Shown: positions 1 to 64,000 of the stretch, in pieces
Position numbering within the stretch: position 1 is the first letter of the stretch
Layout of the letters: every line of letters starts with the position of its first letter
From: Candidatus Daviesbacteria bacterium RIFCSPLOWO2_01_FULL_39_23
Lineage (GTDB): Bacteria > Patescibacteriota > Microgenomatia > Daviesbacterales > UBA10151
Direction of reading: 5' to 3'
Length of the DNA: 64,000 bases
NCBI GenBank assembly: GCA_001776935.1
Contig: MFDN01000001.1
Coordinates: 165,449 to 229,448, forward strand
The notes under the pieces: model-generated
What the model was told of the DNA's origin: nothing
Database searches by the model: none
The model's input: only the letters and a program-made list of their open reading frames with translations
Translations under genes and position numbers: made by a program

Positions 1-1700
1 TTCCAAAAGAGACTTTTGGAAGCAGCTTTGCATTGGAAGGTATCAATACATCGCATATAAAAGGTCCTTTAAATTCAAGAGCCTGCTTGATTTTACTTTC
101 TATTTGCTTATTTGTTTTAATCTGCGAACTTTTTAGCCCATAAGCTTTAACGATTTTAATAAAGTCCGGTACGCTATAACCTGTTTGCGGTTCTGTAGCA
201 AGAAAGTTGCTGTTAAAATATTCTTCCTGGAATTGTTTTATTATTGCGTAGGATTTGCTGTTTAAGATAAAAATCTTTATGGGCAAATTATAATATTTTA
301 AAGTTTGAAGTTCCTGAATATTCATTTGGAACCCTCCGTCTCCTATAATGCAGATTATTTCTTTTCCTCCCAGAGCAATTGAAGCTCCAATGCTTGCCGG
401 AAAGGAGTAGGCCATAGGGGAATTGCCCATGGCAGAAAAAAGCCGTTGGCCTTTTCTTACATGAAATGCCTGAATCGTCCATGTTAAATTTCCTCCGCAA
501 TCCGCAATAACAACTGCGTCATTTTTAAGGTGTTTTGATAAAGTTTCTATAAAAACATAAGGATCAACATAATCACGCTTCTTATACCATTCACTAAGTA
601 CAGCAGGATATTTCTCCTTCCAAGCGATAGTCTGTTTTAACCAGGAATCGTTTTTGGGAATTTTTGCATTTTTGGTTTCAGATATAAATTTGGGGATAAC
701 ATCACGAATATCGGCGCAGATTGCAATATCGGGAGTTAACCCCCTTCCTTTAAAAATTTCGGCCCGGTCAATATCGACTACAATCTTTTGTGCTGCTCTT
801 GCAAAAGTTGCCGGTTTTCCACCGGTGATTCTGGTATCCAGTCTGGAGCCAAGACTTAAAATGCAGTCGCTGTTTTGGACCGTAAAGTTTGCTGCCCTGC
901 TGCCATATACTCCTATTTGTCCAATATAAAACGGATGGTTGTGATGTAAAACATCTATACCGCTCCAGGTTGAAACAACAGGTATACCAAGGAGATTAAC
1001 TAAAATTTCAAATTCTTTTATTTGATCAGCGTAGCGTATTGCTCCACCGGCTATGACAACTGCACGCTGTACACTTTTTAATAATTGGATGGCTTTGGAT
1101 ATATTTTGGTTAATTAATCGGGTGTTATCAATATCCAATATAATTTCACTCGGGTTAAATTTTCTGAGTTTACTGACAATTATTTCTGCCCGTTGTACAT
1201 TCATCGGCATATCTAAAAGCACCGGTCCGGGTCTTCCGGATTTGGCGATATAAATGACCTTCTCAAGATAATATCGGATATCTTCAGGATTTGTTACCTG
1301 AACTGCGAATTTTGTGATTGGTTTTACCATCTCAACAATATCAGTTTCCTGAAAACCTATTTGTCTTACTTTTCGGCTTTGTCTCGATTCAGATGTGTTA
1401 ACCTGTCCGGTGATGCAAATCATTGGTATAGAATCAAAGTATGCGCAGGCAATTCCTGTAATGAGGTTGGTCATACCCGGTCCGCTGGTTGCCATGGCAG
1501 CCCCTATATTTTTAGTAATGCGGGCATAAGCTTCCGCTGCCATTGCGCCTGCCTGTTCGTGTTGAACGCATCTATAATCAATACCTTTCGTTGTCCCCAG
1601 TGATTGAACCATATGGACAGAAGCCCCACCAATAATTTGAAAAACATGCCGGATGCCGTTTTTAGCGAGAAAAGAAGCTAAATAATCAGAAACTTTCATT
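1..1700 (-). CDS. Thiamine-diphosphate-dependent enzyme, acetolactate synthase large-subunit family (IlvB/YerE-like). The 3' end is cut by the window edge.
   Basis: Manual minus-strand translation from the ATG at the complement of 1698-1700 gives MKVSDYLASFLAKNGIRHVFQIIGGASVHMVQSLG...GPGMTNLITGIACAY...ICITGQ...IIGDGGFQMNIQELQT... This reads as the TPP_enzyme N, M and C domains with a GDG...N ThDP-binding motif. The frame stays open to nt 3, about 566 codons. It is absent from the ORF track, presumably because no stop codon lies inside the window. The plus-strand ORFs in this span are antisense artefacts. Confidence 0.75.
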
Positions 1701-1760
1701 TTTTTTGTGCTTAGTATTGAAGCTAGTCTATATAAAAAGCAAGCTTAAGTCAAGGAAGAA

Positions 1761-2204
1761 TCAGGCAGCCGGGTGGACAAAATCAAACTTTGGAAAAATG
1801 CTTCTTAATACCTCCTCAGGTCCGACAATACATCTTCCTACAAAATCAAAGCGCGGCCACTCACCTCTTAATACCCCGGTATCTTCTATTGCTTTCTTAA
1901 CTATAGCTTGTTCGTAACGGTTTAGAGCTTCTCCCCGGACATCTTGCAGAAAATCTTCCTGACTCATTAGAAGCTTTATTCCTTTCGTTGGATTTAAAGA
2001 AGCTAATAAAGCAGGAGGAATGATTTCCTCCATTGTGGATGTTTGTCCATAACAATGTCTGTGTGCTATTGTCCTATCAGGAGTATAAGTTGGGCAGTCT
2101 ATAATTTGATCTCTTTGTTCCGGCAAAATTGACTCTATGATTTGTTCAAAAGTTTCCTCGGAAGCTACAAATATTAATACAGGTTCTGCGTCAATTCTTT
2201 TCAT
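1761..2204 (-). CDS. Hypothetical protein (147 aa) between the ThDP enzyme and the amidotransferase genes.
   Basis: Open frame from the ORF track on the same strand as the operon. I recognise no motif. Its stop lies 9 nt upstream of the preceding gene. Confidence 0.35.
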   Translation of the reverse strand: MKRIDAEPVLIFVASEETFEQIIESILPEQRDQIIDCPTYTPDRTIAHRHCYGQTSTMEEIIPPALLASLNPTKGIKLLMSQEDFLQDVRGEALNRYEQAIVKKAIEDTGVLRGEWPRFDFVGRCIVGPEEVLRSIFPKFDFVHPAA

Positions 2205-2212
2205 TTGTGTTT

Positions 2213-3451
2213 TTATATATCATCAACTCCGTCTTTATTTACAGTATGTCTTAGTTTCCATCCACTCTTTGTTTTGGACCACAGATGCGGGGATTTAAAT
2301 TGATTGCAAAGAGATAAAAAGTGCTCCGGCTTCATATCTAAATAATTCATTACTTCATTAAAATATCTGTCCGGAAATTCTCCGTCAAATTTTTTTACTA
2401 AAGCCTGTCCTTCTTCCCGTGTTAAATGTTTATTTCTAATTTCTTGAGAAGCATCGTAAGTTGCCCGGCCGATGCCAAATTTCATAAATGTTGTATAATA
2501 ATGCAGGTCATCAATTTTGTCATCGATGCTGTTGTATTTGCTGTAAGTGCCTTGTGTTCTAAACGGCCGTGCTTTAAAACCGCAGTGCTCAACCGCGAAG
2601 TAGTACGCTTCTTGCGGTACCCATTTTGTATAATATCCAAGATATCGTACTTCAATTTTTGTTTTCTCCAGCTCGGTATAAATTACAGGTAAATATGCCA
2701 TCAAATCGGTAAGAGAAATTTTATATTTGCTGATTAATTCTTTAACAGGTACCCCGCCGAAATAGATTTCATCAAGATTTTTAAAAGTATAATAAGATTT
2801 ATCCCGTAGTGAGCTTGAGTTATCTACAATAGGATTGCCGTATTCAGCTTCATTTTCACCATAAAAAATTAAGGGAATTTTGTATTTAATGGCGATTTTT
2901 GGAGCTAGATTCTTCTGTCCTAAGATAAATGTTTGAAAAGGATGGAGAAGATTCTCGATTGACAATTTTGTCAACAACCTCATAACGTTGCCGTTTGGTT
3001 TAAATGTAATATTGTCAAATCCGCCTAATTCAATCCAGCTTTTGAAATTTTGGTAACCATAATCCGTATACATAATAGGAGGCCAGGTAATGGTTAGGGG
3101 ATGCATGCCGTATTTGTATTTAAGCAAGTGCGCAGTCATTGCACTGTCTTTCCCGCCGCTTCCGGGTACCAGACAATCATAATTGCCATCGTTTTTGCGG
3201 TATTTATCCAAAAGCTCGAGTAACTCTTTTTCCCTTTGTTGCCAGTTGATACTCTCTTTGTATTGGGCATATCTGCAAGCATCGCAAATCCCGTCTGTGC
3301 TTATATTTAGGGTTTCTTTCTTGCTTTCGCTTGTATGTTTAAACTCTATTGTTGAAACCGGACGCTGGTTAGACATTACGCATTTTTTGCAGAAAATAAC
3401 CTTACCGGGTAATCCGTATTTTGCATCTAAATTTTTTTTAACTTTTCCCAT
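2213..3451 (-). CDS. N-acetyl sugar amidotransferase (WbuX/WbpG/PseA family PP-loop ATP pyrophosphatase).
   Basis: It carries the PP-loop motif SGGKDS (LVPGSGGKDSAMTA), an N-terminal Cys-rich segment, and the length and profile typical of LPS-type N-acetyl sugar amidotransferases. HisH- and HisF-like partners lie immediately downstream on the same strand. Confidence 0.8.
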   Translation of the reverse strand: MGKVKKNLDAKYGLPGKVIFCKKCVMSNQRPVSTIEFKHTSESKKETLNISTDGICDACRYAQYKESINWQQREKELLELLDKYRKNDGNYDCLVPGSGGKDSAMTAHLLKYKYGMHPLTITWPPIMYTDYGYQNFKSWIELGGFDNITFKPNGNVMRLLTKLSIENLLHPFQTFILGQKNLAPKIAIKYKIPLIFYGENEAEYGNPIVDNSSSLRDKSYYTFKNLDEIYFGGVPVKELISKYKISLTDLMAYLPVIYTELEKTKIEVRYLGYYTKWVPQEAYYFAVEHCGFKARPFRTQGTYSKYNSIDDKIDDLHYYTTFMKFGIGRATYDASQEIRNKHLTREEGQALVKKFDGEFPDRYFNEVMNYLDMKPEHFLSLCNQFKSPHLWSKTKSGWKLRHTVNKDGVDDI

Positions 3452-3453
3452 AA

Positions 3454-4083
3454 TTATTTTAAACTGAGCCAGTTTTTATATATTTTGATTCCTTCTGCGC
3501 CGCTTTTTTCCGGATGGAATTGGGTAGCAAATATATTATTTGAAAGTATTGCCGAACAATATCTAATGTCCTCATAGATTGTTTCGGATAGTATAGCATT
3601 AGTCTCTCCGGCAGTCACATAGAACGAATGAACAAAATACATAAATTCTCCCGGCAGGGTATTTTTAAAGGGAGAGTTATCCCAGAGTTGTTTATCTTTT
3701 TGTAAGATCTGGTTCCAGCCAATTTGGGGGACCTTGATTCTTTTTCCCTTGCTTGAGAATTTTCTAACCTGACCCTTAATCAAATCCAAACCTTTGTGGT
3801 TACCGAATTCTTCGCTTTGCGAAAACAGCAACTGCATACCTAAACAAACTCCCATAAACGGGCGGCCGGATGAGGTGAATTCCTTTATCACACTAATAAG
3901 CTCCAAATTTTGAAGATTTTTCATTGCATCGCCAAATGCTCCGACTCCTGGTAAGATAGCTGCGTCTGAATCAGCTATATCAGACTTGTCGGAAGTAATT
4001 TGTGAATCAACCTGCAAATAATCCAAGGCATGCTTGATGCTGAATAAGTTACTTAACTGGTAATCTATTATTGCGATTTTCAT
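3454..4083 (-). CDS. Glutamine amidotransferase subunit, HisH-like (WbuY-type).
   Basis: Class-I GATase features: MKIAIIDYQLSNLFS..., a GVCLGMQLL catalytic Cys segment, and HPEKS near the C-terminus. It overlaps the HisF-like gene by 1 nt. Confidence 0.8.
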   Translation of the reverse strand: MKIAIIDYQLSNLFSIKHALDYLQVDSQITSDKSDIADSDAAILPGVGAFGDAMKNLQNLELISVIKEFTSSGRPFMGVCLGMQLLFSQSEEFGNHKGLDLIKGQVRKFSSKGKRIKVPQIGWNQILQKDKQLWDNSPFKNTLPGEFMYFVHSFYVTAGETNAILSETIYEDIRYCSAILSNNIFATQFHPEKSGAEGIKIYKNWLSLK

Positions 4084-4928
4084 CAGTATCTTATTGATAC
4101 TCCTTTATGTTTAAGATAATTTTTGATTTCTTTTAAGCTGACAGGTTCTATCTTGGAAAAAATCAGACCCTTTTTTAAGAATTCAATATTTCCTTCATTT
4201 ATAAAATTATTGGTATTGGCATGATTTTTAACGAAGTCATAATGCAGCATTGAGGCAACAACGACTGCATCTGCTCCGCCTTCCGTGATTATACGGTAAA
4301 TATCATCCGGCGATCCGGCTCCTCCGCAGGCCACTACAGGAATGGATATATTTTGCGAAATCATTTTAGTTAAACCGATATCATATCCTTCCCCGGTACC
4401 CTCTTTATCTACGGAGGTAATGATAATCTCACCTGCTCCTAAACTTTCCACCTTTTTTGCCCATTCCAAAACCTCGAGTCCTGTTTCTTCCCTGCCGTTA
4501 TCAATATAGGAAAAATATTTTCCGTCAGGTTGTTTGATTGCCTCAATGGACACGGCAATAGTGGATGAGCCAAAGATTCGCGAAGCCTCTTTTATGATGG
4601 AGGGGTTTTTTACAGCAGCAGTGTTAAGGGAGACTTTATCTGCTCCTGATCTTAAGACCGCACGGATATCATCTATTGTCCTGATCCCTCCGCCGACAGT
4701 TAAGGGGATGAATATGTCTCCGGCGGTTTTTGAAATAATATCATGCAGGCTGTTTCTATTATATAAAGAGGCAACTACATCCATATATAGAAGTTCGTCT
4801 GCGCCGTTTTCATAATAATATTTAGCAAAATCCTCGGGTTTACCAAGGACGCGTAAGCCTTCTAAATGGATTCCTTTTACCAGATTAGGACCTTTTATAT
4901 CGAGCCGGGCTATAATTCTGTGAGTCAT
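4083..4928 (-). CDS. Imidazole-glycerol-phosphate-synthase cyclase-like subunit, HisF-like (WbuZ-type).
   Basis: HisF-like (beta/alpha)8 sequence: IIARLDIKGPNLVKG..., LTVGGGIRTIDD..., VVASMLHY. The ORF track starts it at 4961. The internal Met at 4928 (MTHRIIARLD) removes the 26-nt overlap with the upstream SDR and is the likelier start. Confidence 0.8.
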   Translation of the reverse strand: MTHRIIARLDIKGPNLVKGIHLEGLRVLGKPEDFAKYYYENGADELLYMDVVASLYNRNSLHDIISKTAGDIFIPLTVGGGIRTIDDIRAVLRSGADKVSLNTAAVKNPSIIKEASRIFGSSTIAVSIEAIKQPDGKYFSYIDNGREETGLEVLEWAKKVESLGAGEIIITSVDKEGTGEGYDIGLTKMISQNISIPVVACGGAGSPDDIYRIITEGGADAVVVASMLHYDFVKNHANTNNFINEGNIEFLKKGLIFSKIEPVSLKEIKNYLKHKGVSIRY

Positions 4929-4935
4929 TGAAAAG

Positions 4936-5724
4936 TTAAATCGCGGTCCAGCCTCCATCAACCATAAAAGCAGTTCCTGTAATATATGACGACGCGTCTG
5001 AAGCTAAAAATAAAACTGCACTGGCAATTTCTTCGGGTTTTCCCATCCTGCCAAGAGGTGTATTTTCCTCATAATTTTTGACGAAAATCTTGTTTTGGTT
5101 ATCAAAGATACCTCCCGGGCAAATTGTGTTTATCCTGACCTGGAATTTTCCGAAATAAGAAGCCAGATACTTTCCTAAATTAACTATCCCTCCCTTAATG
5201 GCGCAATATGCCATGGGACTGGTTAGGCCCGTGCCTTCATAAACGGAGAAATCATTGCCCACAACTCCATAAATTGAGCCAAAATTTATTAAACTCCCGC
5301 TTTTCTGCTCCTTCATTATCAGACAAACTTTTCGGCTGATCCAGCTGTAAGCGTTTAAATGCATATCTACATTTTTTTGCCACGACTCTAAAGATAAATC
5401 TTCAACTTTTTTTCCCCAGTCTGTGGTTCTTGGGTAAGCCGCATTTACCCAAACATCAATCCTTCCGTACTTTTTGTGTAAGTTATCAACTTTTTTATCA
5501 ATATTGATAGTATCTGTAATGTCAAATACTTCAAAGGATATATTTTTTCCTTCACCCTGCAGTTTTTTTTGCAATTCCCCGCTTTTTTGATCTATTTCCA
5601 ATATGACCACGTGCGCTCCGGCATCAGCCAAAGCATTTGTTACCTCTGTTCCCAAAAGACCAGCGCCGCCGGTTACAAAAGCAATTTTTCCTTTCAGTGA
5701 GAATTTTTTTAAATAATTTTTCAC
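4936..5724 (-). CDS. Short-chain dehydrogenase/reductase (SDR) family oxidoreductase.
   Basis: N-terminal TGGAGLLG Rossmann motif, YxxxK-type segment (AYCAIKGG), and about 260 aa. PtmA-like SDRs are common in nonulosonate islands. Confidence 0.75.
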   Translation of the reverse strand: MKNYLKKFSLKGKIAFVTGGAGLLGTEVTNALADAGAHVVILEIDQKSGELQKKLQGEGKNISFEVFDITDTINIDKKVDNLHKKYGRIDVWVNAAYPRTTDWGKKVEDLSLESWQKNVDMHLNAYSWISRKVCLIMKEQKSGSLINFGSIYGVVGNDFSVYEGTGLTSPMAYCAIKGGIVNLGKYLASYFGKFQVRINTICPGGIFDNQNKIFVKNYEENTPLGRMGKPEEIASAVLFLASDASSYITGTAFMVDGGWTAI

Positions 5725-6425
5725 AAAGATATTATACCTTCCTTTACCAAAAATTCTATAAATCTAAAATCGGTTTCCGAGTCGATATCTTTTGAGATTT
5801 CATTCATTACATACACAATAGAATTATCGCTTATGGAGCTGTTATTCTCTTCATTTATAAGATAATCCCGGTCATAAATATAAATTGATGCGTTCATATC
5901 GTAGACTTTTGGAGCATCCTGACGGCGGACGAAATCACCCTTTTTGCTTAAAACTGCTTTGCCGTCATTTGTTTCTTCAACCATATTAAAGTAGGGGTTT
6001 CTGTGTGCAGGAACAACACTGAATAAGGTTTTTGGGTTCTTTTTTGTAAACAATTTTAACGAATTTTCTAAATCCGATATTTTCCTGACAGGGGAAGTAA
6101 CATCAAGATCCATCACGCAGTCGTATTTTTCTTTGTAGAATTCTTCACAGTAATTTAGGGCATGCCTAAGGACCGGAACCTTGGCAGCTGTATCTGTAGC
6201 AAGCGCAGCAGGTCTTATGAAAGGCACTTCAGCTCCAAATTGTCTGGCGAAAACCGCAATTTCCTCTGAATCCGTACTGACAATAATACGTGTGTCTTTG
6301 CTCCACTCTTTTGCCTGTTTTATTGTGTAATAGATCAGGGGTTTTCCTAATATCTCTCTGATATTTTTGCCTTTGACGCCTTTTGACCCTCCCCTTGCGC
6401 AAATTGTAATTAATATATTATTCAT
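5721..6425 (-). CDS. CMP-nonulosonate synthetase (acylneuraminate cytidylyltransferase family, NeuA/LegF/PseF-like).
   Basis: The N-terminal ICARGGSKGVKGKN motif is characteristic of CMP-NeuAc synthetase-family cytidylyltransferases. Length is about 234 aa, and the gene is adjacent to NulO synthase-pathway genes. Confidence 0.8.
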   Translation of the reverse strand: MNNILITICARGGSKGVKGKNIREILGKPLIYYTIKQAKEWSKDTRIIVSTDSEEIAVFARQFGAEVPFIRPAALATDTAAKVPVLRHALNYCEEFYKEKYDCVMDLDVTSPVRKISDLENSLKLFTKKNPKTLFSVVPAHRNPYFNMVEETNDGKAVLSKKGDFVRRQDAPKVYDMNASIYIYDRDYLINEENNSSISDNSIVYVMNEISKDIDSETDFRFIEFLVKEGIISL

Positions 6426-6430
6426 TTTAA

Positions 6431-6817
6431 TTAGACTAAAGACATACCTCTTTTAATTAATTGAATGGGTAATCCCCATGGATCCCTAAGCATTGCCATT
6501 TTATCTCCATTTTCCGAAACGGAAATTTCACTAACTACCTCGGCTCCAGCAGAAACAAGTTTTTGATAAGTTGTTTCTATATCCAGAACAGAAAAACCTA
6601 AGTGCATAATGACCGGATCCAAAGATCTGTAATCAGGAACTATTTTATCGGGTAAGCGGAAAATCTCAAGCAGTATTTTTTTTGGATGATCTGCTATAAA
6701 GTGCGCGAAGGGAGAAATATTCATCTGTTTGATTACTGTAAATCTCAGATTATCAGAATACCATTTTGCCGCAGCAACCGGATCTTTCATCATTAGTGCT
6801 AAATGCTCAATTTTCAT
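6431..6817 (-). CDS. VOC (glyoxalase / bleomycin-resistance / dioxygenase) family protein.
   Basis: 128 aa with a MKIEHLALMMKD start and the beta-alpha-beta-beta-beta module spacing typical of VOC proteins. Assignment is by general resemblance only. Confidence 0.5.
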   Translation of the reverse strand: MKIEHLALMMKDPVAAAKWYSDNLRFTVIKQMNISPFAHFIADHPKKILLEIFRLPDKIVPDYRSLDPVIMHLGFSVLDIETTYQKLVSAGAEVVSEISVSENGDKMAMLRDPWGLPIQLIKRGMSLV

Positions 6818-7760
6818 TTTTAAAATAAATTATTTTTTTATACAAATCAACTGCATTTGTTAAATTATTCATCATCCTCGGATTTTCTATATTATCAAAA
6901 AAATACTTTATTTGCTCTTCGTACTCCTGACCCTTTTTGTATTTTAATTTAATAATATTTTTGAGTTCTTCATGTTGATACTCTTTAATTTCGGCATTAA
7001 CAATATCTCCGATAACGGTTAAGTCTTCAAAATCGATTTGTATAAATCTTTGGCGGAAATGGCTTAAAAAGTTGATGTGAATATTAACAGGACACATTGG
7101 TGTTGAAACAAGCATATCTGCGTAGTCTTCGGCATCTGTAGTCACCTGGCCCATACGGGCAAAATTTCCGATGATTTTTTGGATGTTGTCAAGAAGATAA
7201 GAAGTGTAGTCCAGTTCGTGTGATAAATCCAGGATGACTCCTCCGCCCATTTGGGTATTGGCAGAATAGCTTTTAAGATAATTTTTATTTGGTCTCCACA
7301 TGGGCAGGAAAGAAGTGCAAACAACCCTCATATGCAAAGGTTTTTTGGAAGATAAATAATCTTTTAATTTTTTGATCACAGGGTTAAAACGAAGATTATA
7401 AGCGACATAAGTAACAAGATTTTTCTCTTTTAAAAGTTTTAAAAGTTCATCTAGACCGCTTAAATTTTGGCCGATTGGTTTTTCTACAAAAAGCTTGCAG
7501 TTAAGCTGTGCGCATTTGATGGCTGTTTCAATATGAAGACTTGTTGGATTTGTAATAAAAGCAATATCAGGTTTTAATTTTTTTACTTCATCCCATAAGT
7601 GAAGTTCCGCAATGCCTAATTTATTGGGGGTATTTTCCGTTCCCGAGCGAAAGGCGAAAAGCTCATGTTTATAATTTTTCAGCAGAATTTCCGCATGTTT
7701 TTGCCCAATGGATCCTAAACCAAAGAAAATAATTTTCACTATATATGATAGTATATCCAA
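6807..7760 (-). CDS. Gfo/Idh/MocA family NAD(P)-dependent oxidoreductase.
   Basis: N-terminal FFGLGSIGQKH Rossmann motif, a C-terminal alpha/beta domain, and 317 aa. PtmF-like oxidoreductases occur in legionaminic-acid-type islands. Confidence 0.7.
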   Translation of the reverse strand: MDILSYIVKIIFFGLGSIGQKHAEILLKNYKHELFAFRSGTENTPNKLGIAELHLWDEVKKLKPDIAFITNPTSLHIETAIKCAQLNCKLFVEKPIGQNLSGLDELLKLLKEKNLVTYVAYNLRFNPVIKKLKDYLSSKKPLHMRVVCTSFLPMWRPNKNYLKSYSANTQMGGGVILDLSHELDYTSYLLDNIQKIIGNFARMGQVTTDAEDYADMLVSTPMCPVNIHINFLSHFRQRFIQIDFEDLTVIGDIVNAEIKEYQHEELKNIIKLKYKKGQEYEEQIKYFFDNIENPRMMNNLTNAVDLYKKIIYFKNEN

Positions 7761-7800
7761 AATTTGTAAAATGTAATAGATTCAAATTATAATAATTGAT
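7761..7800. promoter_or_regulatory. Divergent intergenic region with a promoter-like TTGTAA-N18-TATAAT element reading into the NeuB-like operon.
   Basis: ttgtaaaatgtaatagattcaaattataat lies 7 nt upstream of the 7801 ATG. This is a 40-nt gap between divergently transcribed operons. I see no clear Shine-Dalgarno sequence. Confidence 0.25.
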
Positions 7801-8850
7801 ATGACGATAGATAATAAAAAAATTGGGAACGGAAATCCGGTTTTTGTTATTGCTGAAGCCGGTGTCAACCATAACCGGCAGTTGGATTTAGCTCTTCAGC
7901 TGGTGGATATTGCTGCTGCTGCCGGCGCAGATGCGGTTAAATTCCAGACTTTTAAGGCAGAAGAGGTAGTAACCGATTCAGGTGAAATGGCTTCTTACCA
8001 GAAAAAAAATATCGGCAAACAAACCAGTCAAAAAGAAATGTTAAAAAGTTTAGAGCTGCCTGAAGAATTTTATCCGCCACTTCTTAAAAGATGCGAAGAA
8101 AAGAATATTTTGTTTATGTCTACACCGCACGGGGGTATAAAGTCGGTAGATTTTTTAGAATCTTTAGAAGTCAAAGTATACAAAATAGGATCAGGCGATC
8201 TAACAAATTATATCCTTTTAAATAGAGTTGCAAAAACGAAAAAGCCAATTATTCTCAGTACAGGTATGGCGACTTTAAAAGAAGCAAAAGGAGCTGTCGA
8301 TTTTCTTAAATCAAAAGGGGCTTTTCAGATTGCGATTCTGCATTGTACTACCAATTATCCCTGCCCACCCAAAGATGTAAATCTTTTGGCAATGAAAACA
8401 ATGATGGAAGAGCTGGATATACCTGTTGGTTACTCCGATCATACTCAGGGAATTCAAGTTGCAATAATGGCTGCGACCTTAGGGATGACCATTTATGAGT
8501 GTCATTTTACAGTAGATAAAAAATTGCCCGGACCTGATCATATTGCTTCTTGTGAATCGGATGAGTTAAAGGAAAAAATCGAGGCAATAAGAAATGTGCC
8601 GGAAGTTTTGGGAAAAAGCAAAAAAATTCCTACCTTAAGCGAACTGGAATCAATGATTAAAGTGGTCAGAAGGAGTATTGTGGCAGCAAAGGATCTTAAA
8701 GCAGGGCATATTTTAAACGAAGATGATTTAGAGGCAAAGCGGCCGGGAGACGGAGTAGCTCCGCTGCAATTTGAAAAATTTTTAGGAAAAAGATTAAAAG
8801 TATCGCTTAAGACTGATCAGCAGATAACGTTTAAGAATATTGAAAAGTGA
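7801..8850 (+). CDS. Nonulosonic (sialic-acid-like) acid synthase, NeuB/LegI/PseI family, with a C-terminal SAF domain.
   Basis: N-terminal VIAEAGVNHN NeuB signature, the TIM-barrel body, and a C-terminal SAF/antifreeze-like domain (KRPGDGVAPLQFEKFLGKRL). Confidence 0.85.
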   Translation: MTIDNKKIGNGNPVFVIAEAGVNHNRQLDLALQLVDIAAAAGADAVKFQTFKAEEVVTDSGEMASYQKKNIGKQTSQKEMLKSLELPEEFYPPLLKRCEEKNILFMSTPHGGIKSVDFLESLEVKVYKIGSGDLTNYILLNRVAKTKKPIILSTGMATLKEAKGAVDFLKSKGAFQIAILHCTTNYPCPPKDVNLLAMKTMMEELDIPVGYSDHTQGIQVAIMAATLGMTIYECHFTVDKKLPGPDHIASCESDELKEKIEAIRNVPEVLGKSKKIPTLSELESMIKVVRRSIVAAKDLKAGHILNEDDLEAKRPGDGVAPLQFEKFLGKRLKVSLKTDQQITFKNIEK

Positions 8851-9599
8851 AGACAATTTGGCTATCGGCAAATCTTTTGGGGTATGAATTATTAAAAGAA
8901 GCCATCTCGTTAAACGAGGTGGAAATTGGTGCAGTCATCACGCTAAGCAGGGATTCGAAAACGAAAATGTATGATGGTATAGGAATTGATGAGTGGAAAA
9001 AATTAGGCATACCGGTTTTTGGAATCAGCCGGGCCGATGAATCAATTGATTTAATGACCAAACTTGCTCCGGATTTAATTGTTATGTGCGGGTGGAGACA
9101 AATTGTCAGTAAGGAGTTTTTGGGAATTCCGCCGCTTGGGGTTGTGGGGTTTCACCCGACACTTCTACCGCAAGGCAGGGGTCCTGCACCAATAATAAAT
9201 TCAATTTTAGAAGGTTTTACGCGGAGCGGTGTAACAATGTTTTATGCCGACGAAGGTTTAGACAGCGGAGATATAGTCGGACAGGAAAGATTTAATATTG
9301 AAGAGGATGATTATGCTCAGGATGTATATGATAAAGTCATCAAGTCCGGAAAAAATTTAATTAGAAAATATTTGCCCTTAATTTTAGGAAATAAAACTCC
9401 GAAAGAAAAACAGGACGAGAGTAAAGCAACGATTTTTAAAAGAAGGGATATGCATGATAATGAGATTAAGCTTTCCGATCCGCTGGAGGAAATATATAGA
9501 AAGATAAGGGCTTTTTCAAAGCCTTATCTTGGTGCGTATGTTAAAGAAGGCAAAAAAAAGCTGATAATCTGGCAAGCAGAAAGGCAGGATGATGAATAA
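8847..9599 (+). CDS. Formyltransferase (Fmt/PurN-family, sugar N-formyltransferase-like).
   Basis: The formyl_trans_N core is present: VMCGWRQIV..., HPTLLPQGRGPAPI (the HxSLLPxxRG N10-formyl-THF binding motif), and DEGLDSGDI. There is a 4-nt ATGA overlap with the NeuB-like gene. Confidence 0.7.
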   Translation: MKTIWLSANLLGYELLKEAISLNEVEIGAVITLSRDSKTKMYDGIGIDEWKKLGIPVFGISRADESIDLMTKLAPDLIVMCGWRQIVSKEFLGIPPLGVVGFHPTLLPQGRGPAPIINSILEGFTRSGVTMFYADEGLDSGDIVGQERFNIEEDDYAQDVYDKVIKSGKNLIRKYLPLILGNKTPKEKQDESKATIFKRRDMHDNEIKLSDPLEEIYRKIRAFSKPYLGAYVKEGKKKLIIWQAERQDDE

Positions 9600-10743
9600 A
9601 AAAATTTGTTTTATTACCGGTTCCAGAGCTGAGTATGGATTACTTAAACCCATAATGGAGGAAATAAGAAAAGGCGAGTTTGAACTAAAGCTGATTGTTA
9701 CAGGTATGCATTTAAGTCCGCAATTCGGAATGACCATAGATGATATTTATAGAGATGGATTTAAGGCAGATATTAAAGTTGAGATGACGCCAAAGACCGA
9801 TAGTCAGGAAGCTATGGCAGAATCAGTAGGTGTAGGTATTATCGGGCTTACTAAGGCATTGGGGAATATTAAGCCTGATTTGGTATTGATACTGGGTGAT
9901 CGGGTTGAAGTTTTAGCCGGAGCAATTGCTTCATCTTATTCGAACATCCCTGTTGCGCATATCCATGGAGGCGATAGCGCAAAAGCAGGTTTGGATGAAA
10001 ATACCAGGCATGCGATTACCAAAATATCTCATATTCATTTTCCGGCCAGCAAAATAAGCGCTGAAAGGATTCTCAGAATGGGAGAAGAAAATTGGCGCAT
10101 TCATGTTATCGGGGCTCCGGGTTTGGATGATATTTCAGCGGGAAAGTTTACCTCTAAAGATGTTCTTATGAAGAAATATCAGTTGGATCAGGAAAGGCCG
10201 ATTATTATGTTGGTGCAGCATCCGGTGACTACTCAGGTGGATCAGGCTTCTGCGCAAATTATAAATACTCTTGAGGCTGTTGTTAGTTTTGGATATCAGA
10301 CTATAATTATCTACCCAAACTCGGATGCAGGAAGCAGGAATATTATCACTATAATTGAAGAGTATTTAAGGAAGTATTCTTTCCTGAAAGGCTACAAGAG
10401 TATTTCCCGGCCTGATTATCTGGGTTTGCTAAGTATTGTGAGTGTTTTAGTAGGTAATTCAAGCAGTGGGATAATTGAATCGTCTTCATTCCAGTTGCCT
10501 GTAGTTGATATCGGAATCAGACAGGAAGGTAGGGAGCAGTCCTTGAATATAATACATGCAGATCACGAGGCTTTGGCAATAGAAGAGAGCATTAGCAAGT
10601 CTTTGTCTGATAGAGCATTTTTAGAAAAAGTAAAACTTTGCAAAAATCCTTACTGGTATGGGGGAGCGGGGAAGAAGGTTGCGCGGGTCTTATCAGATCT
10701 TGAAATAAATGATAAACTTTTACAAAAGAAAATAACTTATTAA
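9589..10743 (+). CDS. UDP-N-acetylglucosamine 2-epimerase (hydrolysing), NeuC/LegG family.
   Basis: MMNKKICFITGSRAEYGLLKPI...VTGMHLSPQFG start, HIHGGD, and a C-terminal GNSSSGIIE are all typical of the NeuC-type hydrolysing 2-epimerase (GT-B-like). Confidence 0.8.
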   Translation: MMNKKICFITGSRAEYGLLKPIMEEIRKGEFELKLIVTGMHLSPQFGMTIDDIYRDGFKADIKVEMTPKTDSQEAMAESVGVGIIGLTKALGNIKPDLVLILGDRVEVLAGAIASSYSNIPVAHIHGGDSAKAGLDENTRHAITKISHIHFPASKISAERILRMGEENWRIHVIGAPGLDDISAGKFTSKDVLMKKYQLDQERPIIMLVQHPVTTQVDQASAQIINTLEAVVSFGYQTIIIYPNSDAGSRNIITIIEEYLRKYSFLKGYKSISRPDYLGLLSIVSVLVGNSSSGIIESSSFQLPVVDIGIRQEGREQSLNIIHADHEALAIEESISKSLSDRAFLEKVKLCKNPYWYGGAGKKVARVLSDLEINDKLLQKKITY

Positions 10744-10744
10744 T

Positions 10745-11401
10745 ATGAATAAGAAAATTTTAGTGATAGCTCCTCATCCTGATGATGAGGTATTGGGATG
10801 CGGGGGAATAATAAAAAAATATTCTCAAAACGGCGATGAAGTATTCCTTGCGGTGTTGACCAAACCTTATGAACCTGACTGGACAAAAGATTATATTAAG
10901 GATAAGCTGATTCAGACAAAGAAGTCAAATATGACTCTGGGAATTAAAAAGACATATAGTTTAGGCTTTCCTACAGTAAAATTAGATACCATACCTCAAA
11001 AAAAGATCAACGATGAATTACATCAAGTGGTGGCTGAAGTGAAGCCGCAAATAGTTTTCATTCCTTTTTATGGTGATTTGAATAAAGATCATAGAATAAC
11101 CTGTGAAAGTTCACTGGTTGCAACCCGGCCTTTGACAGGCTCCGCTATAAAGAAAATTCTTTGTTACGAAATATTGTCAGAGACTGAGTGGGGGATTGAG
11201 CCTTTTAAGCCCAATGTATATGTTGATATTAGTGATAATTTTATTATAAAGAAAAAGGCTATGGAGGAGTATAAAAGCGAGCTTAAGAAATTTCCCCATC
11301 CAAGATCTTTGGAAGCGCTTGAGGCGCTGGCAAAAAAAAGAGGGTCTGAGGCAGGTTTGACATATGCGGAAGCTTTTATGCTTATAAGGGAGATATTATA
11401 G
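10745..11401 (+). CDS. PIG-L / LmbE family N-acetyl-sugar deacetylase.
   Basis: The AHPDDE zinc-binding motif (ILVIAPHPDDEVLGCGG) plus a downstream HxxH-type segment. 218 aa. Confidence 0.75.
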   Translation: MNKKILVIAPHPDDEVLGCGGIIKKYSQNGDEVFLAVLTKPYEPDWTKDYIKDKLIQTKKSNMTLGIKKTYSLGFPTVKLDTIPQKKINDELHQVVAEVKPQIVFIPFYGDLNKDHRITCESSLVATRPLTGSAIKKILCYEILSETEWGIEPFKPNVYVDISDNFIIKKKAMEEYKSELKKFPHPRSLEALEALAKKRGSEAGLTYAEAFMLIREIL

Positions 11402-11402
11402 C

Positions 11403-11816
11403 ATGCAGGGTGCAGGTAAAATACGGGTTAACTTTCAAAATTGGGAAAAGCCTGTCTTTGATAAAAATGGTTTAACTAAGTGGCACTGGGTATGTCAATA
11501 TAATGAAAATCTAATCCTGGGGGAATATACTGACGTAGGAGCGTTTACTTATATAAATGCAAGTTTTGGTGTAATCATAGAAGATCATGCGCAAATAGGT
11601 TCACATTGTAGTATCTATTCTCAATCCACAATTGATGATAAAAAAGGGAAAGTGATTATAAAAAAAGGAGCCAGAATCGGTACGCATTCTACAATTATGC
11701 CCGGTGTGACTGTTGGGGAAAACGCTGTAGTCGGGGCGTACAGCTTTATTAAGGATGATATCCCGGATAACTCCTTAGCGTATGGTATTCCTGCAAAGGT
11801 TGTAAAAAAGATATGA
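11403..11816 (+). CDS. Hexapeptide-repeat (LbH) N-acetyltransferase, PglD/LegH-like.
   Basis: Tandem hexapeptide repeats (IGSHCSIY, IGTHSTIMPGVTVGENAVVGAYSFI) in a 137-aa protein sitting between the deacetylase and the DegT aminotransferase. Confidence 0.7.
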   Translation: MQGAGKIRVNFQNWEKPVFDKNGLTKWHWVCQYNENLILGEYTDVGAFTYINASFGVIIEDHAQIGSHCSIYSQSTIDDKKGKVIIKKGARIGTHSTIMPGVTVGENAVVGAYSFIKDDIPDNSLAYGIPAKVVKKI

Positions 11817-12916
11817 AAATCCAAATTGCCAAGCCTAATATTGATCAGGATGATATTGATGGTGTGATTGAAGTTTTAAAATCAGGCTGGCTTTCGCTCG
11901 GGCCCAAATATAAACAATTTGAGCAGGATTTTGCAAAATATGTCGGATCAAAATATGCCCTCGCCGTTTCAAACGGCACAACAGCCCTCCATTTGGGAGT
12001 AAAAAGTCTTAATTTAAAAGCGGGAGATGAGGTGATTACCTCGCCTTTTTCCTTTGTGTCATCTTCCAACTGTTTACTTTATGAGGGCGTGAAGCCTGTG
12101 TTCTCAGATATTGAGGAAACTACTTTTAATATTGATCCATTTCTTATTGAAAAGTCTATTACTAAAAAGACTAAAGCCATTTTACCTGTACATATATTCG
12201 GGCAGCCTGCGCAAACGGATGAAATTATGAAAATTGCCAAAGAATATAACTTAAAAGTTTTAGAGGATGCATGTGAGAGCCTGGGGGCAACATTTAAAGG
12301 TAAAATGGCAGGAACTGCGGGAGATATCGGCACTTTTGCTTTTTATCCTAATAAGCAAATGACAACAGGAGAGGGTGGGATGCTGGTAACTGATTCTGAA
12401 AAAATATATGATTTGTGCGACAGCATGAGGAATCAGGGGAGAAGTAAAAACGGCGATTGGTTAATACATGAAAGAGTTGGCTATAATTACCGGATGGATG
12501 AAATGAGTGCGTCGCTTGGGATAACACAACTAAAAAAAATAAACCTGATGATTGAGGAAAAAAGAAGGATTGTTGCCTTATATAATGAAGCGTTAAAAGA
12601 TATAGAGGGTGTGGAAATTCCCAGGGTAGGCCCGGACAGAACGCATTCGTGGTTTGTTTATGTTATAAGAGTAAAGAAGGGAAAGAGAAATAAGTTAATG
12701 AATGAATTAGGGAAAGACGGGATTCAGACAAAGCCGTATTTGCCGGTGATACACCTTCAACCTTTTATGAGAAAAATGTTTAATTTTAAAGTTGGTGATT
12801 TTCCTGTTTCTGAGAATGTTTCCAGAGAGACACTTGCTTTGCCTTTGTATATCGGACTAGAAGCAAAAGATGTAGAATATATAGTTTGGAAGATAGAGGA
12901 TGCATTAAATGGATGA
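11813..12916 (+). CDS. DegT/DnrJ/EryC1/StrS-family PLP-dependent sugar aminotransferase (PseC/LegC-like).
   Basis: Typical DegT N-terminus (PNIDQDDIDGVIEVLKSGWLSLGPKYKQFEQDFAKYVGSKYALAVSNGTTALHL) and 367 aa. There is a 4-nt overlap with the neighbouring genes. Confidence 0.85.
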   Translation: MKIQIAKPNIDQDDIDGVIEVLKSGWLSLGPKYKQFEQDFAKYVGSKYALAVSNGTTALHLGVKSLNLKAGDEVITSPFSFVSSSNCLLYEGVKPVFSDIEETTFNIDPFLIEKSITKKTKAILPVHIFGQPAQTDEIMKIAKEYNLKVLEDACESLGATFKGKMAGTAGDIGTFAFYPNKQMTTGEGGMLVTDSEKIYDLCDSMRNQGRSKNGDWLIHERVGYNYRMDEMSASLGITQLKKINLMIEEKRRIVALYNEALKDIEGVEIPRVGPDRTHSWFVYVIRVKKGKRNKLMNELGKDGIQTKPYLPVIHLQPFMRKMFNFKVGDFPVSENVSRETLALPLYIGLEAKDVEYIVWKIEDALNG

Positions 12917-13916
12917 ATTTAAAAAGATGTTTAAAAATAAAAGAATCCTGGTAACCGGCGGGACCGGATCCATAGGCAGTGAAATAGTAAGACAGCTTTT
13001 AAAATATAAACCGAGACAAATCCGTATTTATTCAAGAGGGGAAAACAAGCAATATCTTTTGCAGCGGGAATTAGGAGAACATGAGAATAATTTAAAAATC
13101 CTGCGTTTTTTAATTGGGGATGTCAGGGATAAAGACAGGCTTAATAGAGCTTTTAACGGTATTGATATAGTTTTTCATGCAGCTGCTTTAAAACATGTCC
13201 CTTTTTGTGAGGATAACCCATTTGAAGCAACTAAAACTAATGTATACGGAACTCAAAATGTTTTGGATTTGGCGATAGATCATCACGTAGAAAAAGTTAT
13301 TGCAGTATCTTCCGACAAGGCAGTTTATCCCAATACTTTTATGGGTATCAGCAAGCTGATGATGGAAAGACTGGTTGTTGCCGCCTCCAATTATTCCGGT
13401 GCACCGGAGATCAAATTTGCTGTTGTTCGTTTTGGAAACGTAATAAATTCAAGAGGTTCAGTGATACCGCTTTGGATAGATCAGATTAAAAAAGGTAAGC
13501 CTCTGACAGTAACAGATATAAGGATGGAAAGGTATTTTATGGGTATACAGGATGCTGTCCGTTTAGTATTTATGGTAGCTTCTGTCATGTTAGGGAATGA
13601 AATATTTGTTTTAAAGATGCCCAAATATAATATTCATGACTTAGCCAAAGAAGTTATAAAAAGGTTTGGAAAAGACAATAACCATCAAATAAAAGTTATA
13701 GGTATCAGAGAAAGAGAAAAGATAAATGAGAAGCTGTATACGGATGATGAGCAGGAATTAATGATTGATGTCGGACCGTTTAACATAATTTTGCCAACCC
13801 GGCAGTTGTATCGCAAGAGACAATCAAGCTATGAAGAGTTTAAAAATACCGTAAACTTAAATCCTTTAGAAATTTCAGATATTTTATCTTCGCTTGAAGA
13901 TTTAAAGCCTTCCTAA
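12909..13916 (+). CDS. pseB: UDP-GlcNAc 4,6-dehydratase, short CapD/FlaA1/PseB type.
   Basis: VTGGTGSIGSE Rossmann motif, FIGDVRD, HAAALKHVP, VVRFGNVINSRGSVIP and TDIRMERYFM all match the FlaA1/PseB family closely. 335 aa. Confidence 0.8.
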   Translation: MDEFKKMFKNKRILVTGGTGSIGSEIVRQLLKYKPRQIRIYSRGENKQYLLQRELGEHENNLKILRFLIGDVRDKDRLNRAFNGIDIVFHAAALKHVPFCEDNPFEATKTNVYGTQNVLDLAIDHHVEKVIAVSSDKAVYPNTFMGISKLMMERLVVAASNYSGAPEIKFAVVRFGNVINSRGSVIPLWIDQIKKGKPLTVTDIRMERYFMGIQDAVRLVFMVASVMLGNEIFVLKMPKYNIHDLAKEVIKRFGKDNNHQIKVIGIREREKINEKLYTDDEQELMIDVGPFNIILPTRQLYRKRQSSYEEFKNTVNLNPLEISDILSSLEDLKPS

Positions 13917-14016
13917 ATTCTCTACCATAGAAAGCACGTATTTTATAATTTTCCCTGCATTAATTCAATAAAAGCATCTGGTAGCTCCAGAGCTTATGTT
14001 ATGATAATCATAAATT

Positions 14017-14946
14017 ATGAGTAAGATAATTGTTACGGGAGGCGCAGGGTTTATCGGGTCGCATTTGGTTGATGAACTTGTTAATTTAGGCCATCAGGTT
14101 ATTGTAATTGATGATTTTTCAACGGGAAATATAGAGAGGCTTAATAACAGTAAAAGCAAAATCAAAATATTGCGCCAAAGTTTAAATCAGGAAGCCGCTC
14201 TTCTAAAGAAAATACCGGCCATTTTGGAAGATACGGAATTTATTTTTCACTTAGCGGCGTTGCCCCGCATAGAAAGATCAATTGTTGATCCATTGGGAAC
14301 TCACGATGCAAATGTAAACGGCACTTTGGTGGCCCTGGAGCTTTCCAAAAGATTGAAAGCGAAAAGATTTATTTTTGTTTCAAGCTCTTCCGTATATGGA
14401 AATCAGGAAAAACTTCCTTTAACAGAAGATCTTATTCCAAATCCGCAAAACCCCTATGCTTTGCATAAACTTTTAGGAGAGCATTACTGCAGGCTTTATG
14501 CACAGTTGTATAAAATGCCGGTTATTGTCTTCCGGTTATTTAATGTGTACGGACCTGGTATGTTTTCCAAAGGGTCGTATAAGTTAGTTTTCACCAAATG
14601 GCTGGAACAAATTGAAAGTAATATTCCTCTGACAATTTTTGGTTCAGGAAAACAGACAAGGGATTTTACTTATATTGCGGACTCTATTGATGGGTTAGTC
14701 AGAGGAATAAAACTTGATGATAAAAAAATCTTCGAAATTATTAATTTAGGTTACGGAAGACAAATAGAAGTTAATTATTTGGCAAAACTTTTTAATCACC
14801 CGACTCAGTATTTGCCGGAAAGAGGCTACGAAGAAAAATTTAAACAGGCGGATATACGTAAAGCTAAAAATATACTGGGCTGGGAACCAAAAATATCAAT
14901 AGAAAAAGGTGTAAAGATGCTATTAAAGGATTATCTAAACCATTGA
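14017..14946 (+). CDS. NAD-dependent epimerase/dehydratase (GalE/WbpP-like nucleotide-sugar 4-epimerase family).
   Basis: VTGGAGFIGSHLVDEL Rossmann motif, a YxxxK segment (YALHKLLGE), and 309 aa. Confidence 0.75.
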   Translation: MSKIIVTGGAGFIGSHLVDELVNLGHQVIVIDDFSTGNIERLNNSKSKIKILRQSLNQEAALLKKIPAILEDTEFIFHLAALPRIERSIVDPLGTHDANVNGTLVALELSKRLKAKRFIFVSSSSVYGNQEKLPLTEDLIPNPQNPYALHKLLGEHYCRLYAQLYKMPVIVFRLFNVYGPGMFSKGSYKLVFTKWLEQIESNIPLTIFGSGKQTRDFTYIADSIDGLVRGIKLDDKKIFEIINLGYGRQIEVNYLAKLFNHPTQYLPERGYEEKFKQADIRKAKNILGWEPKISIEKGVKMLLKDYLNH

Positions 14947-16781
14947 TTTAACCATCCGCTGAACATAACCATCATCCAAATAAGTTTAGAGTTATCTTGT
15001 TTTCTCATCTTATGATTTTGCCAACACTCTGAAATCTTGCTTTTATCAAAATAATCAAAAATCCTTTTATTTTGTAAGTGTTCAGTTACAAGTTCTTCCA
15101 GATCGCCGGTTATCCATTTAGCAAGGGGAATACCAAATCCCTTTTTTGGTCTATTAAAAATTTCAGGCGGGAATTTATCTCTTAGAAGAGCCCTTAAAAC
15201 TCTTTTGGTTTCAACTATATTCACGTGAGAATTTAGGCTATAAGCATTTTCTATGAGTTCATTATCCAAAAAAGGAACTCTTACTTCTAAGGAGTTATAC
15301 ATAGATGCTCTATCTACTTTTACCAGCAGATCATCTTTAAGGTAAGTTTCAAAATCCAAAAGCTGCATTTGTGTGGTTAATTTTTTTGTATTTGACTCGA
15401 TTCTTTTTATAAGGTTTTTCAGAAAATCTGATTCAAAAGGTTCTGTTTCAGTACTAAATAACTTGTTATTTAATAACTTATGATTATAATTTTTTAAGGA
15501 CATCCAAAGAAGATGTCTTTTAAACGGGGGATAATGCATTCCTTTAATAAACTCTTTCAAAATCTCAGTCTTTGGATAGTTTTTAGAAGATACAGGTAAA
15601 ACATTAAGAAGGTTTAACAGGTGTTTAGCAGCAGTATTAGGAACTATTTTTTTAAGTTGTTCAGCGTATAAGTGTCCCTGATAAGTGGGATATCCTCCAA
15701 ACAGTTCATCTCCCCCGTCTCCGCTTAAAACCACTTTTACAAATTTACTGGCCAAAGCGCAAACTTTATAGGTTGGGAGAAGTGAAGGGTCCGCCAGGGG
15801 TTCATCTAACTTTTTTGTAATATTTGGAAAAAGATTTAATACATCTTTGGAGTTAAAGGTTTCAAAATGATGTTTTGTGCCTAATTGTTTCGCAACAGCG
15901 TTTGCGTATAAGGACTCATCAAAACTTTTTTCTTCGAAATTTATTGAAAAAGTATTTATCCCCTTTTTAATATTTTTTGTTAAATAATAGGCAACCAGAC
16001 TGGAATCAATCCCCCCGCTTAAAAGAATCCCTATTGGTACATCAGAGATTGAATGGGTCATGACAGCTTTCTCCAGTAAAGAGTCTATATTTTTACCTAT
16101 ATGAATTTTATCTGATTTCAATTCGTAATAGGTGTTTAGTTGCTTTCCTTTTTTGGAAAATATTAAATTTTGCCCAGGTAGCAATTTATGAATATTTTCA
16201 AATATTGTTGATTCTCCGAAAATATAGCCCAGTGAAGAATAAGTTTTTAAAGCTTGAAGATTTATGATTTTTTTCACTTGAGGATGAATTAAAATTGTTT
16301 TTAATTCAGAGCCGAAAAGTAAAAGATTGCCTTTTTGTAAGTAGTAAAGAGGTTTGATGCCTGAAGGATCTCTTGAGATAAAAATTAAATTTTTCTTTTT
16401 ATCCCAAATTGCAAAAGCAAACATACCTTTTAAATATTTGGGCATCTCAAAACCGTAAGCTTTGTAAGCATGTATTAATACTTCAGTATCGGATTTGGTT
16501 TTAAATTTATGACCTTTTTCCTTAAGAGACTGTTTAAGTTCCAAAAAATTGTAAATTTCTCCGTTAAAAACAACAGTTATTGTTTTGTCGCTGTTTTGCA
16601 TTGGCTGATTTCCTGTTTTTAGATCAATAATGCTAAGTCTTTGAATGCCTAAAGCAACATTTTCTTCAATATAGATACCTGTTTGATCAGGTCCCCGATA
16701 GGCAATTTCCTGAAGCATTTTTGCAACAAGATGTTTTTGAGGCTGATGATTGTAGTCTACATATCCTGCTATGCCGCACAT
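14931..16781 (-). CDS. Asparagine synthetase (glutamine-hydrolysing)-family amidotransferase, AsnB/WbpS-like.
   Basis: The N-terminal MCGIAGY class-II GATase nucleophile, a PP-loop SGGIDSS motif, and 616 aa. AsnB paralogs in glycan clusters amidate uronic acids. Confidence 0.85.
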   Translation of the reverse strand: MCGIAGYVDYNHQPQKHLVAKMLQEIAYRGPDQTGIYIEENVALGIQRLSIIDLKTGNQPMQNSDKTITVVFNGEIYNFLELKQSLKEKGHKFKTKSDTEVLIHAYKAYGFEMPKYLKGMFAFAIWDKKKNLIFISRDPSGIKPLYYLQKGNLLLFGSELKTILIHPQVKKIINLQALKTYSSLGYIFGESTIFENIHKLLPGQNLIFSKKGKQLNTYYELKSDKIHIGKNIDSLLEKAVMTHSISDVPIGILLSGGIDSSLVAYYLTKNIKKGINTFSINFEEKSFDESLYANAVAKQLGTKHHFETFNSKDVLNLFPNITKKLDEPLADPSLLPTYKVCALASKFVKVVLSGDGGDELFGGYPTYQGHLYAEQLKKIVPNTAAKHLLNLLNVLPVSSKNYPKTEILKEFIKGMHYPPFKRHLLWMSLKNYNHKLLNNKLFSTETEPFESDFLKNLIKRIESNTKKLTTQMQLLDFETYLKDDLLVKVDRASMYNSLEVRVPFLDNELIENAYSLNSHVNIVETKRVLRALLRDKFPPEIFNRPKKGFGIPLAKWITGDLEELVTEHLQNKRIFDYFDKSKISECWQNHKMRKQDNSKLIWMMVMFSGWLNQWFR

Positions 16782-16783
16782 AT

Positions 16784-17740
16784 TTAGAAGTTATTAACTT
16801 TCTTTATCTCATAAATAGTTTTATTACGTGTTTCAAAGTAAGTTCTGATCAGAAGTTCCGCAATAAGCCCCATTAACAGAAACTGGATTCCCAAAAGCAT
16901 CAAAAAACTGGCAATCAGAAATAGGGGATTTCTGTGGACATACACTCCCTGAACGAATTTGTCGTAGCCTACGACGGCGAGGAGTATAACTCCTAAAATA
17001 TTACTAAGTATTCCAATTGTGCCAAAGACATAGGCTGGCTTTGTACCGTATGAATTTAAGAATTTTACAGTAATGACATCTATTATCAGCTTAATTATTC
17101 TTGAATAACCGTATTTTGACTTTCCTGCTAAACGATTCCGGTGATTTACAACAATTTCTAAAGTTTTTGCTCCCCTCCAGTATAAAATCAGGGGGAGAAT
17201 GCGGTGAGATTCGCCGTATAGCCTTAATCCGCTCAGTGCATCCTTTCTGATTAATTTCAAAGAGCAGCCAAGATCGTGAAAGGGAATATTAAATATTTTT
17301 TGTATCAGGTAGTTTGCGGATTTCGAGAGAAAACTTCTTAATAAATTATCTCTTCTTTCTTTGCGCCATCCTATGACAATATCGAAACCATCGTTTATTT
17401 TTTGAAGCATTAATAGTATGTCATTCGGGTCGTTTTGCAGGTCTGCATCTATAAGACAGATGAATTCTCCTTTTGCCTGATCAATTCCGGCGCTGGTGGC
17501 AGCTGTTTGTCCAAAATTCCTTCGTAAGGAAACAAGCCTTGTTAATATTTTCTCGTTTGCCTTGTTAACAATACCTGCCAAGACATTTTCTGATTGATCT
17601 AAGCTGCCATCGTTAACATAGATTACTTCACAATTTAATTTTGTTTGAGCAAGAGTAGACAATAGCTCCTGATGCAGCTTAGGAAGATTGTCTTTTTCGT
17701 TATAAAACGGAACGATGATAGATAAGTCTACATTTTTCAT
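16784..17740 (-). CDS. GT2 polyprenyl-phosphate sugar synthase (DPM1/GtrB/ArnC-like) with two C-terminal TM helices.
   Basis: LSIIVPFYNE..., DGSLD, and a DADLQND (DxD) motif, followed by a hydrophobic C-terminal pair (GILSNILGVILLAVVG... LMLLGIQFLLMGLIAELLI). This is the classical GtrB/ArnC architecture. Confidence 0.8.
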   Translation of the reverse strand: MKNVDLSIIVPFYNEKDNLPKLHQELLSTLAQTKLNCEVIYVNDGSLDQSENVLAGIVNKANEKILTRLVSLRRNFGQTAATSAGIDQAKGEFICLIDADLQNDPNDILLMLQKINDGFDIVIGWRKERRDNLLRSFLSKSANYLIQKIFNIPFHDLGCSLKLIRKDALSGLRLYGESHRILPLILYWRGAKTLEIVVNHRNRLAGKSKYGYSRIIKLIIDVITVKFLNSYGTKPAYVFGTIGILSNILGVILLAVVGYDKFVQGVYVHRNPLFLIASFLMLLGIQFLLMGLIAELLIRTYFETRNKTIYEIKKVNNF

Positions 17741-17869
17741 TTTGAAGATAATTTACAGAATAGGGTTCTGATGCAGTTTAACATATAATTCATTTAATGT
17801 TAAAGATATTTAAATTTTTCTTAAAGTAGATAATCGGCAATTGCTCAGCTATACTTAGTACTACTTAAG

Positions 17870-19381
17870 ATGATTAATTCTGAAAAGTTAAAAGAAAAAG
17901 TTATTAAAGGAAGTTCAACAGTATTAATACTGGCTTTTTTGGGGTCTGTTTGTGCGTATTTGATCAGAATTTTACTTTCCCACAGTTTGACGATAGAAAA
18001 TTACGGATTATTTTATGCTACTTTCGGTCTTTTCAGCATGGCCACAGTTTATGCAGATTTGGGTTTTGGATATTCGGTAGTTTATCTTCTGCCAAAATTT
18101 ATAAAGTCAAAAAAATACTCTAAAGCCTGGAATATCTTTATATATGGTCAGTTAATTTCTCTTACTATGTCTTTATTTATTTCAATTGTTTTAATTATTT
18201 TTGCACCGATGCTGGCAAAATACTATTTTAAAGTAGCAGGGTCCGAAATTCTGATTTATATTTTTTGCGCATACTTGGTTACTTTTACCGCTATCAACAG
18301 CCTGATTCAAATCTTTAGCGGGATGCAAAAAGAAAAATACTATTCTTCAATTACTACCGCCAGATGGCTTTTTAGTTTAGTTTTTTCTGTCGTTTTTTTG
18401 GCGTTCGGATTTTCTAACATTATTTTCTTCGCTGTAGCCTGGGTTTTAGGACACGCATTAACAGTAATCCTTTTCCTTTTTCTATTATTTAAAAAACATA
18501 CATTTTTAACCGGTAATAAAATTACCTGGGAGAGCAAAGTTTTTAGACAGATGTCATTGTTGGCAATTCCGGCGCTTATGGAGACTTTTGTATTTTCTTT
18601 GGCAGTAACGACTGATACATTTCTCTTAACATTTATTAGAGGGGTAAGAGAAGTAGGTTTCTATAATGTTATTTATCCTTTGGCGTCAATTCCGATCGTA
18701 TTATTTAATCCGGTTAATGCTCTTTTACTGCCACTGGTTTCGCATTTGATGGAGGGAGAAAAGGGGAAGATGTCATACTTAATCTATAAAATTTTAGAAA
18801 TAGTTCCCTTTGTAGGATTGTACTTTGTTTTATTTATCATTATGTTTCCCTCATCCATCATTAGCTTAATGTTTGGGCAAAAATGGTTAGGGTCGGTAGA
18901 GATGCCTTTAATTATCCTCTCTTTGGGATCCATATTAGTGCTTATGTCAGGTATATTGGGGGCAATAACATTGGGTACGGGAAAAGTTAAGGAGAAGCTA
19001 AAAGTTGCTGCAATAACATCAATAGTAAGTATTGCTCTTAATGTATTTTTAATTTGGCATTATGGTGTGATGGGAGCTGTTATCACAACCAGCGTGATTA
19101 ATTTAATGCTAAATATTCTATTTTTAAGGATTATTGGAAAAGCTGTAGTATTTCAAATACCATACCGGTTATATTTGAAACTTTTAGTTTTTTCAATTGC
19201 TTGTTATATTTTTATACAATTATTAGGAGTTAATCCCCAAAGCTGGGTTGAATTTATCATTATAGGAATGATTTATACTCTGGTTTTTGTTTCCTTTGGA
19301 CTTTTTCTTAAGGTTTATGACAAAAAATTAATTTATATGATTTTGCCCGGAAGAATGGCTAACAATGCAAATATAAAATGA
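17870..19381 (+). CDS. Wzx-like oligosaccharide flippase (MOP superfamily polysaccharide biosynthesis protein).
   Basis: 503 aa, with about 12-14 predicted TM helices arranged in the MOP/Wzx two-repeat pattern. The N-terminus is typical of polysaccharide biosynthesis protein family members. Confidence 0.7.
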   Translation: MINSEKLKEKVIKGSSTVLILAFLGSVCAYLIRILLSHSLTIENYGLFYATFGLFSMATVYADLGFGYSVVYLLPKFIKSKKYSKAWNIFIYGQLISLTMSLFISIVLIIFAPMLAKYYFKVAGSEILIYIFCAYLVTFTAINSLIQIFSGMQKEKYYSSITTARWLFSLVFSVVFLAFGFSNIIFFAVAWVLGHALTVILFLFLLFKKHTFLTGNKITWESKVFRQMSLLAIPALMETFVFSLAVTTDTFLLTFIRGVREVGFYNVIYPLASIPIVLFNPVNALLLPLVSHLMEGEKGKMSYLIYKILEIVPFVGLYFVLFIIMFPSSIISLMFGQKWLGSVEMPLIILSLGSILVLMSGILGAITLGTGKVKEKLKVAAITSIVSIALNVFLIWHYGVMGAVITTSVINLMLNILFLRIIGKAVVFQIPYRLYLKLLVFSIACYIFIQLLGVNPQSWVEFIIIGMIYTLVFVSFGLFLKVYDKKLIYMILPGRMANNANIK

Positions 19382-19440
19382 TAAGTTGATTGTTAAGGAT
19401 TTAGTTATAATTTTCAGCAGAAAACTCTGTTTTCTTAAAG

Positions 19441-20367
19441 TTAAAAACCAAAAAGGTAATAATTATTTTTCAGTTGGAGAATTTCCTGATTATACCACTG
19501 CTTCTTTTTCATCTTTTTTCGGAAATCTGCAAAATATTTACGGTTATCTACTTTCCCAAAAAAAGCTTGATAACTAATGAGATGCGAATCCACTTTATCA
19601 ATAAGCGGATATATTTTTTTTCTAATAGGTAGAGGCGATTCGCTTAATGACCAGGTCGCGATAAATAATTTTTTTCCTTTCTTAGGGATAATTTTTTTAA
19701 CTTCATTAAGATTACTTTTGCAAAGTATTTTTGCTTTTTTTGACATATTGCTTGGATTAACATCAAGTCCATTCATTTTCAAAAAAAAGGCTTGAAGAGT
19801 CGAAAAAACCGGCAGATCGAATATAATATAATTTCCTTTAAACCCAAGGTTATGGATGAGTTGACACATGCTTCCGTACCCACCGCCAAATTCAAAAATA
19901 GAATCAAAATCTTCTATCCTCTGGCCGCTGATTTTTTCAAACCTGGCAATATGGTAAGCTTGATGTATTAAATTTCCGCTGCTGCCCGGATACAGTATAT
20001 ATGGTTCTGTTGGAACATAGTTGCTTTCTAATATTGTTTTTTTCCATTTATTCCAATTATTTATTCTAAGGTATAGGAATTCTTTTATGGTAAACAGGGC
20101 ATTACCGATAAACATAGTTTTTCTAATAACATTCCATTGCAAAAAGTTTTTAGGATTCTCTGAAAGTATCTGTTTTTTTAGCATTAAAATATTTCCTAAC
20201 CACTGATTATCAGTTAGCTTATTTTTTTTAGGAATAAAAATTGCCTTAGTATTTTTTCTTAATTCTTCTATCAGGAATTTCTCATCAGGATTATTTTTCA
20301 TCCGTAGATTATTGAAAGGGATTAAGCTCTTGCGGAAGAATAAATCAATATATTGGAATATAGACAT
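19441..20367 (-). CDS. Putative class-I SAM-dependent methyltransferase (sugar O-methyltransferase-like).
   Basis: The motif-I-like IFEFGGGYGSMCQLI is followed by an acidic beta-2 end (IIFDLPV). There is no other recognisable family signature, so this is a weak call. Confidence 0.35.
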   Translation of the reverse strand: MSIFQYIDLFFRKSLIPFNNLRMKNNPDEKFLIEELRKNTKAIFIPKKNKLTDNQWLGNILMLKKQILSENPKNFLQWNVIRKTMFIGNALFTIKEFLYLRINNWNKWKKTILESNYVPTEPYILYPGSSGNLIHQAYHIARFEKISGQRIEDFDSIFEFGGGYGSMCQLIHNLGFKGNYIIFDLPVFSTLQAFFLKMNGLDVNPSNMSKKAKILCKSNLNEVKKIIPKKGKKLFIATWSLSESPLPIRKKIYPLIDKVDSHLISYQAFFGKVDNRKYFADFRKKMKKKQWYNQEILQLKNNYYLFGF

Positions 20368-20488
20368 TTTACAGCGTCTTAAAAGGCAGAAAAAATTATA
20401 TTAATTTTTCAGGTTAAAGACAATGGGCAACAAGAGGGAATTTGTGGTAATCTGAAGGAGTTGAATTATAGCTTTAATTAAAGAGAGA

Positions 20489-21403
20489 TTAGGGGAATAA
20501 ATGATCGCCTTCGCCCCGAATATATTTCTTTTGACGGTCGAAAACAAAAAAAGGAATATTTCCTAAATAAGCAGCTAGAGAGCCAAAGGTGCTGTTTGAA
20601 CCAATAATTTCATTACACATGGATAAAGTGAGCAGGTCTTCTATCATAGAGCCAATGCCCAGTTTGATGTTTAAGCCTTTAAAAGGGTGTAAGCTTAACG
20701 GGCCATCTGAACAAATTACAAAGACCGTCTTTTTTGGATCTTTATGCCTTTTCTCTAAATAAGCCCTCAAGATGTTTGCGACTTCTTCTTCGTTAAAATA
20801 CCAGGTACCGTTCATGAAATCTTTACTTTTATAATCACCCTGACGGATATGAACCCCGATAAGATTATTTTTTCCGCCTATCTGTTTTATGAAATTTTCT
20901 GTTTTTTTTACAATCGCTTCTTTAGGTTGAAAAGCTTTGATAAGTTGTTTTCTGTACTTTTTAAGACCAACAGGGTTTCTAAAAGCCCAGCCATCCAAGT
21001 AAACTCTATTTTTTTCAAGCTCGATTTGTTTAAGGATATGGTTATGATTCCGATTTTTATCGGGAGAAGGCGGTAAAAAAAATATATTTTTTGGATCATC
21101 TTTTACAATTAACCCATTTTGAAAAAAAGTTATAGCATGGGTGAAAAAACGATAAAGAATATAAAATGTAGCATGTGATTTATAAAATTTAAATTTACTC
21201 AAAGAACTAAACAATTTTGAGAAAAAACCAGGAGCAGAAAAATTGAAGTGTTTATTATATGCATAAAAAGAAGGATTTATGCACATGTAATTTTTTTCCA
21301 GGCAATAGGCGTAAACACTGGTAAAAAGCAGAAGTTGATTGCCCAGCTGGCCGCCATTATGACGGAGGATAATGATTTGTTTGTTTTGGTTATATCGGGA
21401 CAT
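20489..21403 (-). CDS. GT11-like alpha-1,2-fucosyltransferase family glycosyltransferase.
   Basis: IGVHIRQGDY matches the GT11 HxRRGDY motif, and the C-terminal GSNSTFGSLAAYLG matches the GT11 motif-III region. 304 aa. Confidence 0.6.
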   Translation of the reverse strand: MSRYNQNKQIIILRHNGGQLGNQLLLFTSVYAYCLEKNYMCINPSFYAYNKHFNFSAPGFFSKLFSSLSKFKFYKSHATFYILYRFFTHAITFFQNGLIVKDDPKNIFFLPPSPDKNRNHNHILKQIELEKNRVYLDGWAFRNPVGLKKYRKQLIKAFQPKEAIVKKTENFIKQIGGKNNLIGVHIRQGDYKSKDFMNGTWYFNEEEVANILRAYLEKRHKDPKKTVFVICSDGPLSLHPFKGLNIKLGIGSMIEDLLTLSMCNEIIGSNSTFGSLAAYLGNIPFFVFDRQKKYIRGEGDHLFP

Positions 21404-21509
21404 ATGGTCTTTAATCTGATAATTAACTAGATTATATCGTACTTGTTACCATTTAAGAAGTAAGGTTGCAACGTTTATTTATTGCAAGGTTTTAGGTTAT
21501 AATCGTTTT

Positions 21510-22421
21510 GTGATTATTTATAGATATCTTATATTTCTTTTGTATGTATTAAATCACCCTTTCGCTAAAGGTCACAAATTAAGACTTTTTACAAAAATGA
21601 TTTGGTGGAAGATTAACAGAAGGTTTTTTAAATTACCCTGTATCGTGGAGTTGGTACACAATATTAAGATAATCTGCTATCCGAACGATTCTCTTTATAG
21701 TACCTTGATTGTTTATTTAATACTTCCTGAATATGGAGAAATGAAGTTTCTATTGGAAATTTTAAATAAGGATGACAATTTTATAGATATTGGAGCTAAT
21801 ATGGGCATTTATTCTTTATTGGCATCCTCAAAAATCGAGAAGGGAAGAATTTTTTCATTCGAGCCTTCTCCCAAGATTCTACCTCAGCTCTATGAAAATA
21901 TTGCCTTAAATAATAAAAAAAATTGCATTAGAGTAATAGAAAAAGCAGTATCCGGAAAAGAGGGATACATTAATTTTGATGTGAGTGATAGTCCGGATTA
22001 TAACCATATTGTTTATCCGAAAGAAGCTGAAGTTTCTTTCGCAGGTGATTCGGTCTTGCGTGTAGGAACTATTACTTTGGATAAATTTATTTCCGGCAAA
22101 AACATTAAAAATATTAAGCTGATAAAAATAGATGTTGAAGGGGCGGAACTCCTGGTTTTAAAAGGCTTACAGAAAACGCTTGAGGAGAAAAAGGTTGCTG
22201 CCTTAATTGTTGAGATAAGCAAATGGACAATTAGCCGGTTTGGCACGACAGTTGAAGAGATAGTTTATTTTCTTCGTAAATACGGGTTTGATATCTATAT
22301 GTTCGATAAGAATTTTAATCTAATTGAATTGTCATCAGGCAAAAACCAAGGTTGGAATATAATTGCCATACATAAGAGCAGGAATGATATTATTAAAAGG
22401 TTTAATAGGAATACTAAATGA
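21510..22421 (+). CDS. FkbM-family methyltransferase.
   Basis: FIDIGANMGIYSL (motif I) and IKLIKIDVEGAELLVLKG (the FkbM signature). The true start may be an internal Met. Confidence 0.7.
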   Translation: MIIYRYLIFLLYVLNHPFAKGHKLRLFTKMIWWKINRRFFKLPCIVELVHNIKIICYPNDSLYSTLIVYLILPEYGEMKFLLEILNKDDNFIDIGANMGIYSLLASSKIEKGRIFSFEPSPKILPQLYENIALNNKKNCIRVIEKAVSGKEGYINFDVSDSPDYNHIVYPKEAEVSFAGDSVLRVGTITLDKFISGKNIKNIKLIKIDVEGAELLVLKGLQKTLEEKKVAALIVEISKWTISRFGTTVEEIVYFLRKYGFDIYMFDKNFNLIELSSGKNQGWNIIAIHKSRNDIIKRFNRNTK

Positions 22422-24496
22422 AAAAACTGTTTTTATGCTACTTTGTTTTTCTGTTTAGCCTGCTATCGATTTTCTCAGCGGGAGTCATTGATTCAATTGA
22501 TGGGTTTCAATATCTAGTAGTTGCCAGAAGCATCTATTACAAAGGCGCACCGACTGCCCCTCCGTATGAATATTCTGAAAGGAAAAATATTCATATGTCA
22601 GTAGTAACAGGTAAGGACGGTAAAACTTACAGTTTAACTGGTCTGGGTTTTTCTCTGGCTTATCTTCCGGCAGTAGCTATAACAGATATTGTTTACAAAA
22701 TTTACGGCATTGATCCATCCGTGCATTTCCCTTTAGAAAATGACTGGCTAATATTTTTAACGGCTGGTTTTACCAATGCATTTTTCGGAGCTCTCTTAGG
22801 AATAATTTTATTTGCATATTTCTTGACATTGGGACTTAGTAAAAAACAGGCAATTTTGATGAGTATTATCTCAATAATTGCCACTAATTTATTTGTATAT
22901 ACCAAACATTCAATGGCTCATATGATGTTTGTTGCATTTTTAATGTTGTCTTTTTTATTGATCAAGTTTTATTCAATCAAAGGGAAGTGGTGGCTGATGT
23001 CTGCTTCGGGCTTATCTTTCGGTATACTTATGATTACTTATAACCCTACTTTTATTCTTGCAATTCCGCCATTGTTTTTATATTACATATTGCTGATTAA
23101 GCATCACTGGAATAAAGAATCTTTAAATTTGATACTTAAGGACATCTCGGTATTTTTTATCGGTTTATTTCCTTTTATATTAATATATAACTGGTTTGAA
23201 AGTTTAAGAACAGTTCAGCAAACTACAAATTTAGCTTTAATAGGTACAAGATATTTAGTTTATAAAGTGCCGTTGTCGGTTTTTTTTGAGGGAATTTATG
23301 GTCAATTATTAAGTCCCGGCAGAAGTATATTCATTTATTCTCCTGTACTGTTAATGATTATATTTTTCTGGCATAAGATACGAAAAAATGTTTATCCTGA
23401 GCTTTTCGCTTTTACTTTTTATTCTATAATTCTGGTAGCTTTTTATTCAAAAGCCTACACAATTGGAAGCCCTGATCAGGGAATTGCCGCCCTGTGGCAC
23501 GGGGAGTCGAGTTGGGGACCCAGATACCTGACTCCTGTGATACCTTTGGGCTTATTAGTAATAGCAGGTACATATAGATTTTTCTCAAAAAAAGTTAGAT
23601 ATTTTATATTCTATCCTTTAGTAGTAATTGGGATTTTTATAGAAATACTTGGAATATTAATGCCTTATCAGACTAAGTATTTTAATTTACAACGCAAATT
23701 TTACGTTAATAGTACCGAATACGGAGCTGCTCTTTATAGTGATCTTCTGCCCCGATACACCCCGATTCTTAATATGTCAAAAAATGTAGTAAATCTAGCC
23801 AAAAATTTTCCTAACACTTATGATCACGGAAAACATAATGTTAAATTTTATGATGGTATAGATTTTCCTTTTAACGTTGGACAGGAAAGATGGAGAGCAA
23901 TCGAGGGCAAAGGATATATTTCCTTTGATAACAACCAAAACGACTTTGTAGAGGAGTTAAGCTTTGGACTTATTAATCATCCTATAGCCGAATCCTCATC
24001 ATCTGCAAAACTGCAATTTGTATTAAACGATGTGAATCTTCTTGAAACTCCTCTTGAGTTGGGCATAACCGAGAGAAAAATAATTAAAATACCCCTTAGG
24101 AAAAATTTGGTGCAGCCAGAAGATAACAAGTTGGAAATTATAGTTAACTATGAAGACCCTGAGGTGCTTACTAAAACAAAACAGATTTTAGGGTTGCAAT
24201 CTTTTGATATTAACAGTCAGAGACAAAATCTGGAAAGTATTGATGTTCCTTATGTATCAGCACTCGGGCCTAAAATTGCCGGTGTGACCTATCAAAATTG
24301 GGGTGGAACAAACACAGATCCCTGGAAAGCCTGGGATATTCATACTCAGGTGTTTGAAAGATTGCCGGATTTTTGGTGGATAAGAAACTTATATTATTGG
24401 GATATACCAAAGGTGTGGATTGTGATTCCATTTATTTTAAATCTGGCTATATTTATCCTTGCCGCAATTAAATTGAAAAAGGAGGTAAGTCGTTGA
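22418..24496 (+). CDS. Polytopic membrane protein with a C-terminal extracytoplasmic domain, GT-C-like putative glycosyltransferase.
   Basis: 692 aa. About 12 TM helices in the first 440 aa are followed by a soluble domain of about 230 aa and a terminal TM helix. The architecture resembles GT-C enzymes, but I see no diagnostic motif. Confidence 0.45.
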   Translation: MKKLFLCYFVFLFSLLSIFSAGVIDSIDGFQYLVVARSIYYKGAPTAPPYEYSERKNIHMSVVTGKDGKTYSLTGLGFSLAYLPAVAITDIVYKIYGIDPSVHFPLENDWLIFLTAGFTNAFFGALLGIILFAYFLTLGLSKKQAILMSIISIIATNLFVYTKHSMAHMMFVAFLMLSFLLIKFYSIKGKWWLMSASGLSFGILMITYNPTFILAIPPLFLYYILLIKHHWNKESLNLILKDISVFFIGLFPFILIYNWFESLRTVQQTTNLALIGTRYLVYKVPLSVFFEGIYGQLLSPGRSIFIYSPVLLMIIFFWHKIRKNVYPELFAFTFYSIILVAFYSKAYTIGSPDQGIAALWHGESSWGPRYLTPVIPLGLLVIAGTYRFFSKKVRYFIFYPLVVIGIFIEILGILMPYQTKYFNLQRKFYVNSTEYGAALYSDLLPRYTPILNMSKNVVNLAKNFPNTYDHGKHNVKFYDGIDFPFNVGQERWRAIEGKGYISFDNNQNDFVEELSFGLINHPIAESSSSAKLQFVLNDVNLLETPLELGITERKIIKIPLRKNLVQPEDNKLEIIVNYEDPEVLTKTKQILGLQSFDINSQRQNLESIDVPYVSALGPKIAGVTYQNWGGTNTDPWKAWDIHTQVFERLPDFWWIRNLYYWDIPKVWIVIPFILNLAIFILAAIKLKKEVSR

Positions 24497-24534
24497 TAAA
24501 AGTTCTAAAAGACTATACAATGAATCTATAAAAT

Positions 24535-25854
24535 ATGATGAGAAGATCCGTTGGGGAAAAAATAGTATATGTGGGAATGTCAGCGGATTTTATACATCAT
24601 GGGCATATAAATATTATCTCGACAGCAAGAAAACTGGGAAAAGTGGTTGTCGGGCTTTTAACCGATGAGGCGATCGCAAGCTATAAAAGAGTTCCCATTC
24701 TGACTTTTGAGCAAAGAAAACAGATTATTGAGAATTTAGCCGGTGTTGATAAGGTTATTCCACAAAAAACCCTTGATTATGTCGAGAATCTGAAGAAAGT
24801 GAAACCTGATTTTGTAGTCCACGGAGATGATTGGAAAACAGGAGTGCAGCGGGAAACAAGAGAAAGAGTAATAAGAGTTTTAAAGGAATGGGGAGGTAAA
24901 TTGGTTGAGCCACGTTATACTTCAGGAATTTCTTCTACACAGCTTATTAATAGTTCAATTAGAGAAGGGGTTAGTCCATCTTATCGGATAAGAGAATTCC
25001 GTAGAATGCTCGAACTTAAGCCAATTGTCAGAATCATGGAAGCGCATAACGGATTAACTGGGCTTATAATAGAAAAGACTAATGTTCAAAGAAGAGGACG
25101 GCTGGTGACATTTGACGGTATGTGGGAGAGCAGCTTAACGGATTCTGCTTCAAAAGGAAAACCAGATACATCAGCTGTTGATGTAACGTCCAGACTGCAG
25201 ACAATAGAACAGATTTTAGAAGTAACGACAAAACCGCTTGTGGTGGATGGAGATAACGGAGGGGTGCCGGAGCACTTTGTTTTTACAGTTAAATCATTAG
25301 AGAGGCTGGGGGTATCAGCTGTTGTTATTGAAGATAAAATTGGGATTAAAAGAAATTCCCTTTTTGGAACTGATGTTGACCAGACCCAGGATTCAATAGA
25401 GGCTTTTTGTGAAAAAATTAACAGAGGTAAAAAAGCACAGGTCGAAACTGATTTTATGATTATAGCCCGTATTGAAAGTCTGATTTTAAAACAGGGGATA
25501 GCTGATGCTTTAAAAAGAGCGAAGAATTACATTAAAGCTGGAGCTGATGGGATATTAATACACAGCAAAGAAAAAACGCCGGATGAAATTTTTGAATTCT
25601 GCAAGGAATATCAGAAATTTGAGTATAAGGTGCCTCTTACTGTAGTTCCCTCAACATTCAGCAGTGTGAGAGAAGAGGAGTTTGAAAAAGCAGGTGTGAG
25701 GATGGTAATTTATGCAAATCAGCTTTTACGGAGTGCATATCCTGCCATGCAAAATACTGCAGAGCTGATATTAAAGAATGGGCGTGCTCAGGAGGCGGAT
25801 GAGTTGTGCTTGCCGATAGGGGAGGTTATAAAACTAATCCCTGATTCTCAATGA
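24535..25854 (+). CDS. Bifunctional cytidylyltransferase / phosphoenolpyruvate phosphomutase (Fom1-like CyTase-PepM fusion).
   Basis: The N-terminal HxGH nucleotidyltransferase domain ([10 protein letters not shown], TagD/GCT-like) is fused to an isocitrate-lyase-superfamily domain ([12 protein letters not shown]) that contains [12 protein letters not shown]. That matches EDKX5NS, the PepM-specific motif. Confidence 0.85.
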
Positions 25855-26954
25855 TTAATTCCGAAGAATTTACCACTTGCTTAATTAAACATAATTTAGG
25901 ACTTGTTATTGAGGTTCCTTGTTCTTACCTGAAAGATATTCTTAATTACCTGAATCAAACAAAAAGGCTTGAAGTTATTAATCCGGTAAATGAGGCGCTG
26001 GTAATGGGAATTGCTTCCGGATATTATTTATCAACGGGAAAAATTCCCATTGTGGCCTTACAGAACTCAGGATTTATGAATACCCTGAATGCTTTAACAT
26101 CTTTAAATCAGCTGTATCAGATCCCTGTTTTTTACCTGATTACCTGGAGAGGGGAGCTGGGCCACGATGCGCCCGAACACGACATTACAGGGCTAAAAAT
26201 GGAAGAATACTTAAAAACTTTTGACCTGCCTTATGAAATTGTCAGTGAGTCAAAATATCAAAACCAAATTAGTAAACTTGCAGATATAGCAATAAAAACT
26301 AAAAAACCGGTTGCTTTAGTTATTAGAAAAGGTTCATTTGAAGCTTTCCCTTCTCTTTTAAAACCAGAGGAAAATTACTTTTCCAGATATGAAGCTATAA
26401 AACTGATTAAAGAAAGCTCGGGCGGGGCGCTTTGCATCTCATCTACAGGTTTTCCTTCAAGGGACTCATTTTCAGTTTTAGATTCACCGGATTTTTATAT
26501 GGTTGGTTCGATGGGGCATACATTTTCTATTGCACTGGGGATAGCTCCTAATACAAAAAAGAAAATAGTTGTGTTGGATGGTGAGGGATCGTCATTGATG
26601 CATCTGGGGGGTCTTGCTTCTTTTAATCCCGATAGGATTAAAAACATTAATTACTTTATCTTAGATAATGAAGGGTACGAGAGTACAGGGGGCCAACCAA
26701 CGGTTTCGCCTAATGTTAATTTTAAATTGCTTGCAAAATCGTTTAACTTTAAAAACATTTATGAGGTTTCAAAAGAAGCTGGATTAAAAGAGGTATTAAG
26801 GAAGTTAAAGACAGCAAAAGAATCATCATTTATCCACGTAAAGATAGTAAACAGTAGTCAGAAAGTATCCGAGAAAAGGGTTTCTGATAAATACACCTGT
26901 CCTCAAATTAAAGAGAGGTTTATGGAGAACTTCAAACGTGTTAAAAATCATTAA
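25851..26954 (+). CDS. Phosphonopyruvate decarboxylase (ThDP-dependent, fused alpha/beta form).
   Basis: 367 aa with a ThDP-binding GDG-like segment ([20 protein letters not shown]). It resembles the Ppd/sulfopyruvate decarboxylase (ComDE) family, overlaps the PepM fusion by 4 nt, and is followed by an iron alcohol dehydrogenase. Confidence 0.8.
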
Positions 26955-28074
26955 CCCCCAAAGAAAATCAAGTTACCAATTACCCACAAAAGTTTATTTT
27001 GGAAGAGGAGCTATCGATCTGTTCCCTGAAATAATTCAAGAAAGAAAATTTAAAAAATTACTTTTGGTGGCAGGGGAACATTTTAAAAAATCAAATAAAT
27101 TCAATGAAATTGTGCGGAAAATTAAAGATGTGAAAATTTATGAAAATGTAGTAAAAAGATGTGATTTTATAAATATTAATAAGCTTATCAAATTTTGCAG
27201 AGAGGATTCGTTTGATGCAATTGCAGCTATTGGAGGAGGAACGGTGTTGGATGCTGTAAAATGTGCTTCGGCCGTATCCGTCGATGGCTGTTTGGTAGAA
27301 GATTATTTGATTTCCAAGAAAAAAGAAGTTTCCAGGAAGGGTTTATCTTTTTTAGCAATTCCTACTACTGCCGGTACGGGCAGCGAGGTAACGCCATGGG
27401 CAACTGTTTGGGATAAAGGCAAGAAGTATTCTCTGGATTCGAAATATATTTTTCCCGAGGTAGCAATAGTTGACCCTGCTTTAACAGATTCGCTTTCAAA
27501 AAACCTTACGTCTGAACCTGGGATAGATGCTCTGTGTCAGGCGATCGAAGCTTATTGGAACATCCACAACAATGCTATCTCGGATAAATACGCCTTAGAA
27601 TCTATCAAAATAATTTTAATGAATCTGGAGCAGGCTGTTAATAACCCTGAGCCCAAAGTAAGAGATGCAATGGCTTGGGGCTCGCTTTTAGCAGGATTAG
27701 CTTTTTCTAATACAAGGACAACAATATGTCACGCTGTTTCTTATCCGATGACTGCTCATTGGAGTATTCCTCACGGACAAGCGACTTCAATTACTTTGCC
27801 GTTGTTTATTAAATATGTATTTCCCGTATTGTCAAAGGGAAAGCTGTCTAAAATTTTAAGCGCGATGAAGGTAAAAAATATTATAGAAGCATCACAAATA
27901 ATAAATGACCTTATGATTGGAATTGGATTAAAAACAAAATTTTCCGATTTGGGTATTACAAAAAAAGATGTAGATTTAATAGTTGAGGAAGGGTTCGATC
28001 CAAGCCGGTCAAAAAATACTCCAAAAGTTCCTTCCCCCTTGGAGCTAGAAGAAATGCTTTATAGTATTTTATAA
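26938..28074 (+). CDS. Group-III iron-containing alcohol dehydrogenase, predicted phosphonoacetaldehyde reductase (PhpC/FomC-like).
   Basis: Fe-ADH signatures: AIGGGTVLDAVK, AIPTTAGTGSEVT, and a His cluster (CHAVSYPMTAHWSIPHGQA). Its position right after PepM and Ppd mirrors 2-hydroxyethylphosphonate pathways. Confidence 0.7.
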   Translation: MLKIINPQRKSSYQLPTKVYFGRGAIDLFPEIIQERKFKKLLLVAGEHFKKSNKFNEIVRKIKDVKIYENVVKRCDFININKLIKFCREDSFDAIAAIGGGTVLDAVKCASAVSVDGCLVEDYLISKKKEVSRKGLSFLAIPTTAGTGSEVTPWATVWDKGKKYSLDSKYIFPEVAIVDPALTDSLSKNLTSEPGIDALCQAIEAYWNIHNNAISDKYALESIKIILMNLEQAVNNPEPKVRDAMAWGSLLAGLAFSNTRTTICHAVSYPMTAHWSIPHGQATSITLPLFIKYVFPVLSKGKLSKILSAMKVKNIIEASQIINDLMIGIGLKTKFSDLGITKKDVDLIVEEGFDPSRSKNTPKVPSPLELEEMLYSIL

Positions 28075-28088
28075 ATCTGTTTGCTAGA

Positions 28089-29468
28089 ATGATGTCTGGT
28101 ATGAAGCCTAATATGTGGAAAGAGACTTGCTTATTCTGTAAGGAAATAGTGCATCTATTTTTATATTGGATTGCCCATAGGATGCCTCTCAGTAATAGGA
28201 TTTGGATTTTCGGATCCTGGTTTGGTGAAACTTATAATGACAACAGCAAATATATATTTGAATACGTCAACGCAAATCTTCCAGATATTACCGCTGTATG
28301 GCTAAGCAGAAAAAAAGACATTGTTTTAAACGTGAGAAGGAGAGGATATAAGGCTTATTGTTTTTACAGCTTATCGGGAATTTGGTATGCCTTGCGGGCA
28401 GGTGTGGCAATATTTTGTGTTGGCTACACTGCAGATTTGCCGGGATTTTGCATATCAAATTCCAAAAAGTTAATTCAGTTATGGCATGGGATTGGTACAA
28501 AGAAAATAGGTGTAATGAATACAAAGCAAAAAGACACCAATAAAAAAATATATCCTTATATCCAAAATCCTTATCTAACGAAAATAATTCTACGCTTATC
28601 AAAAATATTATTTAACTCAACTGCAACCAAGATAAACCATTTAGTTTATAAATTAGAACTTTTTCAAAACTACACCTTTTTCCCTACGCTGTCTCCGAGT
28701 ACTAAAAAAATGGCAGTTGAATCATTTAATCTTCCGAATGAGAAGGTTATTATTACCGGGTCACCGAGGAACGACGGTCTTTTTGGCAATAAATTTATAA
28801 TCACCGGCAAAATTTCTAAAATCATCGAGGATGTCCACAATAGCAATGGTTTTATTGGTTTTTATATGCCTACTCATAGACAAGAAGGCGGTGAGGAGAT
28901 GCTGAAGGTAATTAATGATAATTTAAGATCATGTCAAAAAATGCTTGAAGAGAAAAATATTTATCTGTTTGTAAAATTGCATCAATTTCATCAATCTGAA
29001 TCAAGCTCTGAGCATTTTAAAAACATAATCTATGTCAGTAGTCAGGATTTAAATGATGACATATATCCATTCTTACCAAAGACTGATTTTTTGATAACTG
29101 ATTATTCAACCATTTATATTGATTATCTTTTAGTCAACAAGCCGGTTGTTTTTCTAAATTACGATCTTGAGAGATACACAGCTTTAGACAGAGAACTTTT
29201 TTTTCCTTATGAAGAGGTAACCCCCGGACCAAAAGTGTCTTCTTGGGAGCAGCTTATTCCAACACTGAGTAAACAACTTAAAAAAGATAACTATAAAAAG
29301 CAACGCCAAAAAATGAAAGAATTTTTTCATACATACCCTGATGGTAACAGTAGTAGGCGTATTGCAGAGAAGATTTACAATTCGTTTATAACCGCTTCGC
29401 CAAAACCACGTACTCTTAGTGCGTGGATGAAGGCCCGCTTCGCAAGCGAAGCGAGGCGAGCGAAGTAA
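28089..29468 (+). CDS. TagF/TagB-family CDP-alcohol (glycerophosphate-type) transferase-like protein.
   Basis: YMPTHRQEGG matches the TagF-family YxPTxR motif. Overall length and a C-terminal GT-B-like half (ITDYSTIYIDYLLVNKPVVFLNYDLERY) fit PF04464. The last 15 or so codons run into a GC-rich hairpin element. Confidence 0.75.
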   Translation: MMSGMKPNMWKETCLFCKEIVHLFLYWIAHRMPLSNRIWIFGSWFGETYNDNSKYIFEYVNANLPDITAVWLSRKKDIVLNVRRRGYKAYCFYSLSGIWYALRAGVAIFCVGYTADLPGFCISNSKKLIQLWHGIGTKKIGVMNTKQKDTNKKIYPYIQNPYLTKIILRLSKILFNSTATKINHLVYKLELFQNYTFFPTLSPSTKKMAVESFNLPNEKVIITGSPRNDGLFGNKFIITGKISKIIEDVHNSNGFIGFYMPTHRQEGGEEMLKVINDNLRSCQKMLEEKNIYLFVKLHQFHQSESSSEHFKNIIYVSSQDLNDDIYPFLPKTDFLITDYSTIYIDYLLVNKPVVFLNYDLERYTALDRELFFPYEEVTPGPKVSSWEQLIPTLSKQLKKDNYKKQRQKMKEFFHTYPDGNSSRRIAEKIYNSFITASPKPRTLSAWMKARFASEARRAK

Positions 29469-29556
29469 GGTTACAGTCTTCCGCGGCATTTGGTGACGAA
29501 GCGGTCGTAAACTTTGACAGAAAACCGTGGCTTAAAAGCCGCGGAGGTTTATAGTA
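29431..29556. terminator. GC-rich nested hairpin cluster between convergent genes; probable bidirectional intrinsic terminator.
   Basis: cgcttcgc-aa-gcgaagcg (29436-29453) forms a hairpin. tccgcggc (29480-29487) pairs with gccgcgga (29538-29545). ccgtggc-ttaaaa-gccgcgg (29525-29544) is followed by GGTTTAT on the plus strand and precedes TTTTCTGTC on the minus strand. The whole segment is markedly GC-rich in an AT-rich genome. Confidence 0.4.
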
Positions 29557-29557
29557 A

Positions 29558-30568
29558 TTAATTAGGCAGATTTAATTTATGAAAACAAATTATATCACCA
29601 TCAGGTAAACCTTGAGAATATTTTTTTATTTCAATTAGGTCTAACTTCTTATTCTTTACTTTTAAATACTGTTTATAACCTAATTTTTGCATAAACATAA
29701 ATGCTTTTTGAAGGTTTTTAAAGTTACCAAACCTTTCTAAGACAGGAGAATGTTCATAAAAAACTATCGGTCGGCTTTTCTTAATAGTTTCCCTGCCTCC
29801 TTTTAGGACCTTTAAGTCAGCTCCTTCCGCATCAATCTTGATAAATTCTATTTTTTTAATTTTATTTTCTTTTACATACCTATCAATGGTGGAAGCGTTA
29901 ACAATCTTCTCACTTATTTTATAGGTAAGGTTTGCTACTATTGTTGACAGGCCGTCATTACGAAGTCCATTGTCTTGCACGGCACGATTTATATTAAGTG
30001 TTACCTTTTCGGTTGCTGGATTATCCTGTAAAGCCATTTCCTCCACGATAATATTGCTGAAACTATTTAGTTTGATATTTTTTTTCAGTTGGCTTACAAC
30101 TTTTTCGTCAGGATCAAAGGAATAAACTTTTCCCAGGGGAACACATTTTTTTGCAAATGGTAAACTAAGTAAACCTGCATTTGCGCCAACATCAAAAATT
30201 ACCGAATCTTTATTTATTAATCCTTTAAGTTTTGTGCATAACCAACCGTTAAATATTCCGTTTTTAACAATTGCATTATCCAAAACAGAATTTGGCCGAA
30301 TCCAATATTTAATATTATATAAACCAGTAAAGACATATGGGGGTTTATGGTCATAAACCTTTGCTAATTTAACTTTTTTACCCTCACCAGATTCTTTTAG
30401 AATTTTGATCAATTTTTTTTCATCAATGCCATTGGGTTTTATTATGCTTCTCATCATTTTTAAATAATGATTGAGGCCAACTTCGTCAGGTTCTCTTTCT
30501 AAAGCCGTTAAGTAGCATCTGCGGATTATCTCTTTATTTTTTTTAGTAAAACCAAAGATTTTGAACAT
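29558..30568 (-). CDS. FkbM-family methyltransferase (second copy).
   Basis: VIFDVGANAGLLSL (motif I) and IEFIKIDAEGADLKVLKGG (the FkbM signature). 336 aa. Confidence 0.7.
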   Translation of the reverse strand: MFKIFGFTKKNKEIIRRCYLTALEREPDEVGLNHYLKMMRSIIKPNGIDEKKLIKILKESGEGKKVKLAKVYDHKPPYVFTGLYNIKYWIRPNSVLDNAIVKNGIFNGWLCTKLKGLINKDSVIFDVGANAGLLSLPFAKKCVPLGKVYSFDPDEKVVSQLKKNIKLNSFSNIIVEEMALQDNPATEKVTLNINRAVQDNGLRNDGLSTIVANLTYKISEKIVNASTIDRYVKENKIKKIEFIKIDAEGADLKVLKGGRETIKKSRPIVFYEHSPVLERFGNFKNLQKAFMFMQKLGYKQYLKVKNKKLDLIEIKKYSQGLPDGDIICFHKLNLPN

Positions 30569-30691
30569 GAAGGAAAGTTAATAAATAGCAATAAATGACT
30601 GATAATAAACAATTATATTGTAATTCTTTAATCTATGAAAATCAACTTTTATAGCCGCAAAAAATTATTCGAGGTCTTGTAATAGTTATAA

Positions 30692-32641
30692 GTGAAATAT
30701 ATACTTTTGATAATGTTTCTAACTGATTTCCTGCTTTTTATTGTCTTTCAATTGTTGATTGTTTATCCGTTGGGCAAGACTATCTTAAATTTTATGGGAA
30801 TGAAGTTTTGGTTAATTCCCAGCCTTGTTTTTGGGGTAAATATTGGTATTGTTGTTTTAACAATAGCTGCTTTAATTTTAGGCTATACAAATAATTATTA
30901 TTTACTGCCATTAATAGCTGTAATCTCCTTAATCCTATTTTTTCTTCAAATAAGAAATATAAAATTTTCAAAGTTTAATATAAGGGGAATCCTAAAATTG
31001 CCGGATTTAGTTGTTATATCAACAATCCTGTTATGTGTTTTAATACAGTCATTCATAGTGTTTCCTAATGGGGTGAGTACTGGTGGAATCTTACGGGTTA
31101 AAAATGTTTTTACAGAGGATGGTATGTGGCATATTGCAATAATAAATAACCTTAAAAAATCTATTCCTCCCTCAAACCCTATTTTTGCAGGGGAAAAATT
31201 AACAAATTATAACTATTTTTCAGATATCTATATTGCTGTAATACAAAAATTTACACATATCAAGACTCTAACTTTGTATTTCAAATTAATAGGCCCTTTC
31301 TTGGCCCTTCTTTGTGCCGTGTCACTTTATTTTATTTTGAAGGTGCTTACAGGGAATCAAATAATAGCCGGAATGGGAGTTTTACTGATTACATTGGCCA
31401 GTACATATTACTATATATTTGGAATTTTTAAGCCCGGTTTGAATATTAACCCAAGTACTTTTTTTGGGAATGATTATGTCAGCAGGATGGTGAATTACCA
31501 ACTATCGTTCTCGTATTTAATTATTACAAGTTTTTTGTACCTTTTGCTTCACAGAAAAGATTCGTTTAGATTTATCATAATTGCATCGTTTCTTATTAGT
31601 AGCGGGATTGGTTTTAAGTCGTACGGGACAATCCTTATTATTCCGGCTTTATATATAGTCGGGTTTTATAATATATTCAGAAAAAAATTTGACTTAATTA
31701 AGATTGCGTTTTTAAGCAGTATTTTTATAGCAGTTTTAGTTTATCTATTTTTAGGGAGCGGTCAGGCTATAAAAACTGTATTCACCTTTGACCCGTTTTG
31801 GTTGATAGGGAATATATTCACTGACCCATTAAGATTCAGTTCTGCTGGCTGGGCAGCAAGCAGGAGTTACTATTTAGATAGTAACAATTATCCAGGTATT
31901 GCGTACCTTTACTTTAAAGGTTTAGTAATTTTTCTTTTTACTCAGTTCGGATTAAAAATTTTGGGGTTTTTATATATCTTGAAGATTAAAGAGAATAAGG
32001 AGAGAGATGTAATATTATTAATATCCATTATCGCATTAACCGGTATTATTATGCCGCTTATTTTTACTCAAGGGGGGGTAAAGTGGAATACGATACAATT
32101 TATCTGGTATTCAAGCTTTGGTTTAGGGATACTTTCAGTCTTATTGATTTCAGGTTTTCAAAAGAAAATAGGATTAAAGCTAATTTTGATTATACTGTTG
32201 TCTGTATGGGTTTCTTATCTACCGGGGGTATTACACTATAGTAAATTTTATTTATCAGATGCAGGTAACTTAACAACATATAATTTTCAAGGTACGCAGG
32301 AATCTTATAAAGCTGCAAGGTTTTTATCTGGTCAGCCTGATGGCGTATTACTCTTAGACTCAAAATACTCACAAACCCCTTTTATTATGGCAATTTCGGA
32401 AAAGAATGCTTACTTTGCCGATGAAAGCATATTATCAAATCTGTTTTTGGATTGGTATACCAGGGACCAAAGAACGAAACTTTTTTTTGATAATTTTACA
32501 AGCAGCGAGTATAAGGAAAAATTCCTGAAAGAAAACAATATTTCTTATGTCTTTACAGCTAAGGATACTTTAAGGCCAGCAAGATATTTGGATAATATTT
32601 TCAATAATGATGAAGTATGGATATACAGAACAAAGTTTTAA
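30692..32641 (+). CDS. Polytopic membrane protein with a C-terminal soluble domain, GT-C-like putative glycosyltransferase.
   Basis: 649 aa. About 13 TM helices are followed by a soluble tail of about 140 aa. No diagnostic motif is recognised. Confidence 0.4.
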   Translation: MKYILLIMFLTDFLLFIVFQLLIVYPLGKTILNFMGMKFWLIPSLVFGVNIGIVVLTIAALILGYTNNYYLLPLIAVISLILFFLQIRNIKFSKFNIRGILKLPDLVVISTILLCVLIQSFIVFPNGVSTGGILRVKNVFTEDGMWHIAIINNLKKSIPPSNPIFAGEKLTNYNYFSDIYIAVIQKFTHIKTLTLYFKLIGPFLALLCAVSLYFILKVLTGNQIIAGMGVLLITLASTYYYIFGIFKPGLNINPSTFFGNDYVSRMVNYQLSFSYLIITSFLYLLLHRKDSFRFIIIASFLISSGIGFKSYGTILIIPALYIVGFYNIFRKKFDLIKIAFLSSIFIAVLVYLFLGSGQAIKTVFTFDPFWLIGNIFTDPLRFSSAGWAASRSYYLDSNNYPGIAYLYFKGLVIFLFTQFGLKILGFLYILKIKENKERDVILLISIIALTGIIMPLIFTQGGVKWNTIQFIWYSSFGLGILSVLLISGFQKKIGLKLILIILLSVWVSYLPGVLHYSKFYLSDAGNLTTYNFQGTQESYKAARFLSGQPDGVLLLDSKYSQTPFIMAISEKNAYFADESILSNLFLDWYTRDQRTKLFFDNFTSSEYKEKFLKENNISYVFTAKDTLRPARYLDNIFNNDEVWIYRTKF

Positions 32642-33618
32642 ATAAGATAATTATTGATTTTTTCTAGTATCCTGACTATTCTAAGCCCATGAGTGCCGTC
32701 GTTTAAGGCGGGTTTTTTAGATAAGACTGCCTGAACAAATGAATCAATAACTTTGTATAGTGGTTCTGATGGTTCAATTTTAGGAGTTAATACTTTACCG
32801 GATTTATATTTTAACAGGTTAATATCGACTTTGTTTATTTCTATACTTGAATGGAATATTTGCAGCTGATTTTTCAAATTATTATCATCCCAAAGGAGCA
32901 TTTTTTTACTTCCGGCTATTGTTATATTGCGGATTTTTACTGGAGAAAGCCAGCTTAAATATATATTTGCGACAAAGCCACTTTTATATCTTAGAATGAC
33001 GGTTCCGCTTTCTGTATATTTTGGTTTATGAAATATATGCGATGAACCTGTAACGAAAAACTCCTCAGGCTGTTCTTTATTTAATAAATAATCAAGTATC
33101 GAGAGCTCGTGGGGAGCAAGATCCATAAATACGTTTGTTGATTTGTCTATTTTTCCTAAGTTTGCCCTTATAGAGTGATAATAATAAAGTTTCCCAAGAA
33201 GGTTGCCATTAATCAAGGATTTAATTTTCTCAAGAGGTTTTGAGAAAATATAGGGATGATCTACGCAAAGAATAACCCCCTTATCTGTAGCTAACTTAAT
33301 TAACTTTTGGGCATCTTTAACTGTGGCAGTCATGGGTTTTTCGATAAGGATATTTTTTCCGGCCAGAAGGCATTGCAGAGAAATATTAAAGTGTTCTAAT
33401 ATAGGGACTGCGATAACGACGCAGGAAATGTCTTTATTATTCAGAACTTCCTTAATATCCTGTGTTAGGGAAATATTTGGATAACTCGTTTTAGCTTTTT
33501 TTAATTGTTTCAAAGACAAATCACAAATGTATTCAACTTTTACTTTGGGATGTAATAATAAATTTCTAAGCAGGATCGGGCCCCAGTAACCGTAACCAAT
33601 CAGTGCAATTTTAAGCAT
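32638..33618 (-). CDS. Gfo/Idh/MocA oxidoreductase, WbpB-like nucleotide-sugar 3-dehydrogenase.
   Basis: LKIALIGYGYWGPILLRNL N-terminus. It is paired with, and translationally coupled to, the downstream DegT aminotransferase, which is the WbpB/WbpE arrangement. Confidence 0.7.
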   Translation of the reverse strand: MLKIALIGYGYWGPILLRNLLLHPKVKVEYICDLSLKQLKKAKTSYPNISLTQDIKEVLNNKDISCVVIAVPILEHFNISLQCLLAGKNILIEKPMTATVKDAQKLIKLATDKGVILCVDHPYIFSKPLEKIKSLINGNLLGKLYYYHSIRANLGKIDKSTNVFMDLAPHELSILDYLLNKEQPEEFFVTGSSHIFHKPKYTESGTVILRYKSGFVANIYLSWLSPVKIRNITIAGSKKMLLWDDNNLKNQLQIFHSSIEINKVDINLLKYKSGKVLTPKIEPSEPLYKVIDSFVQAVLSKKPALNDGTHGLRIVRILEKINNYLI

Positions 33619-34738
33619 TTTTTATGTTATTTGCTATTTTATTTAACACTGTGACAACGTGATGTATTTGTTTTTCAGTCATTTCAGGATAAATAGGTAT
33701 TGAGAAAATATTCTTGCAAATATTTTCTGCCACAGGTAAATCTTTCTTACGGTATTCTAGATTAGAATAAGCCTCTTGTAAATGCAGAGGGATGGGATAA
33801 TATATTGCCGAGCTTATTCCGTTGCTGGCCAGCATGCTTATTATCAGATTGCGTTTTTTGTGTGCCAGCGTATATGTATAATATACATGTTTACTTTTCG
33901 GAAATGTTTGAGGGATGGTGTAAATACTTGAAAGATTGCTGTTGTAATAGCGGGCAATTTGCCGTCTATTTTCATTCCAGATATCAAGATATTTTAATTT
34001 GATACGTAGTATTGCTGCTTGCAGGTTGTCCAGACGTCCATTGTAGCCTACCAGCTTATGGCTATATTTAGAAGTTCTACCATGGTCTCTTAATAAAAAA
34101 ATAGTTTTTGCGATTTTAGAGCTATTGGTTACAATTGCTCCACCATCACCAAAGCAGCCAAGGTTTTTCGACGGGTAAAAACTAAAACAGGCAATATCAC
34201 CCCAGAAACCTGTTTTTTTGTTTTTGTAAGTAGCTCCATGAGCTTGCGCAGCGTCTTCAATAATTTTTAATTTGTATTTTTTTGCAATTTCGCCTATCTC
34301 ATCCATGTCAGTAATTTGCCCATATAAATGAACCACAATTATTGCTTTTGTTTTTTTGGTAATTTTTTTAGCAATTTGATTTTTATCAAGGTTGTAAGTT
34401 ATGGGATTGGTATCAATAAATACAGGAATTGCGCCGAGGTTTGCAATTGCTGCTGCAGAAGCGGTAAAGGTAAGAGTAGGACATATTACCTGATCCCCGG
34501 TTTTTATCCCTATGGCTTTTAATGCCAGATCTAAGGCTGTACTGCCGGAAGAGAGACCGCAACAATATTTAGCACCACAATATCTGGCAAATTCTCTTTC
34601 AAACATGCGCAGGTCCTCACCTAAAATAAAATCACCGTTTTTAATAATACGTTTGATTACCGGGTCAATCTCTTTCTTAAGCCGTTGATACTGCAGGGGC
34701 AAATCTATTAGAGGAATTTTGTTCATATGGCTATACAT
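33611..34738 (-). CDS. DegT/DnrJ/EryC1-family PLP-dependent aminotransferase, WbpE-like 3-aminotransferase.
   Basis: DegT N-terminus (IPLIDLPLQYQRLKKEIDPVIKRIIKNGDFILGEDLRMFEREFARYCGAKYCCGLSSGSTALDLAL) and 375 aa. Confidence 0.85.
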   Translation of the reverse strand: MYSHMNKIPLIDLPLQYQRLKKEIDPVIKRIIKNGDFILGEDLRMFEREFARYCGAKYCCGLSSGSTALDLALKAIGIKTGDQVICPTLTFTASAAAIANLGAIPVFIDTNPITYNLDKNQIAKKITKKTKAIIVVHLYGQITDMDEIGEIAKKYKLKIIEDAAQAHGATYKNKKTGFWGDIACFSFYPSKNLGCFGDGGAIVTNSSKIAKTIFLLRDHGRTSKYSHKLVGYNGRLDNLQAAILRIKLKYLDIWNENRRQIARYYNSNLSSIYTIPQTFPKSKHVYYTYTLAHKKRNLIISMLASNGISSAIYYPIPLHLQEAYSNLEYRKKDLPVAENICKNIFSIPIYPEMTEKQIHHVVTVLNKIANNIKNA

Positions 34739-34753
34739 TATGCGAGTTATGGG

Positions 34754-36019
34754 TTATTTAGTCAATAATTTTGCTATTTTCTCCCCTAAATCAGCAGCAT
34801 AATTTGTTCCCCTGTCCCAGGGGTATACCATGTCTAGATTGGCGAGGTATATATTTTTAAGAGGGGTTTGGAATTTGGGGATATGTCTGGAGTGTTTTAG
34901 TGCGACAATGGGTTGTGCGAAAGAGCTTACGAATTTATGTACACTGATTAAATTTTCTTGAAAGTTTGGGTTTAATTTCAATAAATAATCGTTAAATAAT
35001 TTTAGCAGTTGGTTGCCTGTCATTTTTAAATAGGGGTGATCTTTGGGTAGATAATTACCGATATAAACTATATGCTGATTATTGTAATGGGTTGGATTTA
35101 TAAAATTTGTGTGTTCGACAAGGACCAGAAAAGGAAATTCTTTTCGGGCAATGTTTAACCAGTAGGTATTTTTTAGAAAAGATTTTTTTAATACTAATAT
35201 TAAATTTAACGCATCAAGATGTTGGATTATACCTATTTTTTCAACGTACTTTTGAGGGAGATTTGGTGCAATACCGGTAAAAACTGGTGAAGGCGAAGTA
35301 CAGATAATCTTATCGAACTTAAATATATTTTTGGGTGTTTGCAAAGAACAACTGTTTTTAGATGAGTTAATTGATTTTACTTCGGATTTAAAATTGATTT
35401 CTCCTCCCAGCTTTTCTATTTCTCTGACTATTTCATCTGTAAAATTTTTAAAACCTTTTTGAGGATAAGCTAATGATGCAGTTCTTTTTTTAATTCTTGC
35501 CCAGAACCAGGATAATGAGATTGTATTTTTGTAGCTTCCGAACTTTCCGTAAAATAGAGGTTCCCATATCAGCTTTGTTGCTTTTTTACCCATCCATTGC
35601 TCTATCCATTTTAAAGCCAATTTGTTTTCCAGCCTTTTATAGTTATTAAGTAGTTTAAAATAAGCCAGTGAAAGGCCCACTCTAATTCGGGAAAGTAACG
35701 GAAGGCCGGAGAATAATATAAGCGATATGCCGTTATCAAGCGGTAAGATTTTATCGTTTATCAGTATATCGGTGTGCGGTTTTTTAACAACAACTTTGTA
35801 ATTAAGTTCTTTTGCTAGGGCAAGTATTTTATCATCATTTGTAAACCAGTGATGATAGCTTTTTTCCAGAGCCCAATCCCAACTTTTCTTTTTAAATCCA
35901 CTGGCTAGTCCGCCTGCAGACATTTCTTTTTCAAAAATATATACGCTATGTCCTTTTTGCAGTAATCGCAACCCGGCCACGAGACCTGTAAAGCCGGCAC
36001 CGATTATGGCAATTTTCAT
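34754..36019 (-). CDS. FAD/NAD(P)-binding oxidoreductase, UDP-galactopyranose-mutase / amine-oxidase-like.
   Basis: N-terminal dinucleotide motif MKIAIIGAGFTGLVAGLRL...E. A GGLASG...KSYHHWFTND segment resembles the Glf GGN...HIFHTN region. 421 aa. Confidence 0.45.
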   Translation of the reverse strand: MKIAIIGAGFTGLVAGLRLLQKGHSVYIFEKEMSAGGLASGFKKKSWDWALEKSYHHWFTNDDKILALAKELNYKVVVKKPHTDILINDKILPLDNGISLILFSGLPLLSRIRVGLSLAYFKLLNNYKRLENKLALKWIEQWMGKKATKLIWEPLFYGKFGSYKNTISLSWFWARIKKRTASLAYPQKGFKNFTDEIVREIEKLGGEINFKSEVKSINSSKNSCSLQTPKNIFKFDKIICTSPSPVFTGIAPNLPQKYVEKIGIIQHLDALNLILVLKKSFLKNTYWLNIARKEFPFLVLVEHTNFINPTHYNNQHIVYIGNYLPKDHPYLKMTGNQLLKLFNDYLLKLNPNFQENLISVHKFVSSFAQPIVALKHSRHIPKFQTPLKNIYLANLDMVYPWDRGTNYAADLGEKIAKLLTK

Positions 36020-36104
36020 GCAGTAATCTTATCAGATAGTACAGGAGCTTTCACCTATTGATATTACGCTAATATGTTTTGGTATACTAATACCAGGTTT
36101 AAAG

Positions 36105-37040
36105 ATGAAAAATTCTCAAGGCATAAGTTTAATCATTCATACTAAAAATGAAGAGAGAAATATTAAAGATTGTATTTTATCTGCAAAAAGGATAGTTGAT
36201 GAGATTATTGTTGCCGACATGGCTAGTACAGATAAGACTCTAAAGATAGCAAAATCTCTTGGTGCTTTAATACTTGAACTGCCTGCTGTTGGATTTGTTG
36301 ATAATTTTAGAAATCTTGCCATCGCTAAAGCAAAATTTGAGTGGATACTGAATTTTGATGCAGACGAGAGAATTACCAGGGAATTACAAAAAAAGTTTCT
36401 TAAAATTGTTAAAGAAGACAAGTTTGATGTGGTGCTTGCTCCCAGAAAATGCATAAGGTTTAATAAATGGATCAGATATGGAGGTCATTGGCCGGATTCA
36501 CAATTAATTCTATTTAAAAAAAGCGCTATGAGGTGGCCGGATAAGATTAATCAGGCCCATATTTTGCCTATACTTAAGGGCCGGATATTGACTCTTGAGC
36601 CAAAAGAGGAAAATGCATTTATTCATTATAATATTGAGAATCTTAAGCACCTTCTTTCGAAAATTGTTTGGTACACTACTTTGGAAGGGAGCGGGGATTA
36701 TTTTAAGAAAAATAAATTTACTCCTGAAAACTTAATTAATTATTACAAGGGCGAGTTTAGGTACCGTTATATTGAAGAGAAGGGATACAAGGACGGGATA
36801 AGGGGATTTATTATAGCCAAATTCAGGGAATATTATAAATTTTTGGAATTTGTGAACTGGTGGGAAAGGAAGGGTTATCCTGAAGTATTTAATCAGAACG
36901 AGCTTTTAGATGCTATCTTAGAAAAAGAAGAGTTTGAGAGGATAGAGGCTTTCGGAGTTTCTAAGATCTATAAATTATGGAAGTTTTACCACAAGATGAA
37001 AGATAAGGCTTTGGATGTCATCAAACCTTTTCGCTATTAA
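36105..37040 (+). CDS. GT2-family glycosyltransferase.
   Basis: ISLIIHTKNEERNIKDCILSAK...VADMASTDKT is GT2 GT-A fold, with a DAD (DxD-like) segment (NFDADERI). Confidence 0.7.
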   Translation: MKNSQGISLIIHTKNEERNIKDCILSAKRIVDEIIVADMASTDKTLKIAKSLGALILELPAVGFVDNFRNLAIAKAKFEWILNFDADERITRELQKKFLKIVKEDKFDVVLAPRKCIRFNKWIRYGGHWPDSQLILFKKSAMRWPDKINQAHILPILKGRILTLEPKEENAFIHYNIENLKHLLSKIVWYTTLEGSGDYFKKNKFTPENLINYYKGEFRYRYIEEKGYKDGIRGFIIAKFREYYKFLEFVNWWERKGYPEVFNQNELLDAILEKEEFERIEAFGVSKIYKLWKFYHKMKDKALDVIKPFRY

Positions 37041-37803
37041 GTTGGTGATATTTATCAAAAACTATTTTTGCCGGGCCGTCATCCAACAGACGGCCTTGAT
37101 TTATAAGTATTACTCTCTCGCAAAAATTTTTAACCGATTGCTCACTATGGCTTACAAAAATAATTATTTTATCTTTTCTTTGTTTAATTTTTTTAAGGTG
37201 GTTTAGGCATTTTTTTTGAAATCCGACATCTCCAACAGCCAATACCTCATCGATTAAAAGAATGGGTGCATTTACGCAAACTGCGACTGCAAATCCCAGT
37301 CGGGTATACATTCCGGATGAATACCTCTTAAGTGGCTGGTGTATAAACCCGGCTAAGCCGCTAAAGTCTATGATTTTATCAATTACCAAATCAATTTCCT
37401 TTTTATGCATACCTAAGATTGCAGCATTCAGATAAATATTTTCTAAACCACTTAATTCCTGGTGAAAGCCTGCACCCAGTTCAATTAGGGGAGCAACGTT
37501 TCCGTTTACTTTAATAGCACCTTCGGTTGGAACCGTTACTCCGGCGATCAATTTTAGTATCGTTGATTTTCCCGCTCCGTTATTTCCCACAATACCAACT
37601 GTCTCTCCGCATTTGATTTCAAAAGAAATATCATTTAAGGCAGAAAATTCCTTTGCCCATGGTTTTCCAAGCAGGAGACTGGGGAGTGCTTCTTTAAAAG
37701 TCTTATCTTCCTGAAGGAAGAATTTTTTGGATACATTTTTAAAAATAATAGATGGAAAATTATTAAACATATCATTATGCAATATCCGCAAAAACTTTTT
37801 CAC
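37021..37803 (-). CDS. ABC transporter ATP-binding protein, Wzt/TagH-like polysaccharide/teichoic-acid exporter.
   Basis: Walker A (GIVGNNGAGKSTILK), ABC signature (YSSGMYTRLGFAV) and Walker B (ILLIDEVLAVGD). Its position next to a Wzm/TagG-type permease supports the call. Confidence 0.85.
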   Translation of the reverse strand: MKKFLRILHNDMFNNFPSIIFKNVSKKFFLQEDKTFKEALPSLLLGKPWAKEFSALNDISFEIKCGETVGIVGNNGAGKSTILKLIAGVTVPTEGAIKVNGNVAPLIELGAGFHQELSGLENIYLNAAILGMHKKEIDLVIDKIIDFSGLAGFIHQPLKRYSSGMYTRLGFAVAVCVNAPILLIDEVLAVGDVGFQKKCLNHLKKIKQRKDKIIIFVSHSEQSVKNFCERVILINQGRLLDDGPAKIVFDKYHQLNSEKV

Positions 37804-38566
37804 TTTTTTTAAAAAACCAGAAACCTAAAATAAAAATTGTCAGGGAGCTTATTATAGACCAGAGAATGGTTCCCAGGTCAAAAGGATAGTTAAAAACTGA
37901 TGATCTGTAGCCTTCTATAATTCCTACCATAGGATTTAACTTATAAAGCCAAACAAGATTTCCCGGTATTAGAGAAAGGGGGTAAACAATGGGTGTTAAA
38001 TACATCCACATTAACAACATTAGAGTTGTTACATACTGAATATCTCTATAAAAAAGATTCGCCGAAGATAGCAACAGAGAAATTCCACACATAAGTATTA
38101 TTTGTAGCAGAAGAAGCGGAACCGTAAAAATAATAGCAGGATGGAAAGGTATTCTATAAAATAACATAAAACCAGCAAGAAGCAGCAAAGAGAGGGCGAG
38201 GTCTATGCTTTTTGCCAGTATTATAGAATATGGAAGTATTTCTCTGGGGAAGTATACTTTTTTCAAAAGGTTGGAATTATCAACAAGCACAAGGGCGGAT
38301 GATGATAAGGATGTTTGTAAATATATCCAGGGCAATAAGCCTACAAAAAGAAATATTGAATACGGTATGCCTCCTGTCGGGAATCTAAATATCACTGAAA
38401 AAACAAAAGAATACACCAAAAGCTGCAATAAGGGGTTAAATATTATCCATGCATACCCTATGATTGATTGTTTATATCTTGCTTTAATTTCCCTTGTTGT
38501 CAGTTGAAACAACAGGTACTTATAAGATACAAACGGTTTGATTAATTGCTTGAACATAATATTCAA
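37775..38566 (-). CDS. ABC-2 type transporter permease, Wzm/TagG-like.
   Basis: The LFQLTTREIKARYKQSIIGYAWIIFNPLLQ N-terminal signature is typical of Wzm/TagG ABC-2 permeases. It has 6 TM helices and 263 aa. Confidence 0.8.
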   Translation of the reverse strand: MNIMFKQLIKPFVSYKYLLFQLTTREIKARYKQSIIGYAWIIFNPLLQLLVYSFVFSVIFRFPTGGIPYSIFLFVGLLPWIYLQTSLSSSALVLVDNSNLLKKVYFPREILPYSIILAKSIDLALSLLLLAGFMLFYRIPFHPAIIFTVPLLLLQIILMCGISLLLSSANLFYRDIQYVTTLMLLMWMYLTPIVYPLSLIPGNLVWLYKLNPMVGIIEGYRSSVFNYPFDLGTILWSIISSLTIFILGFWFFKKSEKVFADIA

Positions 38567-38680
38567 GATACACTAAATAAAGTGTTTTTACAAGAAATTG
38601 GGAGCCCTGCAGAGAATATACTTGTTTTTAAAATTTGAAAAAGTTAAACTAGTCAAAAGAAAAAAATTTAAACTATTTTA

Positions 38681-40093
38681 ATGAAAAAGATACCTCAAGT
38701 TTCAATTATAATCGTTAATTATAATGGCAAACACTTCCTGAAAGAGTGTTTAAGCTCGGTTTTTAACATAGACTTTCCTAAAAGCCAGTATGAAATTATT
38801 ATGGTTGATAATGATTCAAAGGATGACTCTGTAGATTACGTGCTCAAGAATTTTTCTGAGGTAAAGGTAGTACAAAGTATTAGTAATTTAGGATTTGCGG
38901 AAGGATGTAATTTAGGAGTTAAAAATGCTTTAGGCAATTTTGTTGTTTTTTTGAACACAGATACAAAAGTAGAAAGGAATTGGTTAAAAGCATTGGTTAA
39001 AAGCATAAAATCAGATAAGGGCATTGGAGCTGTTAATTCAAAACTGCTTCTGTATAATCCATTCTTCGAGTTATTGATTCATTCAGATATTTTTATGAGA
39101 TCTGATTTTTCTGACAGTGTTAATTTCCAGTCAGTAGGTGTCTTGGTTGAGAGTGTAATTATTGACGATGATAATTTGCAACCTTTGGTTAGGTATGAAA
39201 AGGGATTTTATGAAAATGAATATGGAATTATTCCTGTCAGATGGACAAAAGGTGATGCGAGTATTCTTATTCCGGTAGACCCCCGTAAGAATACCATAGG
39301 AATGACTGTTACTATCAGATCGGGAAAATCAATATCAGGGCTGGAAACACAAATCGCTTTAAAGCTCGGAGAGAAAGATTTGATAGTGGATAAATTAAAA
39401 TCATACGAAGTAAAACAATACAAAATTTCACTGGAAACAAAAGAGCTAAGGAAATATCTGTTGTATGCTGTACAAAATTCAGGTGTTGTTGTCTTTAAGA
39501 ATGGGTATGGGCGTGACCGTGGAGCAGTTGTACGGGGAACAACTCAATTTTACGAAATAGACAATCCCTTTTTTAGCCAAAAAGCGGAAATCCATGCTTT
39601 TACAGGTGCAAGTGTGATTATCAGAAAAGAAATTTTTGAAAAGTTAGGGGGATTTGATGATAAATACTTTATGTATTATGAGGATGTTGATTTAGGTTTA
39701 AGGATGCAGAGGCAAGGGTATAAAATTGTCTATGAACCAGAATCAGTGGTTTATCATATTCATAGCGGTTCAAGTAAAGAATGGTCGCGGTTTTTTACCT
39801 ACCATGTTGAAAAAAACCATCTGGCGACCCTTGTTAAACATTTTCCTGTTAATACTATACTTACAGGTTTTACAAGATATATTGGTATGCTGATTATATC
39901 AAGCTTAAAAATGATTAAATGGAGGGCAAGTGAGCATTGGGAGCTGTACGACCAATGGAGGGAAAAAGTGGAAATTAGAATATCTGTACTAATGTGGATA
40001 TTCCAGCATTTTATTTACTTTGCAATAAAAAGGATGCAAATTAATATGAGCCAGAAAAAGAGCATGGCGGAGATAATCAAAAAATTATATTAA
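38681..40093 (+). CDS. GT2-family glycosyltransferase with an extended central and C-terminal region.
   Basis: VSIIIVNYNGKHFLKECLSSV...MVDNDSKDDS is GT2, with a DTD (DxD) segment in FLNTDTKV. 470 aa, carrying an insertion of about 150 aa. Confidence 0.75.
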   Translation: MKKIPQVSIIIVNYNGKHFLKECLSSVFNIDFPKSQYEIIMVDNDSKDDSVDYVLKNFSEVKVVQSISNLGFAEGCNLGVKNALGNFVVFLNTDTKVERNWLKALVKSIKSDKGIGAVNSKLLLYNPFFELLIHSDIFMRSDFSDSVNFQSVGVLVESVIIDDDNLQPLVRYEKGFYENEYGIIPVRWTKGDASILIPVDPRKNTIGMTVTIRSGKSISGLETQIALKLGEKDLIVDKLKSYEVKQYKISLETKELRKYLLYAVQNSGVVVFKNGYGRDRGAVVRGTTQFYEIDNPFFSQKAEIHAFTGASVIIRKEIFEKLGGFDDKYFMYYEDVDLGLRMQRQGYKIVYEPESVVYHIHSGSSKEWSRFFTYHVEKNHLATLVKHFPVNTILTGFTRYIGMLIISSLKMIKWRASEHWELYDQWREKVEIRISVLMWIFQHFIYFAIKRMQINMSQKKSMAEIIKKLY

Positions 40094-40094
40094 A

Positions 40095-41627
40095 ATGAAA
40101 AAAGCCGGTGTTTATGACCGTTGGTTATATGTGCTTGGAGGCGGAGAGCAGGTAGCTTTTGCATACGCAGAAGCTTTGCGTGACCTTGGGTACCAAACAG
40201 ATTTAATTACTCACAGAAAAGTGGATATTGAAGCTGCTAAAGCTAAAATGGATTTAAATCTTAAGGGGATTAATTTAAAGTATATTCCCAATATGGTAGA
40301 TTCACAGTTAGGACAGCATACGGAACAATATGATATTTTTGTCTCGAATTCATACCTGGATTATATCCCTAATAGAAGTAAATATGGGATTTTATCAGTA
40401 TTTTTCCCTTCAAGAATTAACATTTCATTGTATGAATATTTAAAAAGGGCTCATATTGTTCCTTCGCTCAAGAATTTTTTTATATATCCTTCCCGTTTTG
40501 AGGGTTTCCGTTACGATGAGTGTGTTAAGGGTACGATTTATAAATGGTTGGATAAAGAATCGGTGATAACTTTTAATAAACACATTGGTAGGTTCAAAAT
40601 TGAATTATTTTTTGACTACCTATTTTTTTCCTGTATAGATGGCATCACTTTTCTTTTAAACGGCAGTCCAATTAAGCCTAAAGGCCGAACATTAAATATT
40701 TTTGAGAATACAGCAGTTTATTCATTTGAAATACCCAAAAAAACAAAAGGGTTTAATTTAACTATAAAATTACCTGAAGGCAATACTTGTGCTGTAGCTG
40801 TGATAGGGATTTTGATACCTAATTACCGATATTTTCTCTACAACCTCTTTAAAACTTTTTTTCCGAGACTGGAGATGAGGTTGCATGGGGGACCTTCTAT
40901 GACCAGGTTTTCCGATATAGAAACTTATAATAAGGTGATTACTATCTCTGAGTTTTCCAGGTATTGGGTCAAACGATATTGGGGATTATCCAGTGAGGTG
41001 CTTTATCCTCCTGCCTCCATTAATAAATTCCAACCCAGTAAAAACAAAAAAAATATTATCGTCAATATAGGCAGGTTCTTTGTTACAGGGCACTGTAAAA
41101 AACAGCTTGATATGGTACGCGTTTTTAAGAAGTTGGCGGATAAAGGCTTTTCGGATTGGGAGCTGCATTTTATAGGGAGCGTTGCCGAAGGAGAAGCTCA
41201 CCAGCGTTACTTTAGGACAGTTCAGGAAGAATCGCAAGGATACCCTGTTTTTTTTCATATAAATATCCCTTTTAATCAATTAAAAGAAATTCTTTCTGTG
41301 GCAAAAATTTATTGGCATGCAACCGGGCTGGATGAAGATTCTAATAGAACTCCTATCAGGATGGAGCATTTCGGCATAACTACTGTTGAGGCAATGGCTT
41401 CCGGCTGTGTGCCTGTAGTTATAAATAAAGGGGGACAATCAGAAATTGTTACTGAAGATTCAGGATTTCTTTGGAACAGCAGAGACGAACTGCTTGAGTT
41501 TACAATAAAATTAATTAAAAATTCAAGCTTGTTAAGAAAAAAAAGTCAGGGAGCATTAGAAAGAAGTAAATTTTTTAGCAAAGAAAATTTTAAGGGGGAG
41601 TTACAAAAATATTTACCTAAAGATTAG
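40095..41627 (+). CDS. GT4-family (GT-B) glycosyltransferase.
   Basis: C-terminal Glycos_transf_1 region with the E-x7-E motif (EHFGITTVEAMASGCVPVV). Confidence 0.75.
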   Translation: MKKAGVYDRWLYVLGGGEQVAFAYAEALRDLGYQTDLITHRKVDIEAAKAKMDLNLKGINLKYIPNMVDSQLGQHTEQYDIFVSNSYLDYIPNRSKYGILSVFFPSRINISLYEYLKRAHIVPSLKNFFIYPSRFEGFRYDECVKGTIYKWLDKESVITFNKHIGRFKIELFFDYLFFSCIDGITFLLNGSPIKPKGRTLNIFENTAVYSFEIPKKTKGFNLTIKLPEGNTCAVAVIGILIPNYRYFLYNLFKTFFPRLEMRLHGGPSMTRFSDIETYNKVITISEFSRYWVKRYWGLSSEVLYPPASINKFQPSKNKKNIIVNIGRFFVTGHCKKQLDMVRVFKKLADKGFSDWELHFIGSVAEGEAHQRYFRTVQEESQGYPVFFHINIPFNQLKEILSVAKIYWHATGLDEDSNRTPIRMEHFGITTVEAMASGCVPVVINKGGQSEIVTEDSGFLWNSRDELLEFTIKLIKNSSLLRKKSQGALERSKFFSKENFKGELQKYLPKD

Positions 41628-41638
41628 GAGAATATCGG

Positions 41639-43354
41639 TCAATCCCTCTTGATATAAAAAAGATTCCCGTTAATTTTTTCAACATCTTTTTCGTTTGCAA
41701 AGAGAGTAACAAACCCTACAATTTGAGGCTTAAGCTCTTTAATAAAATAATATTGATTAAATTTTACTATATCAATTTTTCTCTGTCTAAGTTCATCTGT
41801 AAATTCTGCAATTTGTTGGTTTTCTATATATTTATTGATCGTATTAGCTAAAGAAAGGTTTTCCGGTAAGTCATAACCGCTGTAACCGTTAACCAAATAA
41901 CAGCCATGATATGTTGATGATAGTTCTGTGACAGTGATGTATCTTAGCCCTTCAATTACATTAGGGTATGCATCAAGGTGAGTAAGAGGCAGTTCCAGAA
42001 GCACTTTCTTTTTTTGAGAGCATGTGTTTCTTAGAAGTTCATAATCATTGTTAATATAAGAGTCTTTTACGGTTTTGATATTGAGTGGTAGATATTCTAA
42101 AATGAAAAGTATAGACACAGAAAATAAAAGTAATCTACCATAGGGTTTTTGTCCCAGTTTATTGAGAGATATTAAAGAAAAATAGGTAAAACCAAGAAAG
42201 AAAAGGAAACTCCAGCGGCTGAGCACTCTTGTTGCTTCTGCAACTGGAATAAATTCAAGTACAGCGCTATAAGGAAGAGGAATATGAGCATAATTTCCAT
42301 TAAATTTTAATCTTGGTCCTAAAGAAAATAAAAAGCCTGCAATAATTAATATAAGAAAAAATGCTTTTTCCCGAGTAAGCTCCAAACTTATGGTGGTAAG
42401 GCTTTTACTCTTTGAGATTTTAAATAAAGCAAATATAGCTAAAATGAATATTAGAAAACCCGGAAATGAGGAATGAGTACCAGAGTTTTTATCTAACCTA
42501 TTCCATTTTTGCATAAGAGATGAGTTGTGAACAAAGGAATTTATAGGCGACGTAAATATGTAATCACTTAAGTTAGCAGAGTAGGTAATATATTCTTTAA
42601 TATCACGCTTAATGTTATAGAATTTTTTCATGTCCGCATAACCTTTAATGAATATTCCTCCGGTGATTAGGAAAACAAAAAAAATAATAAAAAGTTTAGA
42701 AAGTATTGGTTTGAATTGTTTGTTCGACAGGTACTTTAAAAGATAGAAGATCAAAAGAGAAAAAATTAAATATACAGATAAATATACACTCGCAAGGAAT
42801 TGAATTGTTAAAAGTAGTCCGGCAGAGATGAGGTTTTTTGTTTGACGTTTTTCTTCATTTCTAAAGACAAAATAAAGTGTAAAGAAGAAAGGCCAATACG
42901 ATATCATCTGGAAGTGAGATAACTCCATTTGAAAAAAGGGTGAAAAAATGACGAATATGCTGCCAAAAAAAGCAATTGAATCTTTTTTAAAAAGTTGCTT
43001 CCAAAATAAAAATAGTGAAATATAATTAAGAATAAAACTAATGATAAATACCAAATTAAAGCTTAAGATTATATTTTTTGTTAAATATAAAATTGGCCAT
43101 AATACTAAAGACTGAGGTAGTAAGAGATCGCTAAAAAGGAGTGTTAATCTATGGGGATAGAATGCGTTTGTTTCAAAGAAGTTAGCAAAATCCAACGTAT
43201 TTACATGCGTAATATTTTGGAATATTGTCCAGATAATGAAAGGATAATCCCGCCAGTCTAATAGATTGGTTGATAAGTTTAAAACTAAGTCTTTGAAAAC
43301 GAAGAGCAGAACCAGTAGAAATAAAATGAAATAGAAAGCATTTTTTTTTGACAT
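41639..43354 (-). CDS. Polytopic membrane protein with a C-terminal soluble domain, GT-C-like putative glycosyltransferase.
   Basis: 571 aa. More than 10 TM helices are followed by a soluble C-terminal tail of about 170 aa. Confidence 0.4.
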   Translation of the reverse strand: MSKKNAFYFILFLLVLLFVFKDLVLNLSTNLLDWRDYPFIIWTIFQNITHVNTLDFANFFETNAFYPHRLTLLFSDLLLPQSLVLWPILYLTKNIILSFNLVFIISFILNYISLFLFWKQLFKKDSIAFFGSIFVIFSPFFQMELSHFQMISYWPFFFTLYFVFRNEEKRQTKNLISAGLLLTIQFLASVYLSVYLIFSLLIFYLLKYLSNKQFKPILSKLFIIFFVFLITGGIFIKGYADMKKFYNIKRDIKEYITYSANLSDYIFTSPINSFVHNSSLMQKWNRLDKNSGTHSSFPGFLIFILAIFALFKISKSKSLTTISLELTREKAFFLILIIAGFLFSLGPRLKFNGNYAHIPLPYSAVLEFIPVAEATRVLSRWSFLFFLGFTYFSLISLNKLGQKPYGRLLLFSVSILFILEYLPLNIKTVKDSYINNDYELLRNTCSQKKKVLLELPLTHLDAYPNVIEGLRYITVTELSSTYHGCYLVNGYSGYDLPENLSLANTINKYIENQQIAEFTDELRQRKIDIVKFNQYYFIKELKPQIVGFVTLFANEKDVEKINGNLFYIKRD

Positions 43355-43373
43355 CTAAATTTCAATATAAAAA

Positions 43374-44105
43374 CTAGCTTCTAAGTAAATTAAACTTAAA
43401 TATTTCCCAGAGAGCTTTTGCACCATCTTTCCAACTGATTTTTTTACCTTCGGCATAAGTTCTGCCTGAATAGGAAATACCTACTTCGTAAATCTTGAGC
43501 CCTTTAATTTTTGCAACTCTTGCTGTTATTTCCGGTTCAAACCCAAATCTTTTGCTTTCTAATTTTGGTGCAATAGTCCGAATGACCTCACCTTTAAAAG
43601 CTTTGTATCCGGTTTCCATATCTGACAAATTTAGATTTGTGAGCATATTGGAATAGGTGGTAAGAAATATATTCATTACAGAATGCCAAAAATATAAAAC
43701 TCTATGAGGTCGGTTAGAGATGAACCTGGAGCCATAAACAACGTCAGCATCATTTTTTGAAAAAGGCTCAAGAAGAATAGAGTAATCGTCAGGGTTATAT
43801 TCCAAGTCAGCATCCTGAACTAATACAATGTTTCCGGTCGAAAGTTGAAATCCGTCTTTTAGGGCGGCTCCTTTTCCTGCGTTTACTTTTTTAAAGTAAG
43901 TTTTAAAAATAATATTTTTGTATTTAGACTTAAGACTAAGAATGCTTTTTTCAATAGATTGCCGGGTGTTGTCTTTGGATCCATCGTCTACGATAATAAT
44001 CTCTTTATCAAAAGAAGGCGTGGTAGACTTGCAAACAGCCAATAATGTTTTTTCGATAAAATCCTCCTCGTTAAAAATTGGAATAACGATCGATAATGTC
44101 TTCAT
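43374..44105 (-). CDS. GT2 polyprenyl-phosphate sugar synthase, soluble DPM1/Ppm1-like.
   Basis: LSIVIPIFNEEDFI, VDDGSKDNT, and a DADLEYNPDD (DxD) motif. 243 aa with no TM tail. Confidence 0.75.
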   Translation of the reverse strand: MKTLSIVIPIFNEEDFIEKTLLAVCKSTTPSFDKEIIIVDDGSKDNTRQSIEKSILSLKSKYKNIIFKTYFKKVNAGKGAALKDGFQLSTGNIVLVQDADLEYNPDDYSILLEPFSKNDADVVYGSRFISNRPHRVLYFWHSVMNIFLTTYSNMLTNLNLSDMETGYKAFKGEVIRTIAPKLESKRFGFEPEITARVAKIKGLKIYEVGISYSGRTYAEGKKISWKDGAKALWEIFKFNLLRS

Positions 44106-44171
44106 CTAGTATAAAGTTATAACACAAATAGCTGTGTTTTAAAATACTTTACCAACTGTTATGATGTATCG

Positions 44172-45836
44172 GTGAGCATATTTAATTCAAAAAGAATTAC
44201 GATAATTTCCGGCATTTTTATTGCATTATTATATCTGCTGTTAATTTTTAAAGATCCTTTTTCTCAGAGAACCTTAATTCCGAATTTTGAACCACATCCT
44301 GATACCTTCCATTATATTAATCCTGCCCTTAATTTCACAAAAAGAGAGGGCTTTGTTATTGGCAGAGAGGGAAGAGTAATTAAGCCAAGCGTGCCGCCTT
44401 TTTATTCAATAAGTTTAATTCCTGTATTTCTTATTAAATCAGACCCCAGAATGTCTTACTATTCCAATACAGTTTTAGCACTAGTTTCTCTACTTTTCTT
44501 TTGGTTAATCCTAAAGAGAATATTTGTCAATAAATTAATCCTCTATTTGCTATTAATTCTTTATATTACAAATTACTTTATTTATTGGGTTCCAACACTT
44601 GTTATGGCAGAAAATCTTACATTAACTTTATATCTTGCTGCTATTTTCTTTCTCTTATCCAAAACAACGAAAGTAAATAATTTACTGATGGCTGTTCTGG
44701 TAGTGGGTCTCTATGCTACAAAATATGCCAATATTGCTACCAGCATTTCATTAATTTTTCTTTTTTTTGGGAAAGTTTTTTTTGGTAATTTAACAACAAA
44801 TCAAAAGATTAAACAGATGTTCTCAAATCTGATATTTTTAATCGTTTTCTTCCTTGCGTTGGGGATTTTTGAAGGATTTACTCAGGGAAATAATATCTTT
44901 TCTCAGATTTTGGGACATCTAGACTCGATTTATAAGAGCGTTCCCAAAAGTGATATACCATTGTCAAAAACAGCAGTTACTTCTTCCTGGTTTGGGGTTG
45001 GATATATCAGGGATAATCTGCCGTTATACATAAATTCATTATTGGGTATGCCAAATAAATTTTTATGGGATAATACACCAATAATTCCCAAGTTTATAGG
45101 AATAACCGGGGTTATCGGGATATTTGCCAGTATTACCCGAAAAAATTTTAGCATGTTTTCTTTAGCGCTTTTTCTTTCTGTTTTTTCCTCAGTTATATTT
45201 ATGTCCACATTTTATTCTTTTGATGCAAGGTATATCTATATAGCAATACCTGCATTGATTTTTGGTTTTGGACTTTTTTTAACATCTGTTGAAAACAGGA
45301 TATCTATGGAAAAGAAATTCATTTTTAAAAGTTTAATTTTTCTTTTTTTAATTTTCTACCTTGTAACTAACTTTGTGAGAATAAAAAGCCAGATTAGTTT
45401 AAACTTAAAGTATGCAGAGACTCCCTGGTACTATATTTCAATATTGAAATCAAATGAATATTTTACAAAAGACACGGTAATAAACGGCAAAAAGCCAATC
45501 CTAATCTCTGCTCTGCCGCCGTATTTGGTAGATTATTATACTAACGGTAATTACACGCTGTTGCCGCTATCTTATGGGCAGGAATTTAGAGATTTGGAAC
45601 TCCGCCAGCTAGTTTGGGGACCAAATGATTATTCGAATTTGCCAAAATTATATAAGAAATACCTTAGTGAGGGGTATAGTGTATATGTTTCCAGAGCGGG
45701 CCTGGGGAACGAGGGGTATACGAACAGGGATTTTAATAAAATAGTGGAAGAATTTAATACAGATCTTGTCTTATCAGGTTGTTTTGATCAATGTAATATA
45801 TATTCCGTGAAACTAAAAGAAAAAGATGGCCAGTAG
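44172..45836 (+). CDS. Polytopic membrane protein with a long first extracytoplasmic loop and a C-terminal soluble domain, GT-C-like.
   Basis: 554 aa. An N-terminal TM helix is followed by a first loop of about 50 aa and then multiple TM helices. The C-terminal tail of about 150 aa is soluble. Confidence 0.45.
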   Translation: MSIFNSKRITIISGIFIALLYLLLIFKDPFSQRTLIPNFEPHPDTFHYINPALNFTKREGFVIGREGRVIKPSVPPFYSISLIPVFLIKSDPRMSYYSNTVLALVSLLFFWLILKRIFVNKLILYLLLILYITNYFIYWVPTLVMAENLTLTLYLAAIFFLLSKTTKVNNLLMAVLVVGLYATKYANIATSISLIFLFFGKVFFGNLTTNQKIKQMFSNLIFLIVFFLALGIFEGFTQGNNIFSQILGHLDSIYKSVPKSDIPLSKTAVTSSWFGVGYIRDNLPLYINSLLGMPNKFLWDNTPIIPKFIGITGVIGIFASITRKNFSMFSLALFLSVFSSVIFMSTFYSFDARYIYIAIPALIFGFGLFLTSVENRISMEKKFIFKSLIFLFLIFYLVTNFVRIKSQISLNLKYAETPWYYISILKSNEYFTKDTVINGKKPILISALPPYLVDYYTNGNYTLLPLSYGQEFRDLELRQLVWGPNDYSNLPKLYKKYLSEGYSVYVSRAGLGNEGYTNRDFNKIVEEFNTDLVLSGCFDQCNIYSVKLKEKDGQ

Positions 45837-46977
45837 GTTTTTGAGGCGATTTGATTTAATGGGTATTTTTATTCTATGGCGTTTACTGCTTTTTATTCCG
45901 CTGGTAGCCGCGGCGTATTTGATTCCTCTTAATCCTCCAGTTCCAGTTTCTTATGTATATAATTTTAAAAACTTTGGCTTATCTTTTAATTCGGTTTTTC
46001 TATTTCCATGGGCTAATTTTGACGGCATTCATTATTTTAATATTGCCGAATTCGGATATACAAATCAGGCAAGGTTTTTTCCGCTATTTCCAATCCTAAT
46101 CAAGCTATTGAGCACCAACGTTATAGCAAGTCTTTTGTTAGTTAGCATATTGTTTTTATTAGCGTTATTCATTTTTAAAAGACTGATAGAAATTGATTTT
46201 CCTAAAAGTGTTTCAAAAAAAGTGTTAATACTTCTTTTAATATTCCCTACTTCCTTTTTCTTTGTCAGCATTTATTCAGAAGGACTATTTTTATTTTTAA
46301 CATTGCTTGTTTTTTATTTTGCCCGGAAGAAAATGTGGCTTTTTTCCATTTCTTGCGCATTGCTGCTTACGGCTACAAGGTTTGTAGGAATTGCAATTTT
46401 GCCGGCCCTGCTTTATGAGTATTTTGTAAGCGGAAAGATTGTTTTTACAAAAAAGAACATCTTTATGCTAATTAAGAAGCTTACGCCTTTTTTGATTGTC
46501 CCGGCAGGACTAATATTTTATTCGCTTTTTAATTTGTATGAATGGAATAATTTATTTTATTTTATTCAAGCGCAGGGCGAGCTGGGCAACAGCCGCTCTG
46601 TTTCGGGAATTGTACTTTTTCCTCAAACTGTTTTCAGGTATTTTAAAATTTTAACATCTGTGCCGGCAAACTCTTATGATTGGATGATTGCTCTGCTTGA
46701 GCTTATATCTTTTTTGTTTACAGCTTTTATGTTGTATTTTGCATGGAAGAAAAAACTGCGTAGAAGCTATTTGATATTTGCATTTATAAACTTTGCAATT
46801 ACCATATCAACAGGTACTTTTTCCGGTTTGCCACGGTATATTATTACAATATTTCCAATTTTTATGGCTCTTGCTTTGCTTAAAAATAAGATTTTAAAGC
46901 TAAGCTATATAATTATTTCGCCTATTTTGCTTTTTATATTGCTGATGCTATTTTCAAGAGGGTATTTTGTGGCATAA
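45826..46977 (+). CDS. Integral membrane protein, PIG-V/PimE-like (GT-C-related) mannosyltransferase-like.
   Basis: 383 aa, entirely polytopic. The segment WANFDGIHYFNIAEFGY...RFFPLFP resembles the PIG-V/GT87-type first-loop region. Assignment is tentative. Confidence 0.35.
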   Translation: MASRFLRRFDLMGIFILWRLLLFIPLVAAAYLIPLNPPVPVSYVYNFKNFGLSFNSVFLFPWANFDGIHYFNIAEFGYTNQARFFPLFPILIKLLSTNVIASLLLVSILFLLALFIFKRLIEIDFPKSVSKKVLILLLIFPTSFFFVSIYSEGLFLFLTLLVFYFARKKMWLFSISCALLLTATRFVGIAILPALLYEYFVSGKIVFTKKNIFMLIKKLTPFLIVPAGLIFYSLFNLYEWNNLFYFIQAQGELGNSRSVSGIVLFPQTVFRYFKILTSVPANSYDWMIALLELISFLFTAFMLYFAWKKKLRRSYLIFAFINFAITISTGTFSGLPRYIITIFPIFMALALLKNKILKLSYIIISPILLFILLMLFSRGYFVA

Positions 46978-48367
46978 ACTTAAATATATGATTTGGTTGA
47001 TACTATTTTTAGCATTGTTTTTTAGATTTATTAATTTAAATCAGAGTCTTTGGTGGGATGAGGCTATAAATGTTGTTTATGCTCAAACTTCAGATTTTTG
47101 GTGGTTTATTACAAAATATCCGGTTGGTGACTTTCATCCGCCCGGTTGGTTTGCCATTCTCTGGGTATGGGGACACCTTTTTGGCTTTTCAGAAATTATG
47201 GTCAGGATGCCATCGGTTATTTTGGGAGCAGCTACTGTGGGACTTACATTTCTTTTGGGGAAAGAACTTTTTAACAGAAGGGTAGGCTTTTTGTCAGCAT
47301 TCCTTTTGGCGATTGCCCCGCTTCATGTTTACTATTCACAGGAAGCAAGGATGTATGTGCTGGCTGCTTTTAGCGTAACGCTTTCCTTTTATTTTCTAAA
47401 TAGGCTTATTTTACAGAAAAAATGGGCAGGGTTGGGATTTATAGCTAGCCTTGTGTTGGTTCTATCTTCTGATTACCTGGCATATTTTGCCATACCGGCG
47501 CAGGTAATTTGTCTTGCCTGGGTTAACAAGCTGCGAAAAAACGTTTTGGTCAGCTTATTGGCTGCCGGCTTAATTTTTCTTCCTTGGTTTGCTATTTTCC
47601 CCAATCAGCTTAAAACAGGTATTAATGCTGCAATTAGTTTGCCCGGATGGGCAAATGTAGTTGGCAGCAACTTTAAAGATTTAATCCTCTTTCCTATAAA
47701 GACCTTTTATGGCCGGATTACTATTTCAAACGAGCTTCTTTACGCAGCAGCTGCAGGCATTGCCGGAATAATATTTGCTAGCATATTTTTTTATGGCCTT
47801 AAGAAGAGAGACGATGCAACAAAGCTTTTGATAAGCTGGATTTTTGTCCCTGCGATACTAGCCCTTTTGGTTTCTATTTTCATTCCGGTTTTGGCATATT
47901 TTAGAATGATCTTTATTCTGCCGGCATTTTATTTATTTTTAGCAAAGAGCTTAATAAGTTTGCCTAATAAGATTACTGTAGCAGCTACCACTTTAATCTG
48001 TTTAATTTCGTTTGCCTCATTATTTGGGTATTACATAAACCCAAAATTTCAAAGGGAAGATTGGAGAGGGGCAATCAGTTTTGTTTCAAAAGAGGTGGAT
48101 AGCCAGGCATTAGTTATTTTTGAGAATAATGAAATTCCTGCGCCTGTTAGATATTATGCCAATGATTTGTCCGGTTTTAAACCTGGGTTATCGGATAATT
48201 TAACCGGTGATTTGGCAGATAAAAATAAAGTCTACTTTTTTGAATATTTAGCAGATGTGTATGATCCTAAAAGAGGAGTTGAGCAAAAGATTAAAAGCCT
48301 TAATTTTACCGAGAAAGAAACTTATGATTTTGATGGAGTTGGATTTGTGAGATTCTATACTAGATAA
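46967..48367 (+). CDS. ArnT/PMT-family GT-C glycosyltransferase (GT39/GT83-like, polyprenyl-phosphate-sugar dependent).
   Basis: A first-loop acidic motif (LWWDEAINVVYAQT) lies in the position of the PMT/ArnT DE motif, followed by RMPSVILGAATVGLTFLLGKELF and HVYYSQEARMY. The TM core of about 330 aa plus a soluble tail of about 130 aa is the classic architecture. Confidence 0.7.
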   Translation: MWHKLKYMIWLILFLALFFRFINLNQSLWWDEAINVVYAQTSDFWWFITKYPVGDFHPPGWFAILWVWGHLFGFSEIMVRMPSVILGAATVGLTFLLGKELFNRRVGFLSAFLLAIAPLHVYYSQEARMYVLAAFSVTLSFYFLNRLILQKKWAGLGFIASLVLVLSSDYLAYFAIPAQVICLAWVNKLRKNVLVSLLAAGLIFLPWFAIFPNQLKTGINAAISLPGWANVVGSNFKDLILFPIKTFYGRITISNELLYAAAAGIAGIIFASIFFYGLKKRDDATKLLISWIFVPAILALLVSIFIPVLAYFRMIFILPAFYLFLAKSLISLPNKITVAATTLICLISFASLFGYYINPKFQREDWRGAISFVSKEVDSQALVIFENNEIPAPVRYYANDLSGFKPGLSDNLTGDLADKNKVYFFEYLADVYDPKRGVEQKIKSLNFTEKETYDFDGVGFVRFYTR

Positions 48368-48369
48368 AT

Positions 48370-49893
48370 ATGAATCTTTTTAAAAAGAAAATATTATTAC
48401 TTTTGCTGCCTATTTTCATCCTTGCTCTGGTGCTCCGATTTTTATATTATCCTCAAAATACCTACTTTGGTTTTGATCAGGCCAGGGATGTCTTTGCTGT
48501 AAGGGAAATTCTTTCAGGTAATTTAAAAATAGTAGGACCGCCTACAGCAAACGGCGTGCTTCATCATGGGGTTTTATACTATTATATTTTTGCTCCATTT
48601 TACTTTCTTTCGGGAGGAGATCCAACAGCTGCTTCGGTTTTTTTAAGAGTGCTAAATGCGTCCGGAATATTTCTAATATTTTTGGTTGTTGTTCCGCTTT
48701 TTGGCGCAAGAGCGGCTTTGTTTGCTGCTTTCCTTTTTGCTGTTTCGTATGAACAAACGCAATTTTCGCTTTTTCTTAACCATCCTGCGTTGGCCGTAAT
48801 TTCTGTTTTAATTTTTTATTTGGGGTTATCCTATTGGATTTTTAAGAAAAAGCTCCGGGGTCTTTATATTGCATTATTTGGGTTGGGCCTTTCCATTCAG
48901 TTTGAATTTGTGGAAACACAGCTTTTAGCGGTATTTGTTCTATTTATCCTGGTATTTAGAAAAACTCTCCCTAAATTAGATTTTAAAAGTATAGTTACAT
49001 CATCTCTAATGTTCCTTTTACCGGTATCTCCTTACCTTATATCAGAAATTAAAAATAGCTTTTTTACTATTTCAAAGCTGCCGGGTTTAATATTTAACCA
49101 ATCAGATGCAGGGTCCCCCGGTGCATCTTTTCCGTTCTTATTTATAATTAACCGTTATTTCATGGATAATTTGGCCGCAAATGAATCAGTGGCAGTTATT
49201 ATTCAGTTGATATTTTTGATTCTGTTAGTTCTTTTTATTCATAAACGGGAATACAGAATTCAGCTTACTTTTTTATGCCTTTGGTTTTTTGGGGGATTGT
49301 TGGTGTATTTTTTTACAAATAATGATGCTTATTTTTACAATACCGGTACATCAATTGCTTTAATAATATTTTCTGCATTTTTATTATCCTACTTATTTTC
49401 AAAAAATAAATTCTTAACATTTTCCATATTGGCATTAATATTTATTTCCAATATCTATTTAATAACTAAAAATAACCCATTGGGACCCAATCAAAAGATT
49501 AATCCCCAAATTGGATTATTGCTTAAAGATGAGCAGAAAGTTATAGATTTTATCTATCAGGACGCCCGGGGAGAAGTTTTTGCTGTGAATGCGCTTACTA
49601 TGCCTTACAATGTTAATACAACCTGGAGTTATCTTTTTGAATGGTATGGGAAGAAAAATTACGGGTATGTCCCTGTCTGGGGAGGGGATGCAGCAGATGG
49701 ATTTCCAGGCAATTTACAAGTTGAGAATGCAAGAAGCAGGTTGCCTATAAGGCGTTATTTGATTATTGAGCCACAGGAGGGAATTCCTTCTTATCTTGCA
49801 AAAGCATTTTTGTCGGGTGAAGAAAATTATACAGAAGTGACCGGTGAAAAAAAGATAGGAACGCTAAGGGTATTAATACAAAAGCCAAAATGA
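48370..49893 (+). CDS. GT-C-like membrane glycosyltransferase, paralog A (FGFDQARD first-loop motif).
   Basis: 507 aa. It shows collinear similarity to the next ORF: FGFDQARD vs FHTDIARD, and LKIVGPPTANGVLHHGVLYYY vs LTLLGPRSGAIPGLFHGPFWLY. Confidence 0.5.
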   Translation: MNLFKKKILLLLLPIFILALVLRFLYYPQNTYFGFDQARDVFAVREILSGNLKIVGPPTANGVLHHGVLYYYIFAPFYFLSGGDPTAASVFLRVLNASGIFLIFLVVVPLFGARAALFAAFLFAVSYEQTQFSLFLNHPALAVISVLIFYLGLSYWIFKKKLRGLYIALFGLGLSIQFEFVETQLLAVFVLFILVFRKTLPKLDFKSIVTSSLMFLLPVSPYLISEIKNSFFTISKLPGLIFNQSDAGSPGASFPFLFIINRYFMDNLAANESVAVIIQLIFLILLVLFIHKREYRIQLTFLCLWFFGGLLVYFFTNNDAYFYNTGTSIALIIFSAFLLSYLFSKNKFLTFSILALIFISNIYLITKNNPLGPNQKINPQIGLLLKDEQKVIDFIYQDARGEVFAVNALTMPYNVNTTWSYLFEWYGKKNYGYVPVWGGDAADGFPGNLQVENARSRLPIRRYLIIEPQEGIPSYLAKAFLSGEENYTEVTGEKKIGTLRVLIQKPK

Positions 49894-51455
49894 TAAAAAG
49901 ATATTTAAAATACTTAATATTAATACCAATAATATTTAATATTTTTCTGGCCTCAAGATGGGTAATTGACGGTAATATTTTTTTTCATACGGATATTGCA
50001 CGTGATTTCCTCTTAATGGAAGATATTGTGGAAAATAAGAATTTGACGCTTTTGGGCCCCCGCTCGGGAGCAATACCCGGTTTATTCCATGGGCCTTTTT
50101 GGCTATATTTAAATATACCCGCCTTTATAGCCGGAGAAGGAGACCCTGTGTTTGTGGGGTGGTTTTGGGTGATCCTTTACATTTTAAGCTTAGTTTTTAT
50201 TTACTATGCGGGAAGGAAAATGTTTGGCAGGGAAGAGGGGATGCTAGCTGCACTGTTGCTTTCTTCAGTGACTATTTTACATGTTAGGTCTTTGTTCAAT
50301 CCATATGGCGCATTGCTTTTATCTCCGCTTTTTTTCTATTTTTTTATCAGCTACCTAAAAGATTTTAAAATTAAGAACTTAGTTTTATCTTTTTTAATAT
50401 TAGGCTTTATTATTCAGTTTCAGATGGCATTTGGGGTTCCGATTCTGCTTTTACTGATGCCTTACCTTATTTATTATCTTATAAAGAATAAGAAGATAAT
50501 TCATTTGGTTTCTTCTGCAGTTTTGATAATTCCCTTATCAAGTTTTTTGATATTTGACCTGAGAAACCAGTTTATTCAGTTAAAATCTCTTTCAAGCTAC
50601 GTTTTGGGTTCGCAATCTCATGGTAAATTATCGTTGGACTGGTTTCAACTTTTGACGATGAGGATTAAAGAATCAGCAGTTGATGGATTAGGAGCTATAA
50701 CTCAAAATAATCTATATCTTACAATTTTGTTAATTTTTGTATTTATTCTTGGAATTTTTAGAATATATAAAAAAGGAAAAGATTCGAAAGTAGTTACATT
50801 TGTTAATGTTTTCTTATTTTTTTATTTTGGTTTTTGGTTTTTTACGATCTTTTTTAAAGGGCCGGTTTGGAATTATTATTATTTGCCTTTTATCCCTTTG
50901 ATAATTTTATTTTTTGTTTTATTAAAGAGAGCAGTAAATAAGATAATTTTTTATTCTATTTTTATATTGGTTTATTCTTTTAATTTATACACTGCTTTTT
51001 TGGATATTGGTACTTATAATCCAGATGCTTCTAAATCAGATGTCAGCACCTGGAAATTTAATAAACTTGTGGCTCAGAAAGTTTTTGACAGCAGAGAGAA
51101 TGAATTTGGTTATTTTATCTTCACTCCGGATCTATATGGTTATTCTCCAAGGTATGCATTAAATTATTATCAAAAGAAAATCTTGGAAAAAAAGGTTTAT
51201 CCTTATGAAAAGAAAACAGTTACATACCTGGTGATTGCGCCGGCCCCTGAATACGGAAAAGATCCCAACAGTTTGTGGTATCAAAAAAATACCAATAGCG
51301 GAATTTGGAGAAGCAATGATATAAGAATATCCAAGGATCCTGATTTTAAATTCGTATTTGAAAATGGTTTTGTGATTGAAAAATACAATTTGTCTGATGA
51401 AGAAACTAAATTAGCTCCTAATCCATATTTAATCAAGGATATATTCTTCAGATGA
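49890..51455 (+). CDS. GT-C-like membrane glycosyltransferase, paralog B (FHTDIARD first-loop motif).
   Basis: 521 aa. A tandem paralog of the preceding ORF, with a 4-nt overlap. Confidence 0.5.
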   Translation: MIKRYLKYLILIPIIFNIFLASRWVIDGNIFFHTDIARDFLLMEDIVENKNLTLLGPRSGAIPGLFHGPFWLYLNIPAFIAGEGDPVFVGWFWVILYILSLVFIYYAGRKMFGREEGMLAALLLSSVTILHVRSLFNPYGALLLSPLFFYFFISYLKDFKIKNLVLSFLILGFIIQFQMAFGVPILLLLMPYLIYYLIKNKKIIHLVSSAVLIIPLSSFLIFDLRNQFIQLKSLSSYVLGSQSHGKLSLDWFQLLTMRIKESAVDGLGAITQNNLYLTILLIFVFILGIFRIYKKGKDSKVVTFVNVFLFFYFGFWFFTIFFKGPVWNYYYLPFIPLIILFFVLLKRAVNKIIFYSIFILVYSFNLYTAFLDIGTYNPDASKSDVSTWKFNKLVAQKVFDSRENEFGYFIFTPDLYGYSPRYALNYYQKKILEKKVYPYEKKTVTYLVIAPAPEYGKDPNSLWYQKNTNSGIWRSNDIRISKDPDFKFVFENGFVIEKYNLSDEETKLAPNPYLIKDIFFR

Positions 51456-51645
51456 AAACGGCTTCTATGATTAGCAGTAACTATTTTCCGAGAAAGGGGA
51501 TTGTTATTTTTGTTTTAATATTGTTTGTTTTATTTATTCTACAATTTATTTCATCAAAATTTTTTCCTTTAATTTGATGTTTTAGGAGGAAGCTATTTGC
51601 ATACTTGGGGGTGCGGACCGATCTTTTTGTACCCACAGATTTTAA

Positions 51646-53526
51646 ATGTTAATGAAAATAAAAAATAAAATCTTGTTAGTAACATTTGTGTTAGTGCTTT
51701 TTATAAGCCAAATATACTTTATTGCGCCTCAGTCAGTATTTGCCGTATCAACTAACTGCAATAATCGATTTGTAACATTGGTAAATCCGGTGAGAGGCAG
51801 GGATTTATGGAAGGATAAAAGTTTAAATCCGATCCAGGATCAATACACAACAATAAGCGTGTATAAATTTCCGGCTACTTGGCTTTTGCAGTATGATGTT
51901 TTAAAAGATGCAAAAGTTTTAGAAGAAATAAAAAAATTTGATGATTCTTCGGAGTTGGGGGTACTTTTGGAAGTATCACAGTCTTCTGCAGAAGCAGCCA
52001 GGGTAATTTACCCCCATGCAGTCCCCTGGTTTAATCCTAATGCCGTGTTTCTTTCAGGTTATTCCCAATCAGACAGACGCAAGCTGATAGATAAGTTATT
52101 TACGGATTTTAGAGAATCATTCGGATATTATCCAAAATCAGTAGGTGCATGGTGGATTGATTCATATTCGCTAAATTACCTTAAAGAAAAGTATGGTATT
52201 AAAGCTGCCATGATAGTAGCGGACCAAAAAACCACTGATAGTTATGGAATTTGGGGACAGTGGTGGGGGGTGCCTTATTATCCTTCTAAAGTAAATATCC
52301 TGACTCCAGCCACTAGTTTGGAAAATAAATTAAATGTTTTAGTGATCCAGTGGGCGCAAAGAGATCCGCTGCTTGCTTTTGGAGATGGTACCAAGTTTTC
52401 TAACTATTCCCTTCAGGCTAATGATTATACAGAAAGAGGAAAAGATACTCTGTATTTTAAACAATTGGTTGATTCTTATTTGGATTGCAAAAATCCTGTG
52501 GGTCAAATTACCGTTGGTTTAGAAACGGGTATAGAAAGCGTAGGGCATATTAAAGAGTATAGAAACCAACTAGCTGTTTTAAGAGAGATTAGTAATTTAA
52601 AATTTATAACAATGAGTAGGATGAGTGAGGAGTTTGCTAAAGTTTATCCAGAAATCCCCCATTATGCAGAAGTTAGTTTATATGATTCGATTTGGAAAAT
52701 GACTACTAAAGATCGGCTTAATGAAAAATTTAAGGAAAACATCAGCTACAACGCGGAGATTCCTTTTGCAGATTACTTTACTGCAGATAAAAGTCACTTT
52801 TTGGACAGGAGATTGCCCGAAAAAACCCAACAAAGAAATCTTTTCTGGTTTCCCTATTTTTTGATTGCATCTTTAGCGCTTTTACTTTTTTCTTATCAAA
52901 GAGGAATAATCAGGGTATGGCTAGCTGGTATGCTTTTTGCTTTTGCATCTTTTGGACTTATTCTTAGGTCTTATTACCAGATGGGGTGGAAAATTTATTT
53001 TGGACCACAGCTTCCTTTTTTGGAATTTTTTCAGATACTTTTAGTCCTTGGATCATTTTTTGTTATTTGGTTCTTAAGCAGATTAAAATTTATGGGGAAA
53101 AATCCATATTTGTTATGGCTTATCCCATTAATTTTTGGGTTAGATTTTTTAGTTTTGTCAATCAGAGTGTCGTATATATCGGAAAAGTATTATGTGGGAT
53201 TTATGAGGGATGCTTTAAATTTTGTGGGTTTTGAGGTTAAACCATTTCTTAATATTACTTTTGTAAAATTGGATTTTCCATCTTATCTTTCGTCAGCTTT
53301 TTTAAAAATAGACTTAAAATATGTATGGGACAATCCAATTTCAGCATTAATTTTTTATCCAATGATACATGTTGTATTGGGTATAATTTTTAGTTATTTG
53401 CTGGTTAAATTATCTCCCCGGTTGCAAAAGATTTGTATTGGAATTTTGATAATCATCTTTTTATTTTACTTACTGGGTATTTTAAGAGCCGACCCGCGTC
53501 AAGTTGTTCCAATTTTGTTACAATAA
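51646..53526 (+). CDS. Membrane protein with a signal peptide, an exported N-terminal domain of about 370 aa, and a C-terminal polytopic TM region.
   Basis: N-terminal hydrophobic signal (ILLVTFVLVLFISQIYFIAPQSVFA) and a Trp-rich soluble domain (GAWWIDSYSLNYLKEKYGIKAAMIVADQKTTDSYGIWGQWWGVPYY). About 7 TM helices begin near aa 390. Confidence 0.4.
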   Translation: MLMKIKNKILLVTFVLVLFISQIYFIAPQSVFAVSTNCNNRFVTLVNPVRGRDLWKDKSLNPIQDQYTTISVYKFPATWLLQYDVLKDAKVLEEIKKFDDSSELGVLLEVSQSSAEAARVIYPHAVPWFNPNAVFLSGYSQSDRRKLIDKLFTDFRESFGYYPKSVGAWWIDSYSLNYLKEKYGIKAAMIVADQKTTDSYGIWGQWWGVPYYPSKVNILTPATSLENKLNVLVIQWAQRDPLLAFGDGTKFSNYSLQANDYTERGKDTLYFKQLVDSYLDCKNPVGQITVGLETGIESVGHIKEYRNQLAVLREISNLKFITMSRMSEEFAKVYPEIPHYAEVSLYDSIWKMTTKDRLNEKFKENISYNAEIPFADYFTADKSHFLDRRLPEKTQQRNLFWFPYFLIASLALLLFSYQRGIIRVWLAGMLFAFASFGLILRSYYQMGWKIYFGPQLPFLEFFQILLVLGSFFVIWFLSRLKFMGKNPYLLWLIPLIFGLDFLVLSIRVSYISEKYYVGFMRDALNFVGFEVKPFLNITFVKLDFPSYLSSAFLKIDLKYVWDNPISALIFYPMIHVVLGIIFSYLLVKLSPRLQKICIGILIIIFLFYLLGILRADPRQVVPILLQ

Positions 53527-53528
53527 TT

Positions 53529-54578
53529 ATGATGCGAGTAGGATTTGATATATCACAATTAGCTCATCAGGGAGGAGTTGGGGTTTATACCCAAAATTTA
53601 GCTGAACAATTATCTAAAATAGCCGATTTGGAAATGGTTTATTTCTACTCCTCTTTGCGTAAACCCTACAAAGGAAAGCTGAAAAATGTTAAGTCTTACC
53701 GCCTGCCTCCTACGCTTTTTGAAATGCTTTTTAACAGATGGAGGAATGTATCAATTGAAAAATTTTTAGGTCCGCTTGATGTTTTTCATTCTTCTGATTG
53801 GACCGAACCCCCAAGTAAAGCAAAAAAAGTAACCACAGTGCATGATTTAAGTCCTTTAAAATTTCCCCGCTGGTCGCATCCTAAGATAGTAAGTGTTCAT
53901 AAAAGAAAGCTTAAGTTGATTGAAGAAGAAACAGATTGTGTTATTGCTGTGTCAGAGTCTACGAAGCGTGATCTGCTGGAAATCTCCAAAATTCCTGAAA
54001 GTAAAATAACTGTTATTTATGAGGGGGCGTCTTTTTCGGATAACGACGTCTTTTCGGAAGATGCCCGTTTTGCAGGGGAGGCTTTGGAACCCAAGATTAG
54101 GGGATTTAAAGAAAAATATAATTTGCCTCAAAACTTTATTCTGGCAATCGGCGGGGTGGGAGAACGAAAGAATTTGAAGAGAATTGAGCAATCCTGCAAA
54201 GATTATAATTTAGTTATATTAGGACAGACACTTCCCCGCTTGAGCATGGAGGAGTTAAAGCTGCTTTACAGCAGCGCAAGCGTGCTTGTGTATGCCTCAC
54301 TTTATGAGGGGTTTGGTTTGCCTATACTGGATTCATTTGCATCCGGCCTTCCGGTGATAACTTCAAACGTTTCTTCTATGCCTGAAATAGGAGGAGAGGC
54401 AGCCTTGTATGCTGATCCATTAAGCGTAGAAGATATTAAGGAAAAAATTGATTCGGTTTTAGGAGATAAAAATTTAAGAGAAGAGCTGATAGAAAAAGGT
54501 TTTAAGCGGGTAAAGCAATTTTCCTGGGAAAAATGCGCGGAAGAAACTGCAAAAGTTTACAGGAGGATTATGAAATGA
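53529..54578 (+). CDS. GT4-family (GT-B) glycosyltransferase.
   Basis: E-x7-E region ASLYEGFGLPILDSFASGLPVI. The ORF track start at 53433 overlaps the upstream gene. The in-frame ATG at 53529 (MMRVGFDISQL) is the likelier start. Confidence 0.8.
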   Translation: MMRVGFDISQLAHQGGVGVYTQNLAEQLSKIADLEMVYFYSSLRKPYKGKLKNVKSYRLPPTLFEMLFNRWRNVSIEKFLGPLDVFHSSDWTEPPSKAKKVTTVHDLSPLKFPRWSHPKIVSVHKRKLKLIEEETDCVIAVSESTKRDLLEISKIPESKITVIYEGASFSDNDVFSEDARFAGEALEPKIRGFKEKYNLPQNFILAIGGVGERKNLKRIEQSCKDYNLVILGQTLPRLSMEELKLLYSSASVLVYASLYEGFGLPILDSFASGLPVITSNVSSMPEIGGEAALYADPLSVEDIKEKIDSVLGDKNLREELIEKGFKRVKQFSWEKCAEETAKVYRRIMK

Positions 54579-55762
54579 GGTTTTGGATTGACGGGTATGA
54601 AGCGAATGTACCTCAAAGGCTTGGATCGTCACAGGTAGCATTTGAGCTGCTTACCCAATTTGAGAGAATTGATAAAAAAAACGAATATACAATATTTTTA
54701 CCAGATCCGCCTTTGTCTGACTTACCAAAAGAAAGAAAAGGGTGGAAGTATAGGGTCTTAAAACCTAAAAGACTTTGGACGCGGATAGCCTTACCTTTTG
54801 CGCTTTATACTGCAAGACAAAAACCTGATTTATTTTTTTCTCCTTCGCACTATCTCCCGAGATTTTTACCCTCGAAGATAAAAAAAGTTGTAGTAATATT
54901 TGATTTGTCTTTTTTACATTTTCCGGAAATGTTTAACAGAGATGATCTTTGGAAATTAAAAAACTGGACAAAATTTTCCGTAAATAATGCAGATTGTATA
55001 GTTACGATTTCTAAATTTTCAAAGGAAGATATTTATAAAGAATACAGTACCCCAAAGAAAAAAATAACTATCGCTTATCCCGGATATGATAAAGAAAAGT
55101 TCAGAGTTCAGAGTTTAGAGTTTAGGGTGGGAGAGGTGAAAAAGAAGTATAACGTAGGGGATAACTACCTTATATATATAGGAACGATACAGCCGAGGAA
55201 AAATATTATAAGGCTGATGGAGGCATTTGGTAATGCAATCCACCTCGAAGGAGTCAAAACTCACCTTCGAGGTGTGCGGGAACGTTCAAAAAATGAGTTG
55301 GAATTGGTGATTGTCGGTAAACATAAGGGTGAGGGGAAACAGGGTTGGAAATATGAAGATATATTAAAATCTCCCCAAAAATTAGGCATAGAAAGCCGCG
55401 TTAAGTTTTTAGGTTTTGTGCCGACAGATGAATTGGCCTTTCTTATATCAGGAGCAACAGCTTTTATCCAGCCTTCGCTTTATGAGGGGTTTGGGATTCC
55501 CGTAGCGGAGGCTATGGCTTGCGGTGTGCCGGTAATTGTTTCTGATGTCTCGTCGTTGCCTGAAGTAGTCGGGCAAGCAGGGCTTTTGGTAAATCCTTAT
55601 TCAGTTGATCAGATGGAGCAGGCGATAAGGACTATAGTAGCTGATAAAAAATTGCGAAAAAAATATTCAAAAGCAGGACTTGAGCGAGTCAAAATGTTCT
55701 CATGGGGTAAAATGGCGAAGGAAGTATTAAAAGTTTTTGACCGTGTGGAAAAGAAGGGGTAA
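54575..55762 (+). CDS. GT4-family (GT-B) glycosyltransferase.
   Basis: E-x7-E region [23 protein letters not shown] canonical AGGAGG sits 8 nt upstream of the ATG at 54575, which overlaps the upstream stop (ATGA). The ORF track start at 54533 is less likely. Confidence 0.8.
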
Positions 55763-55765
55763 TGT

Positions 55766-56404
55766 TTGCTTAATGTGGTCTTTCCCCATATAATTATATC
55801 TATGGCTCTATTTCGGGACAGGATGGGAAGATCTTTAACAACAGCTGAGGCTTCTGTAAAGATTGTGATGAGAGGGTTAAACTGGCTTTTGGATTTTGAG
55901 TTGTTGCTGATCACTTGGGCGGGGCTTATGCCTTTTCATTTGTTTCGTTTGTTTGTATACTCTCTGGCAGGGATTAAGATAGGTAGAGGTTCAAGGATTC
56001 ATATTGGGGCAAGGTTTTTTTATCCGTCTAACATAAAGATCGGAACAGGAACAATTATCGGAGACAATATTTTTTTAGACGGAAGAGATAAGTTAATAAT
56101 AGGCGATCATGTGGATATTGCCTCTGGGGTAATGATTTTAAATTCCGAACATGATATAAACTCGGAAGATTTTCACCCTATTATTGCTCCGGTTATTATT
56201 GGGGATTATGTTTTTATAGGGCCAAGGTCAATTATTCTGCCCGGAGTTAATATCGGAAAAGGAGCTGTGGTAGCTGCTGGAGCTGTGGTTACTAAAGATA
56301 TACCTGATTTTGCGGTAGCGGGGGGAGTTCCGGCACAGATAATAGGGGAGCGCAAGATAAAGGATCCTCATTACCGTTTAGGTCGCGCAAGGCTTTTTCA
56401 ATAA
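55766..56404 (+). CDS. Hexapeptide-repeat (LbH) acetyltransferase with an N-terminal hydrophobic segment, WcaF/CysE-like sugar O-acetyltransferase.
   Basis: Hexapeptide repeats: IGTGTIIGDNIFLDG, IGDHVDIASGVMIL, IGDYVFIGPRSIILPGVNIGKGAVVAAGAVV. There is an N-terminal membrane-associating stretch. Confidence 0.7.
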   Translation: MLNVVFPHIIISMALFRDRMGRSLTTAEASVKIVMRGLNWLLDFELLLITWAGLMPFHLFRLFVYSLAGIKIGRGSRIHIGARFFYPSNIKIGTGTIIGDNIFLDGRDKLIIGDHVDIASGVMILNSEHDINSEDFHPIIAPVIIGDYVFIGPRSIILPGVNIGKGAVVAAGAVVTKDIPDFAVAGGVPAQIIGERKIKDPHYRLGRARLFQ

Positions 56405-56508
56405 ATTCAAATGTCAAAGCTCAAATGGCAAATCAAATCTAAAGTCTTAATGTTAAATAATTAAACATTGATTCTTTAGTCATAGGACATTCATTTGTAA
56501 TTTGGATT

Positions 56509-57084
56509 TTGACATTATTTAGTAGAATCGTGAGTATGATTAAAAGAATTTTCATTTTATTTTCTATATTACTTCTTATTTATATGATTTGGCCGGGGCC
56601 AAACAAAATTTCACAGTTTAAACCATTGCCTAATTCAACAAAATCTACGCTTTCGGGCGATACATTTCAAATTCCCAATGTGGCTGCTTATTTTTCCAAT
56701 AATTTCAGGGATTTTGTGATCCCTTTCTATTTTAAAAATTACCAAGGAGTTTCCCGCTTGCCGTTTCCGCCGCTCGTATTAAACCATCCTCCCGAATACT
56801 CTTGGGTAGTGATAAATGTGAATACAGATACAACATACCTAGAAGAATTCGTATACCCATTAAGGGACTCACTGTTTGTAAATGGTTTTGAAACTTACCG
56901 CCCTGATGGGACTCCGGTTTTTTGGGGTGCACCAGAGCTTACGGAATCAACAAAGTCTTGGTATACAAAAACAAAATTGAGATATTATCCAAGTAATATT
57001 TTGGTTAGGAGCTTAGTTTGGTTTGGAATAGTTGTTTCGATTCTAGCAATTTATAGATTAGGGAGGAAAATAGCCAAAGAATGA
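56509..57084 (+). CDS. Hypothetical bitopic membrane protein (N- and C-terminal TM helices).
   Basis: 191 aa with hydrophobic termini and a Pro/aromatic-rich central domain. No family is recognised. Confidence 0.3.
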   Translation: MTLFSRIVSMIKRIFILFSILLLIYMIWPGPNKISQFKPLPNSTKSTLSGDTFQIPNVAAYFSNNFRDFVIPFYFKNYQGVSRLPFPPLVLNHPPEYSWVVINVNTDTTYLEEFVYPLRDSLFVNGFETYRPDGTPVFWGAPELTESTKSWYTKTKLRYYPSNILVRSLVWFGIVVSILAIYRLGRKIAKE

Positions 57085-58484
57085 ATAAAGCGCTTTTTTA
57101 CTTAACTTTATTTCTTTTTGCTTTTATTCCCCTTTACCCTAAGTTCCCGCTTTTTAACATTAAAGGTACCTTTGTAGCGGTAAGAATCGAAGATTTTCTA
57201 ATTGCCTTAACTATTGGGTTATGGATATCTTACATATTGATTAATAAAAAATTATCCGTTGTTTTAAAGGATAATACTAATAAGGCAATATTGCTATTTT
57301 TCTCAATCGGCATATTATCCCTCTTTTCAGCGCTGTTTTTAACGCACTCGATTACGCCGCATATAGGGGTACTGCATTTTCTCAGAAGGGTGGAATTAAT
57401 TTTTCTTTTGCCTGTTGTTGTGACAATTTTTAATACAAAGAAAAGATTGATTTCTGTATTAATTGTTTTATTCTTAACCCTGATAGTAACTAACTTATAT
57501 GGATTAGGACAGCAATATTTGGACTGGCCGGTTATATCTACAACAAATTCTGAATTTGCCAAAGGTTTAATATTAAGGCTCACTCCGGGTGCAAGGGTAA
57601 ATTCTACTTTTGCCGGGCATTACGATTTTGCAGTGTTTTTATCGGCTGCCATTGTTTTTCTTGCAGCATTATTTTTTGCATTAAATAAGTTTTGGAAAAT
57701 GCCGATATTAATTTTAGGCGGTCTTTCCCTTTTTGTATTAATACTGACAGCTGCAAGGGTATCGTTTGTATCGATTTTTGTCGGTTTAATCTTTGCACTA
57801 ATTTTTGCCAAAAAGAAAAAATATCTGTTATTGGTTATTGTTGCGCTTACATTAATTGCTGTTTATCCATCTCAGCTTAGGGATAGATTTATTTCAACAA
57901 TAACAGTCAATCTGCTTAATACAGGTAAAAGATATGAAGGTAGGAACGTAAACCAACAGCTGGAAAATAAATTAAATATTCCTACTTTAGCTTATAAAAT
58001 GGCAAGCCGTTCGGCAAATTTCCCAGCTTTCTCCGCTACTGCTGCCGGTGTGCCGGCTGATATAGCTCCCGGTGAACCGGTTGACGGGACACAGTTAGGC
58101 GTTTATAGGTCATTTCAAATAAGGTTAAATATAGAGTGGCCAAGAGCCGTAAGGGCCTTTCTAAAAAATCCCTTTTTGGGTACAGGGTATTCATCAATAG
58201 GAATTGCTACCGATAATGACTTTTTAAGGTCTCTGGGAGAGGTGGGGCTTTTGGGGACGATTGCATTTTCTTTGATACTAATTTCTATCTGGAAAAAGAT
58301 ATCTCAAGGAGTAAAAAGCGGAGATAAGATAATCAGATTTTTTTCTGCAGGTTCACTTGCTGCAATAATTGTCTTTTTGGTAAACGGTTTATTTATTGAT
58401 GTATTTGAGGCATCAAAAGTAGCATCTCTTTTTTGGATGATATTAGGATTAAATTTAGCTGTTTTAAATCTTAAGGAAGAATAG
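57081..58484 (+). CDS. O-antigen ligase / polymerase family membrane protein (Wzy_C domain; WaaL/PglL/Wzy-like).
   Basis: 467 aa and polytopic. LTAARVSFVSIFVGLIF matches the Wzy_C TxxR core. A large extracytoplasmic loop near the C-terminus follows the motif. Confidence 0.6.
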   Translation: MNKALFYLTLFLFAFIPLYPKFPLFNIKGTFVAVRIEDFLIALTIGLWISYILINKKLSVVLKDNTNKAILLFFSIGILSLFSALFLTHSITPHIGVLHFLRRVELIFLLPVVVTIFNTKKRLISVLIVLFLTLIVTNLYGLGQQYLDWPVISTTNSEFAKGLILRLTPGARVNSTFAGHYDFAVFLSAAIVFLAALFFALNKFWKMPILILGGLSLFVLILTAARVSFVSIFVGLIFALIFAKKKKYLLLVIVALTLIAVYPSQLRDRFISTITVNLLNTGKRYEGRNVNQQLENKLNIPTLAYKMASRSANFPAFSATAAGVPADIAPGEPVDGTQLGVYRSFQIRLNIEWPRAVRAFLKNPFLGTGYSSIGIATDNDFLRSLGEVGLLGTIAFSLILISIWKKISQGVKSGDKIIRFFSAGSLAAIIVFLVNGLFIDVFEASKVASLFWMILGLNLAVLNLKEE

Positions 58485-59942
58485 ATGAGAGTGTTAAAAA
58501 TTTTTACAAGTCAATATTTTTGGTTACTGCTTATAGTTTTTTTTGGTCTTTTAGCGCGGCTTTATAAGATTGATTCCCCTATTGCTGATTGGCATTCCTG
58601 GAGACAGGCGGACACCGCGGCAGTCACCAGGAATTTTGTTAAAGAAGGTTTTAATCCTTTTATACCAAAATATGATGATATGTCCGGAGTTTCGGAAAAG
58701 CCTCTTGTTAATCCTAATACTTTCAGGTTTGTGGAATTTCCAATATATAATATAGCAACATATCCTTTTTATTTGCTTTTTGGAGTAGAAGATAGATTTT
58801 CCCGTTTAGTGTCTGTTCTGTTTTCTCTGGGAAGTATTGTTTTTCTATACCTGATAAGTAAAAGATATTTTGGGACTTTTGTATCACTTTTGACAGCGTT
58901 AATTTATGCTTTGTTGCCGTTTAATGTTTTTTTCTCAAGAACAATCTTGCCTGAACCTACTTTTTTGTTTTTTGCGCTGGGGATGATGTATTTTGTTGAT
59001 TTGTGGATTGGAAGCGGTAAAGGAGTTTGGGGAGTGTGGGGATTTATTTTTACTGCTTTAGCTTTTTTGATGAAACCATGGGCAATATTTTTTATACCCC
59101 CTATTTTATATTCTCTTTTTTCAAAATATGGCTTTAAAATTCCACATAAGTTTTTTCTGCTTATTTTAGCAATTGCGCCTTTTATATTTTGGAGGCTTTG
59201 GATTCTGCAGCAGCCGCAGGGCATACCTGCTTCAAGCTGGCTTATGAATTCGGATAATATCCGTTTTAGACCGGCCTTTTGGTGGTGGTTAATTTCGGAA
59301 AGGCTGGGAAGAGAAATTTTAGCTGTGCCGGGAGTGGTGCTTTTTGTTGTCGGATTATTAACAAAGCCCAAAAAAAGCTTTTTTATGCATGTTTGGCTTC
59401 TTTCGATGTTTTCATATTTTATAATTTTTGCAACCGGCAATATAAGGCATAATTATTACCAGTATATTTTTGTTCCGGTGGCGGCTGTTTTTTTCACTTT
59501 GGGATTTGTTAAATTAATTTCGGGAATCAGGGACTTTTTGCCAAGAATATGGACAATACCGTTGGCGTTTTTCTTTTTGATTTTGGCATTTTACTTTACC
59601 TGGTACCAGGTAAAGGGGTTTTATCAAATCAATAATCCGGTTATAATTGAGGCAGGCAAAGCGGCAGACAAGCTTTTGCCCAAGGATGCTGTTGTGGTGG
59701 CCCCATATAACGGCGATACTGCTTTTTTGTATCAGACAAACAGAAAAGGATGGCCGGTGACAGCCCTGCCTTTAAAAGAGCTGGCAACGGATTATGGTGC
59801 CACTCATTTTGTTTCCACCACGCATGATGATAAAACGAATTGGGTGATCCGCCACTTTCAGGTTTTAGAAAATAATCCCGGCTTTGTTATTGCTGATTTA
59901 ACAAAAGTTGTGAACTCTCTGGAAGGCGACCCGGAACCATAA
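58485..59942 (+). CDS. GT-C-like polytopic membrane glycosyltransferase with a C-terminal soluble domain.
   Basis: 485 aa. The first loop after TM1 carries HSWRQADTAAVTRNF. About 11 TM helices are followed by a soluble tail of about 110 aa. Confidence 0.5.
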   Translation: MRVLKIFTSQYFWLLLIVFFGLLARLYKIDSPIADWHSWRQADTAAVTRNFVKEGFNPFIPKYDDMSGVSEKPLVNPNTFRFVEFPIYNIATYPFYLLFGVEDRFSRLVSVLFSLGSIVFLYLISKRYFGTFVSLLTALIYALLPFNVFFSRTILPEPTFLFFALGMMYFVDLWIGSGKGVWGVWGFIFTALAFLMKPWAIFFIPPILYSLFSKYGFKIPHKFFLLILAIAPFIFWRLWILQQPQGIPASSWLMNSDNIRFRPAFWWWLISERLGREILAVPGVVLFVVGLLTKPKKSFFMHVWLLSMFSYFIIFATGNIRHNYYQYIFVPVAAVFFTLGFVKLISGIRDFLPRIWTIPLAFFFLILAFYFTWYQVKGFYQINNPVIIEAGKAADKLLPKDAVVVAPYNGDTAFLYQTNRKGWPVTALPLKELATDYGATHFVSTTHDDKTNWVIRHFQVLENNPGFVIADLTKVVNSLEGDPEP

Positions 59943-59952
59943 AGCTTTAATC

Positions 59953-61140
59953 ATGAAAGTACTCATGCTGACACCGTATCTTCCTTATCCGCTTTTGACC
60001 GGAGGGCAGACCAGATCGTTTAATTTAATTAAAAGACTGTCTGCTTTGGGACACAAGATCACTCTTTTTTGTTTGGTTAAAAGCAATAACGAAAGAAAGT
60101 ATGTAGGGGAGCTTGAAAAGTTTTGCGAGGAGGTTAAGGTGTTTAACCGGTCAGAAAAACCATGGACAGCAGGAAATATTTTAAGGACCGGTTTTTCTTT
60201 CTATCCTTTTTTAGTTGTCAGGAATTGGGCAAAAGGAGAAAAAAACGCTATTTCGGAAAAATTGAAAGAAGCAAAATTTGACTTAATTCATGCGGAAACT
60301 TTTTACGTTATGCCCCATATTCCAAAAACCCAAATACCGATCCTTTTGGTTGAGCAAACAATTGAATATTTGGTTTACCGGCATTTTGTGGATCAATTTA
60401 AGATACCAATGTTAAAACCGCTTTTATATACGGATGTTATAAAAATGAAATACTGGGAGCTTAAGTATTGGAAAATGGCTGCAAGGGTTGTTGCGATGTC
60501 TGATGAGGATAAAAAAACCATGATAAATGAAATTAGCGGACTTGATGTGGATATCGTACCCAACGGAGTGGACAGTGATTATTTTAACGAGTCGATCACT
60601 AAAAGATCTCGCTCGCCTATTGTTTTATATTTAGGAAACTTTACCTGGCTGCAAAACAGGGAAGCAGTTGAGGTTTTAATTAAAGAAGTATGGGGGAAAA
60701 TTAAGGAAAAGATGCCTGCGGCCAAGCTTTGGATTGTCGGCAAGGAAGCAAAGAGTTTTTTTGCAAATTTACAATCCGGAGATATTGAAGTTACAGAGGT
60801 TTTAGATGTGAGAGCTGTTTATCAAAAAGCATCTGTTTTAGTTGCGCCTATTTACGGCGGAGGCGGTACAAGATATAAGAATTTTGAGGCTTTTGCGTCC
60901 GGACTTCCTGTGGTCACCACTTCTATAGGTATAAGAGGAACAGATGCTCATGACGGCGGCGAAGTTATTATCAGGGATAAACCGGATGAGATTGCAGGCG
61001 CGGCCGTACGCTTATTAACCGATCAAATCCTGGCAAAAAAGATTGCGGAAAACGCAAGAAAAATGGTTAGGGAAAAATATGATTGGGATCCTATTGCCAG
61101 AAAGCTGAGCGAGGTTTACGAAGATCTCGGTAAAAAATGA
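59953..61140 (+). CDS. GT4-family (GT-B) glycosyltransferase.
   Basis: E-x7-E region GGGGTRYKNFEAFASGLPVV. 395 aa. Confidence 0.8.
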   Translation: MKVLMLTPYLPYPLLTGGQTRSFNLIKRLSALGHKITLFCLVKSNNERKYVGELEKFCEEVKVFNRSEKPWTAGNILRTGFSFYPFLVVRNWAKGEKNAISEKLKEAKFDLIHAETFYVMPHIPKTQIPILLVEQTIEYLVYRHFVDQFKIPMLKPLLYTDVIKMKYWELKYWKMAARVVAMSDEDKKTMINEISGLDVDIVPNGVDSDYFNESITKRSRSPIVLYLGNFTWLQNREAVEVLIKEVWGKIKEKMPAAKLWIVGKEAKSFFANLQSGDIEVTEVLDVRAVYQKASVLVAPIYGGGGTRYKNFEAFASGLPVVTTSIGIRGTDAHDGGEVIIRDKPDEIAGAAVRLLTDQILAKKIAENARKMVREKYDWDPIARKLSEVYEDLGKK

Positions 61141-62270
61141 ATAAACTAAAAATAATTATAGACGGCAGAATGTATCGGGAATCAGGGATAGGCAGGTATA
61201 TAAGGAATTTAATTTCCAAGCTTAAAATTATTGATAAGGAAAATGAATATTTTATTCTTCATCTAAAAAATGATTATGATAATTTGGAATATGGCGGTAA
61301 TTTTCATAAAGTGCTTGCTAATTTTCGGTGGTATGGAGTTGGGGAACAGCTCAGACTGCCAAAGCTTTTGAGTGAAATAAAGGCAGATTTAGTACACTTC
61401 CCTCATTTTAACGCACCGCTTTTTTACCGCGGGAAATATGTGGTAACAGTGCATGATTTGATCCACCAGAATTTTTCTATGCAAAGAGCAACTACTCACG
61501 GGCCAATCGTATATAAACTGAAAAAAATCGGCTATAAAAAAGTATTTAAAATGGCGTTGAAAAGATCAGTAAAAATCCTGGTGCCTTCGGATTTTGTTAA
61601 AGATCAATTAATAAAGGATTGGAGAGTTGATGATGATAAAGTTGAAGTGACGTATGAGGCGGTGGATGAGGGGATATTTAAAATTGTGCGTGCTTTGAAT
61701 AAAAATAAAATTAATAAAATTTTAGAAAAATTCGGTATTAAAGCCCCTTATATTTTCTATGTGGGAAATGCGCATCCGCATAAAAATGTGGAAGGGTTAA
61801 TTAAAGCGTTTCAAGACATAAGGGCAAAATACCCGGATCTTTTATTGGTGTTATCAGGGAATGATCATTACTTTTGGCAAAGGATTAAAAAAGAATTTCA
61901 GGATAAAAATATTATCTATACGGACTATGTTAGCGATGAGGAATTGGTGGGTCTTTATACAAATGCTTTGGCATTTGTATCACCGTCTTTGGAGGAAGGC
62001 TTTGGAATTCCTTTGCTTGAAGCTATGGCCTGCGGCTGTCCGGTAGTTTCTTCTGATGCGGGAAGTCTGCCGGAGGTTGGCGGAGATGCGGCTGTTTATT
62101 TTAACTCCAAGAGCATAGGCGATATGAGCGAAAAAATTTCTAAAATTTTGGATGATGCGGGGTTAAGAAAGAGCTTAAGAGATAAAGGACTAACAAGATG
62201 CGCTCAATTCAGTTGGCTGACGCTAGCGCAGAAGACTTTGGAGGTTTACGAAAAATGCGCGTTGCAATAG
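61137..62270 (+). CDS. GT4-family (GT-B) glycosyltransferase.
   Basis: E-x7-E region SPSLEEGFGIPLLEAMACGCPVV. There is a 4-nt overlap with the upstream gene. Confidence 0.8.
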   Translation: MNKLKIIIDGRMYRESGIGRYIRNLISKLKIIDKENEYFILHLKNDYDNLEYGGNFHKVLANFRWYGVGEQLRLPKLLSEIKADLVHFPHFNAPLFYRGKYVVTVHDLIHQNFSMQRATTHGPIVYKLKKIGYKKVFKMALKRSVKILVPSDFVKDQLIKDWRVDDDKVEVTYEAVDEGIFKIVRALNKNKINKILEKFGIKAPYIFYVGNAHPHKNVEGLIKAFQDIRAKYPDLLLVLSGNDHYFWQRIKKEFQDKNIIYTDYVSDEELVGLYTNALAFVSPSLEEGFGIPLLEAMACGCPVVSSDAGSLPEVGGDAAVYFNSKSIGDMSEKISKILDDAGLRKSLRDKGLTRCAQFSWLTLAQKTLEVYEKCALQ

Positions 62271-63271
62271 TTCATGATGATTTAGTTCAATGGGGAGGGG
62301 CAGAAAAGGTATTGCTGGGACTATCGGAAATTTATCCGGATGCTCCTATTTATACATCTGTGTATGATAGCGGCAATAAGCAGCTTACAGAGAAGTTCGG
62401 GTCAAAAAAAATAATTACCTCTTTTCTGCAGAAAATCCCCGGTTGGAAAATTCTATATAAGATGCTTTTACCTCTCTATCCTATGGTTTTTGAGCAGTTC
62501 GATTTCTCCCGATATGATTTAGTGATTTCCCACACCACCCGTTTTGCAAAATGCATAATAACCAAACCACAGACAAAACATATTTGTTATTGTCATACGC
62601 CGCCCAGATTTTTATGGCATTTTTCAGGTGTCGGCCGTTTCGGAATAGGCGAGATATTGCTATCCGGACTTAGGGCTTATGATCAGTTGTCGGCCCGGAG
62701 AGTGGATCATTTTATTGCAGGTTCAGAAAATGCCCGAAAAAGGATTAAGAAAATTTATGGGAAAGACTCAAAAGTTATTCATCCATTTGTTGATTTGAAA
62801 ATTTACCAAGATATTGAGGGTTTTGACGGCGGATATTATTTGATGATCGGCAGGCCAAAAAGCTACAAAAGATTTGAATTTGTAAAAGATTTTTGCAATA
62901 AAAGAGGGATACAGCTTAGGGTTATTTCCGGAGGGTGGGATGATGAAATGGTTGTTTGGATTTTGGCAGGCTGCAAAGCTTTAATAATACCCGGAATTGA
63001 GGACTTTGGATTAACCAGTCTGGAAGCGCAGGTTTTGGGCAAGCCGGTTGTGGCGTTTAAAGAAGGCGGGGCTTTAGAAACCGTGGTGCCATCTATTACG
63101 GGAGTTTTTTTTGAAAAATACTCAGAAGACAGTTTACAAAGTGCATTAATTAAGTTAAACTCCCTTAAAATAAATCCCAAAGACTGCAGGAAAAACGCAG
63201 AAAAATTCAGCAAGGATGAATTTATAAAAAATTTCAAGCAAGCAGTTGATAGTTTGTTGTACACTAAATAA
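62255..63271 (+). CDS. GT4-like (GT-B) glycosyltransferase.
   Basis: E-x7-E-like region IPGIEDFGLTSLEAQVLGKPVV. The ORF track start is 62198. The in-frame ATG at 62255 (MRVAIVHDD) reduces the overlap with the upstream GT4. Confidence 0.7.
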   Translation: MRVAIVHDDLVQWGGAEKVLLGLSEIYPDAPIYTSVYDSGNKQLTEKFGSKKIITSFLQKIPGWKILYKMLLPLYPMVFEQFDFSRYDLVISHTTRFAKCIITKPQTKHICYCHTPPRFLWHFSGVGRFGIGEILLSGLRAYDQLSARRVDHFIAGSENARKRIKKIYGKDSKVIHPFVDLKIYQDIEGFDGGYYLMIGRPKSYKRFEFVKDFCNKRGIQLRVISGGWDDEMVVWILAGCKALIIPGIEDFGLTSLEAQVLGKPVVAFKEGGALETVVPSITGVFFEKYSEDSLQSALIKLNSLKINPKDCRKNAEKFSKDEFIKNFKQAVDSLLYTK

Positions 63272-63915
63272 TGGATATTTTATCTATGCTTTATAATGTT
63301 TTAAAAAGGTTAGTGGATATTGGCGGGTCCCTTTTCGGATTAATTATTCTCTCTCCCCTGCTTTTTCTTGTTGCCTTGGCTATTAAACTGGATTCCGAGG
63401 GTCCGGTTATGGCAGATACTCCGGCCCGATCCGGTAAAGACGGCAAGCTTTTTAAAATCTATAAATTCCGCTCAATGGTGCAGAATGCACACGAGATTTT
63501 AGAGAAAAATCCTAAGCTTTTGGAAGAATATAAAAAAAACAGCTATAAAATATTTAATGATCCAAGAGTCACAAGAGTGGGAAAGTTTATTAGAAAATAC
63601 TCAATTGATGAATTTCCGCAATTTTTTAATATTTTAAAAGGCGATATGAGCTTGGTGGGACCGCGCGCATATTACCCGTATGAGCTTGAGGAGCAGCAGA
63701 AAAACTATCCCGCATCCAGGAAATATGTTAAGGTTATTTTATCCGGGAAACCGGGTTTAACAGGGGTCTGGCAGGTTACAGGAAGATCGGAAATAAATTT
63801 TGACAAAAGGGTTCAGATGGATGCAGATTATGTTAAAAGAAAATCTATTTTATACGATTTTTGGATTATGGCAAAAACAATACCGGCTGTAATATCGGGA
63901 AGGGGCGCGGTGTAA
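63271..63915 (+). CDS. Small PglC/WbaP-family polyprenyl-phosphate hexose-1-phosphate transferase (initiating phosphoglycosyltransferase).
   Basis: N-terminal re-entrant hydrophobic helix, then KFRSM, DEFPQFFNILKGDMSLVGPR and PGLTGVWQV. These are the bacterial sugar transferase (PF02397) signatures. 214 aa. Confidence 0.8.
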   Translation: MDILSMLYNVLKRLVDIGGSLFGLIILSPLLFLVALAIKLDSEGPVMADTPARSGKDGKLFKIYKFRSMVQNAHEILEKNPKLLEEYKKNSYKIFNDPRVTRVGKFIRKYSIDEFPQFFNILKGDMSLVGPRAYYPYELEEQQKNYPASRKYVKVILSGKPGLTGVWQVTGRSEINFDKRVQMDADYVKRKSILYDFWIMAKTIPAVISGRGAV

Positions 63916-64000
63916 TATGCTTACTAATTTAAACAGGAAGTTAGATTATAATAAAAAATATCTGAGGAAAACTTCAGGGAAGGGTAAAAAAAGATTAGTT

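Follow-up and report, generated by a model that had tools for sequence, protein, structure and literature searches.

The locus described here raises the question of what a bacterium of the Patescibacteria (CPR), probably ultra-small and uncultured, makes with a set of phosphonate biosynthesis genes, and which enzyme uses the product. Within the window (the whole 64-kb stretch of DNA that was analyzed), ORF calls place four co-directional genes, overlapping or nearly abutting, at positions 24535-29468 of the plus strand: a bifunctional Fom1-type cytidylyltransferase (CyTase)-PEP mutase (PepM) fusion of 439 aa (24535-25854), a phosphonopyruvate decarboxylase (Ppd) of 367 aa with a 4-nt overlap between its ATG and the stop codon of the fusion gene (25851-26954), a group-III (Fe/Zn) alcohol dehydrogenase (ADH) of 378 aa that starts with GTG and overlaps the Ppd ORF by 17 nt (26938-28074), and, after a gap of 14 nt, a TagF-like protein of 459 aa (28089-29468). 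A sequence-only reading of this DNA had proposed four collinear, translationally coupled genes, and the coordinates are exactly as claimed. The cassette is embedded in an ABC-transporter-type glycan locus. It is likely, on the evidence presented below, that the cassette makes 2-hydroxyethylphosphonate (HEP) and activates it as CMP-HEP, and that the TagF-like enzyme attaches HEP to an exported surface glycan.

The fusion protein contains a PF01467 domain (aa 16-138; CyTase, approximately nt 24556-24966) and a PF13714 domain (aa 155-412; PEP mutase, approximately nt 24997-25845), scores 391.9 bits with the PEP mutase model TIGR02320 (cut-off 319.55), and carries the EDKX5NS motif and the HxGH motif in the form HHGH, both read directly in the translation. 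Its CyTase domain is 70% identical to that of Fom1 (PDB 5x3d) over 137 aa (E=1.3e-59). In a passage of PMC6697681 that cites Cho et al. 2017, the Fom1 CyTase converts HEP and CTP to CMP-HEP; the 70% identity suggests that HEP is also the substrate of the window CyTase. The second protein, encoded directly after PepM, has TPP_enzyme_N and TPP_enzyme_C domains and entry 9iz3 ('putative phosphonopyruvate decarboxylase') as its best match in the PDB, and its best NCBIfam match is the phosphonopyruvate decarboxylase model TIGR03297 at 277 bits, short of the equivalog cut-off of 312.5. The ADH contains the domains Fe-ADH PF00465 and ADH_Fe_C PF25137, and its best NCBIfam match is the phosphonate-type Fe-ADH model TIGR03405, at 246.5 bits against a cut-off of 423.7; among the metal ligands, D197, H265, and H279 are invariant, and Q201 is the second. 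The sub-cut-off scores of Ppd and ADH count against the HEP-transfer reading. At the level of domain, motif, and fold, the claimed functions of all four proteins were upheld: PepM, Ppd, Fe-ADH (as the PhpC-type phosphonoacetaldehyde reductase), and PF04464.

The TagF-like protein matches nearly the whole PF04464 profile (positions 3-366 of 367; 185.8 bits) and has the motifs YMPTHR (the predicted YxPTxR), WHG, and KLH. Conserved residues include W132-H133-G134, P261-T262-x-R264, H298, and D338-Y339-S340, and residue 300 of TarL (H300N in 8va1) aligns with H133. The top PDB matches of its AlphaFold model (pLDDT 86.6) in Foldseek are TagF, TarL, Bcs3, and Cps3D, with E from 1e-20 to 4e-16 and query-normalised TM-scores of 0.55-0.67. 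In common with TagF/TarL/TarF/TagB and Bcs3/Cps3D it has the PF04464 domain, a GT-B-like fold, a conserved catalytic His pair, and the PTxR motif; the likeness to TagF/TarL-type enzymes extends to CMP as the predicted leaving group and to ABC-transporter export. Sequence identity to the TagF/TarL-type enzymes, however, is 18-22%, and the electrophile would be a phosphonyl (C-P) group, whereas that of the teichoic-acid enzymes is phosphoryl. These matches establish the identities of all four proteins and their conserved catalytic motifs. The claim that a TagF-type enzyme with a phosphonate donor was uncharacterized met no contradiction in full-text literature searches, which returned no paper on the biochemical characterization of any TagF-type HEP transferase; members of this family are not known to use phosphonate donors, which counts against the HEP-transfer reading.

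With the fusion protein we fetched related loci from many bacterial and archaeal phyla. Of the 80 that were kept, at 59-82% identity, one is a duplicate of L001; approximately 75 gave gene neighborhoods. Ppd follows PepM in 68 of these ~75 loci, and ADH follows Ppd in 51 of the 54 loci that extend far enough. In Bacteria and Archaea alike, the fusion, Ppd, and ADH form a highly conserved trio. Three alternative CMP-releasing transferase families occur near it, namely PF04464 (17 of the ~75 loci, often directly 3' of ADH), LicD (13), and CDP-alcohol phosphatidyltransferase (CDP-OH_P_transf, 13). PF04464 and CDP-OH_P_transf never co-occur, and PF04464 and LicD are found together in three Marinimicrobia loci only. 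The order PepM>Ppd>ADH>PF04464 recurs in loci of Patescibacteria, Ignavibacteria, Marinimicrobia, WOR-3, Rikenellaceae, Cloacimonadota, Elusimicrobia, and Chitinophaga, and in the metagenome loci L092, L093, L116, L134, L167, and L169; the linkage to PF04464 is recurrent, and all 10 divergent neighbor proteins checked passed the PF04464 gathering score.

The relatives of the TagF-like protein were then compared by the donor-supply genes beside them. The PepM trio adjoins the relatives in L001 (79% identity), L004 (75%), L092/L093 (69%), and L172 (62%), and lies immediately upstream in all examined relatives of at least 62% identity; the named exception, P0008 (61%), has no ADH directly upstream of the TagF-like gene, and its short contig ends just beyond. 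Stand-alone TagD-like PF01467 cytidylyltransferases adjoin the relatives in L089 (59%) and L173 (58%), an NTP_transferase and an SDR gene that in L007 (51%), and NTP_transf_3 and glycerol-3-P dehydrogenase genes that in L090 (36%). The comparison supports the view that in this TagF subfamily the adjoining gene would supply the donor and that donor genes have been swapped between relatives. In the other relatives the donor gene always adjoins the TagF-like gene directly, so that position predicts the donor; the pairing of 58-59% relatives with TagD-like genes indicates that the fold alone does not fix HEP as the donor.

Two actinomycetes, Stackebrandtia nassauensis and Glycomyces sp. NRRL B-16210, are described in passages of PMC8942020 and PMC13576164 as producers of an HEP-containing exopolysaccharide, on chemical evidence. 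The clusters of S. nassauensis NRRL B-16338 and the Glycomyces strain (Yu et al. 2014, J Bacteriol 196:1768) are catalogued as 'phosphonoglycans' reference clusters, and in both (L175 and L176, respectively) the trio is immediately preceded by PF04464 genes. Common to these clusters and the window are the immediately adjacent CyTase-PepM fusion, Ppd, Fe-ADH, and at least one PF04464 gene; glycosyltransferases are near both actinomycete clusters, and an ABC ATPase near that of S. nassauensis. PepM of the two strains is 62-63% identical to the window fusion, and Ppd and ADH are approximately 28-30% identical to their window counterparts. In contrast, the actinomycete PF04464 proteins (551-571 aa, 'LMHG' versus 'LWHG' in the window) form a remotely related subfamily whose relationship to the window protein is barely detected by BLASTP, and IspD, CDP-OH_P_transf, and LicD-like genes occur in the actinomycete loci and are absent from the window locus. 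An IspD-type cytidylyltransferase adjoins the PF04464 genes of S. nassauensis, so at least one of its PF04464 enzymes may use a conventional CDP-alditol. The actinomycete phosphonoglycans reportedly gave HEP mono-esters of hexose and glycerol in the work of Yu and colleagues from 2014, and their polymers are said there to contain O-methylated galactose, a parallel to the two FkbM methyltransferases in the window. The predicted use of CMP-HEP by the TagF-like enzyme is supported because PepM>Ppd>ADH>PF04464 recurs in many unrelated phyla, because donor-supply genes swap beside close relatives, and because PF04464 adjoins the trio in two HEP-phosphonoglycan producers. Attachment of aminoethylphosphonate (AEP) phosphonyl to cell-surface glycans by PntC/LicD-type tailoring (Rice et al. 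2019, PMC6697681) follows the same logic, in which a phosphonate is made, conjugated to CMP, and transferred to a surface glycan; in the window, however, the phosphonate would be HEP (ADH replaces the AEP transaminase), the cytidylyltransferase is PF01467 instead of PF12804, and the predicted transferase is PF04464 instead of LicD.

The genes around the cassette fit a glycan locus. The co-directional run spans 21510-29468 and begins with an FkbM-family methyltransferase (21510..22421; PF05050 89.7 bits, TIGR01444 119.8 bits) whose stop overlaps by 4 nt the start of a 692-aa protein (22418..24496, plus strand) with a PMT (GT-C-like) match just below cut-off (PF02366, 22.1 bits) and homologues beside the same cassette in L001 (914 bits) and L004 (542 bits). 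A second FkbM gene (29558..30568, minus strand; PF05050 80.6 bits) is convergent with the cassette. The 649-aa protein without Pfam match at 30692..32641 (plus strand) has homologues that directly follow the TagF-like gene in relatives, in L001 (11305-13230, 882 bits) and L174 (642 aa). On the minus strand, a GFO/IDH/MocA oxidoreductase, a DegT aminotransferase, and a flavin amine-oxidase-like protein (32638..36019), kept in the same order in L001, are by their domain families probably an amino-sugar supply set. A 311-aa GT2 glycosyltransferase (36105..37040, plus strand; PF00535) has counterparts of 301-321 aa in L001, L089, L173, and L174, either immediately 3' of the TagF-like gene or near it. 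The predicted Wzm/Wzt- or TagGH-type exporter was confirmed as an ATPase (37021-37803; ABC_tran PF00005) and an ABC-2 permease (37775-38566; ABC2_membrane PF01061), both on the minus strand; the same two genes immediately precede PepM in L001 and L004 and immediately follow the TagF-like gene in L007. Conserved with the TagF/ABC module are a GT2 (470 aa) and a GT1 (510 aa) at 38681..41627 (plus strand), candidate backbone glycosyltransferases with homologues in L001, L004, L007, and L091. A 571-aa membrane protein without Pfam match (41639..43354, minus strand) is homologous to DUF6311 proteins, with 282-411 bits to the PF19830-annotated genes of L001 and L004.

In the proposed pathway, the C-terminal PepM domain would convert PEP to phosphonopyruvate, Ppd would decarboxylate this to phosphonoacetaldehyde, the PhpC-type dehydrogenase would reduce it to HEP, and the N-terminal CyTase domain would combine HEP with CTP to CMP-HEP, a phosphonate analogue of CDP-glycerol. 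The TagF-family enzyme, with H133 as the putative base, would transfer the HEP-phosphonyl group to a hydroxyl on a lipid-linked glycan, the product of the neighboring GT2/GT1 enzymes, and release CMP; for this enzyme we infer CMP-HEP as donor and the lipid-linked glycan as acceptor. Export by the ABC transporter at 37021-38566 would yield an HEP-esterified surface glycopolymer (phosphonoglycan), possibly O-methylated by the flanking FkbM enzymes.

Other uses of the same genes have to be weighed against HEP attachment. An unlikely one is that the TagF-like enzyme is an ordinary CDP-glycerol/CDP-alditol transferase whose donor comes from genes elsewhere in the genome, with HEP or CMP-HEP consumed by an unrecognized enzyme such as one of the large unannotated membrane proteins, or having another fate. 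The TagD-like, NTP-transferase, or G3P-dehydrogenase genes beside the 36-59% relatives speak for it, as do the genome coverage of 64 kb and the lack of an HEP-specific signature in sequence comparison across the HEP-linked PF04464 lineages, which are polyphyletic in a rough neighbor-joining tree. Yet Pfam scans that covered almost every window ORF of at least 110 aa, some without any Pfam match, revealed no TagD/TarI/LicC-type cytidylyltransferase or other CDP-alditol supply gene; the sole other cytidylyltransferase in the window is of the CMP-nonulosonate type (PF02348), and TagD, TagO, TagA, and TagB genes are lacking there. The trio upstream of the closest relatives, the constant adjacency of donor genes, and PF04464 directly after ADH in many unrelated phyla also argue against it. 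Very improbable is a diffusible small-molecule phosphonate, with cytidylylation transient as in fosfomycin biosynthesis. The two-domain architecture of Fom1 from Streptomyces wedmorensis and the close CyTase match would suit it, but the cassette has glycosyltransferase genes and an ABC exporter for glycans around it, and the same trio gives polymer-bound HEP in the two actinomycetes. Moreover, the Pfam scans of the window found no B12-radical-SAM (Fom3-like) match, no HTH+cupin match of the kind seen in an HEPD/MpnS-like cluster near other cassettes, and no class-V AEP transaminase as best match, in line with the sequence-only reading, and the general scan, made without dedicated models, found no cupin epoxidase/HEPD-type match. 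Since the Fom3 methyltransferase, the Fom4 epoxidase, and FomD are not among the window matches, CMP-HEP is expected as a transfer donor, not a transient carrier.

Somewhat less improbable than a CDP-alditol donor, though still doubtful, is HEP as an in-chain building block instead of a decoration. The TagF-like enzyme could polymerize HEP via its free 2-hydroxyl to poly(ethylene phosphonate), as in poly(glycerol phosphate), or alternate with the ~310-aa GT2, which would give a [sugar-O-CH2CH2-P(O)(O-)-O]n backbone, in the manner of TagF-like capsule polymerases that use glycerol phosphate. Unlike AEP, HEP retains an extendable primary hydroxyl; the nearest structural relatives of the enzyme are polymerases, the 301-321-aa GT2 adjoins the TagF subfamily whichever donor is made, and export depends on an ABC transporter as with teichoic acids and group-2 capsules. 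On the other hand, polymerases cannot be told by sequence from primases or limited transferases such as TagB and TarF, TarF is the best NCBIfam match at a weak 92 bits, and the reported HEP mono-esters fit decoration at least equally.

Attachment of HEP to the exported glycan is thus preferred, and the cassette points to the predicted TagF-like transferase as a candidate HEP-attaching enzyme. Its novelty was overrated, because the gene association exists in known phosphonoglycan clusters and because CyTase-PepM fusions are common, making up 23.6% of Ppm proteins (PMC6697681). The window cluster is a new Patescibacteria example of this known cluster type, not a separate one.

The cassette comprises four + strand genes, collinear as the sequence-only reading had claimed, which encode a cytidylyltransferase fused to PEP mutase (CyTase-PepM, 24535-25854), a phosphonopyruvate decarboxylase-type protein (Ppd, 25851-26954), an iron alcohol dehydrogenase (Fe-ADH, 26938-28074) and a TagF-like protein (28089-29468), joined in order by a 4-nt overlap, a 17-nt overlap and a 14-nt gap. 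Together they close a run of six co-directional genes, which opens with an FkbM methyltransferase gene (21510-22421) followed by the gene for a 692-aa membrane protein (22418-24496). A promoter and terminator scan of positions 20300-31000 gave counts equal to chance expectation and is therefore uninformative on operon structure. Pfam places PF01467 at aa 16-138 and PF13714 at aa 155-412 of the gene 1 product. The PEP mutase assignment is borne out by TIGR02320, which scores 391.9 bits, above its curated equivalog cut-off of 319.55; related lyase/hydrolase models remain far under their own cut-offs. The EDKX5NS motif claimed for PepM is present in the translation along with HHGH, and 19 homologues keep E266, D267, K268, N274 and S275 without variation; this motif is the criterion that separates Ppm from its isocitrate-lyase relatives (PMC6697681). 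The N-terminal PF01467 domain is of the proposed Fom1 type, matching the Fom1 CyTase structure 5x3d (E=1.3e-59, 70% identity over 137 residues). Conversion of 2-hydroxyethylphosphonate (HEP) and CTP to CMP-HEP has been demonstrated for the Fom1 CyTase domain (PMC6697681).

For the Ppd assignment of gene 2, TIGR03297 is by far the best model, yet its 277 bits fall short of the equivalog cut-off of 312.5. The best PDB match is 9iz3, a "putative phosphonopyruvate decarboxylase". Gene 3 is a group-III ADH as predicted (PF00465, 132.6 bits; PF25137, 135.5 bits) with invariant metal ligands D197, H265 and H279. Among NCBIfam models its best match is to TIGR03405, for the Fe-ADH of phosphonate clusters, at 246.5 bits versus a cut-off of 423.7, and the PDB search returned likeness to generic Fe-ADHs; PhpC-type enzymes are highly divergent (PMC13576164). 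The second metal ligand, the His of a D-x-x-x-H motif, is Gln in the window protein (aa 201, DALCQ). Gln is found there in 34 and His in 21 of the 55 cassette-linked ADHs from loci L009-L088, all of which keep the remaining three ligands. PhpC enzymes have been reported to be Zn-dependent, with the metal weakly bound (PMC13576164).

The TagF-family assignment of gene 4 was confirmed by PF04464, which scores 185.8 bits against a gathering score of 22.1 and covers profile positions 3-366 of 367. In a PDB comparison of its AlphaFold model (pLDDT 86.6, pTM 0.85) the top 20 matches are all TagF, TarL, Bcs3 or Cps3D, ahead of other GT-B-like folds; the predicted fold is two-Rossmann and GT-B-like, matching solved TagF and TarL. 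Conserved among 24 homologues are W132-H133-G134, P261-T262-x-R264, H298 and D338-Y339-S340, with H298 and the P261, T262 and R264 of the PTxR motif invariant. H133 aligns to TarL residue 300, which is mutated in the deposited structure 8va1 (H300N); the catalytic histidines of the reference enzymes are TagF H444 and TarL H300. The homologues begin around Met5 of the window protein, whose C-terminus (aa ~435-459) carries a basic extension of ~25 residues, …ASPKPRTLSAWMKARFASEARRAK, that is missing from most of them; the 96% identical homologue P0001 is of near-equal length (455 aa).

The entire 64-kb window is a glycan island with a G+C content of ~31-39%, and its nearest named relatives are Candidatus Daviesbacteria GCA_000992645.1 (TagF-like protein 75% identical) and other Patescibacteria, which makes the host probably a CPR bacterium. 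The cassette lies within an ABC-transporter-type glycan locus (21510-43354), in which Pfam supports the exporter claimed at 37021-38566 (-), pairing an ABC ATPase with an ABC-2 permease. Pfam also outlines a complete-looking nonulosonic-acid pathway of the legionaminic/pseudaminic type (2213-13916), with a HisH/HisF-like amidotransferase pair (3454-4961), a PF02348 CMP-sugar synthetase (5721-6425), NeuB (7801-8850), a formyltransferase (8847-9599), a NeuC-type epimerase (9589-10743), DegT (11813-12916), a PseB/PglF-type dehydratase (12909-13916), a hexapeptide acetyltransferase and a PIG-L deacetylase. The formyltransferase and the HisH/HisF-like pair suggest N-formyl or acetimidoyl decoration of the nonulosonic acid. 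A second glycan system, of the Wzx/Wzy type, occupies 44172-63915 and 17870-19381 of the same window; it includes a Wzx-type flippase (17870-19381), four PMT_2/GT-C-like membrane proteins (46967-51455 and 58485-59942), five GT4 glycosyltransferases (53433-55762 and 59953-63271), a Wzy_C protein (57081-58484), a PglC-type Bac_transf priming enzyme (63271-63915) and several large ORFs without a Pfam match (44172-45836 and 51646-53526). Compared with the canonical wall teichoic acid pathway (TagO/TagA/TagB/TagD/TagF/TagGH), the window has just the TagGH-like ABC pair and the PglC-type Bac_transf, and the linkage-unit genes TagO (PF00953) and TagA (WecG family) are absent from the Pfam matches of window ORFs.

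A scan with the fusion-protein alignment over one genome per species returned more than 590 loci, of which the best 80 (59-82% identical) were kept; they come from Patescibacteria, DPANN and other archaea, Marinimicrobia, Cloacimonadota, Elusimicrobia, Bacteroidota, Proteobacteria, Firmicutes and Actinomycetota. In the ~75 gene neighbourhoods obtained from these best 80 of >590, Ppd follows PepM in 68 loci; of the 54 loci from this set with at least 1.3 kb beyond Ppd, 51 have Fe-ADH. The class-V aminotransferase family is not found among the recurrent neighbours of the best 80 loci. From the recurrent Ppd and Fe-ADH and the lack of a recurrent aminotransferase, this fusion subtype is tied to the HEP branch and not to the transaminase-dependent AEP branch. 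The 70% identity to the Fom1 CyTase, taken with the ADH in 51/54 cassettes, leads us to infer that the gene 1 CyTase would cytidylylate HEP to CMP-HEP. The fusion is common, with PF01467 found in 23.6% of Ppm proteins (PMC6697681), and 8.5% of ppm neighbourhoods are of the HEP kind. Its 59-82% identity between lineages as distant as Patescibacteria, DPANN archaea, Lokiarchaeum, Marinimicrobia, Alteromonadaceae, Clostridium and Actinomycetota, and the 70% CyTase identity to Streptomyces Fom1, imply that the fusion is strongly constrained and has probably undergone extensive horizontal transfer. Fom1 itself looks like a recruit from this surface-glycan cassette.

When the ORFs neighbouring the cassettes in these ~75 loci (from the best 80 of >590) were clustered, three families of CMP-releasing transferases were found: PF04464 near the cassette in 17 loci, LicD in 13 and CDP-alcohol phosphatidyltransferase in 13. 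In the same set PF04464 never co-occurs with the CDP-alcohol transferase, and is found together with LicD only in three Marinimicrobia loci. The order PepM>Ppd>ADH>PF04464 with nothing in between is seen in ten genome loci (L009, L013, L024, L026, L029, L032, L037, L057, L062 and L063), and ten of these divergent PF04464 neighbours all score above the PF04464 gathering score. Also among the ~75 loci from the best 80 of >590, a B12-radical-SAM (Fom3-like) family occurs at 8 cassette loci and an HTH+cupin (HEPD/MpnS-like) family at 5, mostly archaeal. In L015, L020, L022, L051, L067, L069, L072, L073, L077, L083 and L084, mostly archaeal (Nano-/Woesearchaeota), neighbours of two kinds occur, B12-binding radical-SAM (Fom3-like) proteins and 460-aa HTH+cupin (HEPD/MpnS/HppE-like) proteins. 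These neighbours of archaeal cassettes suggest that DPANN archaea carry surface-bound hydroxypropyl-, hydroxymethyl- or methyl-phosphonate.

Next, we compared what lies beside relatives of the gene 4 protein, giving for each its identity to the window enzyme. PepM-Ppd-ADH is directly upstream of the TagF-like gene in L001 (79%), L004 (75%), L092/L093 (69%) and L172 (62%). A 137-aa stand-alone PF01467 protein is encoded near it in L089 (P0012, 59%) and a 150-aa one directly upstream in L173 (58%). L007 (51%) has an NTP_transferase and a short-chain dehydrogenase, L091 (38%) an NTP_transferase, and L090 (36%) the classical CDP-glycerol supply, NTP_transf_3 plus glycerol-3-phosphate dehydrogenase. 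Kept throughout these loci are the ABC-2/ABC pair, a ~450-470-aa GT2, a ~400-520-aa GT1 and large membrane proteins. In a survey of 90 full-length subfamily members from genomes and metagenomes, the context was HEP in 14, stand-alone CyTase in 22, stand-alone CyTase with NTP-transferase in 4, NTP-transferase in 16, NTP-transferase with CDP-OH in 1 and CDP-OH in 7, with no context assigned in 26. P0008 (61% identity), on a short contig with no ADH directly upstream, was left unclassified. Position thus appears to predict the donor, the neighbouring gene making the activated alcohol, and it is chiefly on this ground that we assign CMP-HEP to the window enzyme. Monophyly of the HEP-linked TagF-like proteins was rejected, as they fall into at least six separate lineages on an identity-based neighbour-joining tree that is rough and of qualitative use only. 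Judged by these swapped donor genes and scattered tree positions, HEP use shows itself as recurrent re-pairing inside an ordinary TagF-like family, with no separate lineage. The orthologues at 58-62% identity, paired with PepM or with a TagD-like gene, form a compact natural experiment on donor specificity. In L089, the closest non-PepM relative, a B12-radical-SAM gene (318 bits against the Fom3-like family that the cassette neighbours define) adjoins the 137-aa cytidylyltransferase gene, and no PepM was seen within 8 kb.

A residue signature for HEP was also sought in the TagF-like family and rejected, none being shared by every HEP-linked member. In the window clade WHGIG[TV]KK replaces the WHGxPLKK of most relatives, a change that the other HEP-linked lineages lack. 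S225, a Ser for the usual Tyr/Phe before the Pro-Arg of G-x-P-R, is found in four HEP-linked lineages (the window clade, L027, L041 and L116) and in 1 of 50 sequences of known non-HEP context. It is a weak candidate for a donor-specificity position and, being a hint and not a signature, was discarded as evidence.

Both Stackebrandtia nassauensis and Glycomyces sp. NRRL B-16210 have yielded purified HEP-containing exopolysaccharides (Yu et al., 2014, cited by PMC8942020 and PMC13576164), and their gene clusters serve as "phosphonoglycans" reference clusters (PMC7375171). The S. nassauensis cluster (CP001778) runs IspD, PF04464 (551 aa), PF04464 (569 aa), CyTase-PepM, Ppd and Fe-ADH, and that of Glycomyces PF04464 (571 aa), CyTase-PepM, Ppd and Fe-ADH, then LicD-like proteins and a GT2-PF04464 fusion. 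These two clusters were used instead of L047, a Ca. Stackebrandtia faecavium MAG locus with PF04464 beside pepM, in which the PF04464 ORF overlaps the IspD ORF call in high-GC DNA. The window shares with them CyTase-PepM, Ppd and Fe-ADH adjoining PF04464 in a glycan-assembly context; its PepM shares 62-63% identity with those of the actinomycetes, Ppd and ADH are ~28-30% identical, and the PF04464 proteins are only remotely related. Partial hydrolysis of the actinomycete polymers reportedly released HEP esters of hexose and of glycerol, and the glycans are said to contain O-methylated galactose. By analogy, such products would be compatible with TagF-type transfer of HEP-phosphonyl to a hydroxyl, and the O-methylation would fit the two FkbM methyltransferases flanking the window cassette.

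Alongside the protein identities, motifs and gene linkage observed here, we propose that PEP would be converted to phosphonopyruvate by the PepM domain, to phosphonoacetaldehyde by Ppd, to HEP by the ADH and to CMP-HEP by the CyTase domain. The TagF-like enzyme, with H133 as base, would then form an HEP-phosphonyl ester on a lipid-linked glycan with release of CMP, and the HEP-bearing glycan would leave via the ABC transporter. What we infer are the substrates used in the two final steps, together with the acceptor and the stoichiometry; the scheme as a whole, from PEP to exported HEP-esterified glycan, seems to us reasonably likely. A competing view, which we hold to be quite improbable, is that gene 4 uses a conventional CDP-alditol donor made elsewhere in the genome; Pfam scans of the 64-kb window ORFs found no CDP-glycerol or CDP-ribitol supply (stand-alone PF01467, TagD, IspD/TarI or LicC-type). 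A small-molecule pathway, which the likeness of gene 1 to Fom1 might bring to mind, is very hard to credit: as had been claimed, neither a Fom3-type gene nor an AEP transaminase is present (no B12-radical-SAM and no class-V aminotransferase among Pfam matches of window ORFs), and the HTH+cupin family is likewise missing from those matches.

The remaining alternatives keep the same chemistry and differ in where HEP ends up. It could be an in-chain unit or a homopolymer, a variant that we think unlikely. HEP might also be the bifunctional linker of a new backbone and not pendant, built by the TagF-like enzyme acting either by itself or in alternation with its conserved GT2 partner; this is a rather unlikely proposal. 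The inter-unit bond would then be a phosphonate ester, as poly(2-oxyethylphosphonate) or [glycosyl-O-CH2CH2-P(O)(O-)-O]n, structures to which we give similarly little credence. If true, the product would be a "phosphono-teichoic acid", phosphodiesterase-resistant on the C-P side, and the backbone could directly supply the HEP esters of marine and groundwater high-molecular-weight organic matter.

Returning to the favoured scheme of an HEP-esterified glycan, the association of PepM/Ppd/ADH with PF04464 is already known from characterised and catalogued clusters, and what is made concrete here is a candidate identity for the HEP transferase. No enzyme installing HEP esters was identified in the literature searched. 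The sequence-only reading had held that no TagF-type enzyme for a phosphonate donor has been characterised, and our search agreed, finding none that links PF04464/TagF to such a donor; work combining TagF, glycerophosphotransferase or teichoic acid with pepM, phosphonate or HEP yielded nothing relevant beyond Rice 2019. The comparative data point to PF04464 proteins as the most frequent partner of the CMP-HEP cassette, beside LicD and CDP-alcohol transferases (~75 loci from the best 80 of >590). Among ultra-small Patescibacteria and DPANN archaea, whose surface polymers probably mediate host attachment, the cassette is widespread.

Two marine loci, L024 and L026, have the order fused ABC exporter, LicD, PepM, Ppd, ADH and a tandem pair of PF04464 genes; L032 keeps this pair but lacks LicD, and in L050 LicD comes after ADH and a PF04464 gene lies upstream (Marinimicrobia/Neomarinimicrobiota). 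These four are candidate sources of HEP esters in marine high-molecular-weight organic matter. Finally, the assembly GCA_964500725.1 (CAZCNP010000002.1, loci L001/L009) is titled "uncultured Gammaproteobacteria bacterium" yet carries a locus that is syntenic with the window and Daviesbacteria at 79-82% identity; its taxonomic label looks doubtful.

What the first reader, a model, noticed from the sequence alone, without database searches (positions are those of the whole stretch)
24535..25854. Fom1-type nucleotidyltransferase-PEP mutase fusion outside an antibiotic cluster.
One ORF encodes both the HxGH cytidylyltransferase domain ([10 protein letters not shown]) and the PepM domain ([12 protein letters not shown] ... 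[10 protein letters not shown]). In fosfomycin biosynthesis this fusion transiently cytidylylates HEP. Here it sits in a glycan island. Cytidylylation in this setting would activate the phosphonate for transfer rather than for further tailoring.
Basis: partly seen in the sequence, partly recalled or inferred. Interest (0 to 1): 0.6.

Follow-up and report, generated by a model that had tools for sequence, protein, structure and literature searches.

The report
Common HEP-phosphonate cassette for glycan decoration
The gene is a real cytidylyltransferase–PEP mutase fusion, but it belongs to a widespread, already catalogued gene cassette that makes an activated phosphonate (CMP-2-hydroxyethylphosphonate), most likely to decorate a cell-surface sugar polymer, so it is an ordinary member of a known kind.

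Summary
Window 24535-25854 (+) is one 439-aa ORF. Its N-terminal HxGH cytidylyltransferase domain (aa 8-144) is 70% identical to the crystallised Fom1 CyTase domain. Its C-terminal domain (aa 153-437) is a bona fide PEP mutase with every catalytic residue I checked. It heads a co-directional run: phosphonopyruvate decarboxylase, Fe-alcohol dehydrogenase, then a TagF-family (PF04464) phosphotransferase. This sits inside a large glycan island.

- The fusion-Ppd-ADH trio recurs across many bacterial and archaeal phyla.
- A TagF-like gene is the very next gene in 25 of 54 loci with enough sequence. LicD or CDP-alcohol phosphatidyltransferases take that place in others.
- No radical-SAM (Fom3-type) gene was detected. 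No stand-alone TagD-like cytidylyltransferase was found in the window.

It is not novel. Rice et al. 2019 found 23.6% of all PEP mutases fused to this domain and linked cytidylylation to surface tailoring. HEP-glycans are known from Glycomyces and Stackebrandtia, and congeners of both carry 63%-identical orthologues. Fom1's CyTase domain is nested within this family, so the antibiotic context is the exception. Only the transferase step is untested.

The parts
21510..22421 (+). FkbM-family SAM methyltransferase. Its stop overlaps the next gene's start by 4 bp. It is a probable sugar O-methyltransferase of the same co-directional run.
   Evidence: PF05050 E=3e-25; coordinates. Its role is inferred.
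22418..24496 (+). 692-aa polytopic membrane protein (about 9 TM-like segments), weakly PMT/GT-C-like. It is conserved near the cassette in the two closest loci.
   Evidence: PF02366 E=1.3e-4, below the cutoff. TM count. 59% identity in L002 and 39% in L001. Function not established.
24535..25854 (+). Bifunctional CyTase-PEP mutase (Fom1-type), 439 aa, one ORF.
24556..24966 (+). N-terminal GCT/TagD-class cytidylyltransferase domain (aa 8-144). HxGH at H21-H24; YTSGISST at aa 128-135. Predicted reaction: HEP + CTP -> CMP-HEP + PPi.
   Evidence: 70% identity to Fom1 CyTase 5x3d (E=3e-61). Far weaker matches to ECT 3elb (4e-22) and TagD 1coz/2b7l (about 1e-10). There is no LicC-type (PF12804/PF00483) match.
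24991..25845 (+). C-terminal PEP mutase domain (aa 153-437) with the EDKxxxxxNS motif at aa 266-275. Reaction: PEP -> phosphonopyruvate.
   Evidence: TIGR02320 scores above its cutoff. Mytilus PepM residues W44, S46, L48, D58, D85, D87, E114, K120, N122, S123, R159 and H190 align to identical residues in the query. Only G47 differs (S200).
25851..26954 (+). Phosphonopyruvate decarboxylase (fused alpha/beta TPP enzyme). Its start overlaps the fusion's stop by 4 bp.
   Evidence: The best NCBIfam hit is TIGR03297 (277 bits, below the 312.5 cutoff). The only PDB hits are the PnPy decarboxylase alpha and beta subunits of 9iz3 (E=4e-25 and 2e-19).
26938..28074 (+). Group III Fe-alcohol dehydrogenase. 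Predicted phosphonoacetaldehyde reductase (PhpC/FomC-like) producing HEP.
   Evidence: PF00465 and PF25137. The best NCBIfam hit is TIGR03405 Phn_Fe-ADH (246 bits, below its cutoff). PDB hits are generic Fe-ADHs. It follows Ppd in 60 related loci. Substrate is inferred.
28089..29468 (+). TagF/TarF-family phosphotransferase (PF04464). Predicted to transfer the 2-hydroxyethylphosphonyl group from CMP-HEP to a glycan hydroxyl, releasing CMP.
   Evidence: PF04464 E=1.5e-54. PDB matches: TarL 8va1 2.5e-17 and TagF 3l7j 9e-11. H133 and H298 are near-invariant across 44 cassette-linked homologues. Orthologues lie directly after the ADH in L001 (74% identity) and L002 (79%). Donor specificity is inferred.
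29558..30568 (-). Second FkbM-family methyltransferase, convergent with the cassette.
   Evidence: PF05050 E=2e-22.
30692..32641 (+). 649-aa polytopic membrane protein (about 12 TM-like segments) with no Pfam family. A 63%-identical orthologue follows the TagF-like gene in L002.
   Evidence: Function unknown.

Best explanation
This is a four-enzyme cassette that makes and installs 2-hydroxyethylphosphonate (HEP) on a cell-surface glycan.
1. The C-terminal domain of the fusion isomerises PEP to phosphonopyruvate. This assignment is shown by sequence.
2. Ppd decarboxylates phosphonopyruvate to phosphonoacetaldehyde, pulling the unfavourable mutase equilibrium. The family assignment is strong.
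3. The Fe-ADH reduces phosphonoacetaldehyde to HEP. This is inferred from context and the best family hit.
4. The N-terminal domain of the fusion condenses HEP with CTP to give CMP-HEP, a CDP-alcohol analogue whose beta-phosphorus is the phosphonate. This is inferred from 70% identity to the Fom1 domain, for which that activity is reported.
5. The adjacent TagF-family enzyme uses CMP-HEP as it would CDP-glycerol. It transfers the phosphonyl group to a sugar hydroxyl of a lipid-linked glycan on the cytoplasmic face and releases CMP. This step is inferred and has not been shown for any member.

The flanking FkbM methyltransferases and polytopic membrane proteins probably tailor and assemble the same polymer. 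The product would be a phosphonate monoester-decorated polysaccharide of the kind isolated from Glycomyces and Stackebrandtia.
For: - Domain and residue evidence.
- Tight gene packing (4-bp and 17-bp overlaps, a 14-bp gap) in one orientation.
- Ppd's only PDB hits are PnPy decarboxylase subunits.
- In 80 related genome loci (61-86% identity, Bacteria and Archaea), tblastn finds Ppd in 75 and the Fe-ADH in 72. Sixty loci show the strict order fusion>Ppd>ADH.
- Of 54 loci with at least 1.4 kb after the ADH, 25 have a PF04464 gene as the very next gene and 35 have one somewhere in the fetched locus. 42 of 44 candidates were confirmed by Pfam.
- Where the next gene is not TagF-like, it includes LicD (4 loci) and CDP-alcohol phosphatidyltransferase (3 loci). 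Both are transferases that use CMP-linked donors.
- No stand-alone TagD-like cytidylyltransferase was found in the window. Its only other cytidylyltransferase is a CMP-nonulosonate-type PF02348. Only 1 of the 80 loci has a stand-alone PF01467 gene nearby.
- No radical-SAM or B12 (Fom3-like) gene was detected in the window.
- Orthologues occur in Glycomyces paridis (L072) and Ca. Stackebrandtia faecavium (L058), each with Ppd, ADH and a PF04464 gene. HEP-bearing exopolysaccharide is reported from Stackebrandtia (PMC8942020) and from two actinomycetes (Yu et al. 2014, as cited in PMC13576164).
Against: - No biochemical data exist for this protein or for any PF04464 enzyme with CMP-HEP, as far as the held literature shows.
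- Ppd and the ADH score below the NCBIfam equivalog cutoffs.
- A TagF-like gene was not found in 19 of the 54 loci with at least 1.4 kb after the ADH, so it is not obligatory.
- A CDP-glycerol or CDP-ribitol synthase encoded elsewhere in the genome could feed the TagF-like enzyme. IspD/TarI-type synthases were not searched for in the related loci.
- PF01467-fused mutases also occur in AEP-type clusters (PMC8942020), so the domain class alone does not fix HEP as the substrate.
Confidence: 0.7

Rival explanations
1. The TagF-like enzyme is an ordinary CDP-glycerol or CDP-ribitol phosphotransferase that builds a teichoic-acid-like or capsule segment. CMP-HEP is then consumed by a different, unidentified transferase, for example one of the unannotated membrane proteins. 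Alternatively, HEP is attached to glycerol units.
For: All characterised PF04464 members use CDP-alditols; the PDB hits are TarL, TagF, Bcs3 and Cps3D. From my memory of Yu et al. 2014 (paper not held), a HEP mono(2,3-dihydroxypropyl) ester was released from both actinomycete glycans, so glycerol may be part of such polymers. Several nearby ORFs have no family assignment.
Against: No stand-alone TagD-like gene was detected in the 64-kb window, and only 1 of 80 related loci has one. The TagF-like gene lies immediately after the HEP genes in 25 of 54 loci across unrelated phyla. That pattern is hard to explain without a functional link.
Confidence: 0.15
2. The N-terminal domain activates another phosphonate or phosphate (AEP, phosphonoacetaldehyde-derived products, or methylphosphonate after further conversion) rather than HEP.
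For: PF01467-Ppm fusions also occur in AEP-transaminase neighbourhoods (PMC8942020). The ADH's substrate is only inferred.
Against: The domain is 70% identical to the HEP-specific Fom1 domain, and the two share a Tyr where ECT and CCT have the Arg of the RTxG(I/V)STT motif. Neither a class-V aminotransferase (AEPT) nor an MpnS/HEPD-type gene was detected next to the cassette. An Fe-ADH was found by tblastn in 72 of the 80 closest loci.
Confidence: 0.08
3. Cytidylylation is transient, as in fosfomycin biosynthesis. CMP-HEP is a carrier for further tailoring, and a small-molecule phosphonate is then released.
For: This is the only role reported for this domain in the literature consulted (Fom1; Cho et al. 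2017, cited in PMC6697681). Two methyltransferases flank the cassette.
Against: No radical-SAM/cobalamin methyltransferase was detected in the window, and nothing was recognised as a FomD- or Fom4-type gene. The FkbM enzymes are O-methyltransferase-type. Every assignable neighbour is a glycan-assembly gene.
Confidence: 0.04
4. CMP-HEP is a head-group donor for a phosphonolipid rather than a glycan.
For: CDP-alcohol phosphatidyltransferase genes follow the trio in 3 related loci.
Against: No PF01066 gene was found in this window. Here the neighbour is TagF-like and the surroundings are glycan genes.
Confidence: 0.03

Closest known systems
Fom1 of Streptomyces wedmorensis (fosfomycin pathway; CyTase-domain structure PDB 5x3d)
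   Same: The architecture is the same: an N-terminal PF01467 CyTase domain and a C-terminal PEP mutase domain in one polypeptide. The CyTase domains are 70% identical and share HxGH and Y-T-x-G-I-S-S-T. The partner enzymes Ppd (Fom2-like) and Fe-ADH (FomC-like) are also present.
   Different: No Fom3 (radical SAM/B12) gene was detected, and nothing was recognised as Fom4 or FomD. Instead, a TagF-like transferase and glycan-assembly genes are present. CMP-HEP is therefore predicted to be a donor, not a transient carrier. Fom1's CyTase domain is itself nested in this family and is closest to the Glycomyces and Stackebrandtia fusions (83% and 80%).
HEP-phosphonoglycan clusters of Glycomyces and Stackebrandtia (Yu et al. 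2014, J Bacteriol; cited in PMC8942020 and PMC13576164)
   Same: Orthologous fusions (63% identity) with Ppd, Fe-ADH and a PF04464 gene occur in congeners (L072, L058). The product there is HEP ester-linked to an exopolysaccharide. From my memory of the abstract, that polysaccharide contains O-methylated galactose. Two FkbM methyltransferases flank the cassette here.
   Different: The host is different (a low-GC groundwater bacterium; the closest relatives are binned as Gammaproteobacteria). The surrounding glycan genes also differ (nonulosonic-acid pathway, ABC-2 exporter, many GT-C-like proteins). Gene order relative to the TagF-like gene differs. No product data exist.
PntC / Pnt phosphonyl-tailoring pathway (Rice et al. 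2019, PMC6697681)
   Same: The logic is the same: a PEP mutase fused to a cytidylyltransferase makes a CMP-phosphonate for cell-surface tailoring, with LicD-like or glycosyl transferases nearby.
   Different: PntC is a LicC-type PF12804 enzyme specific for AEP. Here the domain is the unrelated GCT/TagD-type PF01467, the predicted substrate is HEP, and the transferase is PF04464.
TagD + TagF/TarF wall teichoic acid system
   Same: A GCT-class cytidylyltransferase is paired with a PF04464 phosphotransferase. The two conserved histidines of the family are retained (H133, H298).
   Different: The activated group would be a phosphonate (C-P) rather than glycerol phosphate. The cytidylyltransferase is fused to the first enzyme of the phosphonate pathway.

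Membership tests
PEP mutase (TIGR02320 / PF13714 with Ppm motif) | Scores above the curated equivalog cutoff | tested here: met
   391.9 bits against a cutoff of 319.55.
PEP mutase (TIGR02320 / PF13714 with Ppm motif) | EDKxxxxxNS motif and catalytic/Mg2+ residues of Mytilus PepM (D58, D85, D87, E114, K120, N122, S123, R159, H190) | tested here: met
   [10 protein letters not shown] at aa 266-275. All listed residues are identical in the alignment to 1m1b. The residue list is from my own knowledge of the Mytilus structure papers.
GCT/TagD-class cytidylyltransferase (PF01467) | HxGH nucleotide-binding motif | tested here: met
   H21-H22-G23-H24, aligned to HPGH (Fom1), HYGH (ECT) and HWGH (TagD).
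GCT/TagD-class cytidylyltransferase (PF01467) | C-terminal RTxGISTT-type motif | tested here: met
   YTSGISST at aa 128-135. The Arg is replaced by Tyr, exactly as in Fom1 (YTPGISST).
Fom1-type bifunctional CyTase-PepM | Both domains in one ORF, CyTase N-terminal | tested here: met
   The same architecture holds in all 120 best database homologues.
Fom1-type bifunctional CyTase-PepM | Cytidylylates HEP specifically | not testable with these tools
   Supported only by 70% identity to the Fom1 domain and by the adjacent Ppd and Fe-ADH.
Fosfomycin biosynthetic cluster | Presence of Fom3 (radical SAM/B12 methyltransferase), Fom4 epoxidase and FomD hydrolase | tested here: not met
   No radical-SAM or B12 family hit appeared among the 63 ORFs of at least 100 aa scanned with Pfam, and nothing was recognised as Fom4- or FomD-type.
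LicC/PntC-type phosphonate cytidylyltransferase (PF12804) | MobA-like NTP-transferase fold | tested here: not met
   No PF12804 or PF00483 hit in the protein.
TagF/TarF CDP-alditol phosphotransferase (PF04464), for the neighbour at 28089-29468 | Family HMM match and conserved catalytic histidines | tested here: met
   PF04464 E=1.5e-54. H133 (in WHG) and H298 (in K-x-H) are near-invariant in 44 homologues. Equating them with the TagF catalytic histidines is from memory.
TagF/TarF CDP-alditol phosphotransferase (PF04464), for the neighbour at 28089-29468 | Uses CDP-glycerol or CDP-ribitol as donor | not testable with these tools
   No stand-alone TagD-like gene was detected in the window, and only 1 of 80 related loci has one. 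CMP-HEP is proposed as the donor instead.
HEP-phosphonoglycan cassette | Fusion + Ppd + Fe-ADH + a CMP-donor transferase inside polysaccharide genes | tested here: met
HEP-phosphonoglycan cassette | HEP ester detected on a polysaccharide | not testable with these tools
   This needs 31P-NMR or MS of material from the organism or a heterologous host.

The most novel reading that the evidence does not exclude
The PF04464 enzyme encoded next to the HEP genes is a dedicated CMP-HEP-dependent phosphonyl transferase, a donor class never demonstrated for the TagF family. Because HEP keeps a free 2-hydroxyl, the enzyme may add HEP units to each other. The result would be a teichoic-acid-like chain whose backbone contains phosphatase-resistant C-P bonds. 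On this reading, Fom1 and 'transient cytidylylation' in fosfomycin biosynthesis are evolutionary leftovers of this surface-polymer module.
Probability: 0.12. Interest if true: 0.7.

Novelty: new member of a known kind. Interest (0 to 1): 0.3.

Why it matters
HEP and methylphosphonate esters on polysaccharides are reported as a large pool of marine and environmental organic phosphorus and a source of aerobic methane (PMC8931226, PMC8942020). The steps after CMP activation are described as enigmatic (PMC6697681). This window adds nothing new about the fusion itself. The comparative result obtained here does nominate TagF-family enzymes as the missing CMP-HEP:glycan transferases: a compact fusion-Ppd-ADH-TagF cassette recurs from Gammaproteobacteria and CPR bacteria to Asgard and DPANN archaea. 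It also suggests that the fosfomycin enzyme Fom1 was recruited from this surface-glycan module. Both ideas can be tested with four recombinant proteins.

Tried and rejected
- Promoter and terminator scan of 20300-30800. Counts were no higher than in shuffles (38 vs 39.0 promoter-like; 4 vs 6.9 terminator-like). Operon boundaries therefore rest only on gene spacing.
- tRNA scan of the window. None found, so there is no island-boundary clue.
- Reading Cho et al. 2017 (Fom1) and Yu et al. 2014 (phosphonoglycans). Neither paper is held. Statements about them come from citing papers or are marked as memory.
- Literature searches linking PF04464/TagF or teichoic acid with pepM or HEP. No relevant paper turned up. 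I cannot say the TagF link is unpublished, only that it was not found in the held library.
- A single-query tblastn for the TagF-like gene found it in only 9 of 80 loci. That undercounted. An iterated HMM plus Pfam confirmation raised the count to about 40 loci.
- The FkbM methyltransferases were not found in the related loci, and the two polytopic membrane proteins were found only in L001/L002. They are not core cassette parts.
- Considered and rejected: a frameshift or assembly artefact; a LicC-type domain; a fosfomycin-like cluster; MpnS/HEPD conversion to methylphosphonate (no such gene detected next to the cassette).
- Not done: structure prediction. Sequence matches to solved structures at E=1e-59 and 1e-42 already fix the folds and the domain boundary (linker about aa 145-152).
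- Organism identity was not resolved beyond 'groundwater metagenome; closest relatives binned as Gammaproteobacteria'.
Full report
**Observation.** The ORF list shows a single 439-aa ORF at 24535..25854 on the + strand. Pfam finds PF01467 (CTP_transf_like, aa 16-138, E=9e-16) and PF13714 (PEP_mutase, aa 155-412, E=5e-57). The NCBIfam PEP-mutase equivalog TIGR02320 scores 391.9 bits, above its 319.55 cutoff.

Against solved structures, aa 8-144 match the crystallised cytidylyltransferase domain of Fom1 (5x3d) at E=1e-59, with 96 of 137 positions identical. aa 147-437 match the PEP mutases 5unc and 1m1b at E=3e-42 and 3e-38. The same N-terminal stretch matches ethanolamine-phosphate cytidylyltransferase (4e-22) and TagD-type glycerol-3-phosphate cytidylyltransferases (about 1e-10) much more weakly. 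It has no LicC-type (PF12804) signal. It is therefore a GCT/TagD-class domain of the Fom1 subtype.

The domain boundary falls at about aa 145-152. The Fom1 crystal construct ends opposite query residue 144, and the mutase models begin at aa 153-155.

**Residue check.**
- The HxGH motif is H21-H24.
- The C-terminal signature is YTSGISST (aa 128-135). Tyr replaces the Arg seen in ECT and CCT, exactly as in Fom1 (YTPGISST).
- In the mutase domain, the residues I know as catalytic or metal-binding in Mytilus PepM are W44, S46, L48, D58, D85, D87, E114, K120, N122, S123, R159 and H190. All align to identical residues, and [10 protein letters not shown] is the Ppm-specific motif. Only G47 differs, as S200.

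**Not an artefact.** The identical protein is indexed in 49 blocks of the assembly collection, and 24 contigs carrying it were read, among them groundwater metagenome ERZ909595 / SRR1658466. All 120 best database homologues (67-100% identity) have the same two-domain architecture. Seventy-eight fusion-length hits to the N-terminal domain were found among the ORFs of the related loci.

**Surroundings.** The fusion is followed, in the same orientation and nearly without spacers, by three genes.
- A fused alpha/beta TPP enzyme at 25851-26954. Its best family is phosphonopyruvate decarboxylase, and its only PDB hits are the PnPy decarboxylase subunits of 9iz3.
- A group III Fe-alcohol dehydrogenase at 26938-28074. 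Its best family is the phosphonate-cluster Fe-ADH TIGR03405, though below the cutoff.
- A PF04464 CDP-glycerol glycerophosphotransferase-family protein at 28089-29468, E=1.5e-54. It matches TarL, Bcs3 and TagF in the PDB.

Upstream in the same run lie an FkbM methyltransferase and a 692-aa polytopic membrane protein. Downstream lie a second FkbM methyltransferase and a 649-aa polytopic membrane protein.

The rest of the window is a very large glycan locus.
- A nonulosonic-acid pathway at 7801-13916, with a CMP-sugar synthetase at 5721-6425.
- A Wzx-like flippase and an ABC-2 exporter pair.
- Many GT2 and GT4 enzymes and several PMT_2/GT-C-like proteins.
- A Wzy_C protein and an initiating sugar transferase.

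No radical-SAM or B12 enzyme was detected. Neither was an AEP-type class-V aminotransferase or a CDP-alcohol phosphatidyltransferase. No second TagD-like cytidylyltransferase was detected either.

**Comparative genomics.** A scan of species-representative genomes found 489 relatives. The best 80 loci (61-86% identity) come from a very broad range of organisms.
- Bacteria: Gammaproteobacteria MAGs (closest, 86% and 82%), Parcubacteria, Saccharibacteria, Ignavibacteria, Bacteroidota, Spirochaetota, Cloacimonadota, Planctomycetota and Acidobacteria.
- Archaea: Asgard, Woesearchaeota and Thermoplasmatales.
- Cultured Alteromonas, Bowmanella and Daejeonella, plus Glycomyces paridis and Candidatus Stackebrandtia faecavium.

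tblastn finds Ppd in 75 loci and the Fe-ADH in 72. Sixty loci show the strict order fusion>Ppd>ADH.

An iterated HMM seeded with the window's TagF-like protein found candidates in 41 loci. Pfam confirmed 42 of 44 of them as PF04464. Of 54 loci with at least 1.4 kb after the ADH, the TagF-like gene is the very next gene in 25 and lies somewhere in the fetched locus in 35. In the loci where the next gene is something else, it includes LicD (4), CDP-alcohol phosphatidyltransferase (3), extra NTP-transferases (3) and flippases. LicD, CDP-alcohol phosphatidyltransferases and TagF enzymes all use CMP-linked donors. Only one of the 80 loci has a stand-alone PF01467 gene. The near-invariant positions among the TagF-like proteins include H133 and H298. 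From memory, these correspond to the two catalytic histidines of TagF.

**Mechanism.** The best-supported reading is PEP -> phosphonopyruvate (mutase domain) -> phosphonoacetaldehyde (Ppd) -> HEP (Fe-ADH) -> CMP-HEP (CyTase domain) -> HEP phosphonate ester on a glycan hydroxyl, plus CMP (TagF-like enzyme).
- The first two assignments rest on strong sequence evidence.
- The ADH substrate and the HEP specificity of the CyTase domain are inferred from context and from 70% identity to Fom1.
- The last step is inferred from gene linkage, and from the chemical analogy between CMP-HEP and CDP-glycerol.

I put 0.7 on the whole scheme. The main rival is that the TagF-like enzyme uses an ordinary CDP-alditol made elsewhere in the genome.

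**What is already known.** Rice et al. 2019 (PMC6697681) inventoried fusions of 1485 non-redundant PEP mutases. They found 23.6% fused to PF01467, named Fom1 as the exemplar, and suggested that cytidylyltransferase enrichment reflects surface glycans and lipids. Li and Horsman 2022 (PMC8942020) classified 8.5% of ppm neighbourhoods as HEP-type, including pathogens. They noted the HEP conjugate on Stackebrandtia exopolysaccharide and listed PF01467-Ppm fusions. Database sources and MAG papers already label such genes 'phosphoenolpyruvate phosphomutase / 2-hydroxyethylphosphonate cytidylyltransferase'. So a Fom1-type fusion outside an antibiotic cluster is the common case.

My own comparison strengthens this. 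The Fom1 CyTase domain is 83% and 80% identical to the Glycomyces and Stackebrandtia fusions. Its 70% identity to the window protein ranks 35th of 81 sequences. Fom1 therefore sits inside the glycan-associated family.

**What I did not find in the held literature.** No paper linked PF04464 enzymes to CMP-HEP. The two most relevant subscription papers were not available, so this gap may only be apparent.

**Verdict.** This is a new member of a known kind, of modest interest (0.3). The recurrent TagF linkage is the one testable lead.

Noticed in passing
window 24535-25854 compared with L072 and L058: The crystallised Fom1 CyTase domain is 83% identical to the Glycomyces paridis fusion and 80% to the Ca. 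Stackebrandtia fusion, but only 70% to the window protein (rank 35 of 81). The fosfomycin enzyme looks recruited from the actinobacterial HEP-glycan module.
   Followed up: partly
L003-L080 versus window 24535-29468: The fusion protein stays 61-71% identical across bacterial and archaeal phyla. Its operon partners Ppd, Fe-ADH and TagF-like drop to about 21-40%. This is a marked difference in evolutionary rate within one cassette, and it is unexplained.
   Followed up: no
window 22418-24496, 30692-32641, 41639-43354, 44172-53526, 57081-59942: About eleven polytopic membrane proteins (7-12 TM-like segments each) lie in one glycan locus. They include a tandem run of three PMT_2/GT-C-like genes at 46967-51455, and several have no Pfam family. 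Only the 507-aa and 521-aa proteins are detectably related (27% identity).
   Followed up: partly
window 3454-13916: A nonulosonic-acid (pseudaminic/legionaminic-type) pathway is present: NeuB, formyltransferase, hydrolysing 2-epimerase, PIG-L deacetylase, hexapeptide acyltransferase, DegT aminotransferase and a PseB-like dehydratase. A CMP-sugar synthetase lies on the opposite strand. A HisH/HisF-like amidotransferase pair may make an acetamidino substituent; that role is from my general knowledge and was not tested.
   Followed up: no
L003:11555-12274, L025:11617-12339, L026:4648-5358: In some Parcubacteria and archaeal loci, a second LicC-type nucleotidyltransferase (PF00483/PF12804, about 240 aa) follows the HEP trio. 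Two different cytidylyltransferase classes therefore coexist in one phosphonate cassette.
   Followed up: no
window 14931-16781 (-) and 34754-36019 (-): An asparagine-synthase-type amidotransferase and a flavin amine-oxidase-like protein are embedded among the glycan genes. They are probably sugar-tailoring enzymes of unknown specificity.
   Followed up: no
window 24493-24521: A sigma-70-like site (TTGATA-17-TACAAT) lies just upstream of the fusion's ATG, inside the 38-bp gap after the 692-aa gene. Such sites are no more frequent here than in shuffled sequence.
   Followed up: yes

What the first reader, a model, noticed from the sequence alone, without database searches (positions are those of the whole stretch)
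41639..59942. Dense array of at least ten GT-C-fold-like polytopic membrane proteins with two DPM1-like polyprenyl-phosphate sugar synthases.
Eleven large membrane proteins (383-692 aa), most with a polytopic TM core followed by a soluble extracytoplasmic tail, lie in this window. They sit at 22418, 30692, 41639, 44172, 45826, 46967, 48370, 49890, 51646, 57081 and 58485. One is recognisably ArnT/PMT-like (WWDE first-loop motif), one Wzy_C-like and one PIG-V/PimE-like. The ORF at 51646 has the reverse layout, with an exported N-terminal domain and a C-terminal TM region.

They are interleaved with two GT2 polyprenyl-phosphate sugar synthases, a membrane GtrB-type at 16784 and a soluble DPM1-type at 43374. 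Those enzymes make the lipid-linked monosaccharide donors that GT-C enzymes use. Six GT4 and three GT2 cytoplasmic glycosyltransferases are also present.

This predicts extensive periplasmic or extracytoplasmic glycan elaboration on a lipid-linked intermediate or on proteins, far beyond a typical O-antigen or capsule locus. Most of these membrane proteins match no family I can name, so several may be new GT-C families.
Basis: partly seen in the sequence, partly recalled or inferred. Interest (0 to 1): 0.7.

Follow-up and report, generated by a model that had tools for sequence, protein, structure and literature searches.

The report
GT-C glycosyltransferase array in a Daviesbacterium
A tiny-genome groundwater bacterium (Candidatus Daviesbacteria) packs nine membrane-embedded GT-C sugar-transferases and two lipid-sugar donor synthases into 64 kb. 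Seven of the transferases lie in a gene cluster conserved across its relatives, which points to an elaborate surface glycan built on the outer face of the membrane.

Summary
All eleven ORFs exist at the stated coordinates and are polytopic membrane proteins.

- **Two exceptions.** 57081 is a Wzy_C polymerase/ligase-type protein. 51646 is not GT-C: it has an exported DUF3863 glycoside-hydrolase/deacetylase-fold domain followed by six TM helices.
- **Donor synthases.** 43374 has no TM helix and best matches Pyrococcus Dol-P-Man synthase. 16784 is ArnC/GtrB-type. Both fit polyprenyl-phosphate-sugar synthases.
- **Source and conservation.** The window comes from a groundwater Candidatus Daviesbacteria genome. 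The run 43374 to 63271 is colinear in many Daviesbacteria at 45-79% identity and borders the cell-division/wall (dcw) genes. It is a conserved envelope locus, not a strain-variable island.
- **Fusions elsewhere.** GT2 is fused to 44172-like proteins, and the DUF3863 domain to 30692-like proteins.
- **Mechanism.** It is the known GT2 plus GT-C transmembrane glycosylation scheme at unusual scale, with two GT-C families lacking any Pfam or NCBIfam hit. Donor sugar and acceptor remain unknown.

I rate it a new variant of a known kind, of moderate interest.

The parts
41639..43354 (-). GT-C(A)-fold glycosyltransferase, 571 aa, from a family found here only in CPR genome records and unnamed metagenome contigs, with no Pfam or NCBIfam hit. 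It lies directly downstream of GT2 43374 on the same strand. Invariant D36 and near-invariant D33 sit after TM1, and there is a C-terminal extracytoplasmic alpha/beta domain.
43374..44105 (-). TM-less GT2, 243 aa, a DPM1/Ppm1/PpgS-like putative polyprenyl-phosphate-sugar synthase.
   Evidence: Pfam Glycos_transf_2 scores 110.9 bits. The best PDB match is Pyrococcus Dol-P-Man synthase 5mlz, E 3.8e-13 over the whole catalytic domain, followed among lipid-sugar synthases by GtrB-type sll0501 and ArnC; chondroitin synthase also ranks second over the N-terminal half. The nearest NCBIfam models are AglJ, PgfS, ArnC and PpgS, all below equivalog cut-offs. No TM segment was found. It is 62-79% identical in syntenic loci.
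44172..45836 (+). GT-C-like membrane protein, 554 aa, with no Pfam or NCBIfam hit. It is transcribed divergently from 43374. Invariant P43-D44 (PDTFHY) follows TM1. In other lineages this family is fused behind a GT2 domain.
   Evidence: The family has 391 representatives. GT2 fusions are P0345, P0352, P0357, P0367, P0383 and P0386. hhalign gives 93.8% to 58485 and 90.4% to 41639. D44 aligns with D33 of 41639.
45826..46977 (+). Small GT-C-like protein, 383 aa, PIG-V/PimE-like, with conserved D66 and H69 (FDGIHY).
   Evidence: Pfam Mannosyl_trans2 scores 17.0 bits, below the cut-off of 22.4. The orthologue carries a precomputed PF04188 hit. hhalign to 58485 is 73%. UniRef names it RgtA/B/C/D-like.
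46967..48367 (+). PMT_2 (GT39/GT83-like) GT-C, 466 aa, with the WWDE motif; W29, D31 and E32 are invariant.
   Evidence: PMT_2 scores 47.9 bits against 26.1. The motif is shown and the invariants. NCBIfam gives weak Agl23, STT3 and mannosyltransferase hits.
48370..49893 (+). PMT_2 GT-C, 507 aa, paralogue of 49890, with conserved D36 and D40.
   Evidence: PMT_2 scores 31.8 bits. phmmer to 49890 gives E 6e-16.
49890..51455 (+). PMT_2 GT-C, 521 aa, with conserved D35 and D39.
   Evidence: PMT_2 scores 31.5 bits. hhalign gives 98.8% to 48370 and 96.1% to 46967.
51646..53526 (+). Not GT-C. It has an N-terminal anchor helix, an exported DUF3863-type (beta/alpha)-barrel domain of the glycoside-hydrolase/deacetylase superfamily (about 41-390), and a six-helix C-terminal membrane region with a beta-sheet insert.
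53529..55762 (+). Two GT4 cytoplasmic glycosyltransferases.
   Evidence: Pfam Glycos_transf_1 and Glyco_transf_4. Both are syntenic. NCBIfam hits are generic only.
55766..56404 (+). Hexapeptide-repeat (WcaF-like) sugar acetyltransferase.
56509..57084 (+). Conserved 191-aa protein with one TM at each end and no family hit. Its stop overlaps the start of the Wzy_C gene.
57081..58484 (+). Wzy_C-domain protein, of the O-antigen polymerase / ligase / O-oligosaccharyltransferase type.
   Evidence: Pfam Wzy_C scores 36.3 bits against 31.7. It has no profile link to the GT-C(A) network. UniRef names it 'O-antigen polymerase'.
58485..59942 (+). PMT_2/GT39-like GT-C, 485 aa, with conserved D35, D43, D64 and D65.
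   Evidence: PMT_2 scores 58.9 bits. UniRef names it 'Glycosyl transferase family 39'.
59953..63271 (+). Three GT4 cytoplasmic glycosyltransferases.
   Evidence: All are syntenic.
63271..63915 (+). Small Bac_transf polyprenyl-phosphate phosphoglycosyltransferase, the initiating enzyme.
   Evidence: Pfam Bac_transf scores 204 bits. NCBIfam places it with WbaP/EPS sugar transferases. It is followed by DUF4012, recO, a tRNA synthetase gene, an unannotated ORF and then the dcw genes.
22418..24496 (+). GT-C-like protein, 692 aa, with a large C-terminal ectodomain, in the part of the window that is not syntenic.
   Evidence: Pfam PMT scores 22.1 bits against 22.7. hhalign gives 92.2% to 46967 and 90.2% to 44172 over 322 columns. 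UniRef names it RgtA/B/C/D-like.
30692..32641 (+). GT-C-like protein, 649 aa, with roughly four extra N-terminal TM helices before the core and an invariant D143.
   Evidence: There is no Pfam hit. Alignment A3 is. hhalign gives 95.8% to 41639 over 366 columns, and 92.4% and 91% to 46967 and 49890. UniRef names it RgtA/B/C/D-like.
16784..17740 (-). GtrB/ArnC-type GT2 with two C-terminal TM helices, a putative polyprenyl-phosphate-sugar synthase.
   Evidence: Pfam GT2 scores 103.6 bits. NCBIfam ArnC scores 177 bits and PgfS 146 bits, both full length but below equivalog cut-offs. TM segments lie at 235-300.

Best explanation
The finding is the GT-C-rich half of a cell-envelope glycan locus of a Candidatus Daviesbacteria (CPR/Microgenomates) genome.

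**Shown**
- Nine window proteins are GT-C(A)-type polytopic proteins with conserved acidic residues in the first outward-facing loop. GT-C fold was tested directly only for 41639.
- Two GT2 enzymes resemble polyprenyl-phosphate-monosaccharide synthases.
- The run from 43374 to the Bac_transf gene at 63271 is conserved and colinear across Daviesbacteria.

**Inferred mechanism**
1. The phosphoglycosyltransferase 63271, five GT4 enzymes and an acetyltransferase build a polyprenyl-diphosphate-linked oligosaccharide on the cytoplasmic face.
2. That intermediate is exported. Candidate exporters elsewhere in the window are the Wzx-like 17870 and the ABC-2 pair at 37021-38566.
3. The Wzy_C protein 57081 polymerises or ligates it.
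4. In parallel, the TM-less GT2 43374 charges polyprenyl phosphate with a single sugar from a nucleotide sugar. In the variable half of the window, the GtrB-type 16784 does the same.
5. After translocation, the seven conserved GT-C enzymes (41639, 44172, 45826, 46967, 48370, 49890, 58485) each transfer that sugar to a different position of the growing glycan outside the membrane. This resembles the GT-C series that build mycobacterial lipomannan and arabinan, or the luminal ALG enzymes of the ER.
6. The 51646 ectodomain then trims, transglycosylates or otherwise remodels the product.

22418 and 30692, together with 16784, would add strain-specific decorations.
For: - **Pfam.** PMT_2 is above threshold for four proteins. 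PMT is near threshold for 22418.
- **Profile links.** A profile-profile network links all nine at 73-99% probability, with the N-terminal cores aligned in register for most links.
- **Catalytic-site features.** Acidic residues after TM1 are conserved in every family, and N-termini carry K/R before TM1, so that loop faces outward.
- **Synthases.** 43374 best matches Dol-P-Man synthase 5mlz, followed among lipid-sugar synthases by GtrB-type sll0501 and ArnC. The nearest NCBIfam models (AglJ, PgfS, ArnC, PpgS, Dol-P-hexose transferase) are all lipid-phosphate-sugar synthases.
- **Gene linkage.** 43374 shares a strand with 41639 and is divergent to 44172. Six independent cluster representatives fuse a GT2 to a 44172-like protein. 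One of them sits among alternating GT2 and PMT genes.
- **Conservation.** The locus is colinear at 45-79% identity in L005-L012, L014, L016, L021, L030, L031 and L036, and partly so in Woesebacteria and Levybacteria.
- **Neighbourhood.** The locus sits a few genes from the dcw cell-wall genes.
- **Known mechanism.** The general GT2 plus GT-C scheme is reviewed in PMC8035078.
Against: - No biochemical data exist. Neither the donor sugar nor the acceptor can be read from sequence.
- Only one GT-C-like protein (41639) was tested by structure. The others rest on Pfam, profile-profile comparison and motifs, and hhalign between membrane proteins can be inflated by shared hydrophobic composition.
- Profiles of 41639, 44172, 30692, 46967 and 57081 found no solved structure by sequence.
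- No GtrA-like small flippase is encoded in the window.
- No Wzx gene lies inside the conserved part.
- 43374 and 16784 score below every NCBIfam equivalog cut-off.
Confidence: 0.7

Rival explanations
1. Protein O-glycosylation machinery. The PMT_2/GT39-like enzymes transfer single sugars from polyprenyl-phosphate-sugar to Ser/Thr of secreted proteins such as S-layer protein or pilins, as actinobacterial Pmt does. The Wzy_C protein acts as a PglL/PilO-type O-oligosaccharyltransferase that moves the Und-PP-linked oligosaccharide onto proteins. The product would then be a glycoprotein, not a polysaccharide or lipoglycan.
For: The Pfam families hit are protein-mannosyltransferase families (PMT_2, PMT). 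41639 is as similar to the oligosaccharyltransferases AglB, STT3B and PglB as to AftA. The Wzy_C domain is shared by polymerases, ligases and O-oligosaccharyltransferases (established knowledge). The nearest NCBIfam models to 43374 include AglJ and PgfS, both from protein-glycosylation pathways.
Against: Seven different, mutually very divergent GT-C enzymes served by one synthase fit better with several distinct linkages on a glycan than with one protein-mannosylation step. None has a MIR domain or another PMT luminal domain. No candidate acceptor protein gene lies in the conserved cluster.
Confidence: 0.2
2. A horizontally acquired, strain-variable O-antigen or capsule-type island in which the many membrane proteins are mostly Wzy/EpsG-type polymerases or flippase-associated proteins, not glycosyltransferases.
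For: The left 41 kb carries typical variable decoration genes: nonulosonic-acid synthesis, phosphonate synthesis, FkbM methyltransferases, a GT11-like gene, and both Wzx and ABC-2 exporters. This part is not colinear in relatives. 49890 has weak EpsG and repeat-unit-polymerase hits. 46967 weakly hits the 'flippase activity-associated' Agl23 model.
Against: The right half is colinear across genomes at only 45-79% protein identity and sits next to core dcw genes. The 41639 model matches GT-C enzymes, not polymerases or transporters. PMT_2 scores exceed the EpsG and polymerase scores by far. GC content is even across the window.
Confidence: 0.07
3. Decoration of a teichoic-acid-like polymer by several independent GtrB-plus-GT-C glycosylation systems, as in Gram-positive bacteria (CsbB/YfhO, GtlA/GtlB, GacI/GacL). 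Each GT-C would add one side-chain sugar to a phosphodiester-linked wall polymer.
For: The window encodes a TagF/TarF-like glycerophosphotransferase (28089) and a GtrB-type synthase (16784). The review PMC8035078 describes exactly such GT2 plus GT-C systems.
Against: The TagF-like gene sits in the phosphonate cassette of the non-syntenic half, not in the conserved cluster. Only two synthases serve nine GT-C enzymes. The conserved cluster has its own Bac_transf, GT4 and Wzy_C backbone genes.
Confidence: 0.1

Closest known systems
Multi-component transmembrane glycosylation systems: GtrA/GtrB/GtrC of enterobacterial phages, CsbB/YfhO, GtlA/GtlB and GacI/GacL of Gram-positive bacteria (review PMC8035078)
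   Same: A GT2 enzyme that loads one sugar onto polyprenyl phosphate is paired by gene order with a polytopic GT-C enzyme that uses it outside the membrane. 16784 has the GtrB/ArnC layout with two C-terminal TM helices.
   Different: There are nine GT-C enzymes for two synthases instead of one to one. No GtrA-type flippase gene is in the window. The conserved-cluster synthase 43374 has no TM helix. In some lineages the synthase is fused to the GT-C.
Corynebacterineae lipomannan / lipoarabinomannan / arabinogalactan assembly: Ppm1 or PpgS plus PimE, MptA-C, EmbA-C, AftA-D
   Same: Series of mutually divergent GT-C enzymes extend one glycan outside the membrane from a single polyprenyl-phosphate-sugar pool. 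Those pathways use a TM-less synthase (Ppm1 catalytic domain, PpgS) and GT4 enzymes on the cytoplasmic face. The best structural match of 41639 is AftA, with AftD, AftB, PimE and EmbA also hit. 43374 hits the PpgS model.
   Different: Sequence identity to these enzymes is only 7-12%. Here the genes form one compact conserved cluster with a Bac_transf initiator and a Wzy_C protein. The organism is a CPR bacterium with contigs of about 1 Mb. No inositol-lipid or decaprenyl-phospho-arabinose genes were seen.
Pfam PMT_2 (PF13231) / CAZy GT39 and GT83 (protein O-mannosyltransferases, ArnT, RgtA-D)
   Same: 46967, 48370, 49890 and 58485 pass the PMT_2 gathering score. A DE or D-x-x-x-D type first-loop motif is conserved.
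   Different: 41639, 44172 and 30692 get no hit. 22418 and 45826 fall below threshold in related families. None has the MIR domain of eukaryotic PMTs.
DUF3863 (PDB 3lm3, Parabacteroides BDI_3119) and the CE4 / GH57 / ArnD glycoside-hydrolase/deacetylase fold
   Different: The Pfam score is far below threshold, 13.1 against 27 bits. No conserved histidine is available for a CE4 metal site. The domain is membrane-anchored and followed by six TM helices, or in other lineages fused to a GT-C.

Membership tests
GT-C superfamily (GT-C(A) fold) | Polytopic N-terminal membrane core with the N-terminus in the cytoplasm | tested here: met
   A hydropathy scan finds 8-10 or more segments in all nine. K/R residues precede TM1. 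30692 has about four extra helices in front of the core.
GT-C superfamily (GT-C(A) fold) | Conserved acidic residue(s) in the first extracytoplasmic loop | tested here: met
   41639 D33/D36; 44172 D44; 45826 D66; 46967 D31/E32; 48370 D36/D40; 49890 D35/D39; 58485 D35/D43; 30692 D143. 22418 has D25/D28 in its sequence, but with only four partial homologues conservation was not measured.
GT-C superfamily (GT-C(A) fold) | Three-dimensional fold superposes on solved GT-C enzymes | tested here: met
GT-C superfamily (GT-C(A) fold) | Uses a polyprenyl-(di)phosphate-linked sugar donor | not testable with these tools
   Only inferred, from adjacency and fusion with GT2 synthase-like genes.
Pfam PMT_2 (PF13231) | Score at or above the gathering threshold of 26.1 bits | tested here: met
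   Met for 46967 (47.9), 48370 (31.8), 49890 (31.5) and 58485 (58.9). Not met, with no hit at all, for 41639, 44172, 30692, 45826 and 22418.
PIG-V / Mannosyl_trans2 (PF04188), PimE-like, for 45826 | Score at or above the gathering threshold of 22.4 bits | tested here: not met
   17.0 bits, E 0.0039. An orthologue in L007 has a precomputed PF04188 hit. This is a resemblance, not demonstrated membership.
Polyprenyl-phosphate-sugar synthases of GT2 (DPM1 / GtrB / ArnC / PpgS type) | GT-A catalytic domain most similar to known lipid-phosphate-sugar synthases | tested here: met
   43374 has 5mlz as its best PDB match, followed among lipid-sugar synthases by sll0501 (GtrB-type) and ArnC; chondroitin synthase also ranks second over the N-terminal half. 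Its nearest NCBIfam models are AglJ, PgfS, ArnC and PpgS. 16784 matches ArnC at 177 bits and PgfS at 146 bits over full length.
Polyprenyl-phosphate-sugar synthases of GT2 (DPM1 / GtrB / ArnC / PpgS type) | Reaches the curated cut-off of a specific equivalog model | tested here: not met
   All NCBIfam hits are below their cut-offs, so the sugar specificity and exact subfamily are undetermined.
Polyprenyl-phosphate-sugar synthases of GT2 (DPM1 / GtrB / ArnC / PpgS type) | Genomic or physical coupling to a GT-C enzyme | tested here: met
   The order 43374-41639 on one strand with 44172 divergent is conserved in relatives. GT2-44172 fusion proteins exist.
Three-component Gtr system | GtrA-family small four-helix flippase encoded with the GT2 and GT-C | tested here: not met
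   No such ORF is in the window. All gaps over 100 bp were inspected, and the only ORFs there of 128-147 aa are soluble proteins.
Wzy_C (PF04932), for 57081 | Score at or above the gathering threshold; then polymerase versus ligase versus O-oligosaccharyltransferase | tested here: inconclusive
   The domain is present at 36.3 bits against 31.7. The subtype cannot be told: no PDB sequence hit with a family profile and no NCBIfam hit of use.
CE4 polysaccharide deacetylases, for the 51646 ectodomain | Asp-His-His metal-binding triad | tested here: not met
DUF3863 (PF12979), for the 51646 ectodomain | Sequence score at or above 27 bits, or the fold of 3lm3 | tested here: inconclusive

The most novel reading that the evidence does not exclude
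Daviesbacteria and related Microgenomates build a major envelope glycan largely on the outer face of the membrane, using a conserved seven-enzyme GT-C assembly line. This would be a compact CPR counterpart of mycobacterial lipoarabinomannan/arabinogalactan assembly.

The TM-less donor synthase would dock onto a dedicated GT-C partner of the 44172 family, to which it is covalently fused in some lineages. Donor synthesis, translocation and transfer would then be coupled in one complex without a GtrA-type flippase. The DUF3863-fold ectodomain protein, fused to a GT-C in other lineages, would be a new glycan-remodelling partner of GT-C enzymes.
Probability: 0.25. Interest if true: 0.7.

Novelty: new variant of a known kind. 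Interest (0 to 1): 0.5.

Why it matters
CPR bacteria are thought to live attached to other cells, and their envelopes are almost uncharacterised. This lineage has contigs of about 1 Mb, close to whole genomes, yet devotes a conserved cluster of roughly 20 kb to seven GT-C enzymes, one donor synthase, five GT4 enzymes, a Wzy_C protein and a membrane-anchored glycan-remodelling domain, with more in variable flanks. That implies a complex surface glycan central to its biology, plausibly in attachment, host recognition or phage defence.

Three things are directly testable.
- Two GT-C families without a Pfam or NCBIfam hit (41639 and 44172), for which profile models could now be built.
- A Rosetta-stone fusion that links a TM-less lipid-sugar synthase to a specific GT-C partner, which bears on how lipid-linked sugars cross the membrane.
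- A DUF3863-fold domain tied to GT-C enzymes, which gives a first functional context for that domain of unknown function.

Tried and rejected
- **PDB by sequence.** Single sequences 41639 and 44172, and family profiles A1, A2, A3, A4, A5 and A6, found nothing useful. Even the bona fide PMT_2 family gave no hit, so this route is too insensitive for GT-C proteins.
- **DUF6311.** Precomputed Pfam tags PF19830 on many 41639 homologues could not be reproduced with the Pfam copy at hand, even at E up to 10. I did not use that name.
- **51646 as a canonical CE4 deacetylase.** Rejected for lack of conserved histidines.
- **Recent tandem duplicates.** Rejected. Only 48370 and 49890 are clear paralogues.
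- **Horizontally acquired island.** Rejected for the right half on synteny and even GC.
- **GT4 clues.** An NCBIfam scan of the GT4 genes for PimA/PimB-like or other specific identities gave only generic hits.
- **Literature.** Searches for this cluster in CPR, Microgenomates or Daviesbacteria found nothing specific. They returned only remarks on multiple Dol-P-mannosyltransferase-like genes in Peregrinibacteria and PIM-like genes in a Saccharibacterium.
- **Unavailable resources.** The afdb50 fold library was not available.

Full report
**Observation**

- A hydropathy scan shows that the eleven large proteins are polytopic, that 43374 has no hydrophobic segment, and that 16784 has two C-terminal ones.
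- The WWDE motif is at residues 29-32 of 46967.
- Six GT4 genes are confirmed.
- Only two cytoplasmic GT2 genes (36105, 38681) could be confirmed rather than three. 20489 is GT11-like and 19441 resembles a sugar O-methyltransferase.

**What each membrane protein is**

*Family scans.*
- Pfam places 46967, 48370, 49890 and 58485 in PMT_2 above the gathering score (47.9, 31.8, 31.5 and 58.9 bits against 26.1).
- 57081 falls in Wzy_C (36.3 against 31.7). 22418 is just under the PMT threshold (22.1 against 22.7). 45826 is weakly PIG-V-like (17.0 against 22.4).
- 41639, 44172, 30692 and 51646 get nothing. NCBIfam adds only weak Agl23, STT3 and mannosyltransferase hits for 46967 and 58485.
- The proteins are not recent duplicates. 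Only 48370 and 49890 are clear paralogues.

*41639.* I collected homologues and modelled the protein from a 35-sequence alignment, giving pLDDT 88 and pTM 0.89.
- The twenty best hits are all GT-C enzymes or the structurally related PIG-U/GAB1 subunits of GPI transamidase. This is a GT-C(A) fold.

*The profile network.* Family alignments were built from syntenic orthologues and database homologues and compared by hhalign.

| Pair | Probability | Columns |
|---|---|---|
| 48370-49890 | 98.8% | 349 |
| 46967-58485 | 97.2% | 199 |
| 46967-49890 | 96.1% | 248 |
| 41639-30692 | 95.8% | 366 |
| 44172-58485 | 93.8% | 259 |
| 22418-46967 | 92.2% | 106 |
| 41639-44172 | 90.4% | 255 |
| 22418-44172 | 90.2% | 322 |
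| 45826-58485 | 73.3% | 179 |

- 57081 and 51646 have no link to this network.
- Every family keeps acidic residues in the loop after TM1.
- D44 of 44172 aligns with D33 of 41639.
- N-termini carry K/R before TM1, so that loop faces outward.
- UniRef independently names 22418, 30692, 45826, 48370 and 49890 'Glycosyltransferase RgtA/B/C/D-like domain-containing protein' and 58485 'Glycosyl transferase family 39'. 41639 and 51646 are 'uncharacterized'.

The count is therefore nine GT-C(A)-like proteins, one Wzy_C protein and one protein of another kind.

**51646**

The model has pLDDT 90.5. It shows an N-terminal anchor helix, an alpha/beta ectodomain (about 41-390) and six C-terminal TM helices with a beta-sheet insert.
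- The ectodomain has many invariant Asp, Glu, Trp, Tyr and Gln residues but no conserved histidine. It is not a canonical metal-dependent CE4 deacetylase and looks more like a glycan-binding or glycan-cleaving domain.
- The family is large, with at least 927 homologues. It is found in 78 loci whose informative titles are all Microgenomates-group or broader Patescibacteria/Parcubacteria: Daviesbacteria, Shapirobacteria, Woesebacteria, Levybacteria, Curtissbacteria, Gottesmanbacteria, Chisholmbacteria and WWE3.
- In many of those loci the same ectodomain is the N-terminal half of a protein of about 1,140-1,170 aa whose C-terminal half is 30692-like. This ties the domain functionally to GT-C enzymes.

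**The GT2 enzymes**

- 43374 matches Pyrococcus Dol-P-Man synthase 5mlz best (E 3.8e-13, residues 4-221 against 25-230), followed among lipid-sugar synthases by the GtrB-type sll0501 and ArnC; chondroitin synthase also ranks second over the N-terminal half.
- Its nearest NCBIfam models are AglJ, PgfS, ArnC, PpgS and a haloarchaeal Dol-P-hexose transferase. All are lipid-phosphate-sugar synthases, and all score below equivalog cut-offs.
- 16784 matches ArnC (177 bits) and PgfS (146 bits) over full length and has the two C-terminal helices of GtrB-type enzymes.
- An exhaustive search with 44172 found 391 cluster representatives. Six of them carry an N-terminal GT2 domain homologous to 43374 and 16784 in front of the 44172-like membrane domain (GT2 confirmed by Pfam for P0357).
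- In the window the two genes are divergently transcribed, so these fusions are real rearrangements and not read-through artefacts.
- The contig of P0357 shows alternating PMT_2, GT2, PMT and GT2-fusion genes.

**Source and conservation**

- Identical proteins occur on groundwater (Rifle aquifer) contigs and in Candidatus Daviesbacteria MAGs, for example GCA_001776655.1, GW2011_GWF2_38_7 and ACD_32.
- In relatives at 45-79% protein identity, the whole run from 43374(-) through 44172, 45826, 46967, 48370, 49890, 51646, two GT4 genes, the acetyltransferase, 56509, Wzy_C and PMT_2 to three GT4 genes and Bac_transf is colinear. These relatives include contigs of 1.02-1.15 Mb. A 41639-like gene sits beside the GT2 in several of these loci, on the opposite strand and far more divergent (32-40% identity) in two of them.
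- Parts of the run persist in Woesebacteria and Levybacteria.
- Some relatives carry further GT-C paralogues after the 51646 gene.
- Thirty-nine loci of at least 19 kb hold a median of 4 and up to 8 GT-C-like ORFs.
- Downstream of the window come DUF4012, recO, a tRNA synthetase gene, an unannotated ORF and then the dcw genes mraZ, rsmH, a PBP gene and a Mur ligase gene.
- The left 41 kb is not colinear in relatives. It carries nonulosonic-acid genes (PseB/PseC-like, NeuB, a hydrolysing epimerase, a CMP-transferase, a formyltransferase) and a phosphonate cassette (PEP mutase fused to a cytidylyltransferase, a decarboxylase, an Fe-ADH, a TagF-like transferase). It also carries FkbM methyltransferases, a GT11-like gene, a Wzx-like flippase, an ABC-2 exporter, 16784, 22418 and 30692.

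**Mechanism**

*Shown:* the fold and family identities, the conserved first-loop acids, the gene order, the fusions and the conservation.

*Inferred:*
1. A cytoplasmic phase builds a polyprenyl-diphosphate-linked oligosaccharide, using the Bac_transf enzyme, five GT4 enzymes and the acetyltransferase.
2. The intermediate is exported, then polymerised or ligated by the Wzy_C protein.
3. In parallel, 43374 makes a polyprenyl-phosphate-monosaccharide. The seven conserved GT-C enzymes use it outside the membrane to add sugars at distinct positions.
4. The 51646 ectodomain remodels the product.
5. In the variable half, 16784 with 22418 and 30692 would add strain-specific decorations.

The donor sugar, the acceptor (lipid-linked glycan, wall polymer or protein) and the translocation step are unknown. 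No GtrA-like gene is in the window.

**Rivals**

- Protein O-glycosylation, with Wzy_C acting as a PglL-like transferase, is the most serious rival and is not excluded.
- A horizontally acquired O-antigen-type island is contradicted for the right half by synteny and even GC content.
- Teichoic-acid side-chain glycosylation is possible for the variable half only.

**Novelty**

- Four literature searches aimed at CPR, Microgenomates, Patescibacteria or Daviesbacteria, plus one on CPR and mannosyltransferases, found no description of this cluster.
- Earlier CPR genome papers only remark on multiple Dol-P-mannosyltransferase-like genes (PMC4736985) or PIM-like genes (PMC6031116).
- The components belong to known superfamilies and the mechanism is of a known kind.
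- What is new: the density and conservation of the GT-C array in a genome of about 1 Mb, two GT-C families with no Pfam or NCBIfam hit (41639, 44172), the synthase-GT-C fusion, and the DUF3863-GT-C link.
- I rate it a new variant of a known kind, with interest 0.5.

**Limits**

- Only two structures could be modelled.
- hhalign between membrane proteins can overstate relatedness.
- PDB sequence searches were uninformative even for true PMT_2 members.
- The afdb50 library was unavailable.

Noticed in passing
P0345, P0352, P0357, P0367, P0383, P0386; locus L090:4721-6967: These proteins of about 730-780 aa have an N-terminal GT2 (DPM1-like) domain fused to a 44172-family membrane domain. On L090 the fusion follows PMT_2, RNase_T, GT2 and PMT genes.
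   Followed up: partly
L068, L070, L071, L073-L078, L080, L081, L084, L086 (e.g. L070:10001-13480); also P0405, P0411, P0412, P0416-P0418: These proteins of about 1,000-1,170 aa join a 51646-like DUF3863-fold ectodomain to a 30692-like GT-C membrane domain. A second stand-alone 30692-like gene often follows.
   Followed up: partly
window 24535-29468: A phosphonate cassette: PEP mutase fused to a cytidylyltransferase, a TPP-dependent decarboxylase, an Fe-alcohol dehydrogenase and a TagF/TarF-like transferase. It suggests a phosphonate-decorated glycan (hydroxyethylphosphonate type) in a CPR bacterium.
   Followed up: no
window 2213-13916: A nonulosonic-acid (pseudaminic/legionaminic-type) gene set: PseB-like 12909, PseC-like 11813, NeuB 7801, hydrolysing 2-epimerase 9589, CMP-transferase 5721, formyltransferase 8847 and PIG-L deacetylase 10745. 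A HisH/HisF-like amidotransferase-cyclase pair lies at 3454-4961.
   Followed up: no
window 56509-57084: A conserved 191-aa protein with one TM helix at each end and no family hit. Its stop overlaps the Wzy_C start, and it is syntenic in all Daviesbacteria loci. It could be a minimal chain-length or polymerase partner.
   Followed up: no
L087-L089:10647-20645 (just beyond the right end of the window): The glycan cluster ends with a 626-aa DUF4012 protein. After recO, a tRNA synthetase gene and an unannotated ORF come the dcw genes (mraZ, rsmH, a PBP gene, a Mur ligase gene).
   Followed up: partly
L005:11851-13092, L007:11823-13307 and similar ORFs in other loci: Relatives carry one more polytopic gene after the 51646 orthologue that is absent from the window. 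The L007 form is a 49890 paralogue (blastp E 1e-12), so the GT-C array expands and contracts between genomes.
   Followed up: partly
record titles of L009, L013-L015, L030-L032 and others: Many 'binchicken' MAG records titled 'uncultured Gammaproteobacteria' carry this Daviesbacteria-type locus at 50-60% identity. The titles look like taxonomic mislabels.
   Followed up: no
homologues of 41639: Precomputed Pfam tags PF19830 on many homologues could not be reproduced with the Pfam copy used here, even at E up to 10.
   Followed up: yes
window 58904-59440 (-): A 178-aa ORF lies antisense inside the PMT_2 gene 58485. It is most likely spurious.
   Followed up: no
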